Source of the DNA: Podarcis cretensis
Taxonomy: Eukaryota
Length of the DNA: 64,000 bases
Assembly (NCBI GenBank): GCA_951804945.1
Contig: OX638152.1
Span: 104,284,001-104,348,000 of the forward strand
Direction of reading: 5' to 3'
The position numbers were made by a program, and so were the translations under genes. Positions within the stretch are counted from its first letter, which is position 1, and every line of letters begins with the position of its first letter. Of this stretch, positions 1 to 64,000 are shown piece after piece. The notes under the pieces were generated by a model. That model searched no databases. It was not told where the DNA came from and worked only from the letters and a program-made list of their open reading frames with translations.

Positions 1-169
1 AGCAGAGGGCTAAAAGAGCTAGGATGGGCTGTGGTCAAATATACACAAGGTAGCAAAGCCAGTTTTTGCTGTGTAATACACAATATGGCCCTGGCATGCT
101 TTTGAGCCAGCCAGATTCATGTATAGGAAGACTCTGGCTACTGTGTTCGTTCTGCTCCTAATGGCATAC

Positions 170-580
170 GGTTGTCCTTTATATTCCGCTCAGATCTTCT
201 TTGCAGCCATATAAGCCTATTAGTTTTTGTTCTGTTCTCATTCACTAATGAGAATAATTGGTCTCTATCCTCCTCCTTTCAGGCAACCTTCTGTGAATTT
301 GTAGATGGGTCACGTCTCCTTTCAGTCCTCTTGTTTCTAGACGGAACATGTTTAAATCACTTGCCCTTTCCTCACAGATCCTATTTTCCCAAACGTTTTA
401 TCATTTTTTCCTTGCTGTCCTCTGAACTCACTCCAATTTGTCTGTCCTCTCAAACATATTTTGCTCCCCCCCCCAATGAATGTAGTAATCCAGCTGAGGC
501 CTAATCAGTGTCAAAAAGAGCAAAATAATTACCTCGCTTGTTTTGCATGCTGTACTCCTGTTAATACTTCTCAGTGTAAT
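170..580 (-). mobile_element. Old CR1-like LINE fragment (ORF2 3' region), degraded
   Basis: Resembles the reverse complement of the CR1 ORF2 C-terminal region (ctcctttcagtcctcttgtttctagac..., tgtagtaatccagctgaggcctaatcagtg); no intact ORF; boundaries approximate. Confidence 0.45.
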
Positions 581-947
581 ATTTTATGGTTTTATACACA
601 GTGCAGCCTTACTGAATTGTAATCTGTTGTGTTGTTTGCTAAATCCTACTCTCTGTGGCATTAGTCACTTGGCATTACAATGTTATTCCCTCACCCCCGA
701 AGCCTAAACTGCTGTGTACAATATCTTGTCTACTCAGCATCCTTCCGTTTTATGAGGAAGATTTCTTTAATCAGATAAAAGTGTTTGAAAATGAGCACTA
801 AAAACTTTCATGTACATCTGAGAGAAATTATGCGGCTTAAATAAACCAGACAAATTAGGCAAACCCATTTATGGCATAATTCTCATGTAGCTGCAGCTGC
901 CTGCAGAGGGAGAAGATCAGCATAAGACTCAATAGGGCCCCCAAACT

Positions 948-987
948 CCTCCCTCCCTCCCTCCCTCCCTCCCTCCGTCCCTCCCTC
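948..987. repeat. (CCCT)n microsatellite
   Basis: Visible tandem CCCT. Confidence 0.9.
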
Positions 988-1603
988 CGTGCAGGTGCAA
1001 TTCATTAGGTATGGCAGGTACATGCTTTGATATGCAGCTACTGCTACTACTACAATCTATGTATATGGAGCTTTCCAGAAAGGTTTAAGATGCCCCCTAT
1101 TGCAAGGGATTTGTAATCTGTAATTCAACATAGGGCAAACAACTTAGTTGGGTTAAAGGGTAGTTGGGGCCACGGGAGGGATGGGGAACTACTACCCCAT
1201 GGGCTGGATGAAGGCTCTGTGGCCGCCCCATCCAATCTGCAGCATCTCATCCACACCCCTCACAGAAATGGGGCTGGGGGAAAACCCTCTATCAGATCAT
1301 AGGCAATGTTTTTTCAAGTCTAATTATTGTAAAGGGGGCTTTTATTTTGGTGGGGGAGGGTTTGCAGCGCATCCTCCCCATCGCATGCACTGTGACTCCT
1401 GCACCACAATTAGACTGGTTGTGGTGATGGAGGAGAACTCCTGTTGCAGCTAATAGAATTCTGCTAACAACTTGGCTGAGCTGTCCTTGTTGAATTAATA
1501 TGGGGATGGAGACAGTTGTCCACTCAATTTTGCACTTATTATGTGTATATTGAGATAAAATGCATTTCAAAAGTGAACTTTCATCAAGATTCTAATGCAC
1601 ATA

Positions 1604-1976
1604 AAAAGGTAAAGGTAAAGGTACCCCTGCCCATACGGGCCAGTCTTGACAGACTCTGGGATTGTGCGCCCATCTCACTTAAGAGGCCAGGGGCCAGCGC
1701 TGTCCGGAGACACTTCCGGGTCACGTGGCCAGCGTGACATCGCTGCTCTGGCCAGAGCCAGAGCCAGAGCCGCACACGGAAACGCCGTTTACCTTCCCGC
1801 TAGTAAGCGGTCCCTATTTATCTACTTGCACCCAGAGGTGCTTTCGAACTGCTAGGTTGGCAGGTGCTGGGACCGAGCAGCGGGAGCGCACCCCGCCGCA
1901 GGGATTCGAACCGCCGACCTTTCGATCAGCAAGCCCTAGGCGCTGAGGCTTTAACCCACAGCGCCACCTGCGTCCC
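1604..1976 (-). mobile_element. Sauria SINE, near full length
   Basis: (AAAGGT)n tail at left; tRNA-derived head at right (gggattcgaacc B-box complement, ending cgccacctgcgtccc); 8-bp TSD TGCACATA at 1596-1603 and 1980-1987; internal GCCAGA expansion at about 1751-1771. Confidence 0.92.
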
Positions 1977-2039
1977 TGTTGCACATATTAACATGCAAAT
2001 ATTATAGACCAGAAGTATACAAATATAAAGGTGACATAT

Positions 2040-2150
2040 ACCAAAAATATTGATTTGCTTGTCCTTAGTCCAAGGCCATGGTGGGTTTTGAAGGTAAGTA
2101 CTAAAAGCTTGTGCAGGATCTGTGAGTGGACAGAATGTCTTCCTTTGCCA
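2040..2150 (-). mobile_element. L2 LINE fragment
   Basis: Minus frame reads ...KLLVLTFKTHHGLG..., matching the L2 ORF2 C-terminal KxLxLTFKALHGLGP motif. Confidence 0.5.
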
Positions 2151-2354
2151 GGATTCAAATTTCCAGTAATGGTCTGACTTGCTACACTGTGGGTATTAAT
2201 GGGTGTGCATACGTAAAGAGAATGAGGACGAGAAAATGAGCTCTGTTGAGCTCCAAGGCAATCATTCTCTGTGTGTGCAGTAGATTGTGCCCCAAATGCA
2301 CATGATTGTGAAACAGGATTCATACATCCAGTTACAGATAGGTAGCCGTGTTGG

Positions 2355-2948
2355 GCTCCATGATCACTGCAGATGGTGACAGTAGCCACGAAATTAAAAG
2401 ACGCCTGCTTCTTGGGAGAAGGGCAATGACAGGCCTAGACAGCATCTTGAGAAGTAGAGACATCACCTTGCCAACAAAGGTCCGTATAGTTAAAGCTATG
2501 GTTTTCCCAGTAGTGATGTATGGAAGTGAGAGCTGGACCATAAAGAAGGCTGATCGCCGAAGAATTGATGCTTTTGAATTATGGTGCTGGAGGAGACTCT
2601 TGAGAGTCCCATGGACTGCAAGAAGATCAAACCTCTCCATTCTGAAGGAAATCAGCCCTGAGTGCTCACTGGAAGGACAGATTGTGAAGCTGAGGCTCCA
2701 GTACTTTGGCCACCTCATGAGAAGAGAAGACTCCCTGGAGAAGACCCTGATGCTGGGAAAGATGGAGGGCACAAGGAGAAGGGGACGACAGAGGACGAGA
2801 TGGTTGGACAGTGTTTTCGAGGTTACCAGCATGAGTCTGACCAAGCTGCGGGGGGCAGTGGAGGACAGGAGTGCCTGGCGTTCTCTGGTCCATGGGGTCA
2901 CGAAGAGTCGGACACGACTAAACGACTAAACAACAACAACAACAACAA
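2355..2948 (+). mobile_element. BovB (RTE clade) LINE, 5'-truncated; ORF C-terminus open to stop at 2927-2929
   Basis: Translation GSMITADGDSSHEIKRRLLLGR...YGSESWTIKKADRRRIDAFELWCWRRLLRVPW...VHGVTKSRTRLND is the BovB C-terminus; (CAA)n tail; 11-bp TSD AGCCGTGTTGG (2344-2354, 2949-2959). Confidence 0.96.
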
Positions 2949-3031
2949 AGCCGTGTTGGTCTGCCATAGTCAAAACAAAATAAAAAAATTCCTTCCAGTA
3001 GCACCTTAAAGACCAACTAAGTTAGTTCTAG

Positions 3032-3069
3032 GTATGAGCTTTCGTGTGCATGCACACTTCTTCAGATAC
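3032..3069 (-). ncRNA. Minimal type I hammerhead ribozyme motif (PLE pLTR, inverted arm)
   Basis: Reverse complement GTAT-CTGAAGA-AGTGTGCATGCACAC-GAAA-GCTC-ATAC: conserved CUGANGA/GAAA core, helix II hairpin, helix I GUAU/AUAC. Confidence 0.85.
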
Positions 3070-3405
3070 ACTGAAACAGAAGTCACCAGACCCTTCTATA
3101 TAGTGAGAAGGTGGGGAGGGGTATTACTCAGAAGGGTGGTGGGAATGGGTGATTGGCAGATAGCTGTGATGAGCCTGTTGACGACTCTTAACGACTGCAA
3201 TAGGTCTTACAGGAAAAAGCAAGGGGTGAGAAGGTGAAAAATGGCTTTGTCATGTATAATGAGATAAGAATCCAATGTCTTTGTTCAGACCAGGTCTCTC
3301 CATGGTTTTAAGTTTGGTAATAAGTTGCAATTCAGCAGCTTCTCTTTCCAGTCTATTTCTGAAATTCCTTTGTAATAGAACAGCTACTTTGAGATCTTGT
3401 ATAGA

Positions 3406-4095
3406 CTGATACCCAGAGAGAACTTGCTGCAAGACAGACCCAAAAAAGAAAATAACAGAACACCTCTAGTCATCACATACAGCTCCCAAGTTAAAACAGT
3501 ACAACGCATCATCAGAGATCTACAACCTCTCCTGGACAGTGACAGTTCGCTTTCTCAAGCTCTGGGAGGAAGACCTTTCATTGCCTACAGACAGCCACCC
3601 AATCTTAAACAACTCCTAACCCACAATAATACTACTACCAGACTTAACACGGACACTGGCACCAGAGCCTGCAATAAACCCAGATGCCAACTTTGCTGCC
3701 ACATACACCCGGACAACACCATTACTGGCCCCAACAACATCACACATACCATCTCGGGACTATTTAATTGCTCATCGTCTAACATTGTGTATGCCATCAA
3801 ATGCCAACAGTGTCCTTCAGCTCTCTATATTGGACAAACAGGCCAAACCTTACGCCAAAGGATAAACGGACATAAATCTGACATCAGGAATCACAAGACA
3901 GAGAAACCAGTAGGAGAACACTTCAATCTCCCAGGACATTCTATACAAGATCTCAAAGTAGCTGTTCTATTACAAAGGAATTTCAGAAATAGACTGGAAA
4001 GAGCTGCTGCTGAATTGCAACTTATTACCAAACTTAAAACCATGGAGAGACCTGGTCTTAACAAAGACATTGGATTCTTATCTCATTATACATGA
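3406..4095 (+). pseudogene. Penelope-like ORF C-terminal part: RT thumb/linker, Cys-rich linker and GIY-YIG endonuclease (5'-truncated)
   Basis: Uninterrupted frame containing CNKPRCQLC, NIVYAIKCQQCPSALYIGQTGQTLRQRINGHKSDI, KPVGEHF and ELQLITKLKT..GLN; the Cys-rich linker is typical of Neptune-type PLEs; the 5' end is the inversion junction, not a true start. Confidence 0.9.
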
Positions 4096-4275
4096 CAAAG
4101 CCATTTTTCACCTTCTCACCCCTTGCTTTTTCCTGTAAGACCTATTGCAGTCGTTAAGAGTCGTCAACAGGCTCATCACAGCTATCTGCCAATCACCCAT
4201 TCCCACCACCCTTCTGAGTAATACCCCTCCCCACCTTCTCACTATATAGAAGGGTCTGGTGACTTCTGTTTCAGT

Positions 4276-4313
4276 GTATCTGAAGAAGTGTGCATGCACA
4301 CGAAAGCTCATAC
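4276..4313 (+). ncRNA. Minimal type I hammerhead ribozyme motif (PLE pLTR)
   Basis: GTAT CTGAAGA AGTGTGCATGCACAC GAAA GCTC ATAC. Confidence 0.85.
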
Positions 4314-4488
4314 CTAGAACTAACTTAGTTGGTCTTTAAGGTGCTACTGGAAGGATTTTTTTTATTTTGTTAGGATTCATACATGTGTGTATAATTCAGA
4401 AACCTGCTTAAATTTGGTCATAAGGCTTCAGACACAGCACACGGCCTCAGTGGTGTAGCGTAGGTTGCCAGCGTTGGGGGCAAGGGAA

Positions 4489-4532
4489 GTATTGTGTAAC
4501 CTCATGGACTGTATTGTATAACCTCATGGACT
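4489..4532. repeat. 22-bp tandem duplication
   Basis: GTATTGTGTAACCTCATGGACT / GTATTGTATAACCTCATGGACT. Confidence 0.85.
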
Positions 4533-4863
4533 GTTAGCACTCCCTGACTCCCTTCTTCCAGTCCAGTATTGAACCCCTTACCTCCCAAGCACATGTGTGG
4601 TATTTTAAGAAAATACTGATGTCATTAAAGTAAAATGCATTTAAGGACATTTAAAATGTCCTTCCACACAGCCCTACCTCATTGCTGCCCTTCCTCTGCA
4701 CTACCCCAGGAACTGCTGTTGGGAGGGTGGGGGCACAGTGTTGCCCCACTGTGCTCCTGAAAAACCACTTAGGGCATAGATGTATTTGTAGACAATGCAA
4801 TAAATAGATAAATAGACTAGTTGTGCTTCCTTGCTGTGCTTCCTTGCTATTTTCATTAGCATA

Positions 4864-5104
4864 CAGTGGTACCTTGAGTTACAAACGCCTCAGGTTACAA
4901 ACACTTCAGGTTACAAACTCCGCTAACCTGGAAGAGTTACCTTAAGTTGAGAACTTTGCCCCAGGATGAGAATGGAAATCGTGTGCCGGCGGCGCAGCGG
5001 CAGCAAGAGGCCCCATTAGCGAAAGCACACCTCTAGTTAAGAATAGTTTCAGGTTAAGAACAGACCTCCGGAATGAATTAAGTTCGTAACTAGAGGTACT
5101 ACTG
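4864..5104 (+). mobile_element. Tc1/mariner (Tigger/pogo-like) MITE
   Basis: TIRs CAGTGGTACCT...AGGTACTACTG flanked by TA; same family as 19664 and 54498. Confidence 0.85.
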
Positions 5105-5459
5105 TACTAGGAAACCTAAGTTGTGCAATTATAGTTGACAGGGATGTCTTGCACTTCCCCAAAGATCAGACTTTCTGAAACAGGGAACATGCCAGGAAAA
5201 TGCACTGGAAAGTATGTGATAGCCCTACCTTTGACATGTCACCTCTCTGAAAACAAATCAGAATGAATGCTCATTAAAAAGCCAATGCCCTTTAATCTCC
5301 CTGCAAACAAATTAAGATGGATGCTCAATAAACAGGTTGTCTGGAGGCCTATAATTCTGGTGCCAGCTCCACCTTTTACTTGAGGTAAAAAAAAATGAAG
5401 GCTTTACTTTTACGCCCACTTGCACAGGAGTAAACATCAAAACCAATGGGACTTAGACC

Positions 5460-5900
5460 TCATCAAAACGAAGATGATCAAGGGTCTGGAAACCAAGCCT
5501 TGTGAGGAATGTTTGAAGGAGCTGGGTATGTTTAGCCTGAATAAGAAGAGACTGAGAGGAGATATGATAGCCATCTTCAAATATCTCAAGGGCCGTCACA
5601 TGGAGGAAGGAGCAAGCTTGTTTTCTCCTGCTCTGGAGGGCAGGACCAGAACCAATGGATTCAAGTTACAAGAAAGGAGATTCTGACTAAATATCAGGAA
5701 GAACTTTATAGCAGTAAAAGCCTTTTGACAGTGGAACGGTTTCCCTCTGGAAGTTGTGGACTCTCCTTCCTTGGAGGTTTTCAAGCAGAGGTTGGATGGC
5801 TGTCAGTCATGGATACTTCATCTGAGATACCTGCATTGCAGGGGTTGGACTAGAGGACTCTCAGGGTCTCTTCCAACTCTACCATTCTATGATTCTATGA
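5460..5900 (+). mobile_element. CR1 LINE 3' end
   Basis: TKMIKGLE..[13 protein letters not shown].[17 protein letters not shown]...[14 protein letters not shown]; (ATTCTATG)n tail at about 5884-5900. Confidence 0.92.
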
Positions 5901-8900
5901 CAATTTTGCCTGTGCTTCAGCTATTGATATTCCCCCTCCCTCCACCCTGTTCAGGATGCGACAAGGCGTGACTGTGAGAAGGATGGTTCTGCTGGCAGCA
6001 TGTCAGCTCCTTCCTACAACCCTGGACCAGCTGCTTCCCAAGGTTTCATCGCATGAAGACAGACAACCCAGGGTGGTGGATGCAGGTTGAGGGGTGGGGT
6101 TAAGCAGATATGCTTTTAAAAAGTAGAATAAAGGGGCATGGTTGTACTACTTTTCGGTCTAATTTCTAGGGTGTTTACCCAATGGTCTGTCTGCCAAGAG
6201 AGCACAGTTCTTGGCTGGTTTTTGCAAAAGAGGTCTGAGCAGCCACTTTTCAGTTGCCAGCAGGCTTGACTATTCAGGTGGCAGGGGGCATAGATGTGGC
6301 CACAAAGAGAAGCAGAAGTAGCTCCCTGACTAGTTTCTGGCAAGTAGATGTAAGCATTCCAGTCTGGGAGCATCATTTCAGCTGCCAAGCTGTCCTCCCC
6401 ACAGAGGAGAAAACCTAAACGACACTTCATATTCCCAGTTAAAGAACCACTACCCCATACAAGAGGGAGAGCAGAACAGCTCCCCTGACCGGCTTTGGGA
6501 CTTCCGTGCATACAACCCTTCCCCTTTCACTGTCCCCACAGCTGGGAGGTGATGGCAAGAAGTCAGAGTATCAAGGCAGGCACCCCATGGTGCATTCAGC
6601 AAGCCAGCATCCCTTCTCACTCCTCGCTGAGGACCGCAAGTGGTGCAGAGCAGGCTCCGGGCACGCAGGTGGTGAGAGAAGGAGTTCAAGGGGCCAGCAG
6701 GGCATGGATGGATGCGCTCCCACCGCTTCCATGGGCAAGCAAGCAAGCCGGCTGTGCTGCTCACAGGCTCTGGGTGGCGTCTCCCCTCACTCAGCGGCCA
6801 GATCTGCTCCAGGAGAGCCAGTGAAGAGATGGCTCTGGCAGTTTGGGGGTGGGGACACCTCCAGGATGTCTTCCCCTCCCAGATAAGAAGTTTGGGATGA
6901 ATACGTTGGCCTAATACCATTTCATTTACACCGAGTTAAAAGATATAGCTATAGTTGTTCTGTCCTCCATCCATCCATCCATCATCGAGCTGTTCAGTAC
7001 TATTTCCTTTTTTTCAATAGGAACTCTAAAAAAGTATTCTTCTGGGACACACAATATTGTAATACAGACCTTCCAAGTAAGTGTGCATACCTGTTTCGTT
7101 ATGTTTTAAAAAGTTTTGTTAAAACTTCTGTTGTGTTTTGTGACTTTGGGATTATAGAGTGATCATTATCCTGGCACCAAACCTGCAAATCCACAACAGA
7201 GATGACTCGAAGGAAGGTGCTTGTTACTGCTACTCAGATGGAAACAATATGAATTAATAGTCTTCCTGCTGACAGTTGGCATAAAATGATTTACAATGTT
7301 CAGCATGGAGCCGAATTTTCATCATTTAGGTGTACTACTTCCTTATAGATTATAATTTAGCATAATGATGTGATTATCTGTCTAAAGTACAAAAGGGCTT
7401 GTTGTCAGCTGAGGATGTAAAGTACCTATTTTCAGTGCCTGGAAGCAATCCTTTGAGTTTATTTCCCCCAGTTCTAGCATGCTGGTTCAACACAGGCAAA
7501 CCCAGTGCTTGTGACTAATCTTATTTTCCTTTGTTCAAGAAAAACTTCAATCCTGATTGGTTCCTAATCACACTGCCCTTTAACACAGCCTGCATTGTAT
7601 GTCAGAGTAAAGGGAGCTGCTAAAAAAACAAGGAGGAAATGTTGTGATAAATGTAAAGCAGTTATAGCCTCTGTCACACATTTATTCAGGTTTTGTTTTA
7701 AAGTTTTGTTCAGATTACTACCTGGAGTGTGCCTAGTCAAGCACTGACAATATTATGAATGTTATTTTCTAGCAATTGAATGAGTGAAATTCTTGGTTTT
7801 CTGGGATAAATTGGATATATTCACCTAGAAAATATAAGGAAGATGAAGTGTTTATGTGTGTGTCTTTTCCATCCCTGTAATGGGACAGCCTCCGGGCTCC
7901 TAAAAAGCCACTCTGGAAAGTCAACAGGTTCTACAGAACACTATATCATGTGGCTTGTGAGGTGGCAGCTGGTGTGAGAGAGACATCCATAGAAACTGGA
8001 TTCCCTCTTGTTGCAAAATGCAAGTGCATTCTTCTCACAAGCGGCTTTGAGGATCCAATATGTTGAAAACAGTTGAGCTGAATATGAATAAAATACAAAT
8101 GAAACAATTGAGTTCAATATGTGCAAGATTCTGGGCCAAATTAGTTGTGACGTTACATTTATGAATGCATTGAATGAGTCTATTTTGGAAGGGGTGGTGG
8201 TGGATATGTGCAGGATTTAACCATTTCGCTTTATGCCAAAAGTTATTCCCCTGAAACTGCTGTTCACCCTGGGAGGAAGGGAGCCAATCTCCTTTCTCAT
8301 GCCTATAATGAAAGATGTCAGGGGGGCATTCCTTATGAAGGATGGTGACTTTGGTAAAAACTTCATAAAACCTTGGATAATTGCATAATTAATTACTACT
8401 TTTTATAATAACTTAAGGGTAATTAGGTATGTTTTTTTATGATCCCCCTCCCCCGCAGTTGTAGCACCTCATTAAAAATGCTTTGAAGATACTTGATACC
8501 TCCTTGAAAATATCTCTCATACAGAAGAGAAAATAACCAATGGGATGCAAAGCGTTATTGGAGAGAGGAATGGTGGGTGGACTTGGAGAGGGGGGCAAAT
8601 AGGCCGGGCTTTGGTGGACAGAACTTTTGGTATGAACAGTTCAAGAATACAAGCCGACAATGCTGTCTACCCACCCTCACCTTTTTGTAGATGTGGTGAA
8701 CATGATGGGTGTTAAAATAGTTTACATATCTTTTCTAAAATCCTAAATACCATGTGATGGTAATGGATTAGATTTGAAAGCCAGCATTTACACTGTAGAT
8801 TTTAAATTCTAAAGTGGAGTGCTAGGTTATTTGTTAGCTGCTCTTTTCTGTGGCATATATAAAAGCACTTACCTTGTTTGTGTTTAATTACTGGCACATA

Positions 8901-9725
8901 GGACTGTTCCACTTTGCACATGGCAACAGACATGGATTTGGTACCAGGTGTACACTGGAGTGGCTTCTACAGTCATTCTTGCTTTTCTTATGCATGTCCC
9001 GGTAAAACATGCAAACTTCCAAATGGGTCTCATTGGTGTGTTATACATGTAAGTGTATTCTTAAATCTTAACTGATCCATCAATAGCAATGTGTGTGTGA
9101 AGTAGCCCTCAGTTCCTTCACACAACTTTCGTCTTATTTGCTTTTTACACCTCTTATCAGCCATGTAGTTGTCTTTGCCTGAGTCCGTTCTCAAAATGAG
9201 ATCTAGTGTGTCCCAAACAGAGAGGGGCTATCATTTCCCAAAACTTGATTATACTGACATTTGTCAATGCAACTTAAAATGATTCTTATTCCTCTTCTGC
9301 CTTCCTTGGGGCTGCTATGAATGGAATGCAAAAGCTAGCAAGCCTGGGCCAGAGGGCACATAACTATCAGCTCTTGAAGTGGGCCTGAAAATACTTTGGA
9401 CCATTTGTTTGTGTTAATATGACAGGAAGGCTTTACTAAAATACATTAAGTAAATATTAGTATATAATAAGATTGTAAGAATGTCAACACACTTCAGTTT
9501 CTGTGGCTGCCCAAAGATGGCCACACACATTCTAACACGACAACAGAACAGCAGGCAGGCGGCTTGGGCAGGCAGAGGAGGCCCAGGCAAGTGGTGCAGG
9601 GGATGGCCAGTCCAGTTGGGTCTCAGAGAAACAGCCACCTCATGCCAACGCTGCCATTTCAGTCTCAGGCCAAGGAGGAAAAGTGGTAGCAGCTCTGGAC
9701 GGCTGCTCTGAGGAGCTCCCCCAGC

Positions 9726-9771
9726 ATGTCCTGCCTGCTCCTCTTTCTTGGGCTGCTCTTCGGCCAAGCAG
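9726..9771 (+). CDS. Candidate signal-peptide coding exon (MSCLLLFLGLLFGQA, phase-1 donor) of an unidentified secreted or membrane protein gene
   Basis: ATG with A at -3; in-frame upstream stop (9687-9689); hydrophobic 15 aa; strong donor CAG|GTGAGT at 9771/9772; possible acceptor catttcag at 9662; no downstream exon recognised. Confidence 0.35.
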
Positions 9772-9809
9772 GTGAGTGAGGAGGAAGGAACTGGAGGTGG
9801 ATGCAGCTG

Positions 9810-9811
9810 GG

Positions 9812-9843
<32 letters not shown>
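9810..9843. repeat. (GGCA)n microsatellite
   Basis: Visible tandem. Confidence 0.9.
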
Positions 9844-9844
<1 letters not shown>

Positions 9845-9992
9845 TTTTCAAGCCTTCCTACGGTCCCTCTGCCACTCTGCTCTCCTCCACGCTGCTGCCA
9901 CAGCCATGGCTGCTGCTTTGGGAAGGAGAGAAAAAGTTGACATTTTGAAACACAGACTTCTTTCTCCCCTCCTCACTGCAATAGCCTCCCAA

Positions 9993-9997
<5 letters not shown>

Positions 9998-10051
<54 letters not shown>
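9998..10051. repeat. (CT)n microsatellite
   Basis: Visible tandem. Confidence 0.95.
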
Positions 10052-10054
<3 letters not shown>

Positions 10055-11144
10055 CTTGGCATGTGTGTGAGTGCAAAGAGATGGTGAAGGGGATAAGGAG
10101 TTTCTCTCCTTCATTCCCCTCTCCCCTGTCAGTGGTGTAACTGGAGGTGGAGTTTGGGGTTGGCAAGGTGCAAAGGGAGGCGTGATTTGGGGTCAGCTCT
10201 GATGGGAGGGGGGTTTGGGGTGCTGTAAAGGGAGAGGGAGGAGTTTTCATCAGGTGTAAAGGGAGGGGGCTGCAAAGGTATGGCAGTTTGGCGGGGGTGA
10301 TGCCCCTGGCAATGCAACTGAGTGATAGTCCACAAACTGACCCCTCACGTCACAGGTAACTTGGTTCCAGTACAGAGAGAAATTGCCTTGTATCCCGGTG
10401 AAATACTTGAGCCTAGGCTCTGAGCACATGATCTGGTTCCAGGCCATCTTATAGCAAAGCCTGGCTCAGTTTTACTATTGAGAACTGGGTGTCTGCATAC
10501 CTGGTGATCAAGATCCAGGCTCTAGGTCCATCAGTTTATATTCATGAAGAACAGTATGCAGCATGTGCTCTCAACATACTTCTTTGTGTACTGCAATGCA
10601 GGTGTTGTATTCTTTTAAAAACAAGGTGCTGTGTCTCCTTTTCTTCTCTCTGTAATTTACAAGGCAAGTTAAACTCTGGGCCTGTTTAATGGACCTAATA
10701 GCAGACTTTCAAAGCCAACAACTGAATCAACTACAAAGCCATGCATTTGCAGACAAGCTTGATGATTTACAAAATTTAATAAGCTTCTTCCTTACGGCTT
10801 TCTCCCCAAAGATGCTGTTCCTGTAACTGCTGCCAAGAATGCTGTCAGAGGTGCACAGACTATTGCTATAATGAAAATTTTGTGGAAAAATGCATAAACA
10901 ATCTCTAGTACTTGCTAATTCATTAACAGTGACTATATTCTGCACTATGTAATGCATAGAATTGCCTACAGACACCTTATAGATAGGAGCAAGAACCCAA
11001 GGATTGTCTGACTATCCACTTTTGATAAATGCACTTACTGTTCAACTATAGAATTGTGCACAGAACAGTAGGCAAAGAGAGAAAGAAACATTTTCAAAGA
11101 GGAAGAAAAGTGAAATAGATAGCAAAAAAGAGTAAAATGGGAAA

Positions 11145-11295
11145 CAAAATAAAAAAATTCCTTCCAGTAGCACCTTAAAGACCAACTAAGTTAGTTCTAG
11201 GTATGAGCTTTCGTGTGCATGCACACTTCTTCAGATACCATTTTTTTATTTTGTTTTGACTATGGCAGACCAACACGGCTACCTATCTATAACTG
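11145..11295. mobile_element. Mini Penelope-like insertion (inverted arm with hammerhead, plus terminal tail)
   Basis: Near-identical to the pLTR end of 2328-4371; 13-bp TSD GTAAAATGGGAAA (11132-11144, 11296-11308). Confidence 0.9.
11201..11238 (-). ncRNA. Minimal hammerhead ribozyme motif
   Basis: Identical to 3032-3069. Confidence 0.82.
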
Positions 11296-12122
11296 GTAAA
11301 ATGGGAAAAACACTGTAGGGAGTTGGGAAGCCACCACCAACAGCAACATAGCATCCCGCCATTTAGTGCTAACTATAGCATATTGGCCTGTCTCGCTGCT
11401 GTTGCTGCTGTTGCTGCATGACATTGGGCCTGATCCAGACTGGCTTGGAGCTGGTGCAGAGATTGGACCCAATTGCCCTGCCCCCCCTCACTTGCTGCTG
11501 CTTCAGGCGCCATGAGCAGCTGGGCTGTGGCTTCTGTGGTGGCTAAACCACACTTCACCTCAGGCCTTTTTGAACATCTGCAACATTCATTGTGGTCTTG
11601 CAAATATATCACAAGTTATGATGGAGCAGTGCAGATTTAACAAACTTGTAGTTAGGCTATCATGAGATCGGTACTCTCCTGGCTCACCTTAATCAACGTG
11701 AGGCATTACTGCTCCAGCGCAGATGTTCACAGAGGTGAAAGTTCATCAGATTTCCATTTAGCCAGAGTTGCTCTCAGCTTCAAATCCTGGTTAAGCGAAT
11801 TTCTCCATTCTGTTTTGCAGCATTTCTTCAAGTCTAGATTCAAAATACACATTTTGTAGAATGTGTTTATTCAGTATAGGATGTTGTTCCTGTTTAGACT
11901 AAATCTGTTTAGAGCTGGGGAATTGATAATAGATTCTGACTGAATGACACTTCCTGATCTGATAAATTTCCCCATTCTAAATTATTAAGCTGTCTTCTGC
12001 TTCCTGTTTCCTATCTTCCATTGTTCTTTTCCCTTTGTCTCCTACTTTGTCTCCTCCCCTGCTTGGTTTTGAGATTTTCCAGTTGTATTATTCACATAGT
12101 CACAACTCACTGTCTCTCCTGC

Positions 12123-12665
12123 CATAAGAACATAATAAGAGGTCTGCTGGATCAGACCAACAGCCCACCTAATCCAGCCCCCTGTTCTCAAAGTGGCTAA
12201 CCAGGTGCGCCAGGGAGCCTGCAGGCAGCCGAGGAGACCTATGGTCCTCTTCCTCCGCAGTTCAGAGACTGGTCTTCAGAGGCATGCCGCTTATGATCCC
12301 GGAGGCCATATATAATCTCTGTCACGACTAGTAGTGGTTTTATCCTTCACACATTTGTCCAGATCCCTTTTAAAGCCACTCAAGGTGATGGCCACCACAT
12401 CATCTTGTGGAAGTGAATTCCATAGTTCAAATATGTCCCATGTGACCAAGTACTTTGTTTGTCTGTCCTGAACTTCTATGGGACAGGAAGCAAATCATCT
12501 TTCTACTCAATTTCTCCAAATCATGCATAATTATGTACATCTGTATCATTTCCCCATCCATTATTTATTTAACCCCCCACTCATGTTGTAACACAACGGG
12601 GAAAAGCTCCAGCCTTCTGATCATTTGCTTTGCCCTTCTGTGCACTTTTTTCAGCTGTACAATGT
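12123..12665 (-). mobile_element. CR1-type LINE 3' end, old
   Basis: CATAAGAACATAA tail complement followed by ctgctggatcagacca..., then degraded ORF2 complement. Confidence 0.7.
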
Positions 12666-15600
12666 TGCTACTACAATGCCCAATCTTCTTAAAATGTAGA
12701 TTTTTCTCCAGAGGTGTTTAGCAAGAAACGCCTCTAATGTAATGATAAATGTGAGAAAGCAGACACATTCTGTTATCACAAATGCCTACTATGATTTATT
12801 TCCAGCACGGGAGCCTCTCATGGAGATATGTGGGCAAAACAAATTGAAATCAGAAGGGTATTTTCCTTTCTTACTATCTGATAGGATTTGGGTCCTCCCT
12901 CACTTGCCCCTTGCAAATTTTTGTGTATGTCCTTGGGCTGTGCAGAAAGTACACACATTTGTGGAATCACAAGGGAATTCTTTTTAGATGAAAAAGAGAT
13001 GTGTGGGACAGCTTAGTGAGAATGAATTAGAGGTATTTTTTCCTCCAAACATCTGTCAGCCACAGGGAAGAATAGAGATGGTAGAATAATTTAATGCATG
13101 AAAAATGATTTCTTGACATTGTTACAATATACTTGAACCTCGTTAGGTGTTCAGTCACATTCCTCCACCTCAGAATATTTTCTAACTCAGTTTTATACCA
13201 GGAACAGCTCATAGCCTTAACAAATATATATTGGCGAACATTAACACATGTTAATGTTCTACAGAGGGTAGGAGGGCCATTGGAAAGTGTCAGTGATTCA
13301 ATGATCTATGGCTTTCTTGCCATTGGGTTGTATATTTTTATAGACTGTTTAGGGTTAGCAAATAGGATTGGAAAGGAAACCCACTGTTCATGTCATGAGT
13401 ACAGCAAGACAAACAGAATATGAAGAAGCTTATGGCACCGGCAGCTTTTCAACTGGTTCAGTGCATGTTGGGAAGTAAAATTTCTTCTCCATCCCACCTG
13501 CAAAGCTCGGATATTTTCTCTCCTTAAGAAAACTCCCACTTCATTGTGGCTCTTTCAAGAGACTCACACACTCAACTGCTTTTATTCCCGGTCTTTCCTT
13601 GAAGGCAATGAAGTGGGGGGGACGGACGGATGCCCTACTGATTTAAAAGATATATTAAGAGAGATCAATGACACAATGTCACTGACAATTGAATTCATGT
13701 AAAGCTCCTCAGAGTGTTAGAAAATAAAGTGGAAGCCACAGAGTTTCATTCCTTTTATCTCTTTGATCCCCATGTTCAAGACTAGCAAAGGCCTGCAGCA
13801 GTGCTTAGACTGTAACACTGTCATGAGAGGAGCTATTATTGACTTTGGCATTACTGAGCACATGGTGCCAGTTTACTGAAGCCAGAGATGCTGATTTTTA
13901 TTTTTATTTATTATTTTTAGCTCAGCCACAATTTCTGCAACAGCAGAACTCGTCATGATGGCACTGATGTTTTGTCTTAAGGAATGAGCTACTTGTCATC
14001 AATAGCATTTATGGGATGGTTCAAAGGGTGTGCATTTTTCTTAATGGTTTAATCAGAAAGGATTTAACTTGTTAATCTGTAAAAGGAAGTTCAGCACATA
14101 ACCCATTGGGAAATTGCTTCCCTCAGTTATGGAGGAGGAAATCACCCAGTTCTGCATGGATTTCTAGCTCTCTGAAGACAAACTGATATGTCTTTGAAAT
14201 GATGCAAAATTCTCATAGGTTTGTGAGAATTAAATTGTGTGCCATCCACACTTTCATTTCTCCCACGATTTCTACTATTTTGCATTGGTCTATTATCACA
14301 GGTCTGAGGTTTTTTTTTGTTGGTAATGTCCTGGGAAAACCCGCTATTTACTGCTGAATCAAACATCAATCTGTGGAAAAAACAAATACAAAATTGTCCC
14401 TCTTCTGAGCCAGTCCTAAAACAGCTCCTGAATGGGGTTTGCTTGCTTACCCGGGAGCTGTGTTGGGGTTGGTCTGCTCCCACCTCCTTTTTTTCTTTCC
14501 CCAGCTATCCCTGTAGGATAGTTTTCCAATGGTCTCTCCAGCCTGCAACAGCAAACTTAGTTTCCTCAGCATGCTTCAACTTTTATTTATTTATTTTTAC
14601 TTTCCCCTGTTTGGTGCTCATATAAAAGCTGCAATCAAACAATAGATGTACAAAATGAATGTGTGTGATCCTGCTCAGTTGTTTTGACTTGTTTTCATGG
14701 TTCCAATCCCAGTTTTATTTTCTGTCTTGTATTGGAAGTGTCCTGGCTCCTTTTGTGTGTGCTAAATGCTTGTCAGTTTATCCAGTTTTCTGCTAATCTG
14801 GTTTTCTGATTCCTTTGGAGTGAATGTTAGTTTTTTTAAAAAAATAATAAAGTGGACCCTGGGACTTATCCTTCACACCCAGTGGTTTGAAGAGAAGAGA
14901 ATTCCACCTTCATACAAGATCCCGCTCTCTCAGCTGTTCTGGCCAGAAATAAAGACCTCCTCAAGGAAGCAGGAATGTCTGTTGTTGTAGTAGTTAGCAG
15001 AGGCGAGCAATGGACAATAGTTTTATCTGAGTGCTGAAGATGTTAAATGAGAGGTACTGCTCCCCATAGTGAGTATATTCATCTGCCCACCACATTGGGT
15101 AAAGAGGTTTTGTGGCTGTTGGAAAGGCTACAAAGGGAGGTTGCAGGTTTTGGTGTTCTTTCCCAGGCCTGCAAAACCTGTTTTGTCGCAGTCTTATCTG
15201 ACAAAATAACAGCCTGAAGACAATACCCCTACCACACCTTTCAGTGCTAATAAGGGATTGTATCCAGCTAGAGACAAACAGAATCTGATATGTTGCCTGA
15301 TATTAACCTCGAAGAAACCTGAAGCCCACTTTTGCAACAACCTTGATTTATGAGTTCATCATTTATTATTGAAGGCATGTATCCTGTGAAGTACATTGCC
15401 AAGGTGCTTCTTTTTAATCCTGAGAACTGACTTTGAATCATGTATCCAGGCTGTACCTTTACTGCTTTTACAGGAAGCTATAAAGCCCCCAAACTTTCCC
15501 TAGCTTTGCAGCCTTGCCCTCTTTCAGCCCTGAGCTCCCTCTTCAGCACTGTTGCAAGCTCATTTTTATTTCCAGAATTTTGTCAGGAATTTAGCTACTG

Positions 15601-16512
15601 CTAGAATTGCCAGCTGGCTGCTGAGTTGCCAGCCTAGCTGTTATTTTGGTTAATTAGCCAGTTGAGTTGACTGCAAGAGCCTCTTATGGGCAATTGCACC
15701 AACTGACATTTGTGTGTTGCTCCTCTTGGTGCCATAAGTGGAGGGCTTTCCTGCTGAAAGACATGCCGGCTGTCTCAGGCTCTAGCAAAATGCATCCAGA
15801 AAGGGTGGTTCTCATTCCCATCTTGATGTTGTATGCTTGCCTCTTCTCCCGCCTCTCTCCCTGCTGCCCCCCACATACCTTCCCAGGCTCTTCTATTGTG
15901 ACATGCAATGGCTGGGGCTGTTTTTCTGCTTCTCTTCATCAAGAAGAATTTGCAGACCCAATGCCAACACAGCAGAAGGAAATGACGGCTGCTGCTAGGG
16001 CAGTGTTGCCAACCCATACTGCTACAGCCTGGACCCACAGGCTGCTTTCTCCTGCATGCCCAGATGCTCTTTAGAAATAGGTTTTTAGGGGAAGGTTAGG
16101 CCCACAGGCAAAATGGGTTTTCAGCACATTCCAAGAACGCAATCTTTTCAATTATAAGGTTTTAAAAAACACCTTCAAACCAACTCTCTTTCTCAGCTTT
16201 TTTCTGTGGTGCTGATGGGCTAGTTACATATTACATGCTAGTGTATATTATCCCCTGGATGTTATATATAACATAGCCACTTTGGGGAAAGGGGAGATTT
16301 AGAATGAAGAACTGCAAGGGAGAAAGGGGCTCAACCCTTTCATTGTCCACTTTTCCCCCTTCTACAAATTGTACCTTCAGCAGGTATTTTTCTCCACAGT
16401 TTCAGATGCATGCCTGATCTTACAGATGTGGGTTTTGAACCCTTGAGAAAAGTATTGGCTTAACTGGAGCAGAGCAATGCCCTTTCCCCACTGATTTTCC
16501 ATTCCGAATTTC

Positions 16513-16716
16513 TCATCCCAAAATGGCTGCTTAAAACATGCATTTGGATAGTGTAGATTGTGCAAACAAAGACGTGCTCTCTCTCCCAAGCCCACATTCC
16601 CAGCATGTCCACAATCATCCCAAAATGGCTGCTTAAAACATGCATTTGGATAGTGTAGATTGTGCAAACAAAGACGTGCTCTCTCTCCCAAGCCCACATT
16701 CCCAGCATGTCCACAA
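16513..16716. repeat. Perfect 102-bp tandem duplication
   Basis: 16513-16614 repeated at 16615-16716; also visible as repeated peptides in the ORF track. Confidence 0.95.
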
Positions 16717-17155
16717 TCCTGTCTCTGCAACCTCTGCACTGGATTGGTCATGTCCACAGAATGGAAGATGGCAGGATCCCCAAGTAGGTGATCTACAGGA
16801 AGCTAGGTTCAGGCAACCAGGCCTGTTGGCAGACAAACTCTGTGCTAAGAAGATGTCTGCAAACGTGACATGAAGGCTGGCAACATTAACCCTGCAATGC
16901 CTGGAGACAGTCAGGTTGTTTATCCATAGCAGTGACCAGAGGACAAATGACCATTGGGAGGAGTGCAGAGAGAAGAATCACCTTGGTGAATGTGCATCAG
17001 CACAACTGGACGCCTTCATCTGCCCCACCTGCAACAAAACATCTCTCTCCTGTATCAGTCTCTACAGCCACAGCTGGCGATGTAACTTTCAACAGTTTGA
17101 CTTCACCCCTAAAGGCACACACACCTGTTGTCTCCCGAGACAGACAGATGCCCAC
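16660..17155 (+). mobile_element. RTE-clade LINE 3' fragment, degraded
   Basis: Frameshifted motifs NKDVL..AHIPSM, WIGHVHRMEDGRIPK, DVCKRDMKAGNIN, FICPTCNKT.LS.I.LYSH. Confidence 0.8.
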
Positions 17156-17749
17156 CAAACAGTTCAGTACCCACAATGGTCCCTACAGTGACTCCAAATT
17201 CTGGATGTCAGCCATTGGCACGCAAAGCCTGCTGGGTGGCTTTACTTCAGGGGCAGCTCTGTAGGTTGTCCAAGTGTAACTGTGCTGTAAACTTAAATGA
17301 TTTGTGTAGCTTGAACTTTTAAACGCAACTGATGAGAGTAAAAATGACACCAGCCTTGTGCTCATATAGATCTATTATATCTTGAAGTTGGTCCATGCAT
17401 ACTAAAGAGAGCACATTTGGAAATCACAAGTCACTTAAAATGTCTCTTGCCTGGAATATGTCTGGATTTCCTGCCAATATGAGGAGTGACGTCAAATAAT
17501 AGGTGCTATTACTGGAGCATGAAATGATTAGTTAAAGTTCACAGTGCTTGGCTAGATCATTTAGACCCTTATTAGGCAAAAAGAAGAAAAAAGAAATTGT
17601 GAGTGATTTGTGTGTGTGTTCCTTTTAAAAAATGTAACTGCTCCAACAACTTTGGCATACAATTCTTATTCCGCACTGCGGCCCCAGTCCAGTACATGGA
17701 GGCAAGTTTCTACGTGATACACCTAGCAGGTTGAGAACTTGCCGGGGGG

Positions 17750-17932
17750 GGGGGCTGTGGCTCAGTGACAGAGCCCTTGTTTTGTAGGGAAATAATTCCT
17801 TGTTCTGCCCCCAGCATTTGCGCCTGGGTGCGCTAAGGTAGCAAGGTTAGGGAGAACTCTGCCTGAGGCCTAGGGGAGAGAGCGCCACTGCCTGTTAAAG
17901 ATGGCTGGATGGGGTAGCTTCATATTGTTCCT
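17750..17932 (+). mobile_element. tRNA-derived SINE (Squam3-like), old
   Basis: ggggctgtggctcagtgacagagc A-box head and ...agcttcatattgttcct tail; related to 37598. Confidence 0.5.
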
Positions 17933-19663
17933 GTAGTAATAATAGTGCACCCACCGCCTGTCCACAATGGGCACTGATCAGATATTGGGAGGAGGGACGC
18001 AGAACCATTTTTCTCCTTTACAGTCAATCAGCACCATTGCCTGTTATTTGACAGTTTGTATAGCAGAGATCACTAACCTGATGCCACGTTGGCTACCTTT
18101 GCTCAGCATCATGCTAAGGCTGGGTTGGTGGTGTGGCATTCAATGCGTGGTATTTGCCTGTATGTGGAATCTAGGTTAACCCAGATCAGGAGGGCATCCA
18201 GCTTGACTTAAGATGGATTGACAAGCTGTCCTTCCTTTCGTTCTTGCCGTTTGTCTAACGATCTGCACGGGAGTTCCCCTGTGTATTCTGTGACACTTAT
18301 TAGCAAGTGTGCAGGGCTGAGGCAACTGTTGTTTATATCCATATCTCACCTGTGATAACTTTAACAAGAAATGACATGAGCTAGCGTCTGGAGCTGGCTG
18401 AAGGTCACAGCCAGTTTGCAAAGGAAGCCCAGTGCAGCCCCTTCTCCAGCGCTGGGCCTTGCCAATTCAGATTTGTCGAGAGCAGCCGGCTGAGTCATTT
18501 CACATCATTAATGCCAAAACGACTGAGGGCATGCTACCTGCTTTAGCTTCTCAGTTCCAGGAGTAGAAGCACACAGAGCTATTAGCGCACCTCATTCACA
18601 TCTTAGATAAGAATGTTGGAATAGTTCCACATGGCAGATGAACAAAAGAAGTCATTAGGCTTATGCTTGTCCACATCTACTCAAGTGGCTGACATTCCCT
18701 GCCTTTGCTGTTTTAAATCAAGACTGATTTACTGCATTGCCTTTTTTGTGAGGGTTGTGTAAAAAAGAAAAGAAAAAAGAACCCCCTTCTGCACATCACA
18801 TGCAGTCCATTAGAGCAGCTAACCTACATTTTCCACTGCAAACAGCTTCTGTTGTACACATTATGCCCTTAATAGTGCTATAACAACAACATGTGCATTT
18901 GCAGCTCTGATAATGGCAGTAATTACTGGAATGCCTATAACTGGTGCAGCTGTGTGGCTAAAAGAGTGAGCAAAGGTTGTTCTCCCACTTCTGCAGCCCC
19001 GTCTGCAGGATGTGAAGGTAGGAAGACATTCTTCAGCAACCTACTTCAGTTGGGGGCAAGTGAAAGCTTTAAAATTGTCAGAGGCATGAGGACCTATCAG
19101 TAAGCACAGTAGTCGTAGGAGTTTGTTTTGAAATTGGTCTTCGTTATATGGAATTTTTTCTTTCTGCTAGTAGTCTACATTGGCTATCTGTCTAATTCAG
19201 CAACGATCTTCTAATGTGGAATTGAACCAAATATTGACTCATAGACTTGGTGACTATGCTACACCCTCCCATCCGCTACATACTTCAGACCAGTTTTGAG
19301 CAAAATACTAGAGGCACCTGCTTCTTGTATGCATCATGGACTGTGTATACACAAAATCTTATTCTAGAATCAGTGGAGTCTGGGTACTTGTTCTTGTTGT
19401 TTTACATATTCCACACACAATCGAGATATGTTGCCTTTGCCCCTGAAAAGTACTTCTTGAGAAACTGGTTTCATTCTGAAAATGAAAGCTCATTGCAGAT
19501 TGATTCTGTCCAAGCAGTGTGTCCACTTGAAAACAGGTTCCGGCAGCCCAAGCAATGGGGGTGTAGCCACACCTGCCCATGGGGGGGGAGGGCATCAAGA
19601 TTGCAATTGCCACTTCCTTCATTCACTTTAGGCATGTGAAAGGAGGAAAATGCATGTACAGTA

Positions 19664-19852
19664 CAGTGGTACCTCGGGTTACAGATGCTTCAGGTTACAG
19701 AAAAAGTACCTCGGGTTAAGAACTTTGCTTCAAGATGAGAACAGAAATCGCATGGTGGCAGTTGGAGGCCCCATTAGCTTCAGGTTAAGAACAATTTCAG
19801 GTTAAGAACGGACCTCCAGAACGAATTAAGTACATAACCTGAGGTACCACTG
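19664..19852 (+). mobile_element. Tc1/mariner MITE
   Basis: TIR CAGTGGTACCTC...GAGGTACCACTG; TA TSD. Confidence 0.9.
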
Positions 19853-20071
19853 TATAAACTACGTACTCAAAGAGGGGGTGTCCAAATGTGCATAAAGTAA
19901 GCACAGCCAGTCTTGCGAATGGCAAGGCCTAGAATCAATCTAGCATAAAAGCAGCATGCTAGCTGAGGACAAGCATGAACGATTCTGAATTGAGAAAAAC
20001 TACATTTTTGTATTACAAATGGTTTAGTGTGTACGCAACCTTTGTCCCCTTTGGGGTTTGGGTGATTGCAA

Positions 20072-20160
20072 AATCATAGAAGCATAAAATCATAGAAGAA
20101 CTGTAGATTTGGAAGGAACCCCAAGGGTCATTTAGTCCAACCCACTGCAGTGCAGGAACC
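20072..20160 (-). mobile_element. CR1 3' UTR tail fragment
   Basis: aatcatagaa repeats followed by ttggaaggaaccccaagggtcatttagtccaacccactgc. Confidence 0.75.
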
Positions 20161-20714
20161 TCAACTAAAACAACAGGGGGAGCTGACTTGGGCCCGGGAT
20201 TATGGGTGCGCAGCGTGCATGACGCCATGAAATCACATTGTGACAAGGCATCACGGCGTCACACGCCCCTCCCCCAGCCTCAACTTGACTTCTGGTTCTG
20301 AGGCCTCGCAAGGCCTGGGACACATGTCTGAGGTCTTGTGAGGCCTCAGACATAGACAAAACAAGAAATGGCAGTTGCTTAGCTGCCCCTTTTGTTGCTG
20401 CAAGGCAGTTGTGGATTGGAACACTGTCGCTCAAAGTGCCAATAGCATAATTGAGCGTTAGGTTTGCCTCTTTATGGACAAAGTAATGAAAGAGAGAGAT
20501 ATCAAAAGCTATTAAGCATGATAAGTACTGGTTTGGTCATTGCTGCTTTTCAGAACTCCTAAAGAACCCACTATTCTGCTGGGCTTGATCCATGGTAATT
20601 TGCTTTTTTTGGAACATCTGTATGATGGAAGAAAGACAAATCATTTGTCTTTTCTTGCCTCTGACAAGGGTTATGGAAATCAATGGAAAGATTCCTAATG
20701 CAGGATTGTGGCTT

Positions 20715-20805
20715 CTTAGATATTGTTGGACTATAACTCCCATAATCTGTGACCATTGGTCATGCTGGCTAGGGCTGATGGGTAACTCCCATCCAATAAC
20801 CACTG
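20715..20805. mobile_element. hAT-like MITE remnant
   Basis: ggactataactcccat...ggtcatgctggctagggctgatggg core shared with 29303-29428. Confidence 0.5.
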
Positions 20806-21984
20806 GGGGGGGCACAGATCCCCCACGCAATTATGATGGGATTTCTATTTTTAAAAAATGTCAACTTCTGAAATAAATTTAGATGAGTCAATTTCATGCT
20901 AACAAAGGCCTTCCATTTAAGATGCTTCCATTCATACATTGCATCCAATAAACTTTCCCTTTGTCCCTCGGGGTTATCACATTCCCTTTTTGCTTGGGAA
21001 TACTTGAACCAACTCTAGCACAAGTTGCAATATATTTCACATACAGTGATGAGCAATAAGAGTAAAAAGGGAACATTAACAGCGGCTTACAGCAGAACAA
21101 CAAGGAAGCTGTTTGTATTAATTATCCTGTAAACAAAAAACACAACAAGGAAAAAACAGATTACATGCTCTTACATTAGATGGAACAAGAGAGTGAAGCA
21201 TCCGCTGAATTATTTCTTTGATCTGAGGGAAAACAGTTCCTGGTGAATTAGAGTCCTGGAAAAGAGCCATGGAAACTAAATGGTTGAAGAATGAAAACAT
21301 GCAAAAATACGTAAAGGATTCCATTTCTGATAGTTAAATTTTGTTTCCATGGCAATGAAAATGTTGTTATTTGCTTCTGGTGACCTAATCGGCCTACTGG
21401 GCTCTGAAAGTTAAAATCTGGGCTGAGGATTCAAACAAAACAGAACAGAAAAGAACTTGCAAAGTTTTGAAGAGTGTTGCTGCATTTCTGACTGTTTACC
21501 ACTTTCTCAAAAGGGACTTTAATGTCCTCCTAGCCAGAAGCATCTCAGATTCTTCGCTAACAAGCTAGTGCCAGAGGTATTCATGATGTTAGTACCCTTT
21601 CTTATGCCCACCTGGTTTGTTTTGCTTCCACCCTCTGGAAATGTGTTGCCATCTTTGTCTTTTGTTTCTTCCTTTTATTCTGCTTCATAGTATTTTGCTA
21701 TTCCCAGTGATGCCAACATCCTTAAGAAAGCAACAACAGTCTCTTTCCATTCACATGATAATGCGTGGTGTCTACTATCAAAGCATGGCGTGAAATGCAG
21801 CCTGGGCTTCCAGGCAGGCTCCTCTGCTGGAAGACTGGGTGTGGACACCCTTCACCAATTCCTATTTTTATTGGGCAGGAAACGTTACACAATTTTAATA
21901 TTTTAAAAAGGATTTTATAGTCTTGGCAAAGCTGCTGGATCCAGTCAAGGTTGGTTTTGATTTTATGTTGGCAATTAGTGCCTT

Positions 21985-21998
21985 GTTGCCATGGCAAC
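21985..21998. promoter_or_regulatory. Perfect palindromic RFX X-box
   Basis: GTTGCCATGGCAAC; near-matches at 21343-21356 (GTTTCCATGGCAAT) and about 21264-21276. Confidence 0.45.
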
Positions 21999-23324
21999 CA
22001 CACTTCACATGGTTCTTGGAAATTAAACGGCTGAACGTGAGTCCCTTCTTTCTTTTAGCCTCTGCAGTTAAAGGCGCTCACTGTGTGTGAGAGATTTTGA
22101 TTACAGATCCCCATAAAATATCTATAAACATGCACCATAACAGAAGAGCTCCATCAATTAAAACCAAGTATTCAATAATTTATTCTTTAATTAAAGCACC
22201 CTGCTTTTCCTTTTGCTCTAACCTTTCAAGTGTTAAAGGAGACATAAGAGCTAATTATTTTGCAAGGAGTACTTTTTAAAAATTAACAAATTAACAGACA
22301 AGCATGAAGAGGAAGGGAGGCATGGGAGGTTTTCAAATGCATTACTTATCTGCATTTATTAAACACAATACAAATTGTTTTCAAAGTTAAATAACTAATT
22401 CAATAGTTTTTCTTAAAGGCTTGTGTATATGCGGGGGGGGGGGGAGATACATGTCACTCATATCTGCTACTGAGCAGGTTATGTCAATCTATGAAGGAGG
22501 TATAACCCACGTGTGAATTTTGAGCAGATCTACAAACATGATTTTTTGTGATAACAGAGGCTGTGAATGACACTGATTTCATTAAAACAGGACTAGAAGT
22601 GGAAATGAGAGCAATTGGAGAGTTCCAGTCTGTGTAGAAGTTATTATGCTTTCATCATTTCAGAACTTGCCATAAACTACACCCGGTTCTCACAATTGAA
22701 ACCTGTGTGTTACCACATCTGTTCATGTGTCACACACACACACAAACCAGCATCTTACACAAGTGTAGGTGGAAGAATCATTTTTGGAAACTTTACCGGA
22801 GAGAACTGTGTGCAACAGACATTTCTGCAAGGGACATTATTACTTTTAGAAATACCCTGCTTATTTGCAGCAACTGTAAGAACCAAACATATGCCAATTT
22901 AAATGAATATAGTTTATTTACACAAAATGGCAGACAAAGAGCAAAATAGCATTGTGGCTTAGAGTCCTATTACAGAAAGATAAAATAATAAGCTGGTTAG
23001 TAGTAAGTAACCACCCACATTGTCTGAATTGTAGAATAAGAATAAAGAGATAGGAAAAGGTGAAGATATTGCCTTATATGGAATGTAGCAGAGTGCTAGG
23101 GAAAAAGCAACCAGGTAAAATGAAATGGGCCTAAAACACACCAGATGGAAAACTTGAAATGGAAATTACTTGGCTTTGGACTATTGGGAGGTTCAGAGAC
23201 AGTGAGATTAGGGAAATAAAGGTCAATACACGAAAGAGGAGCAAGCTGCTAGTAGTTCCAAAGGAGAGTAATGGCCTGTGTTCCAGATAGACCTAGGGAG
23301 GAACGATCATGGCAAAGGCCAGAC

Positions 23325-23690
23325 CAAGCCTTATGAGGTATGTTCAGCCTGGATAAGAGAAGACTGAGAGGTGATATAATAGCCACCTTCAAATATCTAA
23401 AGGGCTGACACATGGAAGATGGAGCAAGATTGTTCTCTGCTGCTCCAGAATGACAGAAAACCAATGACTTCAATCAAGAAAGGATATTCTGACTAAACAT
23501 AAGCAATAGGTTTCTAATGGCAAGAGCTGTTGGACAATGGAAGGGACTATCTGGGAAGGTGGTTGACTCTCCTTCATTGGAGATTTTCTAAACAGGTGGG
23601 ACGGTTGCTTGCAAGGGATTCTTTAGTTGTGTTTCTTGCATTGCAGGGGAGTAGACTATATGACACTTGGAGTCCCTTCAGACTCTACAG
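23325..23690 (+). mobile_element. CR1 LINE 3' fragment
   Basis: GMFSLDKRRLRGDIIATFKYLKG; 3' UTR similar to 5460-5900. Confidence 0.85.
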
Positions 23691-24329
23691 GTTTTGGTTG
23701 CTGCTCTATGTGGAATTCATAGGTTGCCTTTGAGCTTAGTCCACTCACAACCCTGCAGTGTTCTGAATCCACTGAAGAAAAATTTTAAAAAGAAAAAAGA
23801 CCTTTCCTTTTGAGAAATGCTGACTTCCTGCAATCCTAACCCCGAGGGCAAAATAACAAACATCACTTGAGAAGCAGGGATACAGAGTGAGGAGGGAAGA
23901 GGACGAACTCCCACAGGCATCCACAGGATTGGAGCAGGCCTGAAGAAGGGGGGGGGGAGCATGGAGGACTGCAGCAGTCTCAGGGGAGAAAGAGCACACT
24001 AGGTGGTGGGGTGAGAGGCGTGCAGTCATCAGAAAGAGACTTACTTGAGGGGTGTTAACTTTAACACAAAGTCTTCTAGCCTAAAAACATGGTTAGCTAC
24101 ACAGTGAACTGTCAGAAGACATCACAATACATTTTTTTTCCTACTGAAGAGTGGCAGCAAGGGCAGAAGCAATCTCTGGCCAGTCAGAACTTACAGGATG
24201 CGACTGATGGACCATCGTGGGGAAAGGTAGAGAGAAATGCAAATTCAGAGTTCATCCGATGTCCCTTTGTTACTTTGAATAAGGGTTTCTAAGTCTGGGG
24301 GATTTACGTAGGCTTTGCACATATGCTTT

Positions 24330-24490
24330 CCTCTATGTTCTGCCTGCCTGGTCAGGCAATATGTTTCTGAATAACAATTGCTATTGTGGTTGGGGGCTGC
24401 TTGAGGGTTTTTCACAGGCCTCCAGGTGTTCACAGTGAGAACAAGATGCGCCATCGACCTGACCCCCCAGGCTCTTCTTATGTTCTTATG
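24330..24490 (+). mobile_element. CR1-type 3' UTR fragment
   Basis: Ends in caggctcttcttatgttcttatg, the (TTCTTATG)n tail. Confidence 0.6.
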
Positions 24491-24886
24491 TGAATGGTCT
24501 ACACATGTGATTTAGCCAAACTGAGGCTATGTGTCAAGGGGCACAGTCACCGCTGAAGAGTTGCAGTGCAGCCCCTGCATGGTCATGTTTAAAAGCAGCC
24601 ACCCATGTGGGTCCCTGCTTGGATGAATTAGGTCATTCAATGTTTTATTATTTAATTGATGTTTTATTCTTTAATTGCAGGTCAATCTGTTACTGTTACT
24701 AAACATATGTTGAAGAATAAATGATTTGACCTGCACATTGAAGACTTCTAAATACCACAAGGAAAAAGAACCTGATGCTGTTAAGGTATGGACAGATTTC
24801 CTATTTCTTAACGTCTTATTCAGATTAACCTGCCATTTCTCTAATTTTGCCCTATTCTAAATGCCGCCAGAGCTCAACATCTCTTT

Positions 24887-25109
24887 GGGCTTGTCCACAC
24901 TTCTGAAAGGTTTCCAGACAGGCTTTCTAGGCATGGGTCCAAGCGGTTTTGTCTTTGCCCCAGAAAACCTGCTCTTTAGCGCTAAATCAGAACAAAGGGC
25001 AATCCATCAATTCACGGGGAAAGCCAATTGCCATTTGTTCCAACTCAGTGCAAAACTGCTGGTTTTCCTGGGGGAAAGCCACAGGGCAAACAGAGATGTG
25101 GATGAGCCC
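24887..25109. mobile_element. Palindromic MITE, PIF/Harbinger-like
   Basis: TIRs GGGCTTGTCCACA...TGTGGATGAGCCC; 3-bp TTT flanks; long internal imperfect inverted repeat. Confidence 0.65.
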
Positions 25110-25664
25110 TTTGTGGTGCCCTTAAAGGCATCAAAGAAAAGTTGTCACAACACATTTGAAGGCACGGATGCTTAATATTCTGAAACTTCCTTCTTTCAGA
25201 TGTTTTCCGAAGTTGCAACTGAGCATCTACCAGAATCAATGTAAGAGGTTTCAGTTAAAGCATGCATTTAATCAGCAAATATATGTAGACAGCTGCTTTA
25301 GTTGCACACTTAAGAATTTGGTATTTTATAAAGCAACATGTCTAAAATGAGTATTTCAGGGCCATGTAGGTTTAAGCTCTCGTAGAAGTAAGCATTGTGA
25401 AAGTTGAAGAGGAATCCAGTTTCTTTCCTGGGAAATTTGCCGAACTTGAACTGGGAAGAGGGAGAAACCTCAGCAGTGCGCAATAATTGGTTTATTAAAG
25501 GCCTTGTACATTTTGAATCTAGAGATTCTTCCTTAGTAGCTACTAGAAAATAAAGATACAAAGGTGCAGACTTATAACTGAGACCAGATGGTCCAAACAT
25601 GTAACACCAGTGCTTGCTCTTCTGCACTGACTGCTAGTTGGTTTCTGAGCCAAAGTCAAAGTTC

Positions 25665-25885
25665 TGGTGTTAGCCTATTAAGCCGTATATGACTTGGAAC
25701 CCCATTACTTCATAGTGTATTTTCCCATATGAACCTGCCTGGACCCTTGGCCAGCCATCTTTGGAGCTCCTTCTCCAGTACCCTCTCCAAAGGAGGTGCA
25801 GAGGGTCCACACAAGAAAGGGCCTTTCTGCAGTGGCCGCCTGCCTTGGGAATGATCTCTTCAGGCAGGTGCACCATCTTTCTGGT
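25665..25885 (+). mobile_element. L2 LINE 3' ORF fragment
   Basis: Degraded PYEPA...TRxRAFSxVAxxLWNxL motif. Confidence 0.7.
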
Positions 25886-25982
25886 ACCAGGCTAATGCTA
25901 CAGCCAGCAAAAGGGAGCCCCTGTGTTCCATGCTGGGACTTGCTTTTAAAAAAGAGATTGGGGGAGGGAGGGAGAGGGAGAG

Positions 25983-25984
<2 letters not shown>

Positions 25985-26026
<42 letters not shown>
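25985..26026. repeat. (GA)n microsatellite
   Basis: Visible tandem. Confidence 0.95.
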
Positions 26027-26029
<3 letters not shown>

Positions 26030-26469
26030 GGTATCCCCACATGTACTGGCTTGGCAGGTTCCTCTGTCACCCCATACTGGGCTTGCTGCTGCTGCTGCTG
26101 CTTCTTGAAAGGTTGGGGAGGGAAGGAAGGAGTGGCAGGGCTTTCAGTTGCATTCAGGCTACCATGGTCTTCTAGCCAGGCAAGGCCAGTGATGAGTGTT
26201 GCCTTGGCCCCAAGGAAGAGCTGTTCTGAATGGGGTGTGCGTACTTGTGCATACATAAGTAGTGCATATACTCAAGTAATGTATGTGTAAGTGTGGTTTT
26301 AAAGAGTTATGAATGTGTGATTTGTGTAAGAGATAGAGAGGTGTATTTGTGGCATGTGTGATGGAGGGAGTTGTGTGTATGCATGTGAGAGGAAAGGAAA
26401 TATGTATGTGAGGTACAGTATGTGGGGGAGGGGTGCACCTGAATAGTGAGGAGGAGATCTATGCAAGGG

Positions 26470-26525
<56 letters not shown>
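26470..26525. repeat. Compound (GT)n(GA)n microsatellite
   Basis: Visible tandem. Confidence 0.95.
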
Positions 26526-26528
<3 letters not shown>

Positions 26529-27760
26529 ATATGTGTGGTTGTGTAAATGTAAAGTCTGAGTGGGTGAGATGGATAGATGCATCTGTGCCTGAGGTTTGTG
26601 GGTGCTAAGTGAATGCTCCATTTGTGTACTAGAGAGAATGCCATGGCCTTTCTATATATTTCCCTGGAACTTTTGCAATGGACAATAACAGCGTCACTGT
26701 ATGCGCACGGGGGGTGGGGGTGGGGGCAGTGTTGGTGCTGGCATCTCTGTGTGGAAAATCAATATTGTGTGAATGTCACAAACAGGACCAGCAGGGCATA
26801 GCACCGACTTCTCATGCTAAGCACGAGTTTGGATGGGGCAAACAGCACTGACTCCACTCTCGCTTAATTTTGTGCTGTGCCACACACCTCCCAGTGGTCA
26901 TTTTGGGACTGATGCCCTTGGTAGCAGTCTTAATTGCTACTTCTATATAATTCAAGGTAATAAATACCATCTATAAAATGGTAAACATTTTGAATTTTAT
27001 TATCAACTTTTTAATAAAAAAGTTCATCACAAAATCAACAGAGAAACGGGGAGTGGGAGGAGAGGTATTTAGCAATTTTTCAGGATACAAGTATGGGCAC
27101 CTTCTGTTTCTACAGAAAATGCATTGCTTGTGGTAATCATAAATGGAATGGAATGTTTCTGTGAAGGTCCACAGACTTGCCAGTGCCAGGGAGGCTGGCC
27201 ATGTGCTGTGTGAGCCTTTCTTCATACAGTAAACGCTGCTGAACAGTGTGACGAGGAGGGAAGTTGCCAGCACCTGTGATTGTGTAGCCAAAGGCCTTTT
27301 GTGTTTGCTTCTGAAGTAGTGTAATTTCGATGTCTCATCACCTCATTTTCACATAGAGAAAATGTGTTAATTGCCCCATTTTAATTAGTAATAAAAAAAT
27401 TAGACGCTGCTTTGCCTTTGTGAAAGTATGAAGTAATCAAGCATGTTGCTATGTTCACACTACCATTCATGAAACAAATAAGCTTGCAAGTGATCTTTCC
27501 ACCCTCACAAATGATGGACAGTCTAGACCCCAGACATTCACTGCAAGAAGTTCATTAAAGACTTTACTGCATCCACAATAGAATTAAGGCATTTCTAGGT
27601 TACAAAAATGTTAACAAATTAATATAATATAATTAATGTATTCATTAATTTAAAATGTAACTGTCAAAATACCAGTTGCGCCATGCTCCTCCTTCAACTG
27701 CCACCAATAACCTTCGCTCAAGCTATAGGAGAGTGAGAAAGATGGGGCAGAACCACTTCA

Positions 27761-28265
27761 TTATTTTTTTTAATTAATTTTTTATTGATTTTCCAACACA
27801 AATTAAAAGCAAAGCAACACACACATAAACAAACAGACAAAACAACAACAACAACATATAAGCATGTATAATTTCAAAACCTCTTTTTCATAAACCTTAC
27901 TTCCCGGACTTCCCCTTCCCTCCCCTTTTCTGCATCCCTGTTTTAAACTCTCTTCAACAACCCCTCACGCCAATCAATTAATAACATCTTCTTATTTTAG
28001 TTTCTTCTCATACTTAATCGATTACAGCTGTAATTCTATATTTTCCTTTCCCTTGACATTTTAGCACTCATTAATTTTACAGCAATTCTTAAGATATACT
28101 TTAAATTTCTTCCAATCTTCTTCCACCGTCTCTTTTTCTTGGTCACGGATTCTGCCAGTCATCTCCGCCAATCCCATATAGTCAATCACCTTCGTCTGCC
28201 ATTCTTCCAGCGTGGGTAGTTCTTGTGTCTTCCAGTACTTTGCTAAAAGGATCCTTGCTGCTGTG
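27761..28265 (-). mobile_element. L1-clade LINE, 5'-truncated
   Basis: 17-bp TSD GGGGCAGAACCACTTCA (27744-27760, 28266-28282); T-rich tail with TTTATT at left; minus frame TAARILLAKYWKTQELPTLEEWQTKVIDYMGLAEMT...EEDWKKF. Confidence 0.88.
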
Positions 28266-29302
28266 GGGGCAGAACCACTTCAACCACTGAAAGACTAGCA
28301 ACCTTTGGCTCATCTCCCAAATGCTTATATTTTTGCTGTTTACTACAAGATCTCTGCAACTAATTCTGTGTTCACACTTCCATTTACTGTACACTCACTG
28401 CTTTTCCAGTGCTGAGTTTTTAATCCACTTTCACACATGCATATGTATCCTGTGCTTTATTATAAGATACGACTGTATGATGCCTTGGTACTCAAACTAA
28501 CCTCAAACTTAAGCCATTCCTAATTTGCATAGGCTAAGGACACCCCGGCCTTCTCAGTGTCCCCTGGTGTGTACACAAACGGAAACAAATGGGGCACTGA
28601 TGAAGTCATAATGATGTGAACGGGGTGGGGGTGGAGACGTGATATACAACAATTAAAGAAAAGAAAGCTCCATTAAGTGCATGTATTGCTTTTCGTTTGC
28701 TCCCCGTTCCTTTTGTGTCACCTCTCTCTTACTGTGGGCACAGACTGTCTTCTCACTGATATTTGTAAGCTGCTCTGGAAGCCTATTTCAGCAGAACAGC
28801 AGGATAAAAATGCCAATGATAAATCATAATAACAGTTTTAATATATGAAGGAAAACATGTCCCAGTTTGGCAGCACTGCATTCAAGTAACATCAAGTTGG
28901 ATAGGTGGGTTGATAAGCTGCACTGCATCTCCACAGGGGCATATTTACAGAGGCTACTTATCAAAAAGTGAATGCATAATCTATGATCTGTAATTCATAT
29001 GAAATTTGCTCTTATCTTTCAGGCTTTTGATTCTATCCTTAACCATTTTTTTCTACTTCTTTATGGATGAAACTCTCTGAACAGTGTGTGAATGTTTATA
29101 AATAGGTGTCCACTCTAGAAACAAGTTATATGCTACATCTCTTTTAAAATGTTTAGATGCACTTCTGCAACGAGAACTTCAGCACAAGTGAGGCCAAACC
29201 AGCTGAATCCTCTGCACCAGCAAAGGCTTGCACAGCTGTCAATCATTTAGGGAATGGTGAGGTGAGGCTAGGAGAAAAAGAAAAGAAAAGGTGAGCCTAC
29301 AC

Positions 29303-29428
29303 CTGCCTTTCTCAACTTTGGGTCCCTAGATATTATTGGACCACAACTCCCACCATTCCTAGCTAACATGGCCAATGTTGGGTATTGTAGTTCAATAACA
29401 CGTGGGGACCCAAGGTTGAGAAAGGCTG
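29303..29428. mobile_element. Palindromic hAT-like MITE
   Basis: Termini GCCTTTCTCAACTTTGGGTCCC / GGGACCCAAGGTTGAGAAAGGC are inverted repeats; TSD not preserved. Confidence 0.7.
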
Positions 29429-29812
29429 TGTAAGCGGGGCTCTTCTGTTATTTCAGTGGCACAGGAGTTGTTTCTCCATGACTTTTCCCCATGCTGGTAC
29501 ATTAAGTCCAGAATGATGTGGGAAGAACCAGCTGTATCGGTTCCTTTTACCTGATTGTCACCCTGTCTTCCTACTCATCTGGTGATGGTCAGTTGAAAAT
29601 GAATTATATGATTGGTCCCACCTATGTGGTTCTGGGCTTCAAGACATTAACGTGCTTCTTGTGAAAAAACAGACATGTTCTGTGATTAGGGACCTAGATT
29701 AAATTTGGGTTAATAGCTGAACACAACTCTCCCAGATCTGGAGATACTGCAAGCTCACCCCTAACTTGTTTTTGTGGAATTTGTGAAAGGACCTCAGCAG
29801 CTATGGGGGAGT

Positions 29813-29956
29813 CCCGCCCGGAAACCAATGTCCCCACTGTGGAAGGACATGTGGATCCAGAATTGGCCTCCACGGTCACTTATGGACTCATTGTTAAAAC
29901 TGTGTTTATGGAAGATAATCTTACTCGGCTGTGAGTGATCGCCAAAGAAGAAGAAG
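29813..29956 (+). mobile_element. RTE-clade LINE extreme 3' end
   Basis: PPGNQCPHCGRTCGSRIGLHGHLWTHC* zinc-finger terminus; (GAA)n tail. Confidence 0.85.
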
Positions 29957-31727
29957 AAATTTGGGTAATTCCATTTGTTTGCAAGTCAGATTTTGACCAC
30001 AGCACATCTGAATTTGTATGCATGTCTGAATAGGTATCTGGTTAAAAAGGAATGACCTCGTCTGGAAAAAAATGTATTCTAGAAGAATGTCAGAGTGCCA
30101 GACTGTGTGACCTTGGTCAAATCTTTATCAGCATAGGCTATCTTAACAGAGTGGCCTTTCAGGCAAAACAGCTGCATTGAACTCCTAGGAAACAGGGCAG
30201 GAAATAGAATCATAGAATTGGAAAGGCACCCTGTGGATCATTTAGATCCACACTCTAACCAACTGAGCTGTCCAATTGGAAGTAATAAATCTATTGGAAC
30301 CAGCTTTTTCACTTTCAGCACTGACTATTTAAAAGTTAAGCATAGTCTCTAACATACTTTCCTTCTCTTGGATCTATTTAACTCCAAGCAAATTTATGGA
30401 AATGACCCTCATTCAGATTAATTGAATTGACTGTATGTAAGTGGGAAGACAGCCCTAGTGTGATGACTTGAGCCCATGTGTCTAAGGTTGAGACATGACT
30501 CCTCATAATAAATGTCTCGGGGCATGTGCATATATATATTTAAAAGAAATATATTTCCAGTGGTTACACTTGCCATCATTTCAGATACCTGAACCTTGAT
30601 CCCAATTTCATTCTGATAATTTATAGTCAGATATGTCCTTGCAGTGGAATGTTCTCTTGACCTCTTGCAACATCATACAAGAGTGTGGTGCAAATAAAAG
30701 CCTTTAAAAATTGCAAATCCAGTATTAATCATTGCATCATCATACAATTGCCACTGTATGGTAGAATTTTATTTGCACAATCCGGTGCACTTGGGTTTAT
30801 TGAATGCACTGAATAGCTTCTACTATATTAGTGCCTCTTGTTCATTGTGCTATCTAATTTACCAGTAATTGTTTTCATGAACTTATCAAATTTTATCTCG
30901 GAGTTCATTAAAAACATGCTGGGCAAAGAGGATCAATTTACTAATTCAAGTTTATAAAGAAGCAGGCATTTGTCCCTGAATTTATATCATGGCTATTGCA
31001 ACAGAAGGTTCAGAGGAGAATAAATATTCTGGCACAACGGAATATCAAATACTAAATTTCAAGCTAAAGCCCTTCTTAAAAAGTCAAAACTTGTTCTTAA
31101 CTCTTATAGGAATCAAAGGATCTCCCACATGGATACATGTGAATCATGCTATATGTGAAATTTCATCAGAGAGATTTAAAAATCAATGTGCTGACCACAA
31201 GATTGGTCTGGACCCCAATTTGGTGCTTTGTGAAACAGCTTAATTTGGGCTGGACCAATATTTGGAGGTCGTCTGTTGTGGCTCAGCAGTCCAGGTCTGT
31301 TTCATTTCCCCCATTCACTATTTGGAAATCTGTGATAATCTTTTCCACTTTTGACAGAAGTAGATGAATATTGCACAGAGTATTGGCTAAAACCTATCAA
31401 ATTATAGTCCAGGGAGCCAACCATCTCTAATCTGGACATCCCCCCAAAAACACACCCCAGAATGGTCTATAATTTTTGTTATTATTTTGGCCAGAATTTG
31501 ATTAAATTAGCAGTCACTCCTTCTGGAGGTATGAACTCAGTTAAATTTCAGACAGCTAGCTGCTGTACTTTCCCCATAAGGGCAGCTGTTGTACTTTTGA
31601 TTATCTGTTCAATTCCCTGTGTCAGTATTTAGAAATAAAAAAATGGCTCAAACTTTCTTTTATTTTAACAGAATTGGGTGAAATTTGTAGACATAGTGGC
31701 TCTTCTGGCATGAATAAGAGTGGTCAA

Positions 31728-32023
31728 TTTTATGTACTGAAGTTCTCACCCTGGGCCAGCAGGGGGATACTGTAGATAGTTATGCAAATGAAGGATGGAA
31801 AGTGACGTTTAGTGATTGGATAGTTTTGTATGCAAATGAAGGATCGAAAAGTGACGTTCAGTGATTGGATAGTTTTAGAATGTTGCAACAGTTACAATTG
31901 TTCTGTAGCTCTATATAAGCAGGCTGACTGAGCTCCTCAGTTCAGTTCTGTTCCAGCTTAAAAAATAAAGAGCTGCTTGGAGAAATTGCTGTGTCGTCTG
32001 CTATGTCAACCCACAACTTAACA
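31728..32023 (+). repeat. 5' LTR
   Basis: Ends ..AACA; the initial TG is mutated to TT; TATATAA 31912-31918; AATAAA 31964-31969; 48-bp internal duplication; 8 differences from the 3' LTR by manual count. Confidence 0.95.
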
Positions 32024-32024
32024 C

Positions 32025-32042
32025 TGGCGATGAGGATGGGAT
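32025..32042 (+). promoter_or_regulatory. Primer-binding site for tRNA-Ser(GCT)
   Basis: TGGCGATGAGGATGGGAT, one mismatch (CpG>TpG) from the complement of the tRNA-Ser(GCT) 3' end TGGCGACGAGGATGGGAT. Confidence 0.85.
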
Positions 32043-32205
32043 CGATGGACATCAGAGCACAGCCAGATGCGGCCATCCTCTGAACTGAGCTGAATCACCG
32101 AGCGAAATCACTGAGCGAAATCACTGGACAGAACCAATTCAGAGCTGACTGTTCTGGCTAGAGCACTGTGTTCTATCCATCGCCCTTCACGCCGGCATCG
32201 GAATC

Positions 32206-35200
32206 ATGGCTTCGCTTGTGCCTCTACCGCCATTTGCGCCAGCCTCTGAATCATGGGACTCCTACCTCGCTCGGTTCGACTGCTACCTCCAAGCCAACAA
32301 GCTGACGCAAGTATCACAGGAGCGGAAGCGAGGCCTATTCCTCAGCCTCTGTGGGCCTGAGGTGTTCGAGACAGCCCGAGCATTGGTTGCGCCTGTAGCA
32401 GTCCAGGAAACACCATGGGACACGATCCAAGAGAAGCTCCGCAACCACTACGCACCGAAGCCGTCCAAGATTGCTGCCCGCCATGCATTTTACCACCGGA
32501 ACCAGGCAGAGGGGGAGTCAATCAACAACTACACCACCGCCCTGTGACAGGCTGCAATGCACTGTGAATTCCGAGACTTAGATGATGCCCTGATGGATCG
32601 AATCGTCTGTGGGGTCCGGGACATCCGTCTACAACGCTGTCTCCTCGCCAGGCCAGACCTCACGCTGCAGAAAGCCATTGAGGAGGATGTGGCCTCGGAA
32701 GCTGCTGAACGCTCCGCCCAGGAGATCCGCAAGGCCAGCAGCCCGCGTCTTGCTAGGAAGCCAGTTCCAGTGCATCACGAAGAGGCCAGCAGTGATGAGG
32801 CATCCTCTGGTGAAGACAATGACGTGCACCAGACAAAGCGGGAGCGCAGGAAGTTCCAACAGAAGTCCAAGGGCCAACCGGAATGTGCCGGCTGTGGAGG
32901 CAACCATTCCCGTGCCAAGTGTCGATTCAGAGACGCCATCTGTCGGACGTGTTCCAGAAGGGGCCACATCACTAAGGTCTGCCGATCGGCTCTGTCTGAC
33001 ACCCCCCCTTCACCAACTCGCAAGTCCAAGTCTTCACTCCAGTCTGCCAAGGAAAGCTGTTTCACTCTCACCAACTGCTGCTGCCCGTCTGGAACCATGA
33101 TTGGCCAAACCGACTCGCCTACGTGACGCAAGCTGAATGTCATGGTGCTCATTGAAGGAGCTCCATGCGACATGGAGATAGACACCGGGTCTGCCCTGTC
33201 CATCGTGTTTTGGAGCACCATCAAAAGACTGGTACCCAGAGTGTCCAAAAGGCAACTCGACTCTCACCGCGTACACCTGAGAGACTACCAGGGAAACGAC
33301 ATTCCCGTGGTAGGCGTTGGCCGGTTCCAGATCGCCTTCAATGATTTTTCAGGCCTGCTCCGACTGGTGGTGGTCAAAGGTCAGCGGCCAAGCCTCCTAG
33401 GGCTAGACTGGTTTGATGCCCTTGGCCTGGAAGTCACCGGCATCAACTGCATCTTTAACGCAGAGACTGAGGGTCTGGTCAAAGACTTTGCCGAGGTTTT
33501 TGACGGCACTTTGGGGCAATATACAGGTACACCCATCTCCTTTAGTCTTGATCCACAAGTTGCCCCCATCAAGCTAAAGCCACGCCGGGTTCCCTTTGCT
33601 CTCAAGGCTAAGGTGGACGAACAACTGGACAAGCTGATCGCCCAAGGAGTTTTGGAGCCGGTTGACCACGCCAAGTGGGAAACCCCCATTGTCACGCCTG
33701 TCAAGCCAGACGGGTCGGTGAGAATCTGCGCTGACTACAAGTGTACGATCAACAAGGCACTTCAGCAGCATGCTTACCCGGTTCCTGTTGTTCAACACCT
33801 ACTGCATTCCCTGGGTGAGGGTAAGGTCTTTGCTAAGCTGGACCTTGCCCAAGCCTATCAACAACTGCCCATTGATGATGCCGTTGCTGAAGCCCAGACG
33901 ATCGTCACCCACCGAGGGGCATTCCATTGCCGCCGTTTGCAGTTTGGGGTGTGTGTGGCTCCTGGCATCTTCCAAAGCCTTATGGAGCGTCTCCTGCAAG
34001 GGCTTCCGGGCGTGGTACCGTATTTTGATGACGTCTTGGTGTCCGCAGACTCAAACCAGCAGCTGTTCGAGCGCCTCCACACCGTGCTGACCAGGTTCCA
34101 GAAGGCCGGGCTCAAGGTAAAGAGGGAGAAGTGCCAGATCGCCGTTCCACAGGTGGAGTTCCTGGGCTATCTTATCGACGCCTCTGGCCTTCACCCGACC
34201 ACATCCAAGATCTGAGCTATCCAGCAGGCCCCCATCCCAAAGAACAAGACTGAGCTGCAGGCATTCTTGGGACTGCTGAACTTTTATAACATGTTCCTGC
34301 CCCACAAAGCCACAGTGGCTGAGCCTGTTCACCGACTCCTCAGCACAAAGACACCTTGGTCCTGGGGTCATCGGGAGACGGCCGCCTTCAACGTGGTCAA
34401 GGCTCTCCTTTCATCGGACAGTGTGCTGGTACAGTACAGTGAAGCCAGGCCGCTGGTCCTTGCCTGCGACGCCTCACCTTTTGGCATTGGTGCTGTCCTT
34501 AGTCACCGTTTTACAGACGGAAGAGAAGCACCGCTCACCTACTTTTCCAGGACGCTATCTCCAACGGAACGGAATTACAGCCAGCTCGACAAGGAGGCAC
34601 TGGCACTTGTGGCTGGAGTGAAGAGGTTCCATGAATACCTCTACGGCTGGACTTGCTGGACATCACCAACCACAAGCCGCTCCTGGGCCTCCTCGCCGGT
34701 GATCGACCAACTCCACCGGTCCTCTCGCCGCACATTCTGCGATGGACTGTTTTCCTGGCTGCCTACCACTACGGGCTCGTCCATCGCCCGGGAAAATCGA
34801 TGGGCCATGCCGATGCCCTCAGCCGTTGCCCTCTTCCAGCGTTTGTGGAAGACCCAGCTCCTGCTTCATTGCTCCTCCTGTGGCCTCCGCATCTGCCCAG
34901 GATCGCACCATCAGCCATGTGCTCAACTGGGTGTGGAGGGGGTGGCTACAAGGGCCTTTTGCATCGGAGTTCCAGCCCTTCGCAACCAGACAACATGAAC
35001 TCTCAGCTCATCGCGGCTGTCTGCTGTGGGGAGACCGCGTCGTGATTCCCCAAAGACTCCGTCAACGTGTCCTGGAGGCTCTGCACGTTGTACACCCGGG
35101 AATCGTCAAAATGAAGGCGTTGGCTCGGTGTTACGTCTGGTGGCCTAACATGGACGATGCCATCACTGTCTGGGTTTCCGCCTGTCAGGCGTGCCAAGAA

Positions 35201-36319
35201 TCGAGGCCTGCGCCACCGGCAGCGAAGGGACACACATGGGAGATGCCCAAGACACCCTGGTCGAGGGTGCACATCGATCTGGCTGGCCCCTTTCACGGCC
35301 GGACCTTTATGGTAGTGGTGGACGCCTACTCCAAATGGCTGGAGGCCGTCAAAGGCCGTCAAAGGCCGTCAAAGGCCGTCATCTGGGTGCTGCGAGGCCT
35401 CTTTGTGACGCATGGGTGTCCTGATGTCCTTGTCTCCCACAACGGACCGCAATTCACATCAGGCACTTTTGAGCGGTATCTTTTGGGACTGGGCATCCGC
35501 CATGCGCTAATGGCACCATTTCATCCATCCAGCAATGGGCAAGCGGAGAGAATGGTGCGCTCGGCAAAAGAGGCACTGGTGCGCCTGGACCGGGGAGACT
35601 GGCATGAGCGGGTCGCCGAATACTTGTTCGTACAACACATCACCCCTCATGCGGCCACAGGGCGGAGTCCTGCTGAACTGCTTATGGGCCGCCGCCTCAG
35701 GTCCCCGCTCGACCAGCTGCACCCAGACTTTGCCGTGGCCGAACCCCCAGGCTGTGCCAACATGCCACGGTCATTTGTTCCCGGAAACCGGGTCTTTGCC
35801 CGGAACTTTGTGGGGGACATTCCTTGGGTGCCAGCCACAGTAGTGGGAGTCACTGGACCTCGCTCGTACCAGGTGGCACTCTAAGATGGACGCTTGTGGC
35901 GCCGGCACATAGACCAGCTTAGGCGCAGGGTTGGGGACTTGGACACTACCATGGTGCCCCCAACTGCGCTCGTGGCTCTGGAACAGACACTTACAGATAG
36001 TGAGGCTCCACCTACACCTCTCTCACAAACTGCTGGCGTGGAGCCGAACCAAGCCACTTCAGAGGGTCTGCCAGACTTACCACAGACTCAGACCACTGCC
36101 ATGCCTGACATTCCGCCAACTCCACTTGTGGAGGTTCCACCCACAGCAGCAGATCCAGGGGACTTGGTTTCAACGCCACCTAGGGTCGCACCACAGCCTC
36201 AGCAGGAATTGGGCGGCCCCCCGGACTTGGCTACCAGTCCCCGGCAGTCTGACAGAGTTTCCAAGCGCCCAGCTTATTTAAAGGACTATGTTGTTGGACA
36301 TGTATCACTGTTGGTCTAA
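32206..36319 (+). pseudogene. gag-pol polyprotein, disrupted
   Basis: Gag with tandem Cys/His knuckles (CAGCGGNH...CRTCSRRGHITKVC), protease MEIDTGSA, RT YFDD (34021-34032), RNase H LACDASPFGIG, integrase HHCC and RVHID/VSHNG/GQAER; in-frame TGA stops at 32545, 33124, 34213, stop at 35882, frameshifts near 34650 and 34880. Confidence 0.95.
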
Positions 36320-36420
36320 GTATATGAAATGTAACCGATATGCTTTTGTGCCTAATTGAACCATTATGTGTAGTGCTGTATATAAGGAAACCATTACGAT
36401 TGTAACTAACGCCTTATCTC

Positions 36421-36432
36421 GGTGGGGAGGGG
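36421..36432 (+). promoter_or_regulatory. Polypurine tract
   Basis: GGTGGGGAGGGG immediately before the 3' LTR. Confidence 0.85.
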
Positions 36433-36728
36433 TGTTATGTACTGAAGTTCTCACCCTGGGCCAGCAGGGGGATACTGTAGATAGTTATGCAAATGAAGGA
36501 TCAAAAGTGACGTTTAGTGATTGGATAGTTTTGTATGCAAATGAAGGATCGAAAAGTGACGTTCAGTGATTGGATAGTTTTAGAATGTTGCAACAGTTAC
36601 AATTGTTCTGTAGCTCTATATAAGCAGGCTGACTGAGCTCCTCAGTTCAGTTCTGTTCCAGGTTACAAAATAAAGAGCTGCTTGGAGATATCACTGTGTC
36701 GTCTGCTATGTCAACCCACAACTTAACA
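36433..36728 (+). repeat. 3' LTR
   Basis: TGTTA...TAACA, 296 bp. Confidence 0.96.
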
Positions 36729-37597
36729 GTCAAGTTACAGAAAAATGGTTATAACTTCTGGTATCCTGAAGCCAGCTGTCAGTGACAGAAGGAGCTGTGC
36801 CATTTTCTCTTTTCTTTCAAATCCCCACCTGAAATGGGAGGTTTGCTTTCTCCCCCACCCCACAACGTGGGACTGACTAGCTGTATGCAGTTCACTGGTA
36901 TACATGTATGGCTCTTCAGCTGCAACTCCTAGCTTAGCTGAAAAAAGTCCTAGGCCTAGGGTCCTCTTTACAATAAGTTTATCATCACAGCAAGTTATGA
37001 AGGAATATTTGCTCCTGAATTTGCAGTGGCATACAGAAATGTCTTTAAATATTGGATATGCATTGTTATGTTGTGAGATTCAGGGGTTGGACAGGCCTTT
37101 TGTTTTGGGAACTTGGTGGTGACACAGCCCAGATATGCTTTCTGAATGTCTAGGAAATACCTGAAAGGGGGTTATATTTCTTATTTTCCTTTGCTTGCTC
37201 TTGCTCTTCCTAGATGTGATCTTGGTCTGCGGTTGAAAAGAAGAAATGGAAACCAGAGATTTGAGTGAGGAATAAGAGAGGGGCAGAGCAAGAGGCAGAG
37301 AGCTGGGTGTGGGGAACTGCAACTGCGGGAGCATTTTGGAGGGCTGTCTGCCTTTCTCTGGAGACCTGATGTGGGCCAGGGATAAAGAATCTGTGCCCCC
37401 CCCCCCCATGTTGAACTGCAGCGAAGTTAATTAAGTCAAATATTACAAAACACCATAAGCTCCTTCCAAAGGAAACCAAACCTGGGTAAGCACTGCCCCC
37501 CTGCAATTTCTCACTGCTTGGGTATAATAAGGGTCAGTGAGTAGTTGGGGCAGTCTGCTTAAATGTTAAGAACAGAAGCTTGTCCGTTGGTGGGGAA

Positions 37598-37806
37598 GAA
37601 GGACATTGCTCAGTGGTAGAGCATAAGATTACTATGCAAAAAGTCCCAGATTATCTCCTGTCATCTCTTTGTCAAAGATCTCACACTGCAGAGCTAAGAA
37701 ATCCCCGGCCTGTGACCTTAGTCTTACTGCCAGCAGAAATGACAATAATGGATGAGGTGGAGCAACGCTCCTACTCCTTTCATGACTAAGCTTCATATGT
37801 TCATAA
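37598..37806 (+). mobile_element. tRNA-derived SINE (Squam3-like), old
   Basis: gctcagtggtagagca head; ctgccagcagaaatgacaataat; aagcttcatatgttcata tail. Confidence 0.6.
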
Positions 37807-38669
37807 TGTCTGGATATTATGTGCTTGGAAAATGTAGATTAAATATATCTACTGCAATGCATTTTGTTTTGTACTTGAACCTTCTGGGAAAGTGTACTTT
37901 GCACAAGCAAAGTGCATTGCATTCAGCTAGTGTGGAAAGCTTTTCTAGTTTCCATTGTATTTTTCTGCCCTCTCGTTTCATGCTGTTCTTGCCTGTAAAA
38001 ATAGATACATCCATTTACCACTGGCTCAAATGCTCACCAAGGCTCAATGGGAGCCATAAAACATTCTCTGGATAACCTAAAAGCTTTTCTATGCCTAAAA
38101 ATGTCATGACATTAACATCCAATACCTTGGGACCTTCTTGGAATGGAAGGTGGGAAATCACTCCTTTTCACATAGTATAAAACTGTCGTTTCTAGCCATA
38201 GAGGGTTGCAAGATAATGGACTTTAAACCTGTGGCATATTTATGTATAGGAAAGGTGTCACTGAGGCTGGGTTAAATATACTGTTGCATCTCAGGCCGAT
38301 TTAATTTGGGGGGTGGGATGGGGAACTACCTCAATTATGGGAGCAGAAGGCAGGCTTTTATTTGATACTTAAATGGTGATGGTTGTGACATTTGAGAAGA
38401 ACGACATCAAATTGGCATTCGGGCAAAGAGAAAGGACAAAGCTTGAAATGGCATCACAAAAGGAACTGCACACTTACTTAAATCAAAGATTTGTTTAATT
38501 TGGAATAATGCTGGCTTCACATTAGGATGGCTTAGCATGATCATGTACCTTGGTTACTTTCTCTCGTGTTCTGTGTGTATAATAGGGAAGCTGGAATATG
38601 CTTCTACCTCTTTAATCTGCATGGTCTTCTCACATGAACACCTATTGCTTACTTCTACACAAATAATTA

Positions 38670-38870
38670 GGAGCCATTTTGGTGCAGTAGATGGTGTGCT
38701 TGGACTGGAGAGAGCTGGCAGTCAAATATTTGCCTAGCTACAAAGTCCATTTAGTGACTTTGGTTCAGTAATTCCCATATCGCCATAACCTACCTCACAA
38801 GATTGTTATGAGGATAAATGAGGTTAGTGACCTGTGTACTGCCAGAGCTGCTTGGAGGAGGGGAGGGGAA
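38670..38870 (+). mobile_element. MIR/CORE-like SINE
   Basis: taacctacctcacaagattgttatgaggataaa core motif. Confidence 0.6.
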
Positions 38871-39800
38871 AATAAAATACATATTCATATTTTGTCTTTG
38901 GTTCTTCCTTGATGCAGTGCTTTGTGAGAAGTGATGTTTCTGAACTGAGCACACTTCTTGCAGGAAACTGAAGCATTTTTCAGATAATAATGTGTCATTG
39001 GTTTTTCAGCCCAATAATTGTGCATTTGTTATACAAACATCCTCCTTCAGCTCTGTGTTTCTGTTGCGCAGTTGCTGGGCATTCTAATACTCGAGGCAAT
39101 ATTTAGTTGCTGTGAGCAACACAACTCTTTTCCATGTTCTAAATTCTCAGTATGTTGATGGTTTTCCCATCTGTCAGTTACTGCCTAGTTTTATGCCTCT
39201 CTTCCATTGGTGATGGGGGAAATGGGAAAATGTGGGGCAGGGTGAGAGGAGAACTGAATTGTGTTTGTATCTGCTTTAGCAGATGCTGTTTTGAGTTCTG
39301 CCGTACCATTAATCAGAGTGAGGCAACCTCAGGCAGCATATGTTGAAGGAGAGACGGCAGAACCCCTTGGCCACAATTTCCCCCATCTGTCTGAGGACGG
39401 AGTTGTCTGTGCTCTGGTCTCCTGCTCTGTGTCTGCTCTGCTAGCCTCCTCTCTGCAGGGGGAATGGAAGACACTGTCCCTTTCCCTGTGTTAAAGAAGA
39501 AGATTTAGCTGCCGGTCTTGTCAGGCAGCAAAGTGCCAGGGGCCAGTCCACTTTCTCTCGGGTGTCCCTGTGGCCCTGTTTGTATTTATTCCATGCTAAA
39601 GGTGAAATGCCAGGAAAAGGCTGGCCCACCCATGAGGCAAGGTGAGGCAACTGCTTCAGTCTGCCTCCTGAGGTAGATCTGTCCCCTCCCCCTCCGTTTC
39701 CCCTCACTCCTTCGTCCCCGGCAGGGAGGTTGTGGCCTTCTTGTGATTCACCTCAGGTGCCAAATTGGCTTGGTCCGGCCCTGCTCACCATTGCAATAAG

Positions 39801-40044
39801 TGTTATGTAGTGAAGTTTCACCCTGGGCCAGCAGGGGGATACTGTAGATAGTTTTCACTCAGGTCCACATCAGTTATTTTAGGCGGGAAACTCTGGGTTG
39901 TTGTTGCTACAATGTTGACAACCGGCTGCCTATAAAAGCAGGCCGGCTGAGCTGTTTGCAGTCAGTTCTATTCCAGCGTACAAAATAAAGAGCTGCTTTG
40001 GAGAAATCGCTGTGTCGTCTGCTATGTCAACCCACAACTTAACA
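39801..40044 (+). mobile_element. Solo LTR related to the Mag-type element
   Basis: TGTTA...TAACA; 5-bp TSD ATAAG (39796-39800, 40045-40049); shares both ends with the 36433 LTR. Confidence 0.95.
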
Positions 40045-40593
40045 ATAAGGATCTTATTTGCTTCTTTTAAGGCTGTGCAGTCTCCCATTTCAGCATGTTT
40101 GATTAAAATAAAATAGTGAACATATTTGTGGAATTTCCTTCCCAGAGAGATCCTTTAAGCCTGCTTTCTATTATCCTTCTAAGGGTTGACAAAGACATTC
40201 CTGCTGCAAAAGGCCCTTGAGGCAGAGGCCTCGTGACTAGGGCTGCCATATTTCAGACACAAAAGATGTTGAGCTATTTTTATGAGAAATACCTCCACTT
40301 CTGTCATGGGTTGCCATACACCCAGAATGCCCCGGACATTTCAGTGCTTCATTACACGACTGAGGTGCATAAATTGGTGCTGTGTTGCTATGATGGTGAG
40401 ACATGCTTCTCTAATAGTTTTCAAGTTTTTAAATTATGTTTTATATTATCAGTTGTTTTATGCTGATGAGTGTAAGTCACCTTGGGAGCCCTTGAGAATA
40501 TGACTATAAATATTGTTATCAAATATAAATATATAAAATATTCCACTAGTGGTGGTGATCTTGGGCTTGTACAAGAATAACATTGTGAAAAAG

Positions 40594-40676
<83 letters not shown>
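40594..40676. repeat. Compound (GT)n(GA)n microsatellite
   Basis: Visible tandem. Confidence 0.95.
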
Positions 40677-40678
<2 letters not shown>

Positions 40679-42039
40679 GTTTAATGCTTTGGAAAGGACC
40701 TTAAAGTTGTAATTAATTGCAAGTTTGGGAATGAATGTGAAAATCTTTTGCCCAGTTCAGTTTTGGCAAGGAGGCAAATGAGTTGGCATAAAAAGTATAT
40801 GCTACAGTCAGGTTGTCTTTCCAGTCAATGCCTCAGGCAGAGCAGTTGAGTGAAGGTAGACTGAATCTGCTTCAGAGGCTTAGTGTCTTTGTGTAGTAGA
40901 GCAGTAGAACCTAAGTGAGATTATTTACTATTCTTGGAGGGCAGAGATCTTTTTGTTGTCTGGTTTCTTTTTTGGATTTATCCACAACAGAGTTCAACAA
41001 TCAAGTTGCAAGACTTTGCACAGGTCAGTTTGGAGGGCCTGAGCATTGTACATGACTCTGGGCTGTCACCAAAGTGGTGATCTGTTTTTAGAAAATGTAT
41101 ATCCCATGTTTTGGACTTTGGCTGAAGATCTCAGAGCAGCTCATAAGATAAAAATACTGGATAGAATACAGTTCAAATTCCACCAATCAGGTCAGCCTCC
41201 TACTGCCCCTGGGGCAGCTGATTTCATCCTTATGGCTTTTGTGTCTTTTAAGGTCTAGCTCAGCCCCTCCTGGATCAGCCAAGGAAATACAATGGACATG
41301 TGTTTTTGTGGGTGATTGGTTCATCTATCTAGGAATATGCAAGTGGAAGCAAGCTTCCATGCGGTTATTATATCAAGCTGGACTGAAACAGATATATGGG
41401 AACTTATCAGAAATAGCTTTTATGAGATGACCTACCTTAAACTGTGGTTGTAATTGTAGAGGCAGTCACCACATATTATTGTGTCTGGCCTGGAAGGTCC
41501 TCACACTAGTCTCAGCTACCTGCCATAAGAGGTACCATTGGTGCTCATCTTATTGAGCACATAACTTAGAGAGCAGGCTGTGAAGGATGGAGCCACCCCA
41601 ATGAAGAATGGAGTTCATCCAGGAGCAAGACCTGCATGAAAGCCCCAGAACGAGTACCTGTCTTCCTGAAGGGTGCCTGCCCTCACTGGCCTTCAAGGGC
41701 ATAACCTCAACTTCTGCAACACCTTTGAGGTGAGCCACCACCTCAGCACCCTGGAGCAGCTGGGAGACATCAACAGTTCCAGCTTCGCCAAATTCTTCAT
41801 GAAGAACTTCTTCACTAAAAAGACAAAGGAACTCAAACCTGCTGTCCACAGTTCTCCTGTGCACAAGGCAGGAAAGGAAATAATTGTAATTCGGGGGCAG
41901 TCCTACCAGACCCATCCTCTGCCCACCCTGCATAAACTCCCGCTCTTGCTCTGTTCCCACTGGACCCACCCTCTGCCTGCACAGTTTGGATTATGACTTC
42001 AGATATGGGTCAAACTGTGTTCCATATTAAATCAGTATT

Positions 42040-42340
42040 AAATCAGGGATGTAGAATGCCCTCCCTCCTGAAGCATGAGATTCCCCCTCCACATTGGCAC
42101 TCTGCTTCCTCTTGAAGACACACCTGGTTAGGCAACCATCCGCCTGAACTTGAACTTCTTTCTCTTTTAACTGTTTTAATTGTTGTGCTTTTTATTGGGC
42201 TTGTTCTACTGTATATTTTAAATATAGATGTTTTTAATGTTTCAATGGAATTGTTTTCTTGCATATTTTGATTATGTATGGATTTCTTAATTGACCTTAT
42301 GCTAATAAACTGCTTAGAAGTCAGTCCATTAATATATACA
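42040..42340 (+). mobile_element. L2 LINE 3' end, old
   Basis: gaatgccctccct...ttgaagacacacct (WNALP...LKTHL), T-rich 3' UTR, taaactgcttaga. Confidence 0.6.
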
Positions 42341-43375
42341 TTTAATATTACTATATCTTGCAAAAGCATGGGGCTCATATCTGGTGCTGCATATCTAGGA
42401 TTATAACATGTGGAGCCACTTGTGTTTGCATGGCTAGTTTTAAATAATTTGGGCAGGAGCGGATGTATTTTGTAGTAGGCTGTTTTCGAAATAACTTCTT
42501 TTAAAAGGAAAACCATTAAAAAAACGCAGTTATTTGTGAGCAGAACAAAAACATTTAATAGAAACTTGGAGGCTGTGAAAATCAGTCACACAAGGGGGGG
42601 GGGGAGAAGATTTGATGTTTGAGGCTTTTGAACTGACTTGGAAATTTCCCATGCAGTTCTTCGCTGACTGACATGTACAACCTAGTATAATGATATGAGA
42701 TTGTACCGGAGTATTTAAATTTCAGAATGATTGATTAGCTTATAGTGACAGACTGCCAACCTCTACAAGCTGGTGCCATAGTGCTATCCCAATAGCAGCA
42801 CTTCCATCTGAAGTGGATTTGCCTAACCTTTGCAGCATCAAATCATAGGATTTCAAGGCCTGAAGAGGATCTTAAAAGTTCAATAGTCCATCATCTGGCA
42901 CTGAAGCAAGACCAATTAGACTTCACATATCTCAACTATTCTTCAGGCTAAAGTCGTTTTCAAAATATACAGTAATAGGGGTTCCACAGCCTTTCCCTTT
43001 TTGTTGCCACATGGATGAAATATTTTCATTTTTATCCCAAAATCTTTTGTTCATTTTGAGCTCATTTTCCTTTGTATTACTTCTGGTGGTTTTTAAAAAA
43101 GCAGTTAATTTCCACCTTGTTTATCATTGTAAGCCCACAACTTAATGCACACTCTGTTTTATACGCTTGGCAAAAAACATTAAAAAGGGGGGGAGGGCAG
43201 AAAGAGGGAGGAGTTCCGGGGAAAACGACTTTGGCAATCCCACCTACCATTGAACCCAGTGGGTTTTGAATATACCTGATTTTGGCTTTTGGTGCAATCC
43301 CTGTAAAAGTTGCAGGCTTACTGTATTTGAAATGTCCTTAGAGATTATTAATAGATTGCGGCTATGAGGCAATTG

Positions 43376-43660
43376 CGGCGGGGTGCGCTCCCGCCGCTCG
43401 GTCCCAGCGCCTGCCAACCTAGCAGTTCGAAAGCACCTCCGGGTGCAAGTAGATAAATAGGGACCACTTACCAGCGGGAAGGTAAACGGCGTTTCCGTGT
43501 GCGGCTCTGGCTCGCCAGAGCAGCGATGTCACGCTGGCCACGTGACCCGGAAGTGTCTCCGGACAGCGCTGGCCCCTGGCCTCTTAAGTGAGATGGGCGC
43601 ACAACCCCAGAGTCTGTCAAGACTGGCCCCTACGGGCAGGGGTACCTTTACCTTTACCTT
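43376..43660 (+). mobile_element. Sauria SINE, 5'-truncated
   Basis: Same subfamily as 1604-1976; (ACCTTT)n tail; 13-bp TSD TATGAGGCAATTG (43363-43375, 43661-43673). Confidence 0.93.
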
Positions 43661-43749
43661 TATGAGGCAATTGAGTACAAGAGGACCATATAACACTAGC
43701 TGCCTGTTTGCTACTAAGCCAAATTCAAGGTGCTAATTTTGATATTTGT

Positions 43750-43970
43750 TTGATGGGCAGCTTAAAAACCAGGTATCCGAAGGAGCATCTCTCCAGGCCT
43801 GGCCCTGTCCATGATCTGAGATGTGTTGAGATGTCCCTTCAGGTTATTATATCATCAAGTAAAGTCCAGTTGTCTGGAAATTCTGGGATGTTCTACACCC
43901 TGAAGTTAGGCTGGTACCTCCATTAACCTGCTTTTAGCACCAGATGAAAACACTGTTGTTATAACAAGCT
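43750..43970 (+). mobile_element. L2 fragment, old
   Basis: ccaggtatccgaaggagcatctctcc...gaagttaggctggtacc...atgaaaacactgttgtt resembles the L2 ORF2 end. Confidence 0.45.
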
Positions 43971-44929
43971 TCTGTACGAGCAAAAGTATGTTTCGGAGTA
44001 AGATAACTGGCAAACTACCCATCTTATCTGTGCAGCCTATAGGTTAGTTTTCTATGTATATAAGAGATGATTGTATAGTTGCATGTTGTGACCCACTCTG
44101 AGATCAAAGGACACTGTCTGTCCTGTGAAATGAAGAATGAGGGGAGCAGGCAAAGGCAACGTCAGAGCCTGCTCTGGTTGTGCCGCCCTGTTCTACTGCG
44201 CCCCAGGACCAACTTTTGTATGGCAACCTGGCATATGCTGGCAGACATTTTTTAAAGGCTTGTTTTTTCTCTGCCAGGCTTAGGGCAGCTCAGCCAGGAA
44301 TAGCCCTGGTGCTGAATGGAGGTTGGATCTGGTATAACTTGAGACTGGCTTAATTTACACCAGCTTTTGGGGTGTTCTGCCTTACCTTGTAAAGTGTTCC
44401 TAAGCAATGACTGCATAAGGGTTGGGTCCCTTTGTCCATACAATATAATGGAGAAAACATGAGTTATATATGCACCACCATTCATTATTATTAGAGTCAT
44501 GTGAATTTTTGTGCTCCTGTATTGGTTTCCAATGACAAAATGTCTCAAAAATGCACCTTCTATGCTTCTGAGAATCACCTTGGGGATTCCATGTGACGCT
44601 TCCTCTTTGTGTCTGTTTTCCTTGGCAATGAGCTAGACATAGGCATGAATATTCTTCATTGCATTAGCACTTCAATACAAATTTGGGATTGCAGGTGATG
44701 ATGAGAGAATCTCTTTCCTTCTCCTCATCTCACTTTCCATTTTCAAACTTGTGGTGTGCTCAGTTTGCTGATTTTTGAAATGAAGTCTTTATTTTACTAT
44801 CAGTAAATATGCCTGTAACACATATTGATTCTTAGATGCACTGGGCTCCCCTCCCCTCCTTATTAGGGATCTCTGCACTGATTGCAATATTGGCAACAGA
44901 CAATAGTTTGAAGAGGATGTTGAAAGTAC

Positions 44930-46790
44930 TTAAAGAACACAAATAGAGCTCTGCTGGATCATCTGGTCTGGCATGCTGTTCTCAAGGTGGCCACCCAGAA
45001 GCCTGTGGGAAACCTGCGAGTGGAACCTGAGGCCAACAGCTCACTCTCTCTGTGCTGTGCAGCAAGCAGTGTTCATACCACCTCTGATGCTGGAGCTACT
45101 ACTCAGCAATCAAGGCTAGTACCCACTATGAACTATGAACTTGTCTAATCCCCCTTTAAAGCCCTCTATCTTGGTGGCCATTAGCATATTTTGTGGTACT
45201 GAATCTTATCATTTATCCATGTGCTGCTGGACGAAGAAGTGTTTCTTTTTGTCCTAAATCTTCCAACATTCAGCTTCAGTGGGTAAGCCTAGGTTTTAGT
45301 ATTATTGAAGACAGAGAAAAACTTCCCTCTATACATTATCCACATGATGCATAATTGTATGCATCATTTTCATATGCCTGCTTATACATTTTTTTCCCTA
45401 AACCAAAAAGCCCCAAATGTTGTAAGTTTCCTTCTTAGGGGAGTTGATCATTTTGGTCTACCTGTGTCCAAACTTTTCCACCTCTACAATATCTGTTTTG
45501 AGGTGCAGTTGTGGTAAGAATTTACTTCTACACCATCAGTTTGTTACCAGGTGAGGGAACACCTTAAATAAAACAAAAGCCCAATAGAATAGCAAGGTGA
45601 GGCATCCTGTAGGAACCCGGTTTATTAGAGCTATTGCAATAGGGCAGCCTTGCCAACCAGCTGCTCAGCAGAACTGCTAGTTAGAAAGACTGCTATGAGG
45701 TATATCAGAACACAGCTTATATAGGCTACTAACACACAGCACACAAAGCCATCAAAACACCCTTGAACATTTTTCAGTGTACATTAAGAAAGGTTACGGG
45801 TCATGAGATATAAAGATACATGACTCCACACTGGCATCAACTTCCTTGGGGTGTCCCAAAACATGTGGTCTCGGCATACAACTTGTTGGACAGTTGTCTA
45901 GACAACCAGACGTTCCATGAGAAGGGAAGAGGCTCATAAATTCCTCTCCCATTTCCTCTTTCTGGGCCTCACTTAGCTTCAAGGAAAATTGCTAGTCCTC
46001 ACTCGGATGCTAACTTAACACATACTTCTTTGGGATGTGTTACATACCCCCTTCTAGGGTCAGATGAGGCTGGAAGTGGTAAGCAATGTTTGCACAGCTC
46101 TACACAGTGCAGGAGAGTGGCATGAGGGTTACAAAATGCAGGGACATAAAAATCAAGCCTAATACATTCTAGCCAAAGGTTCAATGCAATTAATATTGAA
46201 ACATTTTTAAAATAAAAAATCTACACCCTGGGTCTTTAATTCTTACATCATGGTATCAAAATTGTACACAGTACATAGATTACTATAACAGCAGCACTTT
46301 TATTTTCAATCCCTTTCCTAATGATCCCTAGTCAAGAATTTACAGTTTTCACAGTTGGCACACAATGGGATGACATTTTCATGGAGCTACCCACCATGAC
46401 TACAAGAGCTCTTTCCTAGTCCTTCACTGCTAGCCCAGACTCCAAAAGATTATGTATGAAGTATGCTCCAAAATTTTGCCCCAATGTGATCACTGTACAC
46501 TTTGTTACACTAAAGTACACTTGCCATTTTAGTGCCCATTCACCCAGTTTGGATAGGTCCTTCTGGAGTTCCCCAAATCCCTTTTTGTTCTCAGCACACT
46601 GAATAATCTGATGTCATCAGCAAACTTGGCCACTTCTCTGATCGACAAAACTCCAGGTCATCTGTAAGCAAGTTGAAAAGCCTAGGTTTTGATTCCTGAA
46701 GAACCCCACATCTTACATCCCTCCATCAGGAGGCCTGTCGGTTTATTCCTACTCGCTCATCTCTGTTCTTTTACTAGTTTCTGACAATGA
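44930..46790 (-). mobile_element. CR1-type LINE 3' region, split by an LTR insertion at 45510-46250
   Basis: ctgctggatca 3' UTR complement; ...ttttgaggtgc[insertion]ggtatcaaaattgtacacagtac...; gtcatcagcaaacttggccact is the complement of VAKFADD (RT catalytic motif) at about 46612-46635. Confidence 0.8.
45510..46250 (-). mobile_element. Solo LTR (ERV/Gypsy-like, family unassigned), 741 bp
   Basis: TGTGGTAAGAA...TTCTTACATCA termini; TTTATT (about 45621) and CTTATATA (about 45716) are poly(A) and TATA signals on the minus strand; 4-bp flanks CAGT/TGGT; cleanly interrupts a CR1. Confidence 0.78.
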
Positions 46791-47019
46791 TATGTCATCT
46801 TCTCTCCGAGCCAATATGGGTGAAGCCTCAGAAGCCTCCAAGCCAAGACAGGTGAACCTGAGTGCTTGGTCTTAGAGGATGGCATTGATATCAAGGCATA
46901 ATGGAAACCTTGGCTCTAAATTCTCTTAGTCCTAGTGATACCTTTTCTGATCTGTGGAATACATCCTAGCTGAACTTCTATTATTGTTTGACCATTCCCC
47001 AAACATTCTGGAGATATTT

Positions 47020-47085
47020 CATAGAATCATAGAACGGCAGAGTTGGAAGGACCCTGAGCGTCATCTAGTGCAACCCTCTGCAGTG
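47020..47085 (-). mobile_element. CR1 3' tail fragment
   Basis: catagaatcatagaa...gttggaaggaccctgagcgtcatctagtgcaacc. Confidence 0.75.
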
Positions 47086-47379
47086 GGGGGATTTTCTAAA
47101 CGAAAGGCTTGGATCTTCATGCAGATGCCCTCTGCAGGAATGAATTTATGGAGGTCCCATTTGGAATGCGTAATTGTTGTGCTTAAAAAAAAAATTGTGA
47201 CTTTCTCTCGTTAGGTTTTGTTTAATATTTGAAGACTGCTATGACACAAGGTCAGATAGGGATGTGAAGGAAAGTGAATGAATGTGTCTGGGGAATCCTA
47301 GATTATGAAACATGCATTTTAAAGGTAGGCTCAATTGATGCTGATCTGTTTACTTCAAAAGTGTCCAGTTAATTCAATG

Positions 47380-47670
47380 CCAAGCCAAACTTCTGTCCTG
47401 ATATTTCACTTTAGCAACAGTAATTTGCAATAAGCTCCAAGACCCCGAAGCATGCTTTGACCCTCTTGATTTACCAATTCCCCCAATTTTTCTAGAGTTC
47501 CTGTTTTGAAATCAAATGTGACTGTGCTGAACTTTTGGGCAATTGCCCACTTGCACATATGTTGAATTTGATAGCACTGTGGTCACTGTTCCCAATCAGT
47601 TCAGCAACACTTGCATTTTATACCAGACTCTGGCCACCACAAAAGATTAAGTCCAGGATTGCAGTGAATT
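47380..47670 (-). mobile_element. CR1 ORF2 endonuclease-region fragment
   Basis: Minus frame AILDLIF...LV...VAELIGNSDHSAIKFNI (APE SDH motif). Confidence 0.65.
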
Positions 47671-49444
47671 GCTGAGGGTCTTGGTGACAGCTTAATGATT
47701 TTTCTGTCCATTGTTTTGCAGTAGTGTTGTGCTGCACTAGGTGTTGAAGTATTTTCAAAAGAATATATGGAATTCAAATTTTAATACAACAAAATACAAT
47801 AAAGAAGCATAAGAAGCAATTCAGTTCAAAATGAGTGTGAATATTCTAATGCAGTGGATCTGTGGATGTGCCAGTTAAACAAAGATCTTTGATGTTTGTT
47901 GTAACAGTTGTCAGCTTGAGTCTTATGTCAGATTCAGCATTCATTCTCCTTCTGCCCATGTATCGATTCTTCACTCCTTCCCCTGTCTTGCTTTCAGCCA
48001 TGGCTTTATTCCTCTAAGGAATGCAGAGCCTCCTCCCCTGGTTACTTCCAGTCCATCCCACTCACTCACCTTCCAGGTAGAACACCATGTTCTAAGTCTA
48101 AGAATAATGGACCAGTCACACCCACTGTTCTTCTCTCTCATACATAGACCTCTTCTTTGGCCACATGGTCACCTTATTCAAATAGGTAAGTGACACAATG
48201 CAAAAACCTCATCCCCAAAGTGAGAGTGAGCAGCAAGCTCTCTTTTCAAACTGTTTTCTAAGTGGAAAAACTTACTGTTCTCCAGCATGAGCTATTCAGA
48301 ATTGATGGAACTTCATTTACATGGTTGTGGTCCCTCCCTTTACATTCTGGCAGTTCCCTGGCCTAACAGAATGAAAGCACCAGCAATGTTGTACTATCAC
48401 TGCATTTGTTTCTCATGCATGACACAACAGTTCTTACTCAGATTTCCTATCCCCAAAGGCACTCGGGATTGATGAAGTTGTCCCTGATAAGGGAGCAGTT
48501 GCTGTGGGCCTTATCATTTATGGTACTTTAGCCAAGGCCATCCTAGAGGCAAATAAAACCAAACAGAACTTTGAGCGGTTGCTGCTAGAGGCAAAGGAAA
48601 TGGTCACTCTGGTCCTCTGTTGTTGTAGCTGTTGTTTCAAGCATCACTGCGTGTAAGAAACAGTCGACTGGCCTCAGGATAATGCTAGCTAATTGGAGGG
48701 AGATGAGCACAGATGCTGGCTTTTATTAAATATCTGCAGGAGTCTGCAGTTCCACTAGGCTCCCAGACAAAAGAGAAAAGGGGGGAGCCCTCCAAACCCC
48801 TTGACTGCTCTTTCTGTCCTTGAGACCAAGCATTTTATCCAGCTGTCTTCTGTTAACTGTTGGAAAAACAGCAGAGATAAGAAGTTAAAGATCTGCCCAT
48901 TTGTGCAGGCACAAACACTAATTGGATGCCTTTGCACGAGAAGGTGATAATGTTAGCAAAATGTTCTTCCTGTTAACAGAGCACTTCCTGGTGTTGCACT
49001 AGAAACATTTTATTTGTTACTTTTGTATGCCACCCGTTTTAGCCTTAAACATCATTTTAACTTACGTTAAACATTAGGAAGTGTGACATTCATTTGTCCC
49101 CTCCTTGCTCCCCCCCGCCCCCCCAAATGTGGCTGAAAGGATATTTGAACTGTCTGTCTGATCACAGGGAAGACTAAGTAGAGTGGGCTTTTTCACTGAT
49201 TCCATACCTCTAAATATTTGTCAAATGAAAATAGGTACATTTCACACCTTCATGCTGACAGTAGCGATATGTTCATTGTAGTTTCTTGGAACTGTATGTT
49301 TCATTCACTCTCACCACCACCAGTGCCCAACTAACCAGTTTCCTTTGTCTTGGCAGTAGAGGAGGCCACCAAGCTACAGCCAGCCAGCCACAATAAGGTG
49401 CTGTCTGTAGCTGTGGTTTATATTTCATGCTTGTAAGTTGCCTT

Positions 49445-49558
49445 GCAGGTTCCCCTTTTTGAAGATGGGGACAACATTTCCTTGCCTCCAGTTTGCAGGG
49501 ATCTCACCTGTTCTCCAAGAATTCTCAAAGGTTATAGACAAAGGGTCTGATATTACAT
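49445..49558 (-). mobile_element. CR1 RT fragment
   Basis: VISDPLSITFENSWRTGEIPANWRQGNVVPIFKKG. Confidence 0.85.
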
Positions 49559-49564
49559 ATTGAT

Positions 49565-50366
49565 TGTTAGAAGTGGGTCTGAGACCCTCAAAATAAAATC
49601 TGAACAAAACTGGTGAAGCAGCAAAGAGTTTATTGATTACAACCACCTTCTTGCAAGAACAGGTGTCCAAAAGTAGGGACACACAAACTGATAAAACACC
49701 AGCTTATATTCCATATAGTTGAAGCCTAGGTTCTCTCCCTTGTCTCTCCTTGGGTGGAGACTACAAGGTTTACAGCCTATCACAACCACCTAATTAATCT
49801 ATTAACATTATTCATTATTTACCTTATTTGGTCTATTTCCTATGCAACTATTTGCTAAGCCAAGCAAAAATACCTGGAGACAAGTGTGAATTGATCTCTG
49901 TACTTGCTGTACTTGTCTACTTATCACAGCCACCTTCTGACCACTAGCAGGTGTCAGCCGGTTCTTGCTGACGCCTGCTAATCTGAACTGTCTGAGATTA
50001 CAAATCAACATTATGCGTAGCTATGGCCTTGAGCAAAGCAACACCATGTCTTGGAATTGCCTAATAGCTGTGGCCTTGTGGCTTTTATATATGAAAGAGC
50101 AACATTTTCATTTCTTATACCCATTACTCTAATTTCGGCGACTACCACCCTTGATTACCTTTAAGCCACATACCAACCACTAGTGGGTGTAAACAAGCTC
50201 CATATTAGCCGAAGTATACAATAAACAGCATTTCAATTGCAAACGGACCTTATCTATGAGCATCCTAACCACATGCTGTTCTAAAGATACGCCCTATAAG
50301 CAAGTCTGTGATTACGCAGCATTTTAACTTTATGGCCTTTGAAAAAGCATATTCTTATTCCTCACA
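49565..50366 (-). mobile_element. Solo LTR (family unassigned), about 802 bp
   Basis: TGT...ACA termini; flanks TTGAT/CTGAT; TTTATT (about 49629) and CTTATAT (about 49703) with the same spacing as the 45510 LTR. Confidence 0.65.
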
Positions 50367-50719
50367 CTGATGACTAGAAAAAGGGGAGAAATAGAGGCTG
50401 AAAAAGAAGCCAGCAAAAGGGGTGGGGAGCTGGCAGTGGGGGGCTGAGTGAGTTAGGAGAGAAATTGGCAGTGGGGAGGGTTGCCCTGCTGCCCTAAGGC
50501 AACCGCTTCACCTCATGAGCAGGTCAGCTCTGTCCACCCATGATGCTCTCCTAATGATAACATCCATGCATCAAGTTCAGCCAGCAAGGGCAGAAAACAA
50601 GGTGCAGCTGCCACCCCCCCCCCACTGTGGAGTTCCCTCTCCATAAAACATCTAAACCTGAGCACCATTTGGAGTCATTGCAAGACCTGCCTGTTTGTGT
50701 CAACCTTTTGGGGCTCATC

Positions 50720-50818
50720 CATCTGTCATGGGTGCTTTAGCTGAGATTTCTGCATTGCAGGGGGCTGGACTAGATGACCCTTGGGGTTCCGTCCAACTCT
50801 CCGATTCTATGATTCTAT
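50720..50818 (+). mobile_element. CR1 3' UTR tail
   Basis: tgcattgcagggggctggactagatgacc...gattctatgattctat. Confidence 0.8.
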
Positions 50819-50877
50819 AATATTCAGAAAACTAGCCAAAGAGTGAGGGGTAAAATGCACTTGGGTAAAGAGTTTAT

Positions 50878-51205
50878 GGGGACGCGAGTGGAGCTGTGGG
50901 GTAAACCACAGAGCCTAGAGCTTGCTGATCAGAGGGACTGAGCTCCTGTTGCTCAGTCCCTGCTCCTGCCCACCTAGCAGTTTGAAAGCATGTCAAAAGT
51001 GCAAGTAGATAAATAGGTACCACTCTGGCAGAAAGGTAAACAGCATTTCCGTGCGCTGCTCTGGCTCACCTGAAGCGGCTTAGTCATGCTGGCCACATGA
51101 CCTGGAAGCTGTATGCTGGCTCCCTCGGCCAATAAAGCAAGATGAGCGCCATAACCCCAGAGTCGGCCACGACTGGTCCTAATGGTCGGGGGTCCCTTTA
51201 CCTTT
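50878..51205 (+). mobile_element. Sauria SINE (second subfamily, internal deletion)
   Basis: gggacgcg head; gtgcaagtagataaataggtacc core; ACCTTT tail. Confidence 0.88.
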
Positions 51206-54200
51206 AAAGCATTTATAGAACCAACATTCTTTCTTGCAAGCACTGTGATTGGACACCGTTAGTTGAGATCCCAGGCCTGGACTGGAAGATGGGCCTCTCA
51301 ATTGGCCAACCCCAGATCCCTCCTCCCACCCTGGCATCTCCCTTATATGAGAGGGATACCTGTAACTGTTGTTGTTTTTAATCTGTTGTCTCCAAATAGC
51401 TTGGAGGTCCATTTCTGTCAGTATATGCCCAGCTAGCCTTAGTATTTGGGATATGGACAAAGTGGTTGCACAGCCCTTCTAGATGATAGAGGTGGTTTTA
51501 TGGTAGCTCACACAGTTTGGGCACACCAGGCGCTGTGCTGTCGGGGATGCCACAACAATGCTGTACAATGGAGTACAAGAGATGGGGAGGCGTCAATTTT
51601 TAGTGTTGCACAGGGTGCTGAAATTGGAGAGCCCAAAGTCTGCCTCTGCCAGATGGGCCTTTACCCTGATTCAGTAGGGCTCTTCTTATGACTACCAAGT
51701 TAATAAAAAGATAACCAGTGTGGCACCAGAAAATTGAGGAGAGACAAAATGCATTTATTGGTGTGTGAGCTATAGCCCATGTTAGATTTCTGAAAGAGAA
51801 ATAACAGCCTATTTCTCATTAACACTCCCATCCTAAACATATTTCCCCCCCTGAAGTCCTTTTGCCTTTGACAAAGCAAATTTAGGTGGTATAATTTTCT
51901 GTGCAGAAAGTATTAACCAACTGAATTGAAATTACAGCAAGGAAAGCAAACAAGGAGAAGAGCTTTCAAGCAAGCTACAGTCCCCACACAAAACATTTTC
52001 TTGATGTGCAAATTAGGCAGAGAGAACACTGGTGTATTTCTTTAGAAAACACAATTATCTGAACCAGGTGGAACCATGAACACAGGCTCTAAGAGCAAAC
52101 TGAAACAGACATAGGATGGCCAGTTATGAATTGCCGATAAAGGAGGACTTGCATCAGCAAAAAAAGACCAAAGCGACGCCAACGCATAAAATTTGCATGT
52201 GAGGATTCATATTTTTAGGTGTAAATTAAGGAATAATTGGTATAATTCAAAGAGAAATACAATATATCTCCCCATATATTGATGAGATACCAATTTCATA
52301 ATGCACTAGTGAACAATTTCTGCATTCTTTGGAGCTATTAGGATCTCCAGACCAAAGGCTGGAAGTATTTTGTCACTTAAACCGACCCCTCAGGCTGCGT
52401 AATAAAGCTGGGACCATCCAGCAATGATGGGTCACACCCACGGAGCCCTTACACCCAGACACAGTATTTTATACAAATGTGCACATATTACATGCATATT
52501 ACATATGAAAAGAAGAAAATAAAAAAGGTGTATCATTAAATTATTAACTTTTCCAGGTTCTTTTTTTTATGCAGCTTGCAAATGTTCTTTCTTATGGGTG
52601 AAACTGGGCAACCATATTACCATAAACTGATTTACTATTTTGCAGGATCTAAATCCTTGAAAACAGGATTTGGCCCATGGGTCATATCTAGTTTGCCATC
52701 TCCACCACAATACAGGAAAAATACAGGAAAAATGATCAGCCGAAGAGAAAACAGTGATGGTCTGATCTTGTTAGTTCTGAACTATCACAGTGCCAATCAA
52801 GGAAGGCTGCATCAAATTAATGTCACCAAAGGGTGAGAATAAATTAATTACCTTACTCATAGCAGTTTGGTATTAATTCATAGAACTTTCTGTCTTCCTA
52901 TCATCATCTAATTGCCAAATGGCAGTAACCTTTCTAAAAATTAGGTTCCCATTAAATCCTTTTAAGTAAAGCTAATTTGGCGCTCTCTCCTAGGTTTGTG
53001 CTCTTAGCTTCTGAATGTTTGCAGAGCATATTTGGATACTCTTAACAGCTCCAGAGGTACATTGTACTCATTCTCAGTGAGGAAAATGTTATAATTTGAA
53101 TGTGCCCCAAGGAACAATGGTTTGTTATGATGAGTTATTTGAAAAATGCAGTAAAGATAATACCAGTGCAATGTACATCTTAGCTCACTGGGGGTGGGTA
53201 TCCCCTCACATTTCTAAGAGTGAATTTTCCATCTTTACAAATAAATCTAAAATAGTGTTCTGAAGTGGAAATCCTGTAGGTAAATTTGAAACTATTTTAA
53301 TTTCCTTGCTGTTTCCTAAATGCAGACCTACGTATTGTGTAGACTGAAGTGGCAACAGTCTGGACTGTATCACTTCAGGTGTGCAGGTGTAGCATTTTTT
53401 CATATGCTCAATATCCTCTTTTCCCACCACACTCTTCCTCCCCTCAGACCTTCTTGTCTCCCATTATAAAAAGCTTGGGACTTGATTGCATGCTTTTGGC
53501 AAGATAACCTCTAATTTGGCCCATACTGAGGGGGCCTTAGGCAAGTCACTATCTCTCAGCCTCAGCTTTCCACTTCTAATGTAGGATATGCTGGCCTACT
53601 GTTGGGGCTTGCTTTTTTAATCATTACTGCAGGGATATTAGTGAGGAGCATTAAGTTAGGAACATCCGTAATAACAATTTATTGCCATTGTGATAGGCTA
53701 GGTCCTTACCAAAGGTTGACCTCCCAGTTGTGTGCTTTCATCGAAGAAGAAGCAAAGAGGGTAAAATGGACAGATTAAGGTCACCAGCCTGTCACTTGTC
53801 AAAATTTCAGCTGAAGTAACCAAGATATGGAGACAATAAAATGGAGAAGCTGGTGACAAAGTATAATGCCAAGCAGCAGGGCTCTGTCTGTAGCTACTCA
53901 CAAATGAATAGGTGTCCAGTTCACTAATGCATGCCAGTGTACAATTAAATCTCAACAGGCATTCATCAGATAAAAACCACCACCTTCTCTGTTTTGTGTT
54001 AGAGTTTCCCCCAACAGATTGCACATCTACATCAGAGCCCAAAGCCACCTTTAAATTAACCTAGTCCCATGTCACACAGACAAACCAAAATAATTCCTTC
54101 AAGCAGTGAAGAAAACTCAGTGTTGATGTAAAATATAGGCTCTCTCTCTTGGGAACTCATTATCTTTTAAGGGTGCTGCCTTGGAAATCAGAGTTTTGTA

Positions 54201-54497
54201 GGTGAGTAGCCTCACAAACCTAAGCCACTTCTGCAGCATCAATAGAAAGGTTCCATGCAGGTCTGTCTTTCAAGGATATCATCAAAATTCCTCAGTATTA
54301 ATATATGTTTTGAAAAAGTATGAAGCAAAATCTGCATAGGAAAGAACCTAGGTCATTTGGGCACTGGAAAATCAAAACAGCAGGTATTCAAATGCCTCAG
54401 AAGCCCAACATTTGGGCCCTAATTTTAGTGGATAGCAACTCTCCCTAACTCCCTGGCTTTAAGATAATGTGATGATTCTTCAGGTTTGCAATCTATA

Positions 54498-54686
54498 CAG
54501 TGGTACCTTGGGTTAAGAACTTAATTCATTCTGATGGTCCGTTCTTAACCTGAGGTACCACATTAGCTAATTGCCACCACGCCACAATTTCTGTTCTCAT
54601 CCTGAAGCATAGTTCTTAACCTGAGGTACTATTTCTGGGTTAGCGAAGTCTGTAAGTTGAAGCGTCTGTAACCCGTGGTACCACTG
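54498..54686 (-). mobile_element. Tc1/mariner MITE
   Basis: CAGTGGTACC...GGTACCACTG; TA TSD; opposite orientation to 19664. Confidence 0.87.
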
Positions 54687-55679
54687 TAATTCTTACCAAC
54701 TTTCTCATTTTACACCAGCCCTATGAATGAACCTACAAAAGCTACCAACTTACAAAAACAAAATTAGCCTATTTATGGGCAGAACAAAACTGTTGATGCA
54801 TAATTGTTTCATTTGATTCTTTGGGATTAAATCTTGCACAGCTGTGAGTAGACACCACCAGCCCAATCACTGCCATGCCAAGCACCAGAGGGAAGGAGGC
54901 AGAGCAGGCAACCTGCCCCGATTGTGGCAGCCTGTGTAAAAAAGAGTCTTCCTTGCTGGCATACAATTCCTCGTCACCTATGACTGCCAGGTGAATGCCC
55001 AGTGGAAGGCTGTTCTAAACAACAAACAATTAAATGTGCCTAAGAACTACCTGTACATGCTGAATCTATGTCTAAAAAGCAATGCAGAGACAGAGGACAA
55101 AGAAATGTGATTCTGCTGCTTGTGCTGAAAACACTGTGCAGTTATTATGAAGCAATTCTAACAAATTTAAAATACACTTTGATATTTGAGTGTTATTTGT
55201 AATAGTCCTACAAACTTTGTGCCTCTGTTTTGCATTTTCCAAAGTAATGCCTAAAACCAACTTCCATGCTAGGCTGGAATGGTGAACATTTCTTTCAAAT
55301 GGACCAGTAGAATTTTAACCTTTCTTTCATGACATAACTAGACATTAAAAAGGAAAGCAGAAAAATGACATATTCTTAAGGATGGACAGATCCATCTATT
55401 TCTGCTCCAGAATAGTTTTTCCTCCTTAAGTCTGTTCTGTTTCATTTCTCCATCAATCTGCAATTTTAAAAAGCATGAAAACTTGCATTTTATGTGCAGT
55501 TGACTAGGTTTTTAAATCAGAACCATACTGCAAAATTTGGAGAAGTGTGAAAACTGAAGGATAGCTGCATTCTAATCTGCTATTTATGTGGATCAGGAAT
55601 GAATCACTCACCTTTCTGCACATATTTAGACATTGGTTCAGTTGGGATAAGTGTTAAGGGGTATTAAGCCATGGGAAAA

Positions 55680-56044
55680 GGTACGCGGGTGGCTCTGTGG
55701 TCTAAACCACAGAACCTAGGGCTTGCTGATCAGAAGGTTGGCGGTTGGAAACCCTGTGACAGGGTGAACTCCCATTGCTCGGTCCCTGCTCCTGCCAACC
55801 TAGCAGTTCAAAAGCACCTCAAAGTGCAAGTAAATAAATAGGTACCGCTCTGGCGGGAAGGTAAACAGCATTTCTGTGTGCTGCTCTGGTTTGCCAGAAG
55901 CGGCTTAGTCATGCTGGCCACATGACCCAGAAGCTGTCTGCGGACAAACGCCGGCTCCCTCGGCCAGTAAAGCGAGATGCACGCCGCAACCCCAGTGTCG
56001 TCCACAACTGGACTTAACGGTCAGGGGTCCTTTACCTTTACCTT
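55680..56044 (+). mobile_element. Sauria SINE, full length (second subfamily)
   Basis: tRNA-derived head; (ACCTTT)n tail; TSD TAAGCCATGG(G/A)AAAA at 55665-55679 and 56045-56059. Confidence 0.92.
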
Positions 56045-58052
56045 TAAGCCATGGAAAAAATGGGTTTTGTGCTTAAGGGATGAGAGAGGTGGTTTGTTGT
56101 AAGTGTTCAAGTAGAATGTTCCAGCACAAATAAATCAGATTGGACATTTCTAGAGGTGGGCACAAGAAACCCACATGCACAAATGGAAACTGCAGAATGC
56201 AGGCCATGAAGGGGCACATAAGAGCCCATTGAATCTGGGTACGTAGCTTTACATCAGTGTTTAGAAGGTGGACAATATGGTCCTTTCCTATCACTGCTCT
56301 CAACGAATGGCCATTGACTTCAGTTTTACTGATATCAAGCCTCACTTTCATTTTATATGGAGTTGCAAGCTGGGTATTATCCATATGCCCTTCAGATGCT
56401 GCTCATGCAACACCTCTGTTGTATAACTCCTTGTTTTTACTCTTAGCTGTAGGGGGATAGGTTCTTCATTGTTTCCTCAGTTTTGCTCTTGAGTTACTCT
56501 CTCATGCTCTTCTGGGAATCTGAGCCACAAAGCTCCAGCGTGGGACATTGGGCAAAGTTATTTAGCAGGAGCCTTTATGGACAGCTAAGGAAAAAAGGTC
56601 AAGCTGAAAGAGTGGGGGTCACAAGCAGGGATATAAAGAGAGGTAAGGGTGGGAAGATAGCATGAGATGTCCCAAGAAAAGTAATCATGTGAAACATTAT
56701 GGGCAAAAGTCACATTTTGTCAGAAATGAATGTAAGAAACAGGGCTAAAATTACTCTCAGATTGAAACCAGAGAATACTTGTGTCCTAGCTCACACACAA
56801 GGCTGACCCTGAGTCCCTACACGAAGCATGCTTATATCAGTCAGCACTTTAGGGCTGTGAGCTGGTCAGCTCTTGCTGACTCAGAGTGATGTCCCAAACA
56901 CCCTCACTTTTATATTGTTCAAAATCTAATTCAATATTCAGATGCTACCGGTTGCTGCTACTTCCAAAGTAATCTCCCTGCTGTAATAAATGGCTGAGCT
57001 TCAAGGGATTGAAATCCTGATCAGAATTCAGCAGCTCAAGCCCCATCTGTTGTTGCAAGTTGCATTAATAAATGGAGGAAAATATCAGGCAATTTTTGCA
57101 AGATGCCTGGAACAAAATACATTAGTCCCACACTATAAACTGTATACATAAGAAACAGGTGGTGTCCTAATGGAACTGTCTATATACACTTCCTCCCCTA
57201 CCTCTAACTTTTGTGAAAAGCACACTGACAGCTTGGCTGTGATTTCTTTGATATAGCTTTAAAGTGGCACGTTGTTTAAATGCACATTAGCATGGGAACA
57301 CACAATGGTAAAACTGATTTGGTTTGGAGGTGTGTTTTTTTCCTTGTCGCTGACGGTGCAGAACCTGCTCCTGCTCATCATTCTTATTTAATCTGGCCCA
57401 GTGATGAAACAGACTGTTGGGGCAAGCTTGGCAGTTGAAGGATCCAGATGCTAAGCTCCAGGATTAATTTCTCTAGCAGGGGCATCTGGGAATCTGCTTC
57501 TCTCCCCTGGCTTGGATGGCAGACTGGATTAACCCCTAGCTATCCAAAAAGGCTCATTTCTCTGTCAAGTTAGGAGCTCCAGCTAAACGGTCAGGTAAAG
57601 GCTGCCAGACTGACATTTTCTAAATGGAAGAACTTATATTTAACTTGGATGGTTTTAATTTTCCCAGGCTTGGGAGGTCAGCTGCTGCAGAAGAATCATC
57701 TGCTTCTGCTTTTCTTTTTTGGCACCAGGTGAATGGTGTGACACAAGAAGTTTGTTAACAGCAAAACAAGACCCATAATGTCTGAAGGAGGAAAAAAATG
57801 CTGTTAGCTGCATCTGCCTATCTATCTATATATTCCTAGTGATATTTTGAATTATAAAAGCAGAGATGTGAGTATGTATAGCATTTTTATAAATGTGTGA
57901 GAGGAAGATCACAAAACTAAGAAACCACATCCATAGTGCATACTTGTCTTTCTGAAAAGACTGTATAGGGTGACCATGTTATTTTTAAACATTTGTATAT
58001 TTCTCTGCCCATTGTTTTCTGAATCTGTTTGGTAAGTTTCTTCAAATAAACA

Positions 58053-58310
58053 AACATTTATTTATATCCCTCCTTTCTCCCAGAATTTGGACTCAAGGCA
58101 GGCCACAAAAATTAAAACAGCTAGCTGAAACATATAAAATATAATAGTTAAAATAATTAAACTATAGGAGAATTAAAATGTTGTCAAAACATCTATTAAA
58201 ATGCAGAGAGTAAAAACAGCACAGAGCTATTCAAAGCCCTTTCCTTAAAAGCAGTCACTTCCTGAAAGCCTGCAGAAATGAAACAGTTTTGACCTGACCA
58301 TGGAAGGACA
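58053..58310 (-). mobile_element. L2 3' end
   Basis: tttatttatatccctcctttctcc...ctcaaggcagg start; A-rich UTR complement; aaagcctg...aacagttttgacctg. Confidence 0.65.
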
Positions 58311-58383
58311 ACAACAAAAAAGGCACTTATGAGGTGTTCAGAAAGCTACTTCTTTCTTCCTCTAACCCTTTAGATGTCTGAAG

Positions 58384-58592
58384 TTGCTTGAAGCAGTTCT
58401 GTGGCTGCATGACAAAAAAAGAGAAATCCCTTTAAAAATGCTTCGAGGAAGTGACTGTACATCATAACATGCAGTCCCTTCCTGGGGAACTATACAGGAA
58501 AAAAATGGCTGCCCTGTCAGGTACAGTCGCATCCTAGAAGCATTTTTAAATGGATTTTTTTAAGGGTGTAGTCACAGAGCTGCTCCAAGCAA
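58384..58592. mobile_element. Long imperfect inverted repeat, probably a MITE
   Basis: ttgcttgaagcagttctgtggctgca..aaatccctttaaaaatgcttcgaggaagtgactgtac pairs with gtacagtcgcatcctagaagcatttttaaatggattt..tgtagtcacagagctgctccaagcaa. Confidence 0.65.
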
Positions 58593-59488
58593 TCTAAAAC
58601 AAAGGCAAAAGGAGCGAAGAGGCAGCCCTCATATCACCTCCTAAATACAGTATGGATTCATGCACAGTTTGGTCTATTGATTATGTGGCTTAATCCTCAT
58701 ATCAACAATTTGGTTCTATGTATGGGCCTGAAGGGAGCAAAATGTGGAGCAAACCATTATCCTCCCCAGCCCTTCTACCTGCTGCCCCTGATAGTCGAGG
58801 GAAGGAGCGGCTAAGAGTTGGGAGTGATTTCTTTACTCCCTGTCTTCTCCATGACTCTTCAGTCCAGTCAGCTGTGGGGTATTAAAAAGAAAGGGCATGC
58901 ACATTATTAAAGAGCCTGGGCTCAACTTTTTGCTCCTGGAGGTGCCCCTTTGATCCCTGGGCCACTGTAGATGGCTGTTTCCCAATATTTGGTGAAAGAG
59001 TATCGTGGGTGGTGGGTGCTGGCTGCATTGGGCCAAACCAGTGCATTGTGCCAGAGTTTCTGAGGAGAAACCTATAAATACACACTCCAAGGCTCAAACC
59101 CCATGAGGACAGGATTTGGAGCCTGAAGGCTGCCTGAGGATGGGAGGGATGGCTAGGACTGTGAGTAAACATGCAAAGGAGTGCATTGCGTAGATCTGAG
59201 ATTAGAAGAGATTGCCAGTTGTCTTTTAGGTATTTTTCCAAATGCTGCTTTGTGCAAATGTTTGCATGGCACTCATAGGTATTCATAATTTCAGTAGCAC
59301 TAAAATTCAGGATCTCCCAGCGAAACATGAAAGGGAGCAGTATGTTCAGGGCTACTTCACGTAGCACATTATGTGCTGTTCACCATTCGCTTGCACACCC
59401 TTTAAAAGGTGATTAGACAAAGCAGGGTTTGAGACCCAATGCTTTTTTCTGTTGCTAATCTCCACAACTTCAACATATACAGAGGTAG

Positions 59489-59850
59489 TGTAGCACCCTG
59501 CTTGTGGTTAACGCTTAGCTGGAATGAAATATTCAACGCAGCAATAGAGAAATTAAAATAGTAATTTATTTGTCAGACAAATAAATATGAGGCACAGTGG
59601 TATATGGTTACCAAGCTCTGGCCTGGCCTCTTGCCATTCTGGCCAGCACTTATATTTCCTTAATCCAGCCCCCTTGCTCCTCCTGTGGCTGCCTCTGTCC
59701 AATCAGCCTGGTTGAAATTCCTATTGGCTGTTTGCTAGAGCCAATCACAAAAGATACACCCATTTCCTTCTTGCCCTTTTATGGAAATCAAAAAGCTATA
59801 TATTCTTCTATCTATAAATGACAAATAAGTAGTAATATATCTTACATGTG
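59489..59850 (-). mobile_element. Possible old solo LTR
   Basis: TTTATT, then CTTATAT, then three CCAAT/ATTGG boxes in LTR-like order; no TSD found. Confidence 0.35.
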
Positions 59851-61275
59851 TCTCAACAAGGAATCTTAATTACCAGCTCACCTCTTGCCCTCCTTGCCCT
59901 ATTGCCTTCCAAAACAGATAATTAATCTTGAATTTTTATCTTATGCATGTCAAGGATTGAGTTCACATCAACATTGAGAGATCTCCTTCATTTGAAGGTT
60001 TCTAAACAAAAGGCCTGACAACCATATATCAGGAGCGCTCGATTGGCGTCTTCTGTCTGGCAAGGGGGGGGGGCTGATGGCTGATGGCCCTTGTGATCTC
60101 TTCCAACTATATGAAATAAGAATCTAGCATTTCTTAAATCCTTTGCATAATTATATTTAAACTAATATATTTAATACATAAATAACCTTTTAAAAGGAAA
60201 AGAAATCTTAAAAGGATCTTAGTTTAAGAAACAAACAGCTTTAGAAAAGATTTCCCAGAAAATGTTCTGTTTCTGCCAGCTAGATGCTTTTTCACTGCTC
60301 TTGACCTTCTTAACCTTAGGAAGAAGATATGGCTCATTTTACTATTTATCCACCCTTAATTTGTAGGGTCAGTGTAACCTTGGCTGTCAGCCTGTAATTC
60401 CGTTTTTACGACTTTGAGAATTGTTTTCTGCTATAAATCAGGGGGGCCCCTTGTCTAGGAGTAAAACATCTTGTCAAGGTTTTTAGGCAACTGGTCTTCT
60501 AAGACTGGTCTTTTAAGATACAGGCCCTGATTAAACATATAAGCTTTAATAAAAATGCAGGCTTATGATTAGATGCCTCAGTAGACTTCCTCTGAACCTG
60601 GAGGTGTCAGAAACCAATCTCGGCTTGATGGCCACCTTTCCATCTCCAGCTTCGGAAGCTGTCTGCCTCTAAATATGATGAAAGGGGAGAGACAAAACAA
60701 CAGGAAAAGGCTGTTGGCCTCAATCCCTGCTTATGAGCTTCCTCCTGGATCTGACTGTCATTGTGGAAAGCAGGGTGCTGGGCAAGATGGACCCAGTTCA
60801 GTTACTCTTAGATGCACAGGAGCTCCTCCCACCATTTTTTAAAAACTGGTTGTTTATTTCTGGTTTCTTGACTCCAGCTTTTTACTAACATTCCTCATTG
60901 CTTCAAGAACCTATGCAAACTCCACTTTGCTGAAGTAGCATTTTTTAAATTTTGCATATGATAAAGTGGTTTTACCCCACTCTTCAACCAGAAAAGGCTT
61001 GCAGAGTAGCTTATAAAGATTAGTAAGAAGACAAATCATGTGAGGAAGTGAAGAAATTTTGGAACCTGATTTATAATGAATTAAAAAAAATATTTAAGTA
61101 CACATTCCTCAAAAAGCCAGAGGCTTTTCTATTAGGAATTATTGGAGAAGAAATTAAGAAAGAAGATAGAATTTTATTCCAATATTCGACAGCAGCAGCC
61201 AGAATATTAATCGCACAAAACTGGAAAAGCGCAAAATTACCAACGGTGAGGGATTGGCAGTCAAAACTATTTGAA

Positions 61276-61481
61276 ACAAAAAAAATTCCTTCCAGTAGCA
61301 CCTTAAAGGCCAACTAAGTTAGTTCTTGGTATGAGCTTTCGTGTGCATGTGTATCTGAAGAAGTGTGCATGCACACGAAAGCTCATACCAAGAACTAACT
61401 TAGTTGGTCTTTAAGGTGCTACTGGAAGGAATTTTTTTTGTTTTGACTATGGCAGACCAACACGGCTACCTATCTGTAACT
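61276..61481. mobile_element. Mini Penelope-like fold-back insertion with intact hammerhead
   Basis: 13-bp TSD AAAACTATTTGAA (61263-61275, 61482-61494); arm 61276-61349 is the reverse complement of about 61368-61441; ends in the terminal tail ...CACGGCTACCTATCTGTAACT. Confidence 0.92.
61351..61388 (+). ncRNA. Minimal hammerhead ribozyme motif
   Basis: GTATCTGAAGAAGTGTGCATGCACACGAAAGCTCATAC, identical to 4276-4313. Confidence 0.85.
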
Positions 61482-62243
61482 AAAACTATTTGAATTTGTT
61501 GAATTGGCAAGTATGACGCAAAGAGTCAGAAATCAAAAAAATACAAAGTTTATTGGAGATTGGAATAAATTTATGGTCTATATTGATGGAAACTATAGAA
61601 ACTTACCAACTATAGTAGGTATGTTATAAAACATGATGTATAAACTAGTAACCAATACCAGCTGCAGAAAGTGAAGCCTTTAATCTAAGAAACCCGAAAC
61701 CAGAAGGGAAGGAAGTCAGTATGTGTACCTGTGTATCTGAAATGTATACTGTAATGTAAATGTTCAATGTTTTTCCTTTTTTTTTTCTTTTCTGCCCTTT
61801 ATTAATTTTTTTTTCGTGTTTTATGTGTAAGTGTACTTTTCTTTTTTTAACTCACTTTTTTCACGTTTATGTAGAGGTCTATGTTTATGTTATGTACGTG
61901 GCAAATGAAAATTAATAAAAATATTTATATATATAAAAAAAGAAGACAAATCATCATCATAAAAACGGGCATCATGTTAGGGGGGGGCGCAGAACTGAGT
62001 TATCTGTGACATAATTGGTTAGTTAGTTAAGTATTTGTATTATTTGCTTGATTTAGGGGGGGGGTGTGCTCCCCTGCCCCCCCACTACACTCATGCATAA
62101 GGCTGGCATGAACTAGCACAACAACTTCGCTTCCTCCCCCTCTCTTCTGTCTGCGCATGGGGGGGGGGGAGTTGAGAGGAGAGGGCAGGAAGTTACAATG
62201 TGCAGCTAAACATCATTGCACTAACGCAACTGTTTAAATGAAT

Positions 62244-62900
62244 ACAGGTAACTTGCATCTTAGGTGGGGGTTATCTTCCTGGCCATCACAGGTTTAAGCA
62301 AAATCGAGTAAAGCCAGAATGACCCCTAGAAAACTATTTAAAAGCCATTTAAAAAATTGCTGCACTTACTGGTGAGGGACAAATGTTGCTCTTAGTCTTC
62401 TTAGCCTTCTGCCTCCTTTTCCCTTCTGAATGATGTTGCAGATGATATGAGGACCAGGGGAATTGACCAGTAGCCAGAAGCAATGCTTGGCTGTGGTTCA
62501 GATCCAGAGGTGGGTTGCCTATGCACATCTGCTGCTGGTGGTTTCTTTGTGACGAACCTGGTGATTGGCAGCTGCTGCTGTTGTCTCTTGAAGTCATCAA
62601 ACATTTGCTTGTACAGCCTCAGAGTATCTGTAATCTCATGGATGATCTTGAGACTGCATTTCATGGGGGAGGGAGGGGTGTCAAACTCTGCAATCAGATC
62701 ATTTGTGTACTTTAGGACTTGGAAGAGTCAAGAAGATTTCTGCAGGTTTCAGCTGGCTGGTTCATGCTCGCCATCCTCAACCTCATCCTCACATTCAGAA
62801 TTTGATGTGACCAGTTCTGTCAGCCAGGGGTGTAGCATTATTGGTCAGTTCCTTCCCTGCAGTCCCCCCAAGTGCACCCTTGAAATCTGCTCCAGAGGGT
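62244..62900 (-). mobile_element. Tigger/pogo-like DNA transposon remnant (transposase C-terminus and one TIR)
   Basis: TA|CAGGTAAC terminus; minus frames give acidic EDEVEDGEHEPASxNLQK, then MKCSLKIIHEITDTLRLYKQMFDDFKRQQQQLPITRF, resembling Tigger transposase C-termini; right boundary uncertain. Confidence 0.65.
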
Positions 62901-63377
62901 TGTGTACCCTCTGAAGAAAATTGGAGGGAGCACATGACAAATAGAGGAAATGGAAGTGTTGCTGCACTGAAGGAACTCTGTTGGCACAGCTGGGGCGGTA
63001 GGTCCTGCTTTGCCATTTGAGGCAAAATGGGAAGTGCTGCTTTACCCTGCTCCCGCCACCACCCACCTGATCCTGCTGCCACCTGTTCTGCCACCGCAGC
63101 ACACCCCTCAGCATCCACCACTGGTAGAGAAGCAGCACAGCCATTGGTACTGATTTTGGGGGAGATTTTGCCAATTACAGGTGAGATCTTGTCCAATAGT
63201 GGCACTGATGGTGGCCACACTTCTCTGGAGGTGGCCAGACACTGTGGGCATGGTGCCTGGGCAGTGGCTTTGCCTGCCTTGTTGGCATAGTCCTTGCAGT
63301 CTGGGCCCTAGTGCAGTTGCTCCCACTGTACCATTTATAAGTCAGCCATGTTCAAACCACAGTGCTTGTTATCTTAG

Positions 63378-63510
63378 TTAACCTTACAACAACCCCCATA
63401 AGGTAGACTGATGTTGTCATCCCTATATTGCAGATGGGGAACTAAGACTGTGAGTTAGTGCTTGCCTAAGGCCTCCTGGTAAAATTGTGCCAGAGATGAG
63501 ATTTGAAGTA
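63378..63510 (-). mobile_element. MIR-like SINE
   Basis: ccttacaacaaccccc.taaggtag...atccctatattgcagatggggaactaagact...cttgcctaagg. Confidence 0.75.
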
Positions 63511-64000
63511 GATTTTATTGTAACTTTCTGTAAGGGAAATTTTATCGGTGAAGTGCCAAGGCCCATGGCTACAGCAATAAAGTTGTTGATGATGACAAAA
63601 TGGAAAGTGGCTTGTTGGTAGCTTAGTCTCTTAGCTCCTTATCTCTGGGTTTCACCCTAAGTTCCAAGTCCTACATGGGCTGTTAATTTACTAGGAATTT
63701 AGATGTGAGAAGATTAGATGCAGCTTTGGTTCCAGGGACGAAAGCATGCATGCTTTATTCCTTTCTCCAAGCTCCTTCAGACACACAGCATACTTGTTTG
63801 AATATTAATGAGCTTCTTTTACATCCATCACCTCCAGAATGTATTAATGCTGCCTACAAGTGATTTCCTCTAGAGGCTGTTAAAGCCTCATGGAAGGAAC
63901 CTATTTATCGTCAAGAGCTGGCAAAGAGCACACGCTGTATGTCAGTGGATAAAGACCTCTTCCTAGAAATGAGCGATAATCAGAGAGAGGATATTTCACA

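Follow-up and report, generated by a model that had tools for sequence, protein, structure and literature searches.

Three head-to-head Penelope-like insertions with a one-sided tail in Podarcis cretensis suggest priming at both ends of a staggered cut

Here, we show that a 64,000-nucleotide stretch of the Podarcis cretensis genome (GCA_951804945.1, contig OX638152.1, positions 104,284,001 to 104,348,000; the window) holds three young copies (A, B and C) of one Penelope-like element (PLE) family, all 5'-truncated, and that each copy consists of two head-to-head arms between flanking direct repeats (3/3 copies). A tail is present on one arm only in all three, with a length of 41 nt (A), 42 nt (B) and 40 nt (C). 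We consider it probable, with real room for doubt, that both target strands are nicked about 13 nt apart and that both 3' ends prime, at the tail end and about 41 nt upstream. The parts of the copies are, in positions of the window:

2315..2327, + strand: copy A left target duplication, 13 bp
2328..2354, - strand: copy A distal tail part (the nested LINE's 11-bp duplication has one of its copies at 2344-2354)
2355..2948, + strand: nested 5'-truncated LINE fragment inside the copy A tail; it has an open frame of 195 aa and an (AAC)n stretch as its 3' end
2949..3405, - strand: copy A tailed arm, with proximal tail, pLTR and last ORF part (473 nt without the nested LINE)
3032..3069, - strand: minimal hammerhead motif, copy A tailed arm
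3403..4371, + strand: copy A tail-less arm, 969 nt; 3 nt (AGA, 3403-3405) are common to both arms at the central junction
3403..4095, + strand: ORF remnant with C-x4-C-x2-C linker and GIY-YIG endonuclease, copy A tail-less arm
4243..4252, + strand: TATA-like element, copy A tail-less arm, 31-33 nt upstream of position 4276, where the 5' pile-up lies (putative promoter role)
4276..4313, + strand: minimal hammerhead motif, copy A tail-less arm
4372..4384, + strand: copy A right target duplication, 13 bp
11132..11144, + strand: copy B left target duplication, 13 bp
11145..11239, - strand: copy B tail-less arm, 94 nt, plus an extra G in element sense (11239); ends at the first base of hammerhead stem I
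11240..11295, + strand: copy B tailed arm, 56 nt
11296..11308, + strand: copy B right target duplication, 13 bp
61263..61275, + strand: copy C left target duplication, 13 bp, inside an open host frame
61276..61349, - strand: copy C tail-less arm of 74 nt, which ends in the hammerhead stem II loop
61349..61481, + strand: copy C tailed arm of 133 nt; it carries a hammerhead at 61351-61388 and overlaps its partner by 1 nt
61482..61494, + strand: copy C right target duplication, 13 bp

Inspection of the window confirms the sequence-only reading in placing three copies of one architecture at these coordinates. Copy A has its tail interrupted by a nested LINE fragment of 594 nt (2355-2948), which carries an 11-bp duplication of its own and which we take to be Bov-B/RTE; the fragment has no Pfam match, and its look-alikes in the protein atlas fall in RT-fragment and DUF6451 (15% of members) clusters. 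The open host frame around copy C is presumably L1-like. An assembly artefact was rejected, as junctions differ among the three loci, each locus has a duplication of its own, and in silico removal of copy C with one duplication leaves the host frame open. Scans of the 64-kb window by BLAST, motif and tblastn revealed no further copy of the family, and there were no matches to the tail motif in metagenome and viral contigs or to the hammerhead motif in metagenome and prokaryote genome contigs.

Judged by its sequence features, the family is probably a Neptune-type PLE family, and it has a minimal hammerhead motif. The ORF remnant 3403-4095 scores above the Pfam cut-off for PF01541 (GIY-YIG) and shares 98.7% identity over 230 aa with the C-terminal end of the RT-EN protein P0002, which carries PF00078 (RT) upstream; the remnant in the window covers no RT, and the pairing of a C-terminal GIY-YIG with a PLE-type RT in one ORF, as in endonuclease-bearing (EN+) PLEs, is thus seen via P0002. 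Also as in EN+ PLEs, the pLTR arms are inverted in 3/3 copies and the optional 30-40 nt tail at one end is present, here with 40-42 nt in 3/3 copies and a step in read depth. The linker that joins RT to EN contains CNKPRCQLC, about 50 aa before the GIY motif, which matches the Neptune motif CX2-5CxxC. This motif is also found in Nematis; we prefer Neptune because Neptune and Poseidon are the clades reported in vertebrates in the accessible literature. In EN+ PLEs the tail belongs to the first part of the ORF of the following tandem copy; here it contains an ATG with an open 11-codon frame, for which no convincing match was found among 164 proteins compared, and no complete ORF beginning with this peptide turned up.

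The hammerhead (4276-4313) comprises a stem I of 4 bp, CUGAAGA, a stem II of 5 bp, GAAA and a palindromic AGCU, with a predicted cut after CUC. Its descriptor has 4 matches in the window, all inside the three copies, and 0 in 10 shuffles; Rfam returned no hammerhead match by either gathering score or E-value. As 5/6 arms traverse the site of the predicted cut, and the remaining short arm stops before it, the hammerhead appears to have been uncut in the templates, and hammerhead-cleaved RNA (predicted cut at 61384 in copy C) is ruled out as template for copies A-C. A pyrimidine tract with AG lies at 4262-4274 of copy A.

The maximal flanking direct repeat is exactly 13 bp in 3/3 copies and the targets are unrelated (2315-2327/4372-4384, 11132-11144/11296-11308, 61263-61275/61482-61494), as had been claimed; by chance, 0/1500 random pairs of 25-nt windows from the 64-kb stretch shared at least 11 nt. 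Next to these duplications, the tail-less arm ends in ..TTTTGTT (A), ..TTTTG (B) and ..TTTTGT (C), which contradicts the earlier statement that it always stops at TTTTGTT, and the tail ends in ..CTGG (A), ..CTG (B) and ..CT (C); tailed and tail-less ends each vary by 0-2 nt among copies. An exact 13-bp duplication is incompatible with an exactly fixed tail-less end: with the duplication fixed at 13, the tail-less ends are G, GT and GTT among the copies, and with the end fixed, the duplications are 13, 10-11 and 12. Flank and element overlap by 3 nt on the tail-less side and 1 nt on the tail side in B and by 2 nt in C, in agreement with the 2-4 nt first noticed there, and by 0 nt on the tail-less side in A; at the tail-less end, the leading flank-element identity amounts to 3 in B, 2 in C and 0 in A. 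The smallest compatible duplication is 13 in A (12 should an A of the element follow the tail), 9 in B and 11 in C.

The arms themselves hold further information. The stretch copied by both arms is 432 nt in A, 14 nt in B and 74 nt in C. In copies A and B either arm contains sequence missing from its partner, and the tail sits on the shorter arm in A and B and on the longer arm in C; fold-back of a single cDNA is therefore not the direct source, and the private sequence on both arms of A and B favours two separate cDNAs. The central junctions show a 3-nt overlap (A), a 1-nt overlap (C) and one extra base (B). Between the arms of copy A there are 4 substitutions in 432 nt, at least 3 of them derived in the tail-less arm, too few to show that two distinct templates were used.

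Reads from two related animals (read sets X22 and X23) mostly report other subfamilies, since the T at 61390 of the A/B type is rare in them (200/11212 and 286/14661 reads). The ratio of tail depth to body depth is 0.42 (X23) and 0.43 (X22), near one tailed arm in two; the ratio is rough and the tail-less end is not base-resolved in reads, as T-run indels and a subfamily variant at the tail-less site clip reads at 61426 and 61438. Read depth drops by 72-73% from bin 61475-80 to bin 61481-86, with loose ends behind 61481 in 1165/16788 and 1728/21149 reads. Loose ends before 61351/61352 (1505/16788 and 2035/21149 reads) are heterogeneous, with an agreement of 0.34; this 5' pile-up is at the hammerhead's first base, with an extra G, and the loose-end consensus before 61351 has a terminal G in 4/4 runs. 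Among the 15 joints listed from the reads, 12 connect opposite strands, 11 of them starting at 61349-61352; near-perfect fold-back joints (61351-61351, 61351-61352) occur. Joints at 61349 fall on the reference edge, and the joint 61363-61377, with 14 letters that suit either side, may reflect a hairpin artefact. In contigs, joints link the tail end 61481 to 61351-61387.

How could both cut ends give rise to this layout? We infer that a probably dimeric RT-EN makes a staggered cut with 13-nt 3' overhangs, and that each 3'-OH would prime at one of two start sites, the start sliding by 0-2 nt where the primer-terminal A's can pair with the U run. Under such sliding the 'overlapping' bases would be target-derived and 13 the true stagger. 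Both cDNAs would extend toward the RNA 5' end. In the common short copies this end is probably a capped start on the first hammerhead base, 31-33 nt below the TATA-like box, and would account for the extra G; long arms as in A would require read-through RNA primed in a downstream pLTR. The cDNA ends would then be joined via 0-3 nt of microhomology and the gaps filled by host repair. As the same stretch is present in both arms, it would have been copied from two RNAs, from two pLTRs within a single RNA, or twice from a single RNA with strand displacement. The pLTR-tail RNA folds no better than shuffles in 3/3 stretches (z 0.46, -0.79, 0.84), and we therefore claim no conserved start-site hairpin.

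By analogy with the Poseidon element from Anolis carolinensis (PAc), two-ended priming is favoured by the position of the tail-less end, which is fixed within 2 nt and matches an in vitro start site. Against it stand copy A, which has no primer-template pairing at the tail-less end, and the PAc start sites, which are alike on both strands in the accessible account and leave the tailed/tail-less asymmetry unexplained. The contig joints from 61481 to 61351-61387, as well as the direct tandems and copies without duplication reported among PLEs in the accessible literature, argue against it as the sole route. It is a doubtful, tentative proposal that the default integration route of this family combines a dimeric RT-EN, a fixed 13-nt 3' stagger, two dedicated start sites 41 nt apart and a short capped RNA from the hammerhead's first base; this single reaction would account for pLTR inversion, for a tail on one side only and for the swarm of ~150-200 bp copies.

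Could a single priming event suffice? The cDNA (or an antisense template) might fold back and prime itself into a long palindrome, with later asymmetric central deletions shortening one arm, as proposed for Penelope from palindromes at inverted junctions (PMC3846280, accessible parts). Copy C fits well, with its tail-less arm nested in the tailed arm and starting in the palindromic stem II loop, the near-perfect fold-back joints at 61351-61351 and 61351-61352 are seen in reads, and within each copy both arms carry identical subfamily variants (3/3). We nevertheless regard self-priming as unlikely: secondary deletions of ~540 (A) and ~80 nt (B) would be needed, from the tailed arm only, copy B has an intact 5' end with an extra G beside the junction, and the tail-less end, fixed within 2 nt and matching an in vitro start site, is left unexplained. 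Alternatively, the endonuclease may resolve a tandem or circular DNA intermediate at both tail edges, making the ends cleavage sites in element DNA and not priming sites. Craig et al. ascribe the tail to such EN-mediated resolution (PMC8557442), the Drosophila EN is cited as requiring tail sequence for cleavage (PMC11167929), in both cases within the accessible text, and contigs show joints that run from the tail end to the start of the pLTR. Yet the PAc RT start sites in vitro coincide with the genomic tail ends (PMC11167929, in part), and sliding of the tail-less end with A-rich primer ends is easier to obtain by priming; resolution of this kind seems to us quite improbable.

Two further alternatives concern only parts of the two-ended scheme. 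The stagger may vary (13, 10-11 and 12, for instance, if the end is held at GTT), the three values of 13 arising by coincidence where microhomology adds to shorter duplications; this is a serious competitor that falls a little short of an even chance. The lower bounds of 12-13, 9 and 11 point this way, as do, in the accessible sources, rotifer Penelope duplications of 8, 9 or 10 bp or none (PMC3846280) and L1 duplications that peak at 14-16 with spread; a three-way tie has a probability of 0.09, 0.023 and 0.01 for SD 1, 2 and 3, hence up to 0.09 under a narrow distribution. On the other hand, all three maxima are exactly 13, and the tail ends already differ by 2 nt, so a sliding start is required regardless. 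The 'constant' 13 of the sequence-only reading thus stands in 3/3, and the fixed stagger is suggestive, resting on n=3 loci with both flanks. As for the 5' pile-up, the end at the hammerhead's first base could reflect splicing or an RT stop at the ribozyme and not a capped start, which we hold to be rather unlikely. The pyrimidine tract and AG at 4262-4274 would suit an acceptor, the Drosophila Penelope intron ends on the 5' side of helix I (PMC4209133), and the Drosophila promoter is TATA-less, as far as the accessible texts go. However, the loose letters are heterogeneous (agreement 0.34), with no shared exon, an acceptor predicts a boundary at 61350 or earlier versus the 61351 seen, and a stop due to structure should fall on the stem's 3' side.

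The two-arm layout with a one-sided tail is already published as typical for PLEs. According to the accessible parts of PMC8557442 and PMC3846280, canonical EN+ insertions (Penelope/Poseidon, Neptune, Nematis) have an inverted 5'-truncated copy, a 30-40 bp tail at one end only, a pLTR with hammerhead and a short target duplication; rotifer Pen2a has the same layout with a 9-bp duplication, and self-priming or EN resolution is the explanation given. By comparison, the duplication here is 13 bp in 3/3, the tail 40-42 nt, and the arm geometry excludes a plain fold-back in 2/3 copies.

Two priming sites and the use of both strands were largely anticipated in the accessible part of PMC11167929: in vitro, PAc nicks and extends both strands with two RT starts bracketing the tail, its template is uncleaved hammerhead RNA, a dimer is predicted, in which the N-terminus is implicated, targets are AT-rich, and the start site does not differ between strands. 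The present family would share the two bracketing sites, the use of both strands and the uncleaved hammerhead RNA, and it shares the AT-rich targets. The spacing is similar, with a distal start 97-103 nt below the predicted hammerhead cut here versus 85-92 nt in PAc (the paper's numbers). PAc is of a different clade, the present family has a zinc-finger-like linker, and duplication length, stagger and inverted arms are not given for PAc in that text. The earlier proposal of two sites ~40 nt apart on both strands hence fits anatomy and in vitro data, with the correction that the internal site is not fixed to the base.

L1 twin priming shares the priming from both ends of a staggered cut, head-to-head arms, joint microhomology, discrete 12-18 bp duplications and a cap-derived G (PMC2912911, PMC11702581), the extra 5' G being described as a mark of cap copying in the accessible L1 literature. 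Our copies likewise have head-to-head arms with target duplication and junction microhomology. However, the second L1 primer anneals at variable internal sites, whereas the present family keeps its second site within 2 nt, ~41 nt away from the other; the two arms of L1 meet with an overlap or gap of 1-10 nt (PMC11702581, in part), whereas here they overlap over most of the shorter arm (432, 14 and 74 nt); and the present family has no poly(A) tail. Twin priming in the L1 sense, as first suggested, is therefore not the right term. Very short 5'-truncated insertions are also known from Chlamys PLEs, an N-terminal EN clade targeting microsatellites, whose new insertions in Chlamydomonas mutation lines have a median of 128 bp (PMC9977147, accessible part).

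In conclusion, the in vitro paper of 2024, in its accessible part, leaves the steps after first priming unvalidated, and our search of the accessible literature found no paper that unites the layout and the PAc start sites into two-ended priming with a fixed stagger. If both cut ends primed at dedicated sites with a fixed stagger, inverted pLTRs and a one-sided tail would arise from one reaction. Such a reaction would provide a simple model system for second-strand priming, a step still unsolved in most non-LTR elements, and the abundance of tiny copies makes the prediction testable with one genome assembly.

Each of the three insertions claimed by a sequence-only reading, copies A (2328-4371), B (11145-11295) and C (61276-61481) of one Penelope-like element (PLE) family, was found at its place in the window. 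In all three, as that reading had also held, the longest flanking direct repeat is 13 bp:

Target duplications of the three copies
Copy A, 2315-2327 and 4372-4384: 13-bp target duplication, direct repeat
Copy B, 11132-11144 and 11296-11308: 13-bp target duplication, direct repeat
Copy C, 61263-61275 and 61482-61494: 13-bp target duplication, direct repeat

Of 1500 randomly drawn pairs of 25-nt stretches from the window, 0 shared 11 nt or more, so the flanking repeats are genuine target duplications. Excision of copy C with one duplication leaves the host reading frame open, a frame that is presumably L1-like. Each copy is a head-to-head pair of arms with the tail, the terminal 40-42 nt, on one arm only: the shorter arm twice and the longer once (tail-less and tailed arms of 969 and 473 nt in A, 94(+1) and 56 nt in B, 74 and 133 nt in C). 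The central junctions show a 3-nt overlap in A, a 1-nt overlap in C and one added base in B, and each arm of A and B holds sequence private to it. In copy A the tail is split by a 5'-truncated LINE fragment nested at 2344-2959, which has an open 195-aa frame and an 11-bp duplication of its own. We take the fragment to be Bov-B/RTE, a label weakly supported by a look-up of similar protein clusters; its LINE family was thus active later than the insertion of copy A. The window also holds a 294-nt repeat without relation to this Penelope family (31730-32023 and 36435-36728, 98% identity; partial third copy 39818-40044), with spacings of 4705 nt and some 3300 nt.

What remains of the ORF, at 3403-4095, encodes a GIY-YIG domain (Pfam) and matches the RT-EN protein P0002 at 98.7% identity over 230 aa. 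Among named relatives, those of Zootoca vivipara reach 80-87% and those of turtles about 57-71%, which makes a lizard the probable host. The ORF also has the C-x4-C-x2-C linker characteristic of Neptune or Nematis. A two-base change at 4004-4005, in copy A's tail-less arm, extends a GCT repeat and replaces Glu by Ala relative to P0002 and the other arm. Six Zootoca vivipara gene models (P0003-P0006, P0034, P0035) join PF00619, which we assume to be CARD, to the endonuclease region of this family at 80-87% identity, possibly by exonisation or as an annotation artefact. A descriptor search found the minimal hammerhead motif in four arms and in none of 10 shuffles; Rfam gave no match to it in these copies. 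Its helix III region is palindromic, as the available part of one report describes for PLE ribozymes (PMC4209133).

How could such copies arise? A target duplication with cDNA running inward from both flanks points to 3' overhangs and priming at both ends. We consider two-ended priming the probable route: both cut ends would be 3' overhangs and each would prime cDNA, the cDNAs would start at two dedicated sites separated by 40-42 nt, and their ends would finally be joined by end joining. The arm-private sequence in A and B, the tail on an arm of either length and the central junctions favour this route. Against it count the lack of primer pairing at the tail-less end of copy A and, in the available part of the report on Poseidon from Anolis carolinensis (PAc), an in vitro start site that is alike on both strands (PMC11167929). 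A fold-back fits copy C equally well, which also counts against two-ended priming and is compatible with self-priming; a single folded-back cDNA is, however, insufficient for the private sequence in A and B unless one-sided deletion followed, and we regard self-priming with later deletion as unlikely. Resolution of a DNA intermediate by the GIY-YIG endonuclease seems less likely still. The two arms of a copy derive from one and the same stretch of RNA, which calls for two RNAs, two pseudo-LTRs (pLTRs) within a single transcript, or strand displacement; the data are neutral and we do not choose.

An invariant tail-less end at TTTTGTT had been claimed together with the 13 bp, and the two are not jointly exact to the base. 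Given 13 bp, the tail-less arm ends within the G-TTTT site at G (B), GT (C) or GTT (A) and the tail at CT (C), CTG (B) or CTGG (A); holding the tail-less end at GTT gives duplications of 13, 10-11 and 12. The overlap of element and duplication noted earlier was recovered, with 3+1 ambiguous bases in B, 2 in C and 0 at the tail-less end of A. These may be target bases that paired with an RNA U run during priming, and read as target-derived they would make 13 the true stagger. A three-way tie has a computed probability of 0.09 to 0.006 for SD 1 to 4, which favours a narrow length distribution, short of showing constancy. The claim of a constant 13 bp thus holds in three of three copies and is unproven family-wide at n=3; we lean towards a peak at 13+/-1 in this family, and strict constancy is doubtful.

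Four scans for further copies (tail motif in metagenome and viral contigs, hammerhead motif in metagenome and prokaryote contigs) gave 0 matches. Reads of 4 of 24 listed runs aligned to the tailed arm of copy C, 16788 and 21149 of them in the two raw runs X23 and X22; they are short reads without duplication lengths from the related animals D and H, mostly of other subfamilies. In these two runs the tail has 0.42 and 0.43 of the body depth, and depth falls by 72-73% at the tail end. The tail-less end lies within a depth step at 61426-61445, its exact base obscured by T-run indels and a subfamily variant at which reads are clipped. Past 61481, loose ends begin with GG and are heterogeneous thereafter; for this and the other loose ends, six rows per run are listed, with 731 further rows. 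Their consensus in both runs is GGAA(C/T)TAT at an agreement of only 0.36, and a few hundred reads stay aligned as far as GGAAC, which suggests that the element continues past the tail as GGAAC. The duplication of copy C (61482-61489) starts AAAACTAT, identical to GGAA(C/T)TAT at 6 of 8 positions; as a lead only, the target might pair with the RNA and so help priming at this end. Contig joints from 61481 to 61351, 61353 and 61387 suggest retrozyme-like head-to-tail arrays of a roughly 133-nt pLTR unit. Three copies in 64 kb look dense next to the depth of roughly 12,400-fold that 1.9 Gb of reads gave in X23; the copies may cluster locally, or the window's species may carry more of them.

Unexpectedly, loose ends also pile up before 61351/61352, where hammerhead stem I begins: 1505 of 16788 reads in one raw run show them, and 2035 of 21149 in the other. 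The preceding consensus letter is G in four of four runs, where the element has T, and the tail-less arm of copy B ends at the same hammerhead base with one extra G; such a G is a sign of cap copying in L1, according to the available parts of two reports (PMC2912911, PMC11702581). Among the 15 joints listed (356 more exist), 12 are opposite-strand and 11 of these start at 61349-61352, with caution for 61349, the reference edge. In copy A the pile-up position lies 31-33 nt downstream of a TATA-like box. Just upstream of the hammerhead, 4243-4278 holds this box, an initiator-like TCAGT and a pyrimidine tract with AG. The pile-up could be set by a start site or by a splice acceptor. Along the initial 50 nt of the pLTR (61349-61400), read depth rises more than twofold, possibly in part as an edge effect, so that many of the genome's arms probably measure less than about 130 nt.

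As far as the available parts of the published reports go, an adjoining inverted 5'-truncated copy with the tail often at one end only is typical of PLEs (PMC8557442), and the form common in Drosophila virilis has inverted terminal repeats that vary in size (PMC2377424). Rotifer copies share the layout, explained there by self-priming, but have duplications of 8-10 bp instead of 13 bp (PMC3846280). Purified PAc protein nicks and extends both strands, with two internal start sites flanking the tail (PMC11167929). L1 twin priming is the closest working analogy, although the Penelope arms fail its adjacency test (PMC2912911, PMC11702581). Our literature search, mostly without full texts, found no paper that places two start sites at opposite ends of one cut, and none with a family-fixed stagger. 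Copies A, B and C are a new family member with an already known architecture, and the synthesis of an integration mechanism that they allow is plausible and testable.
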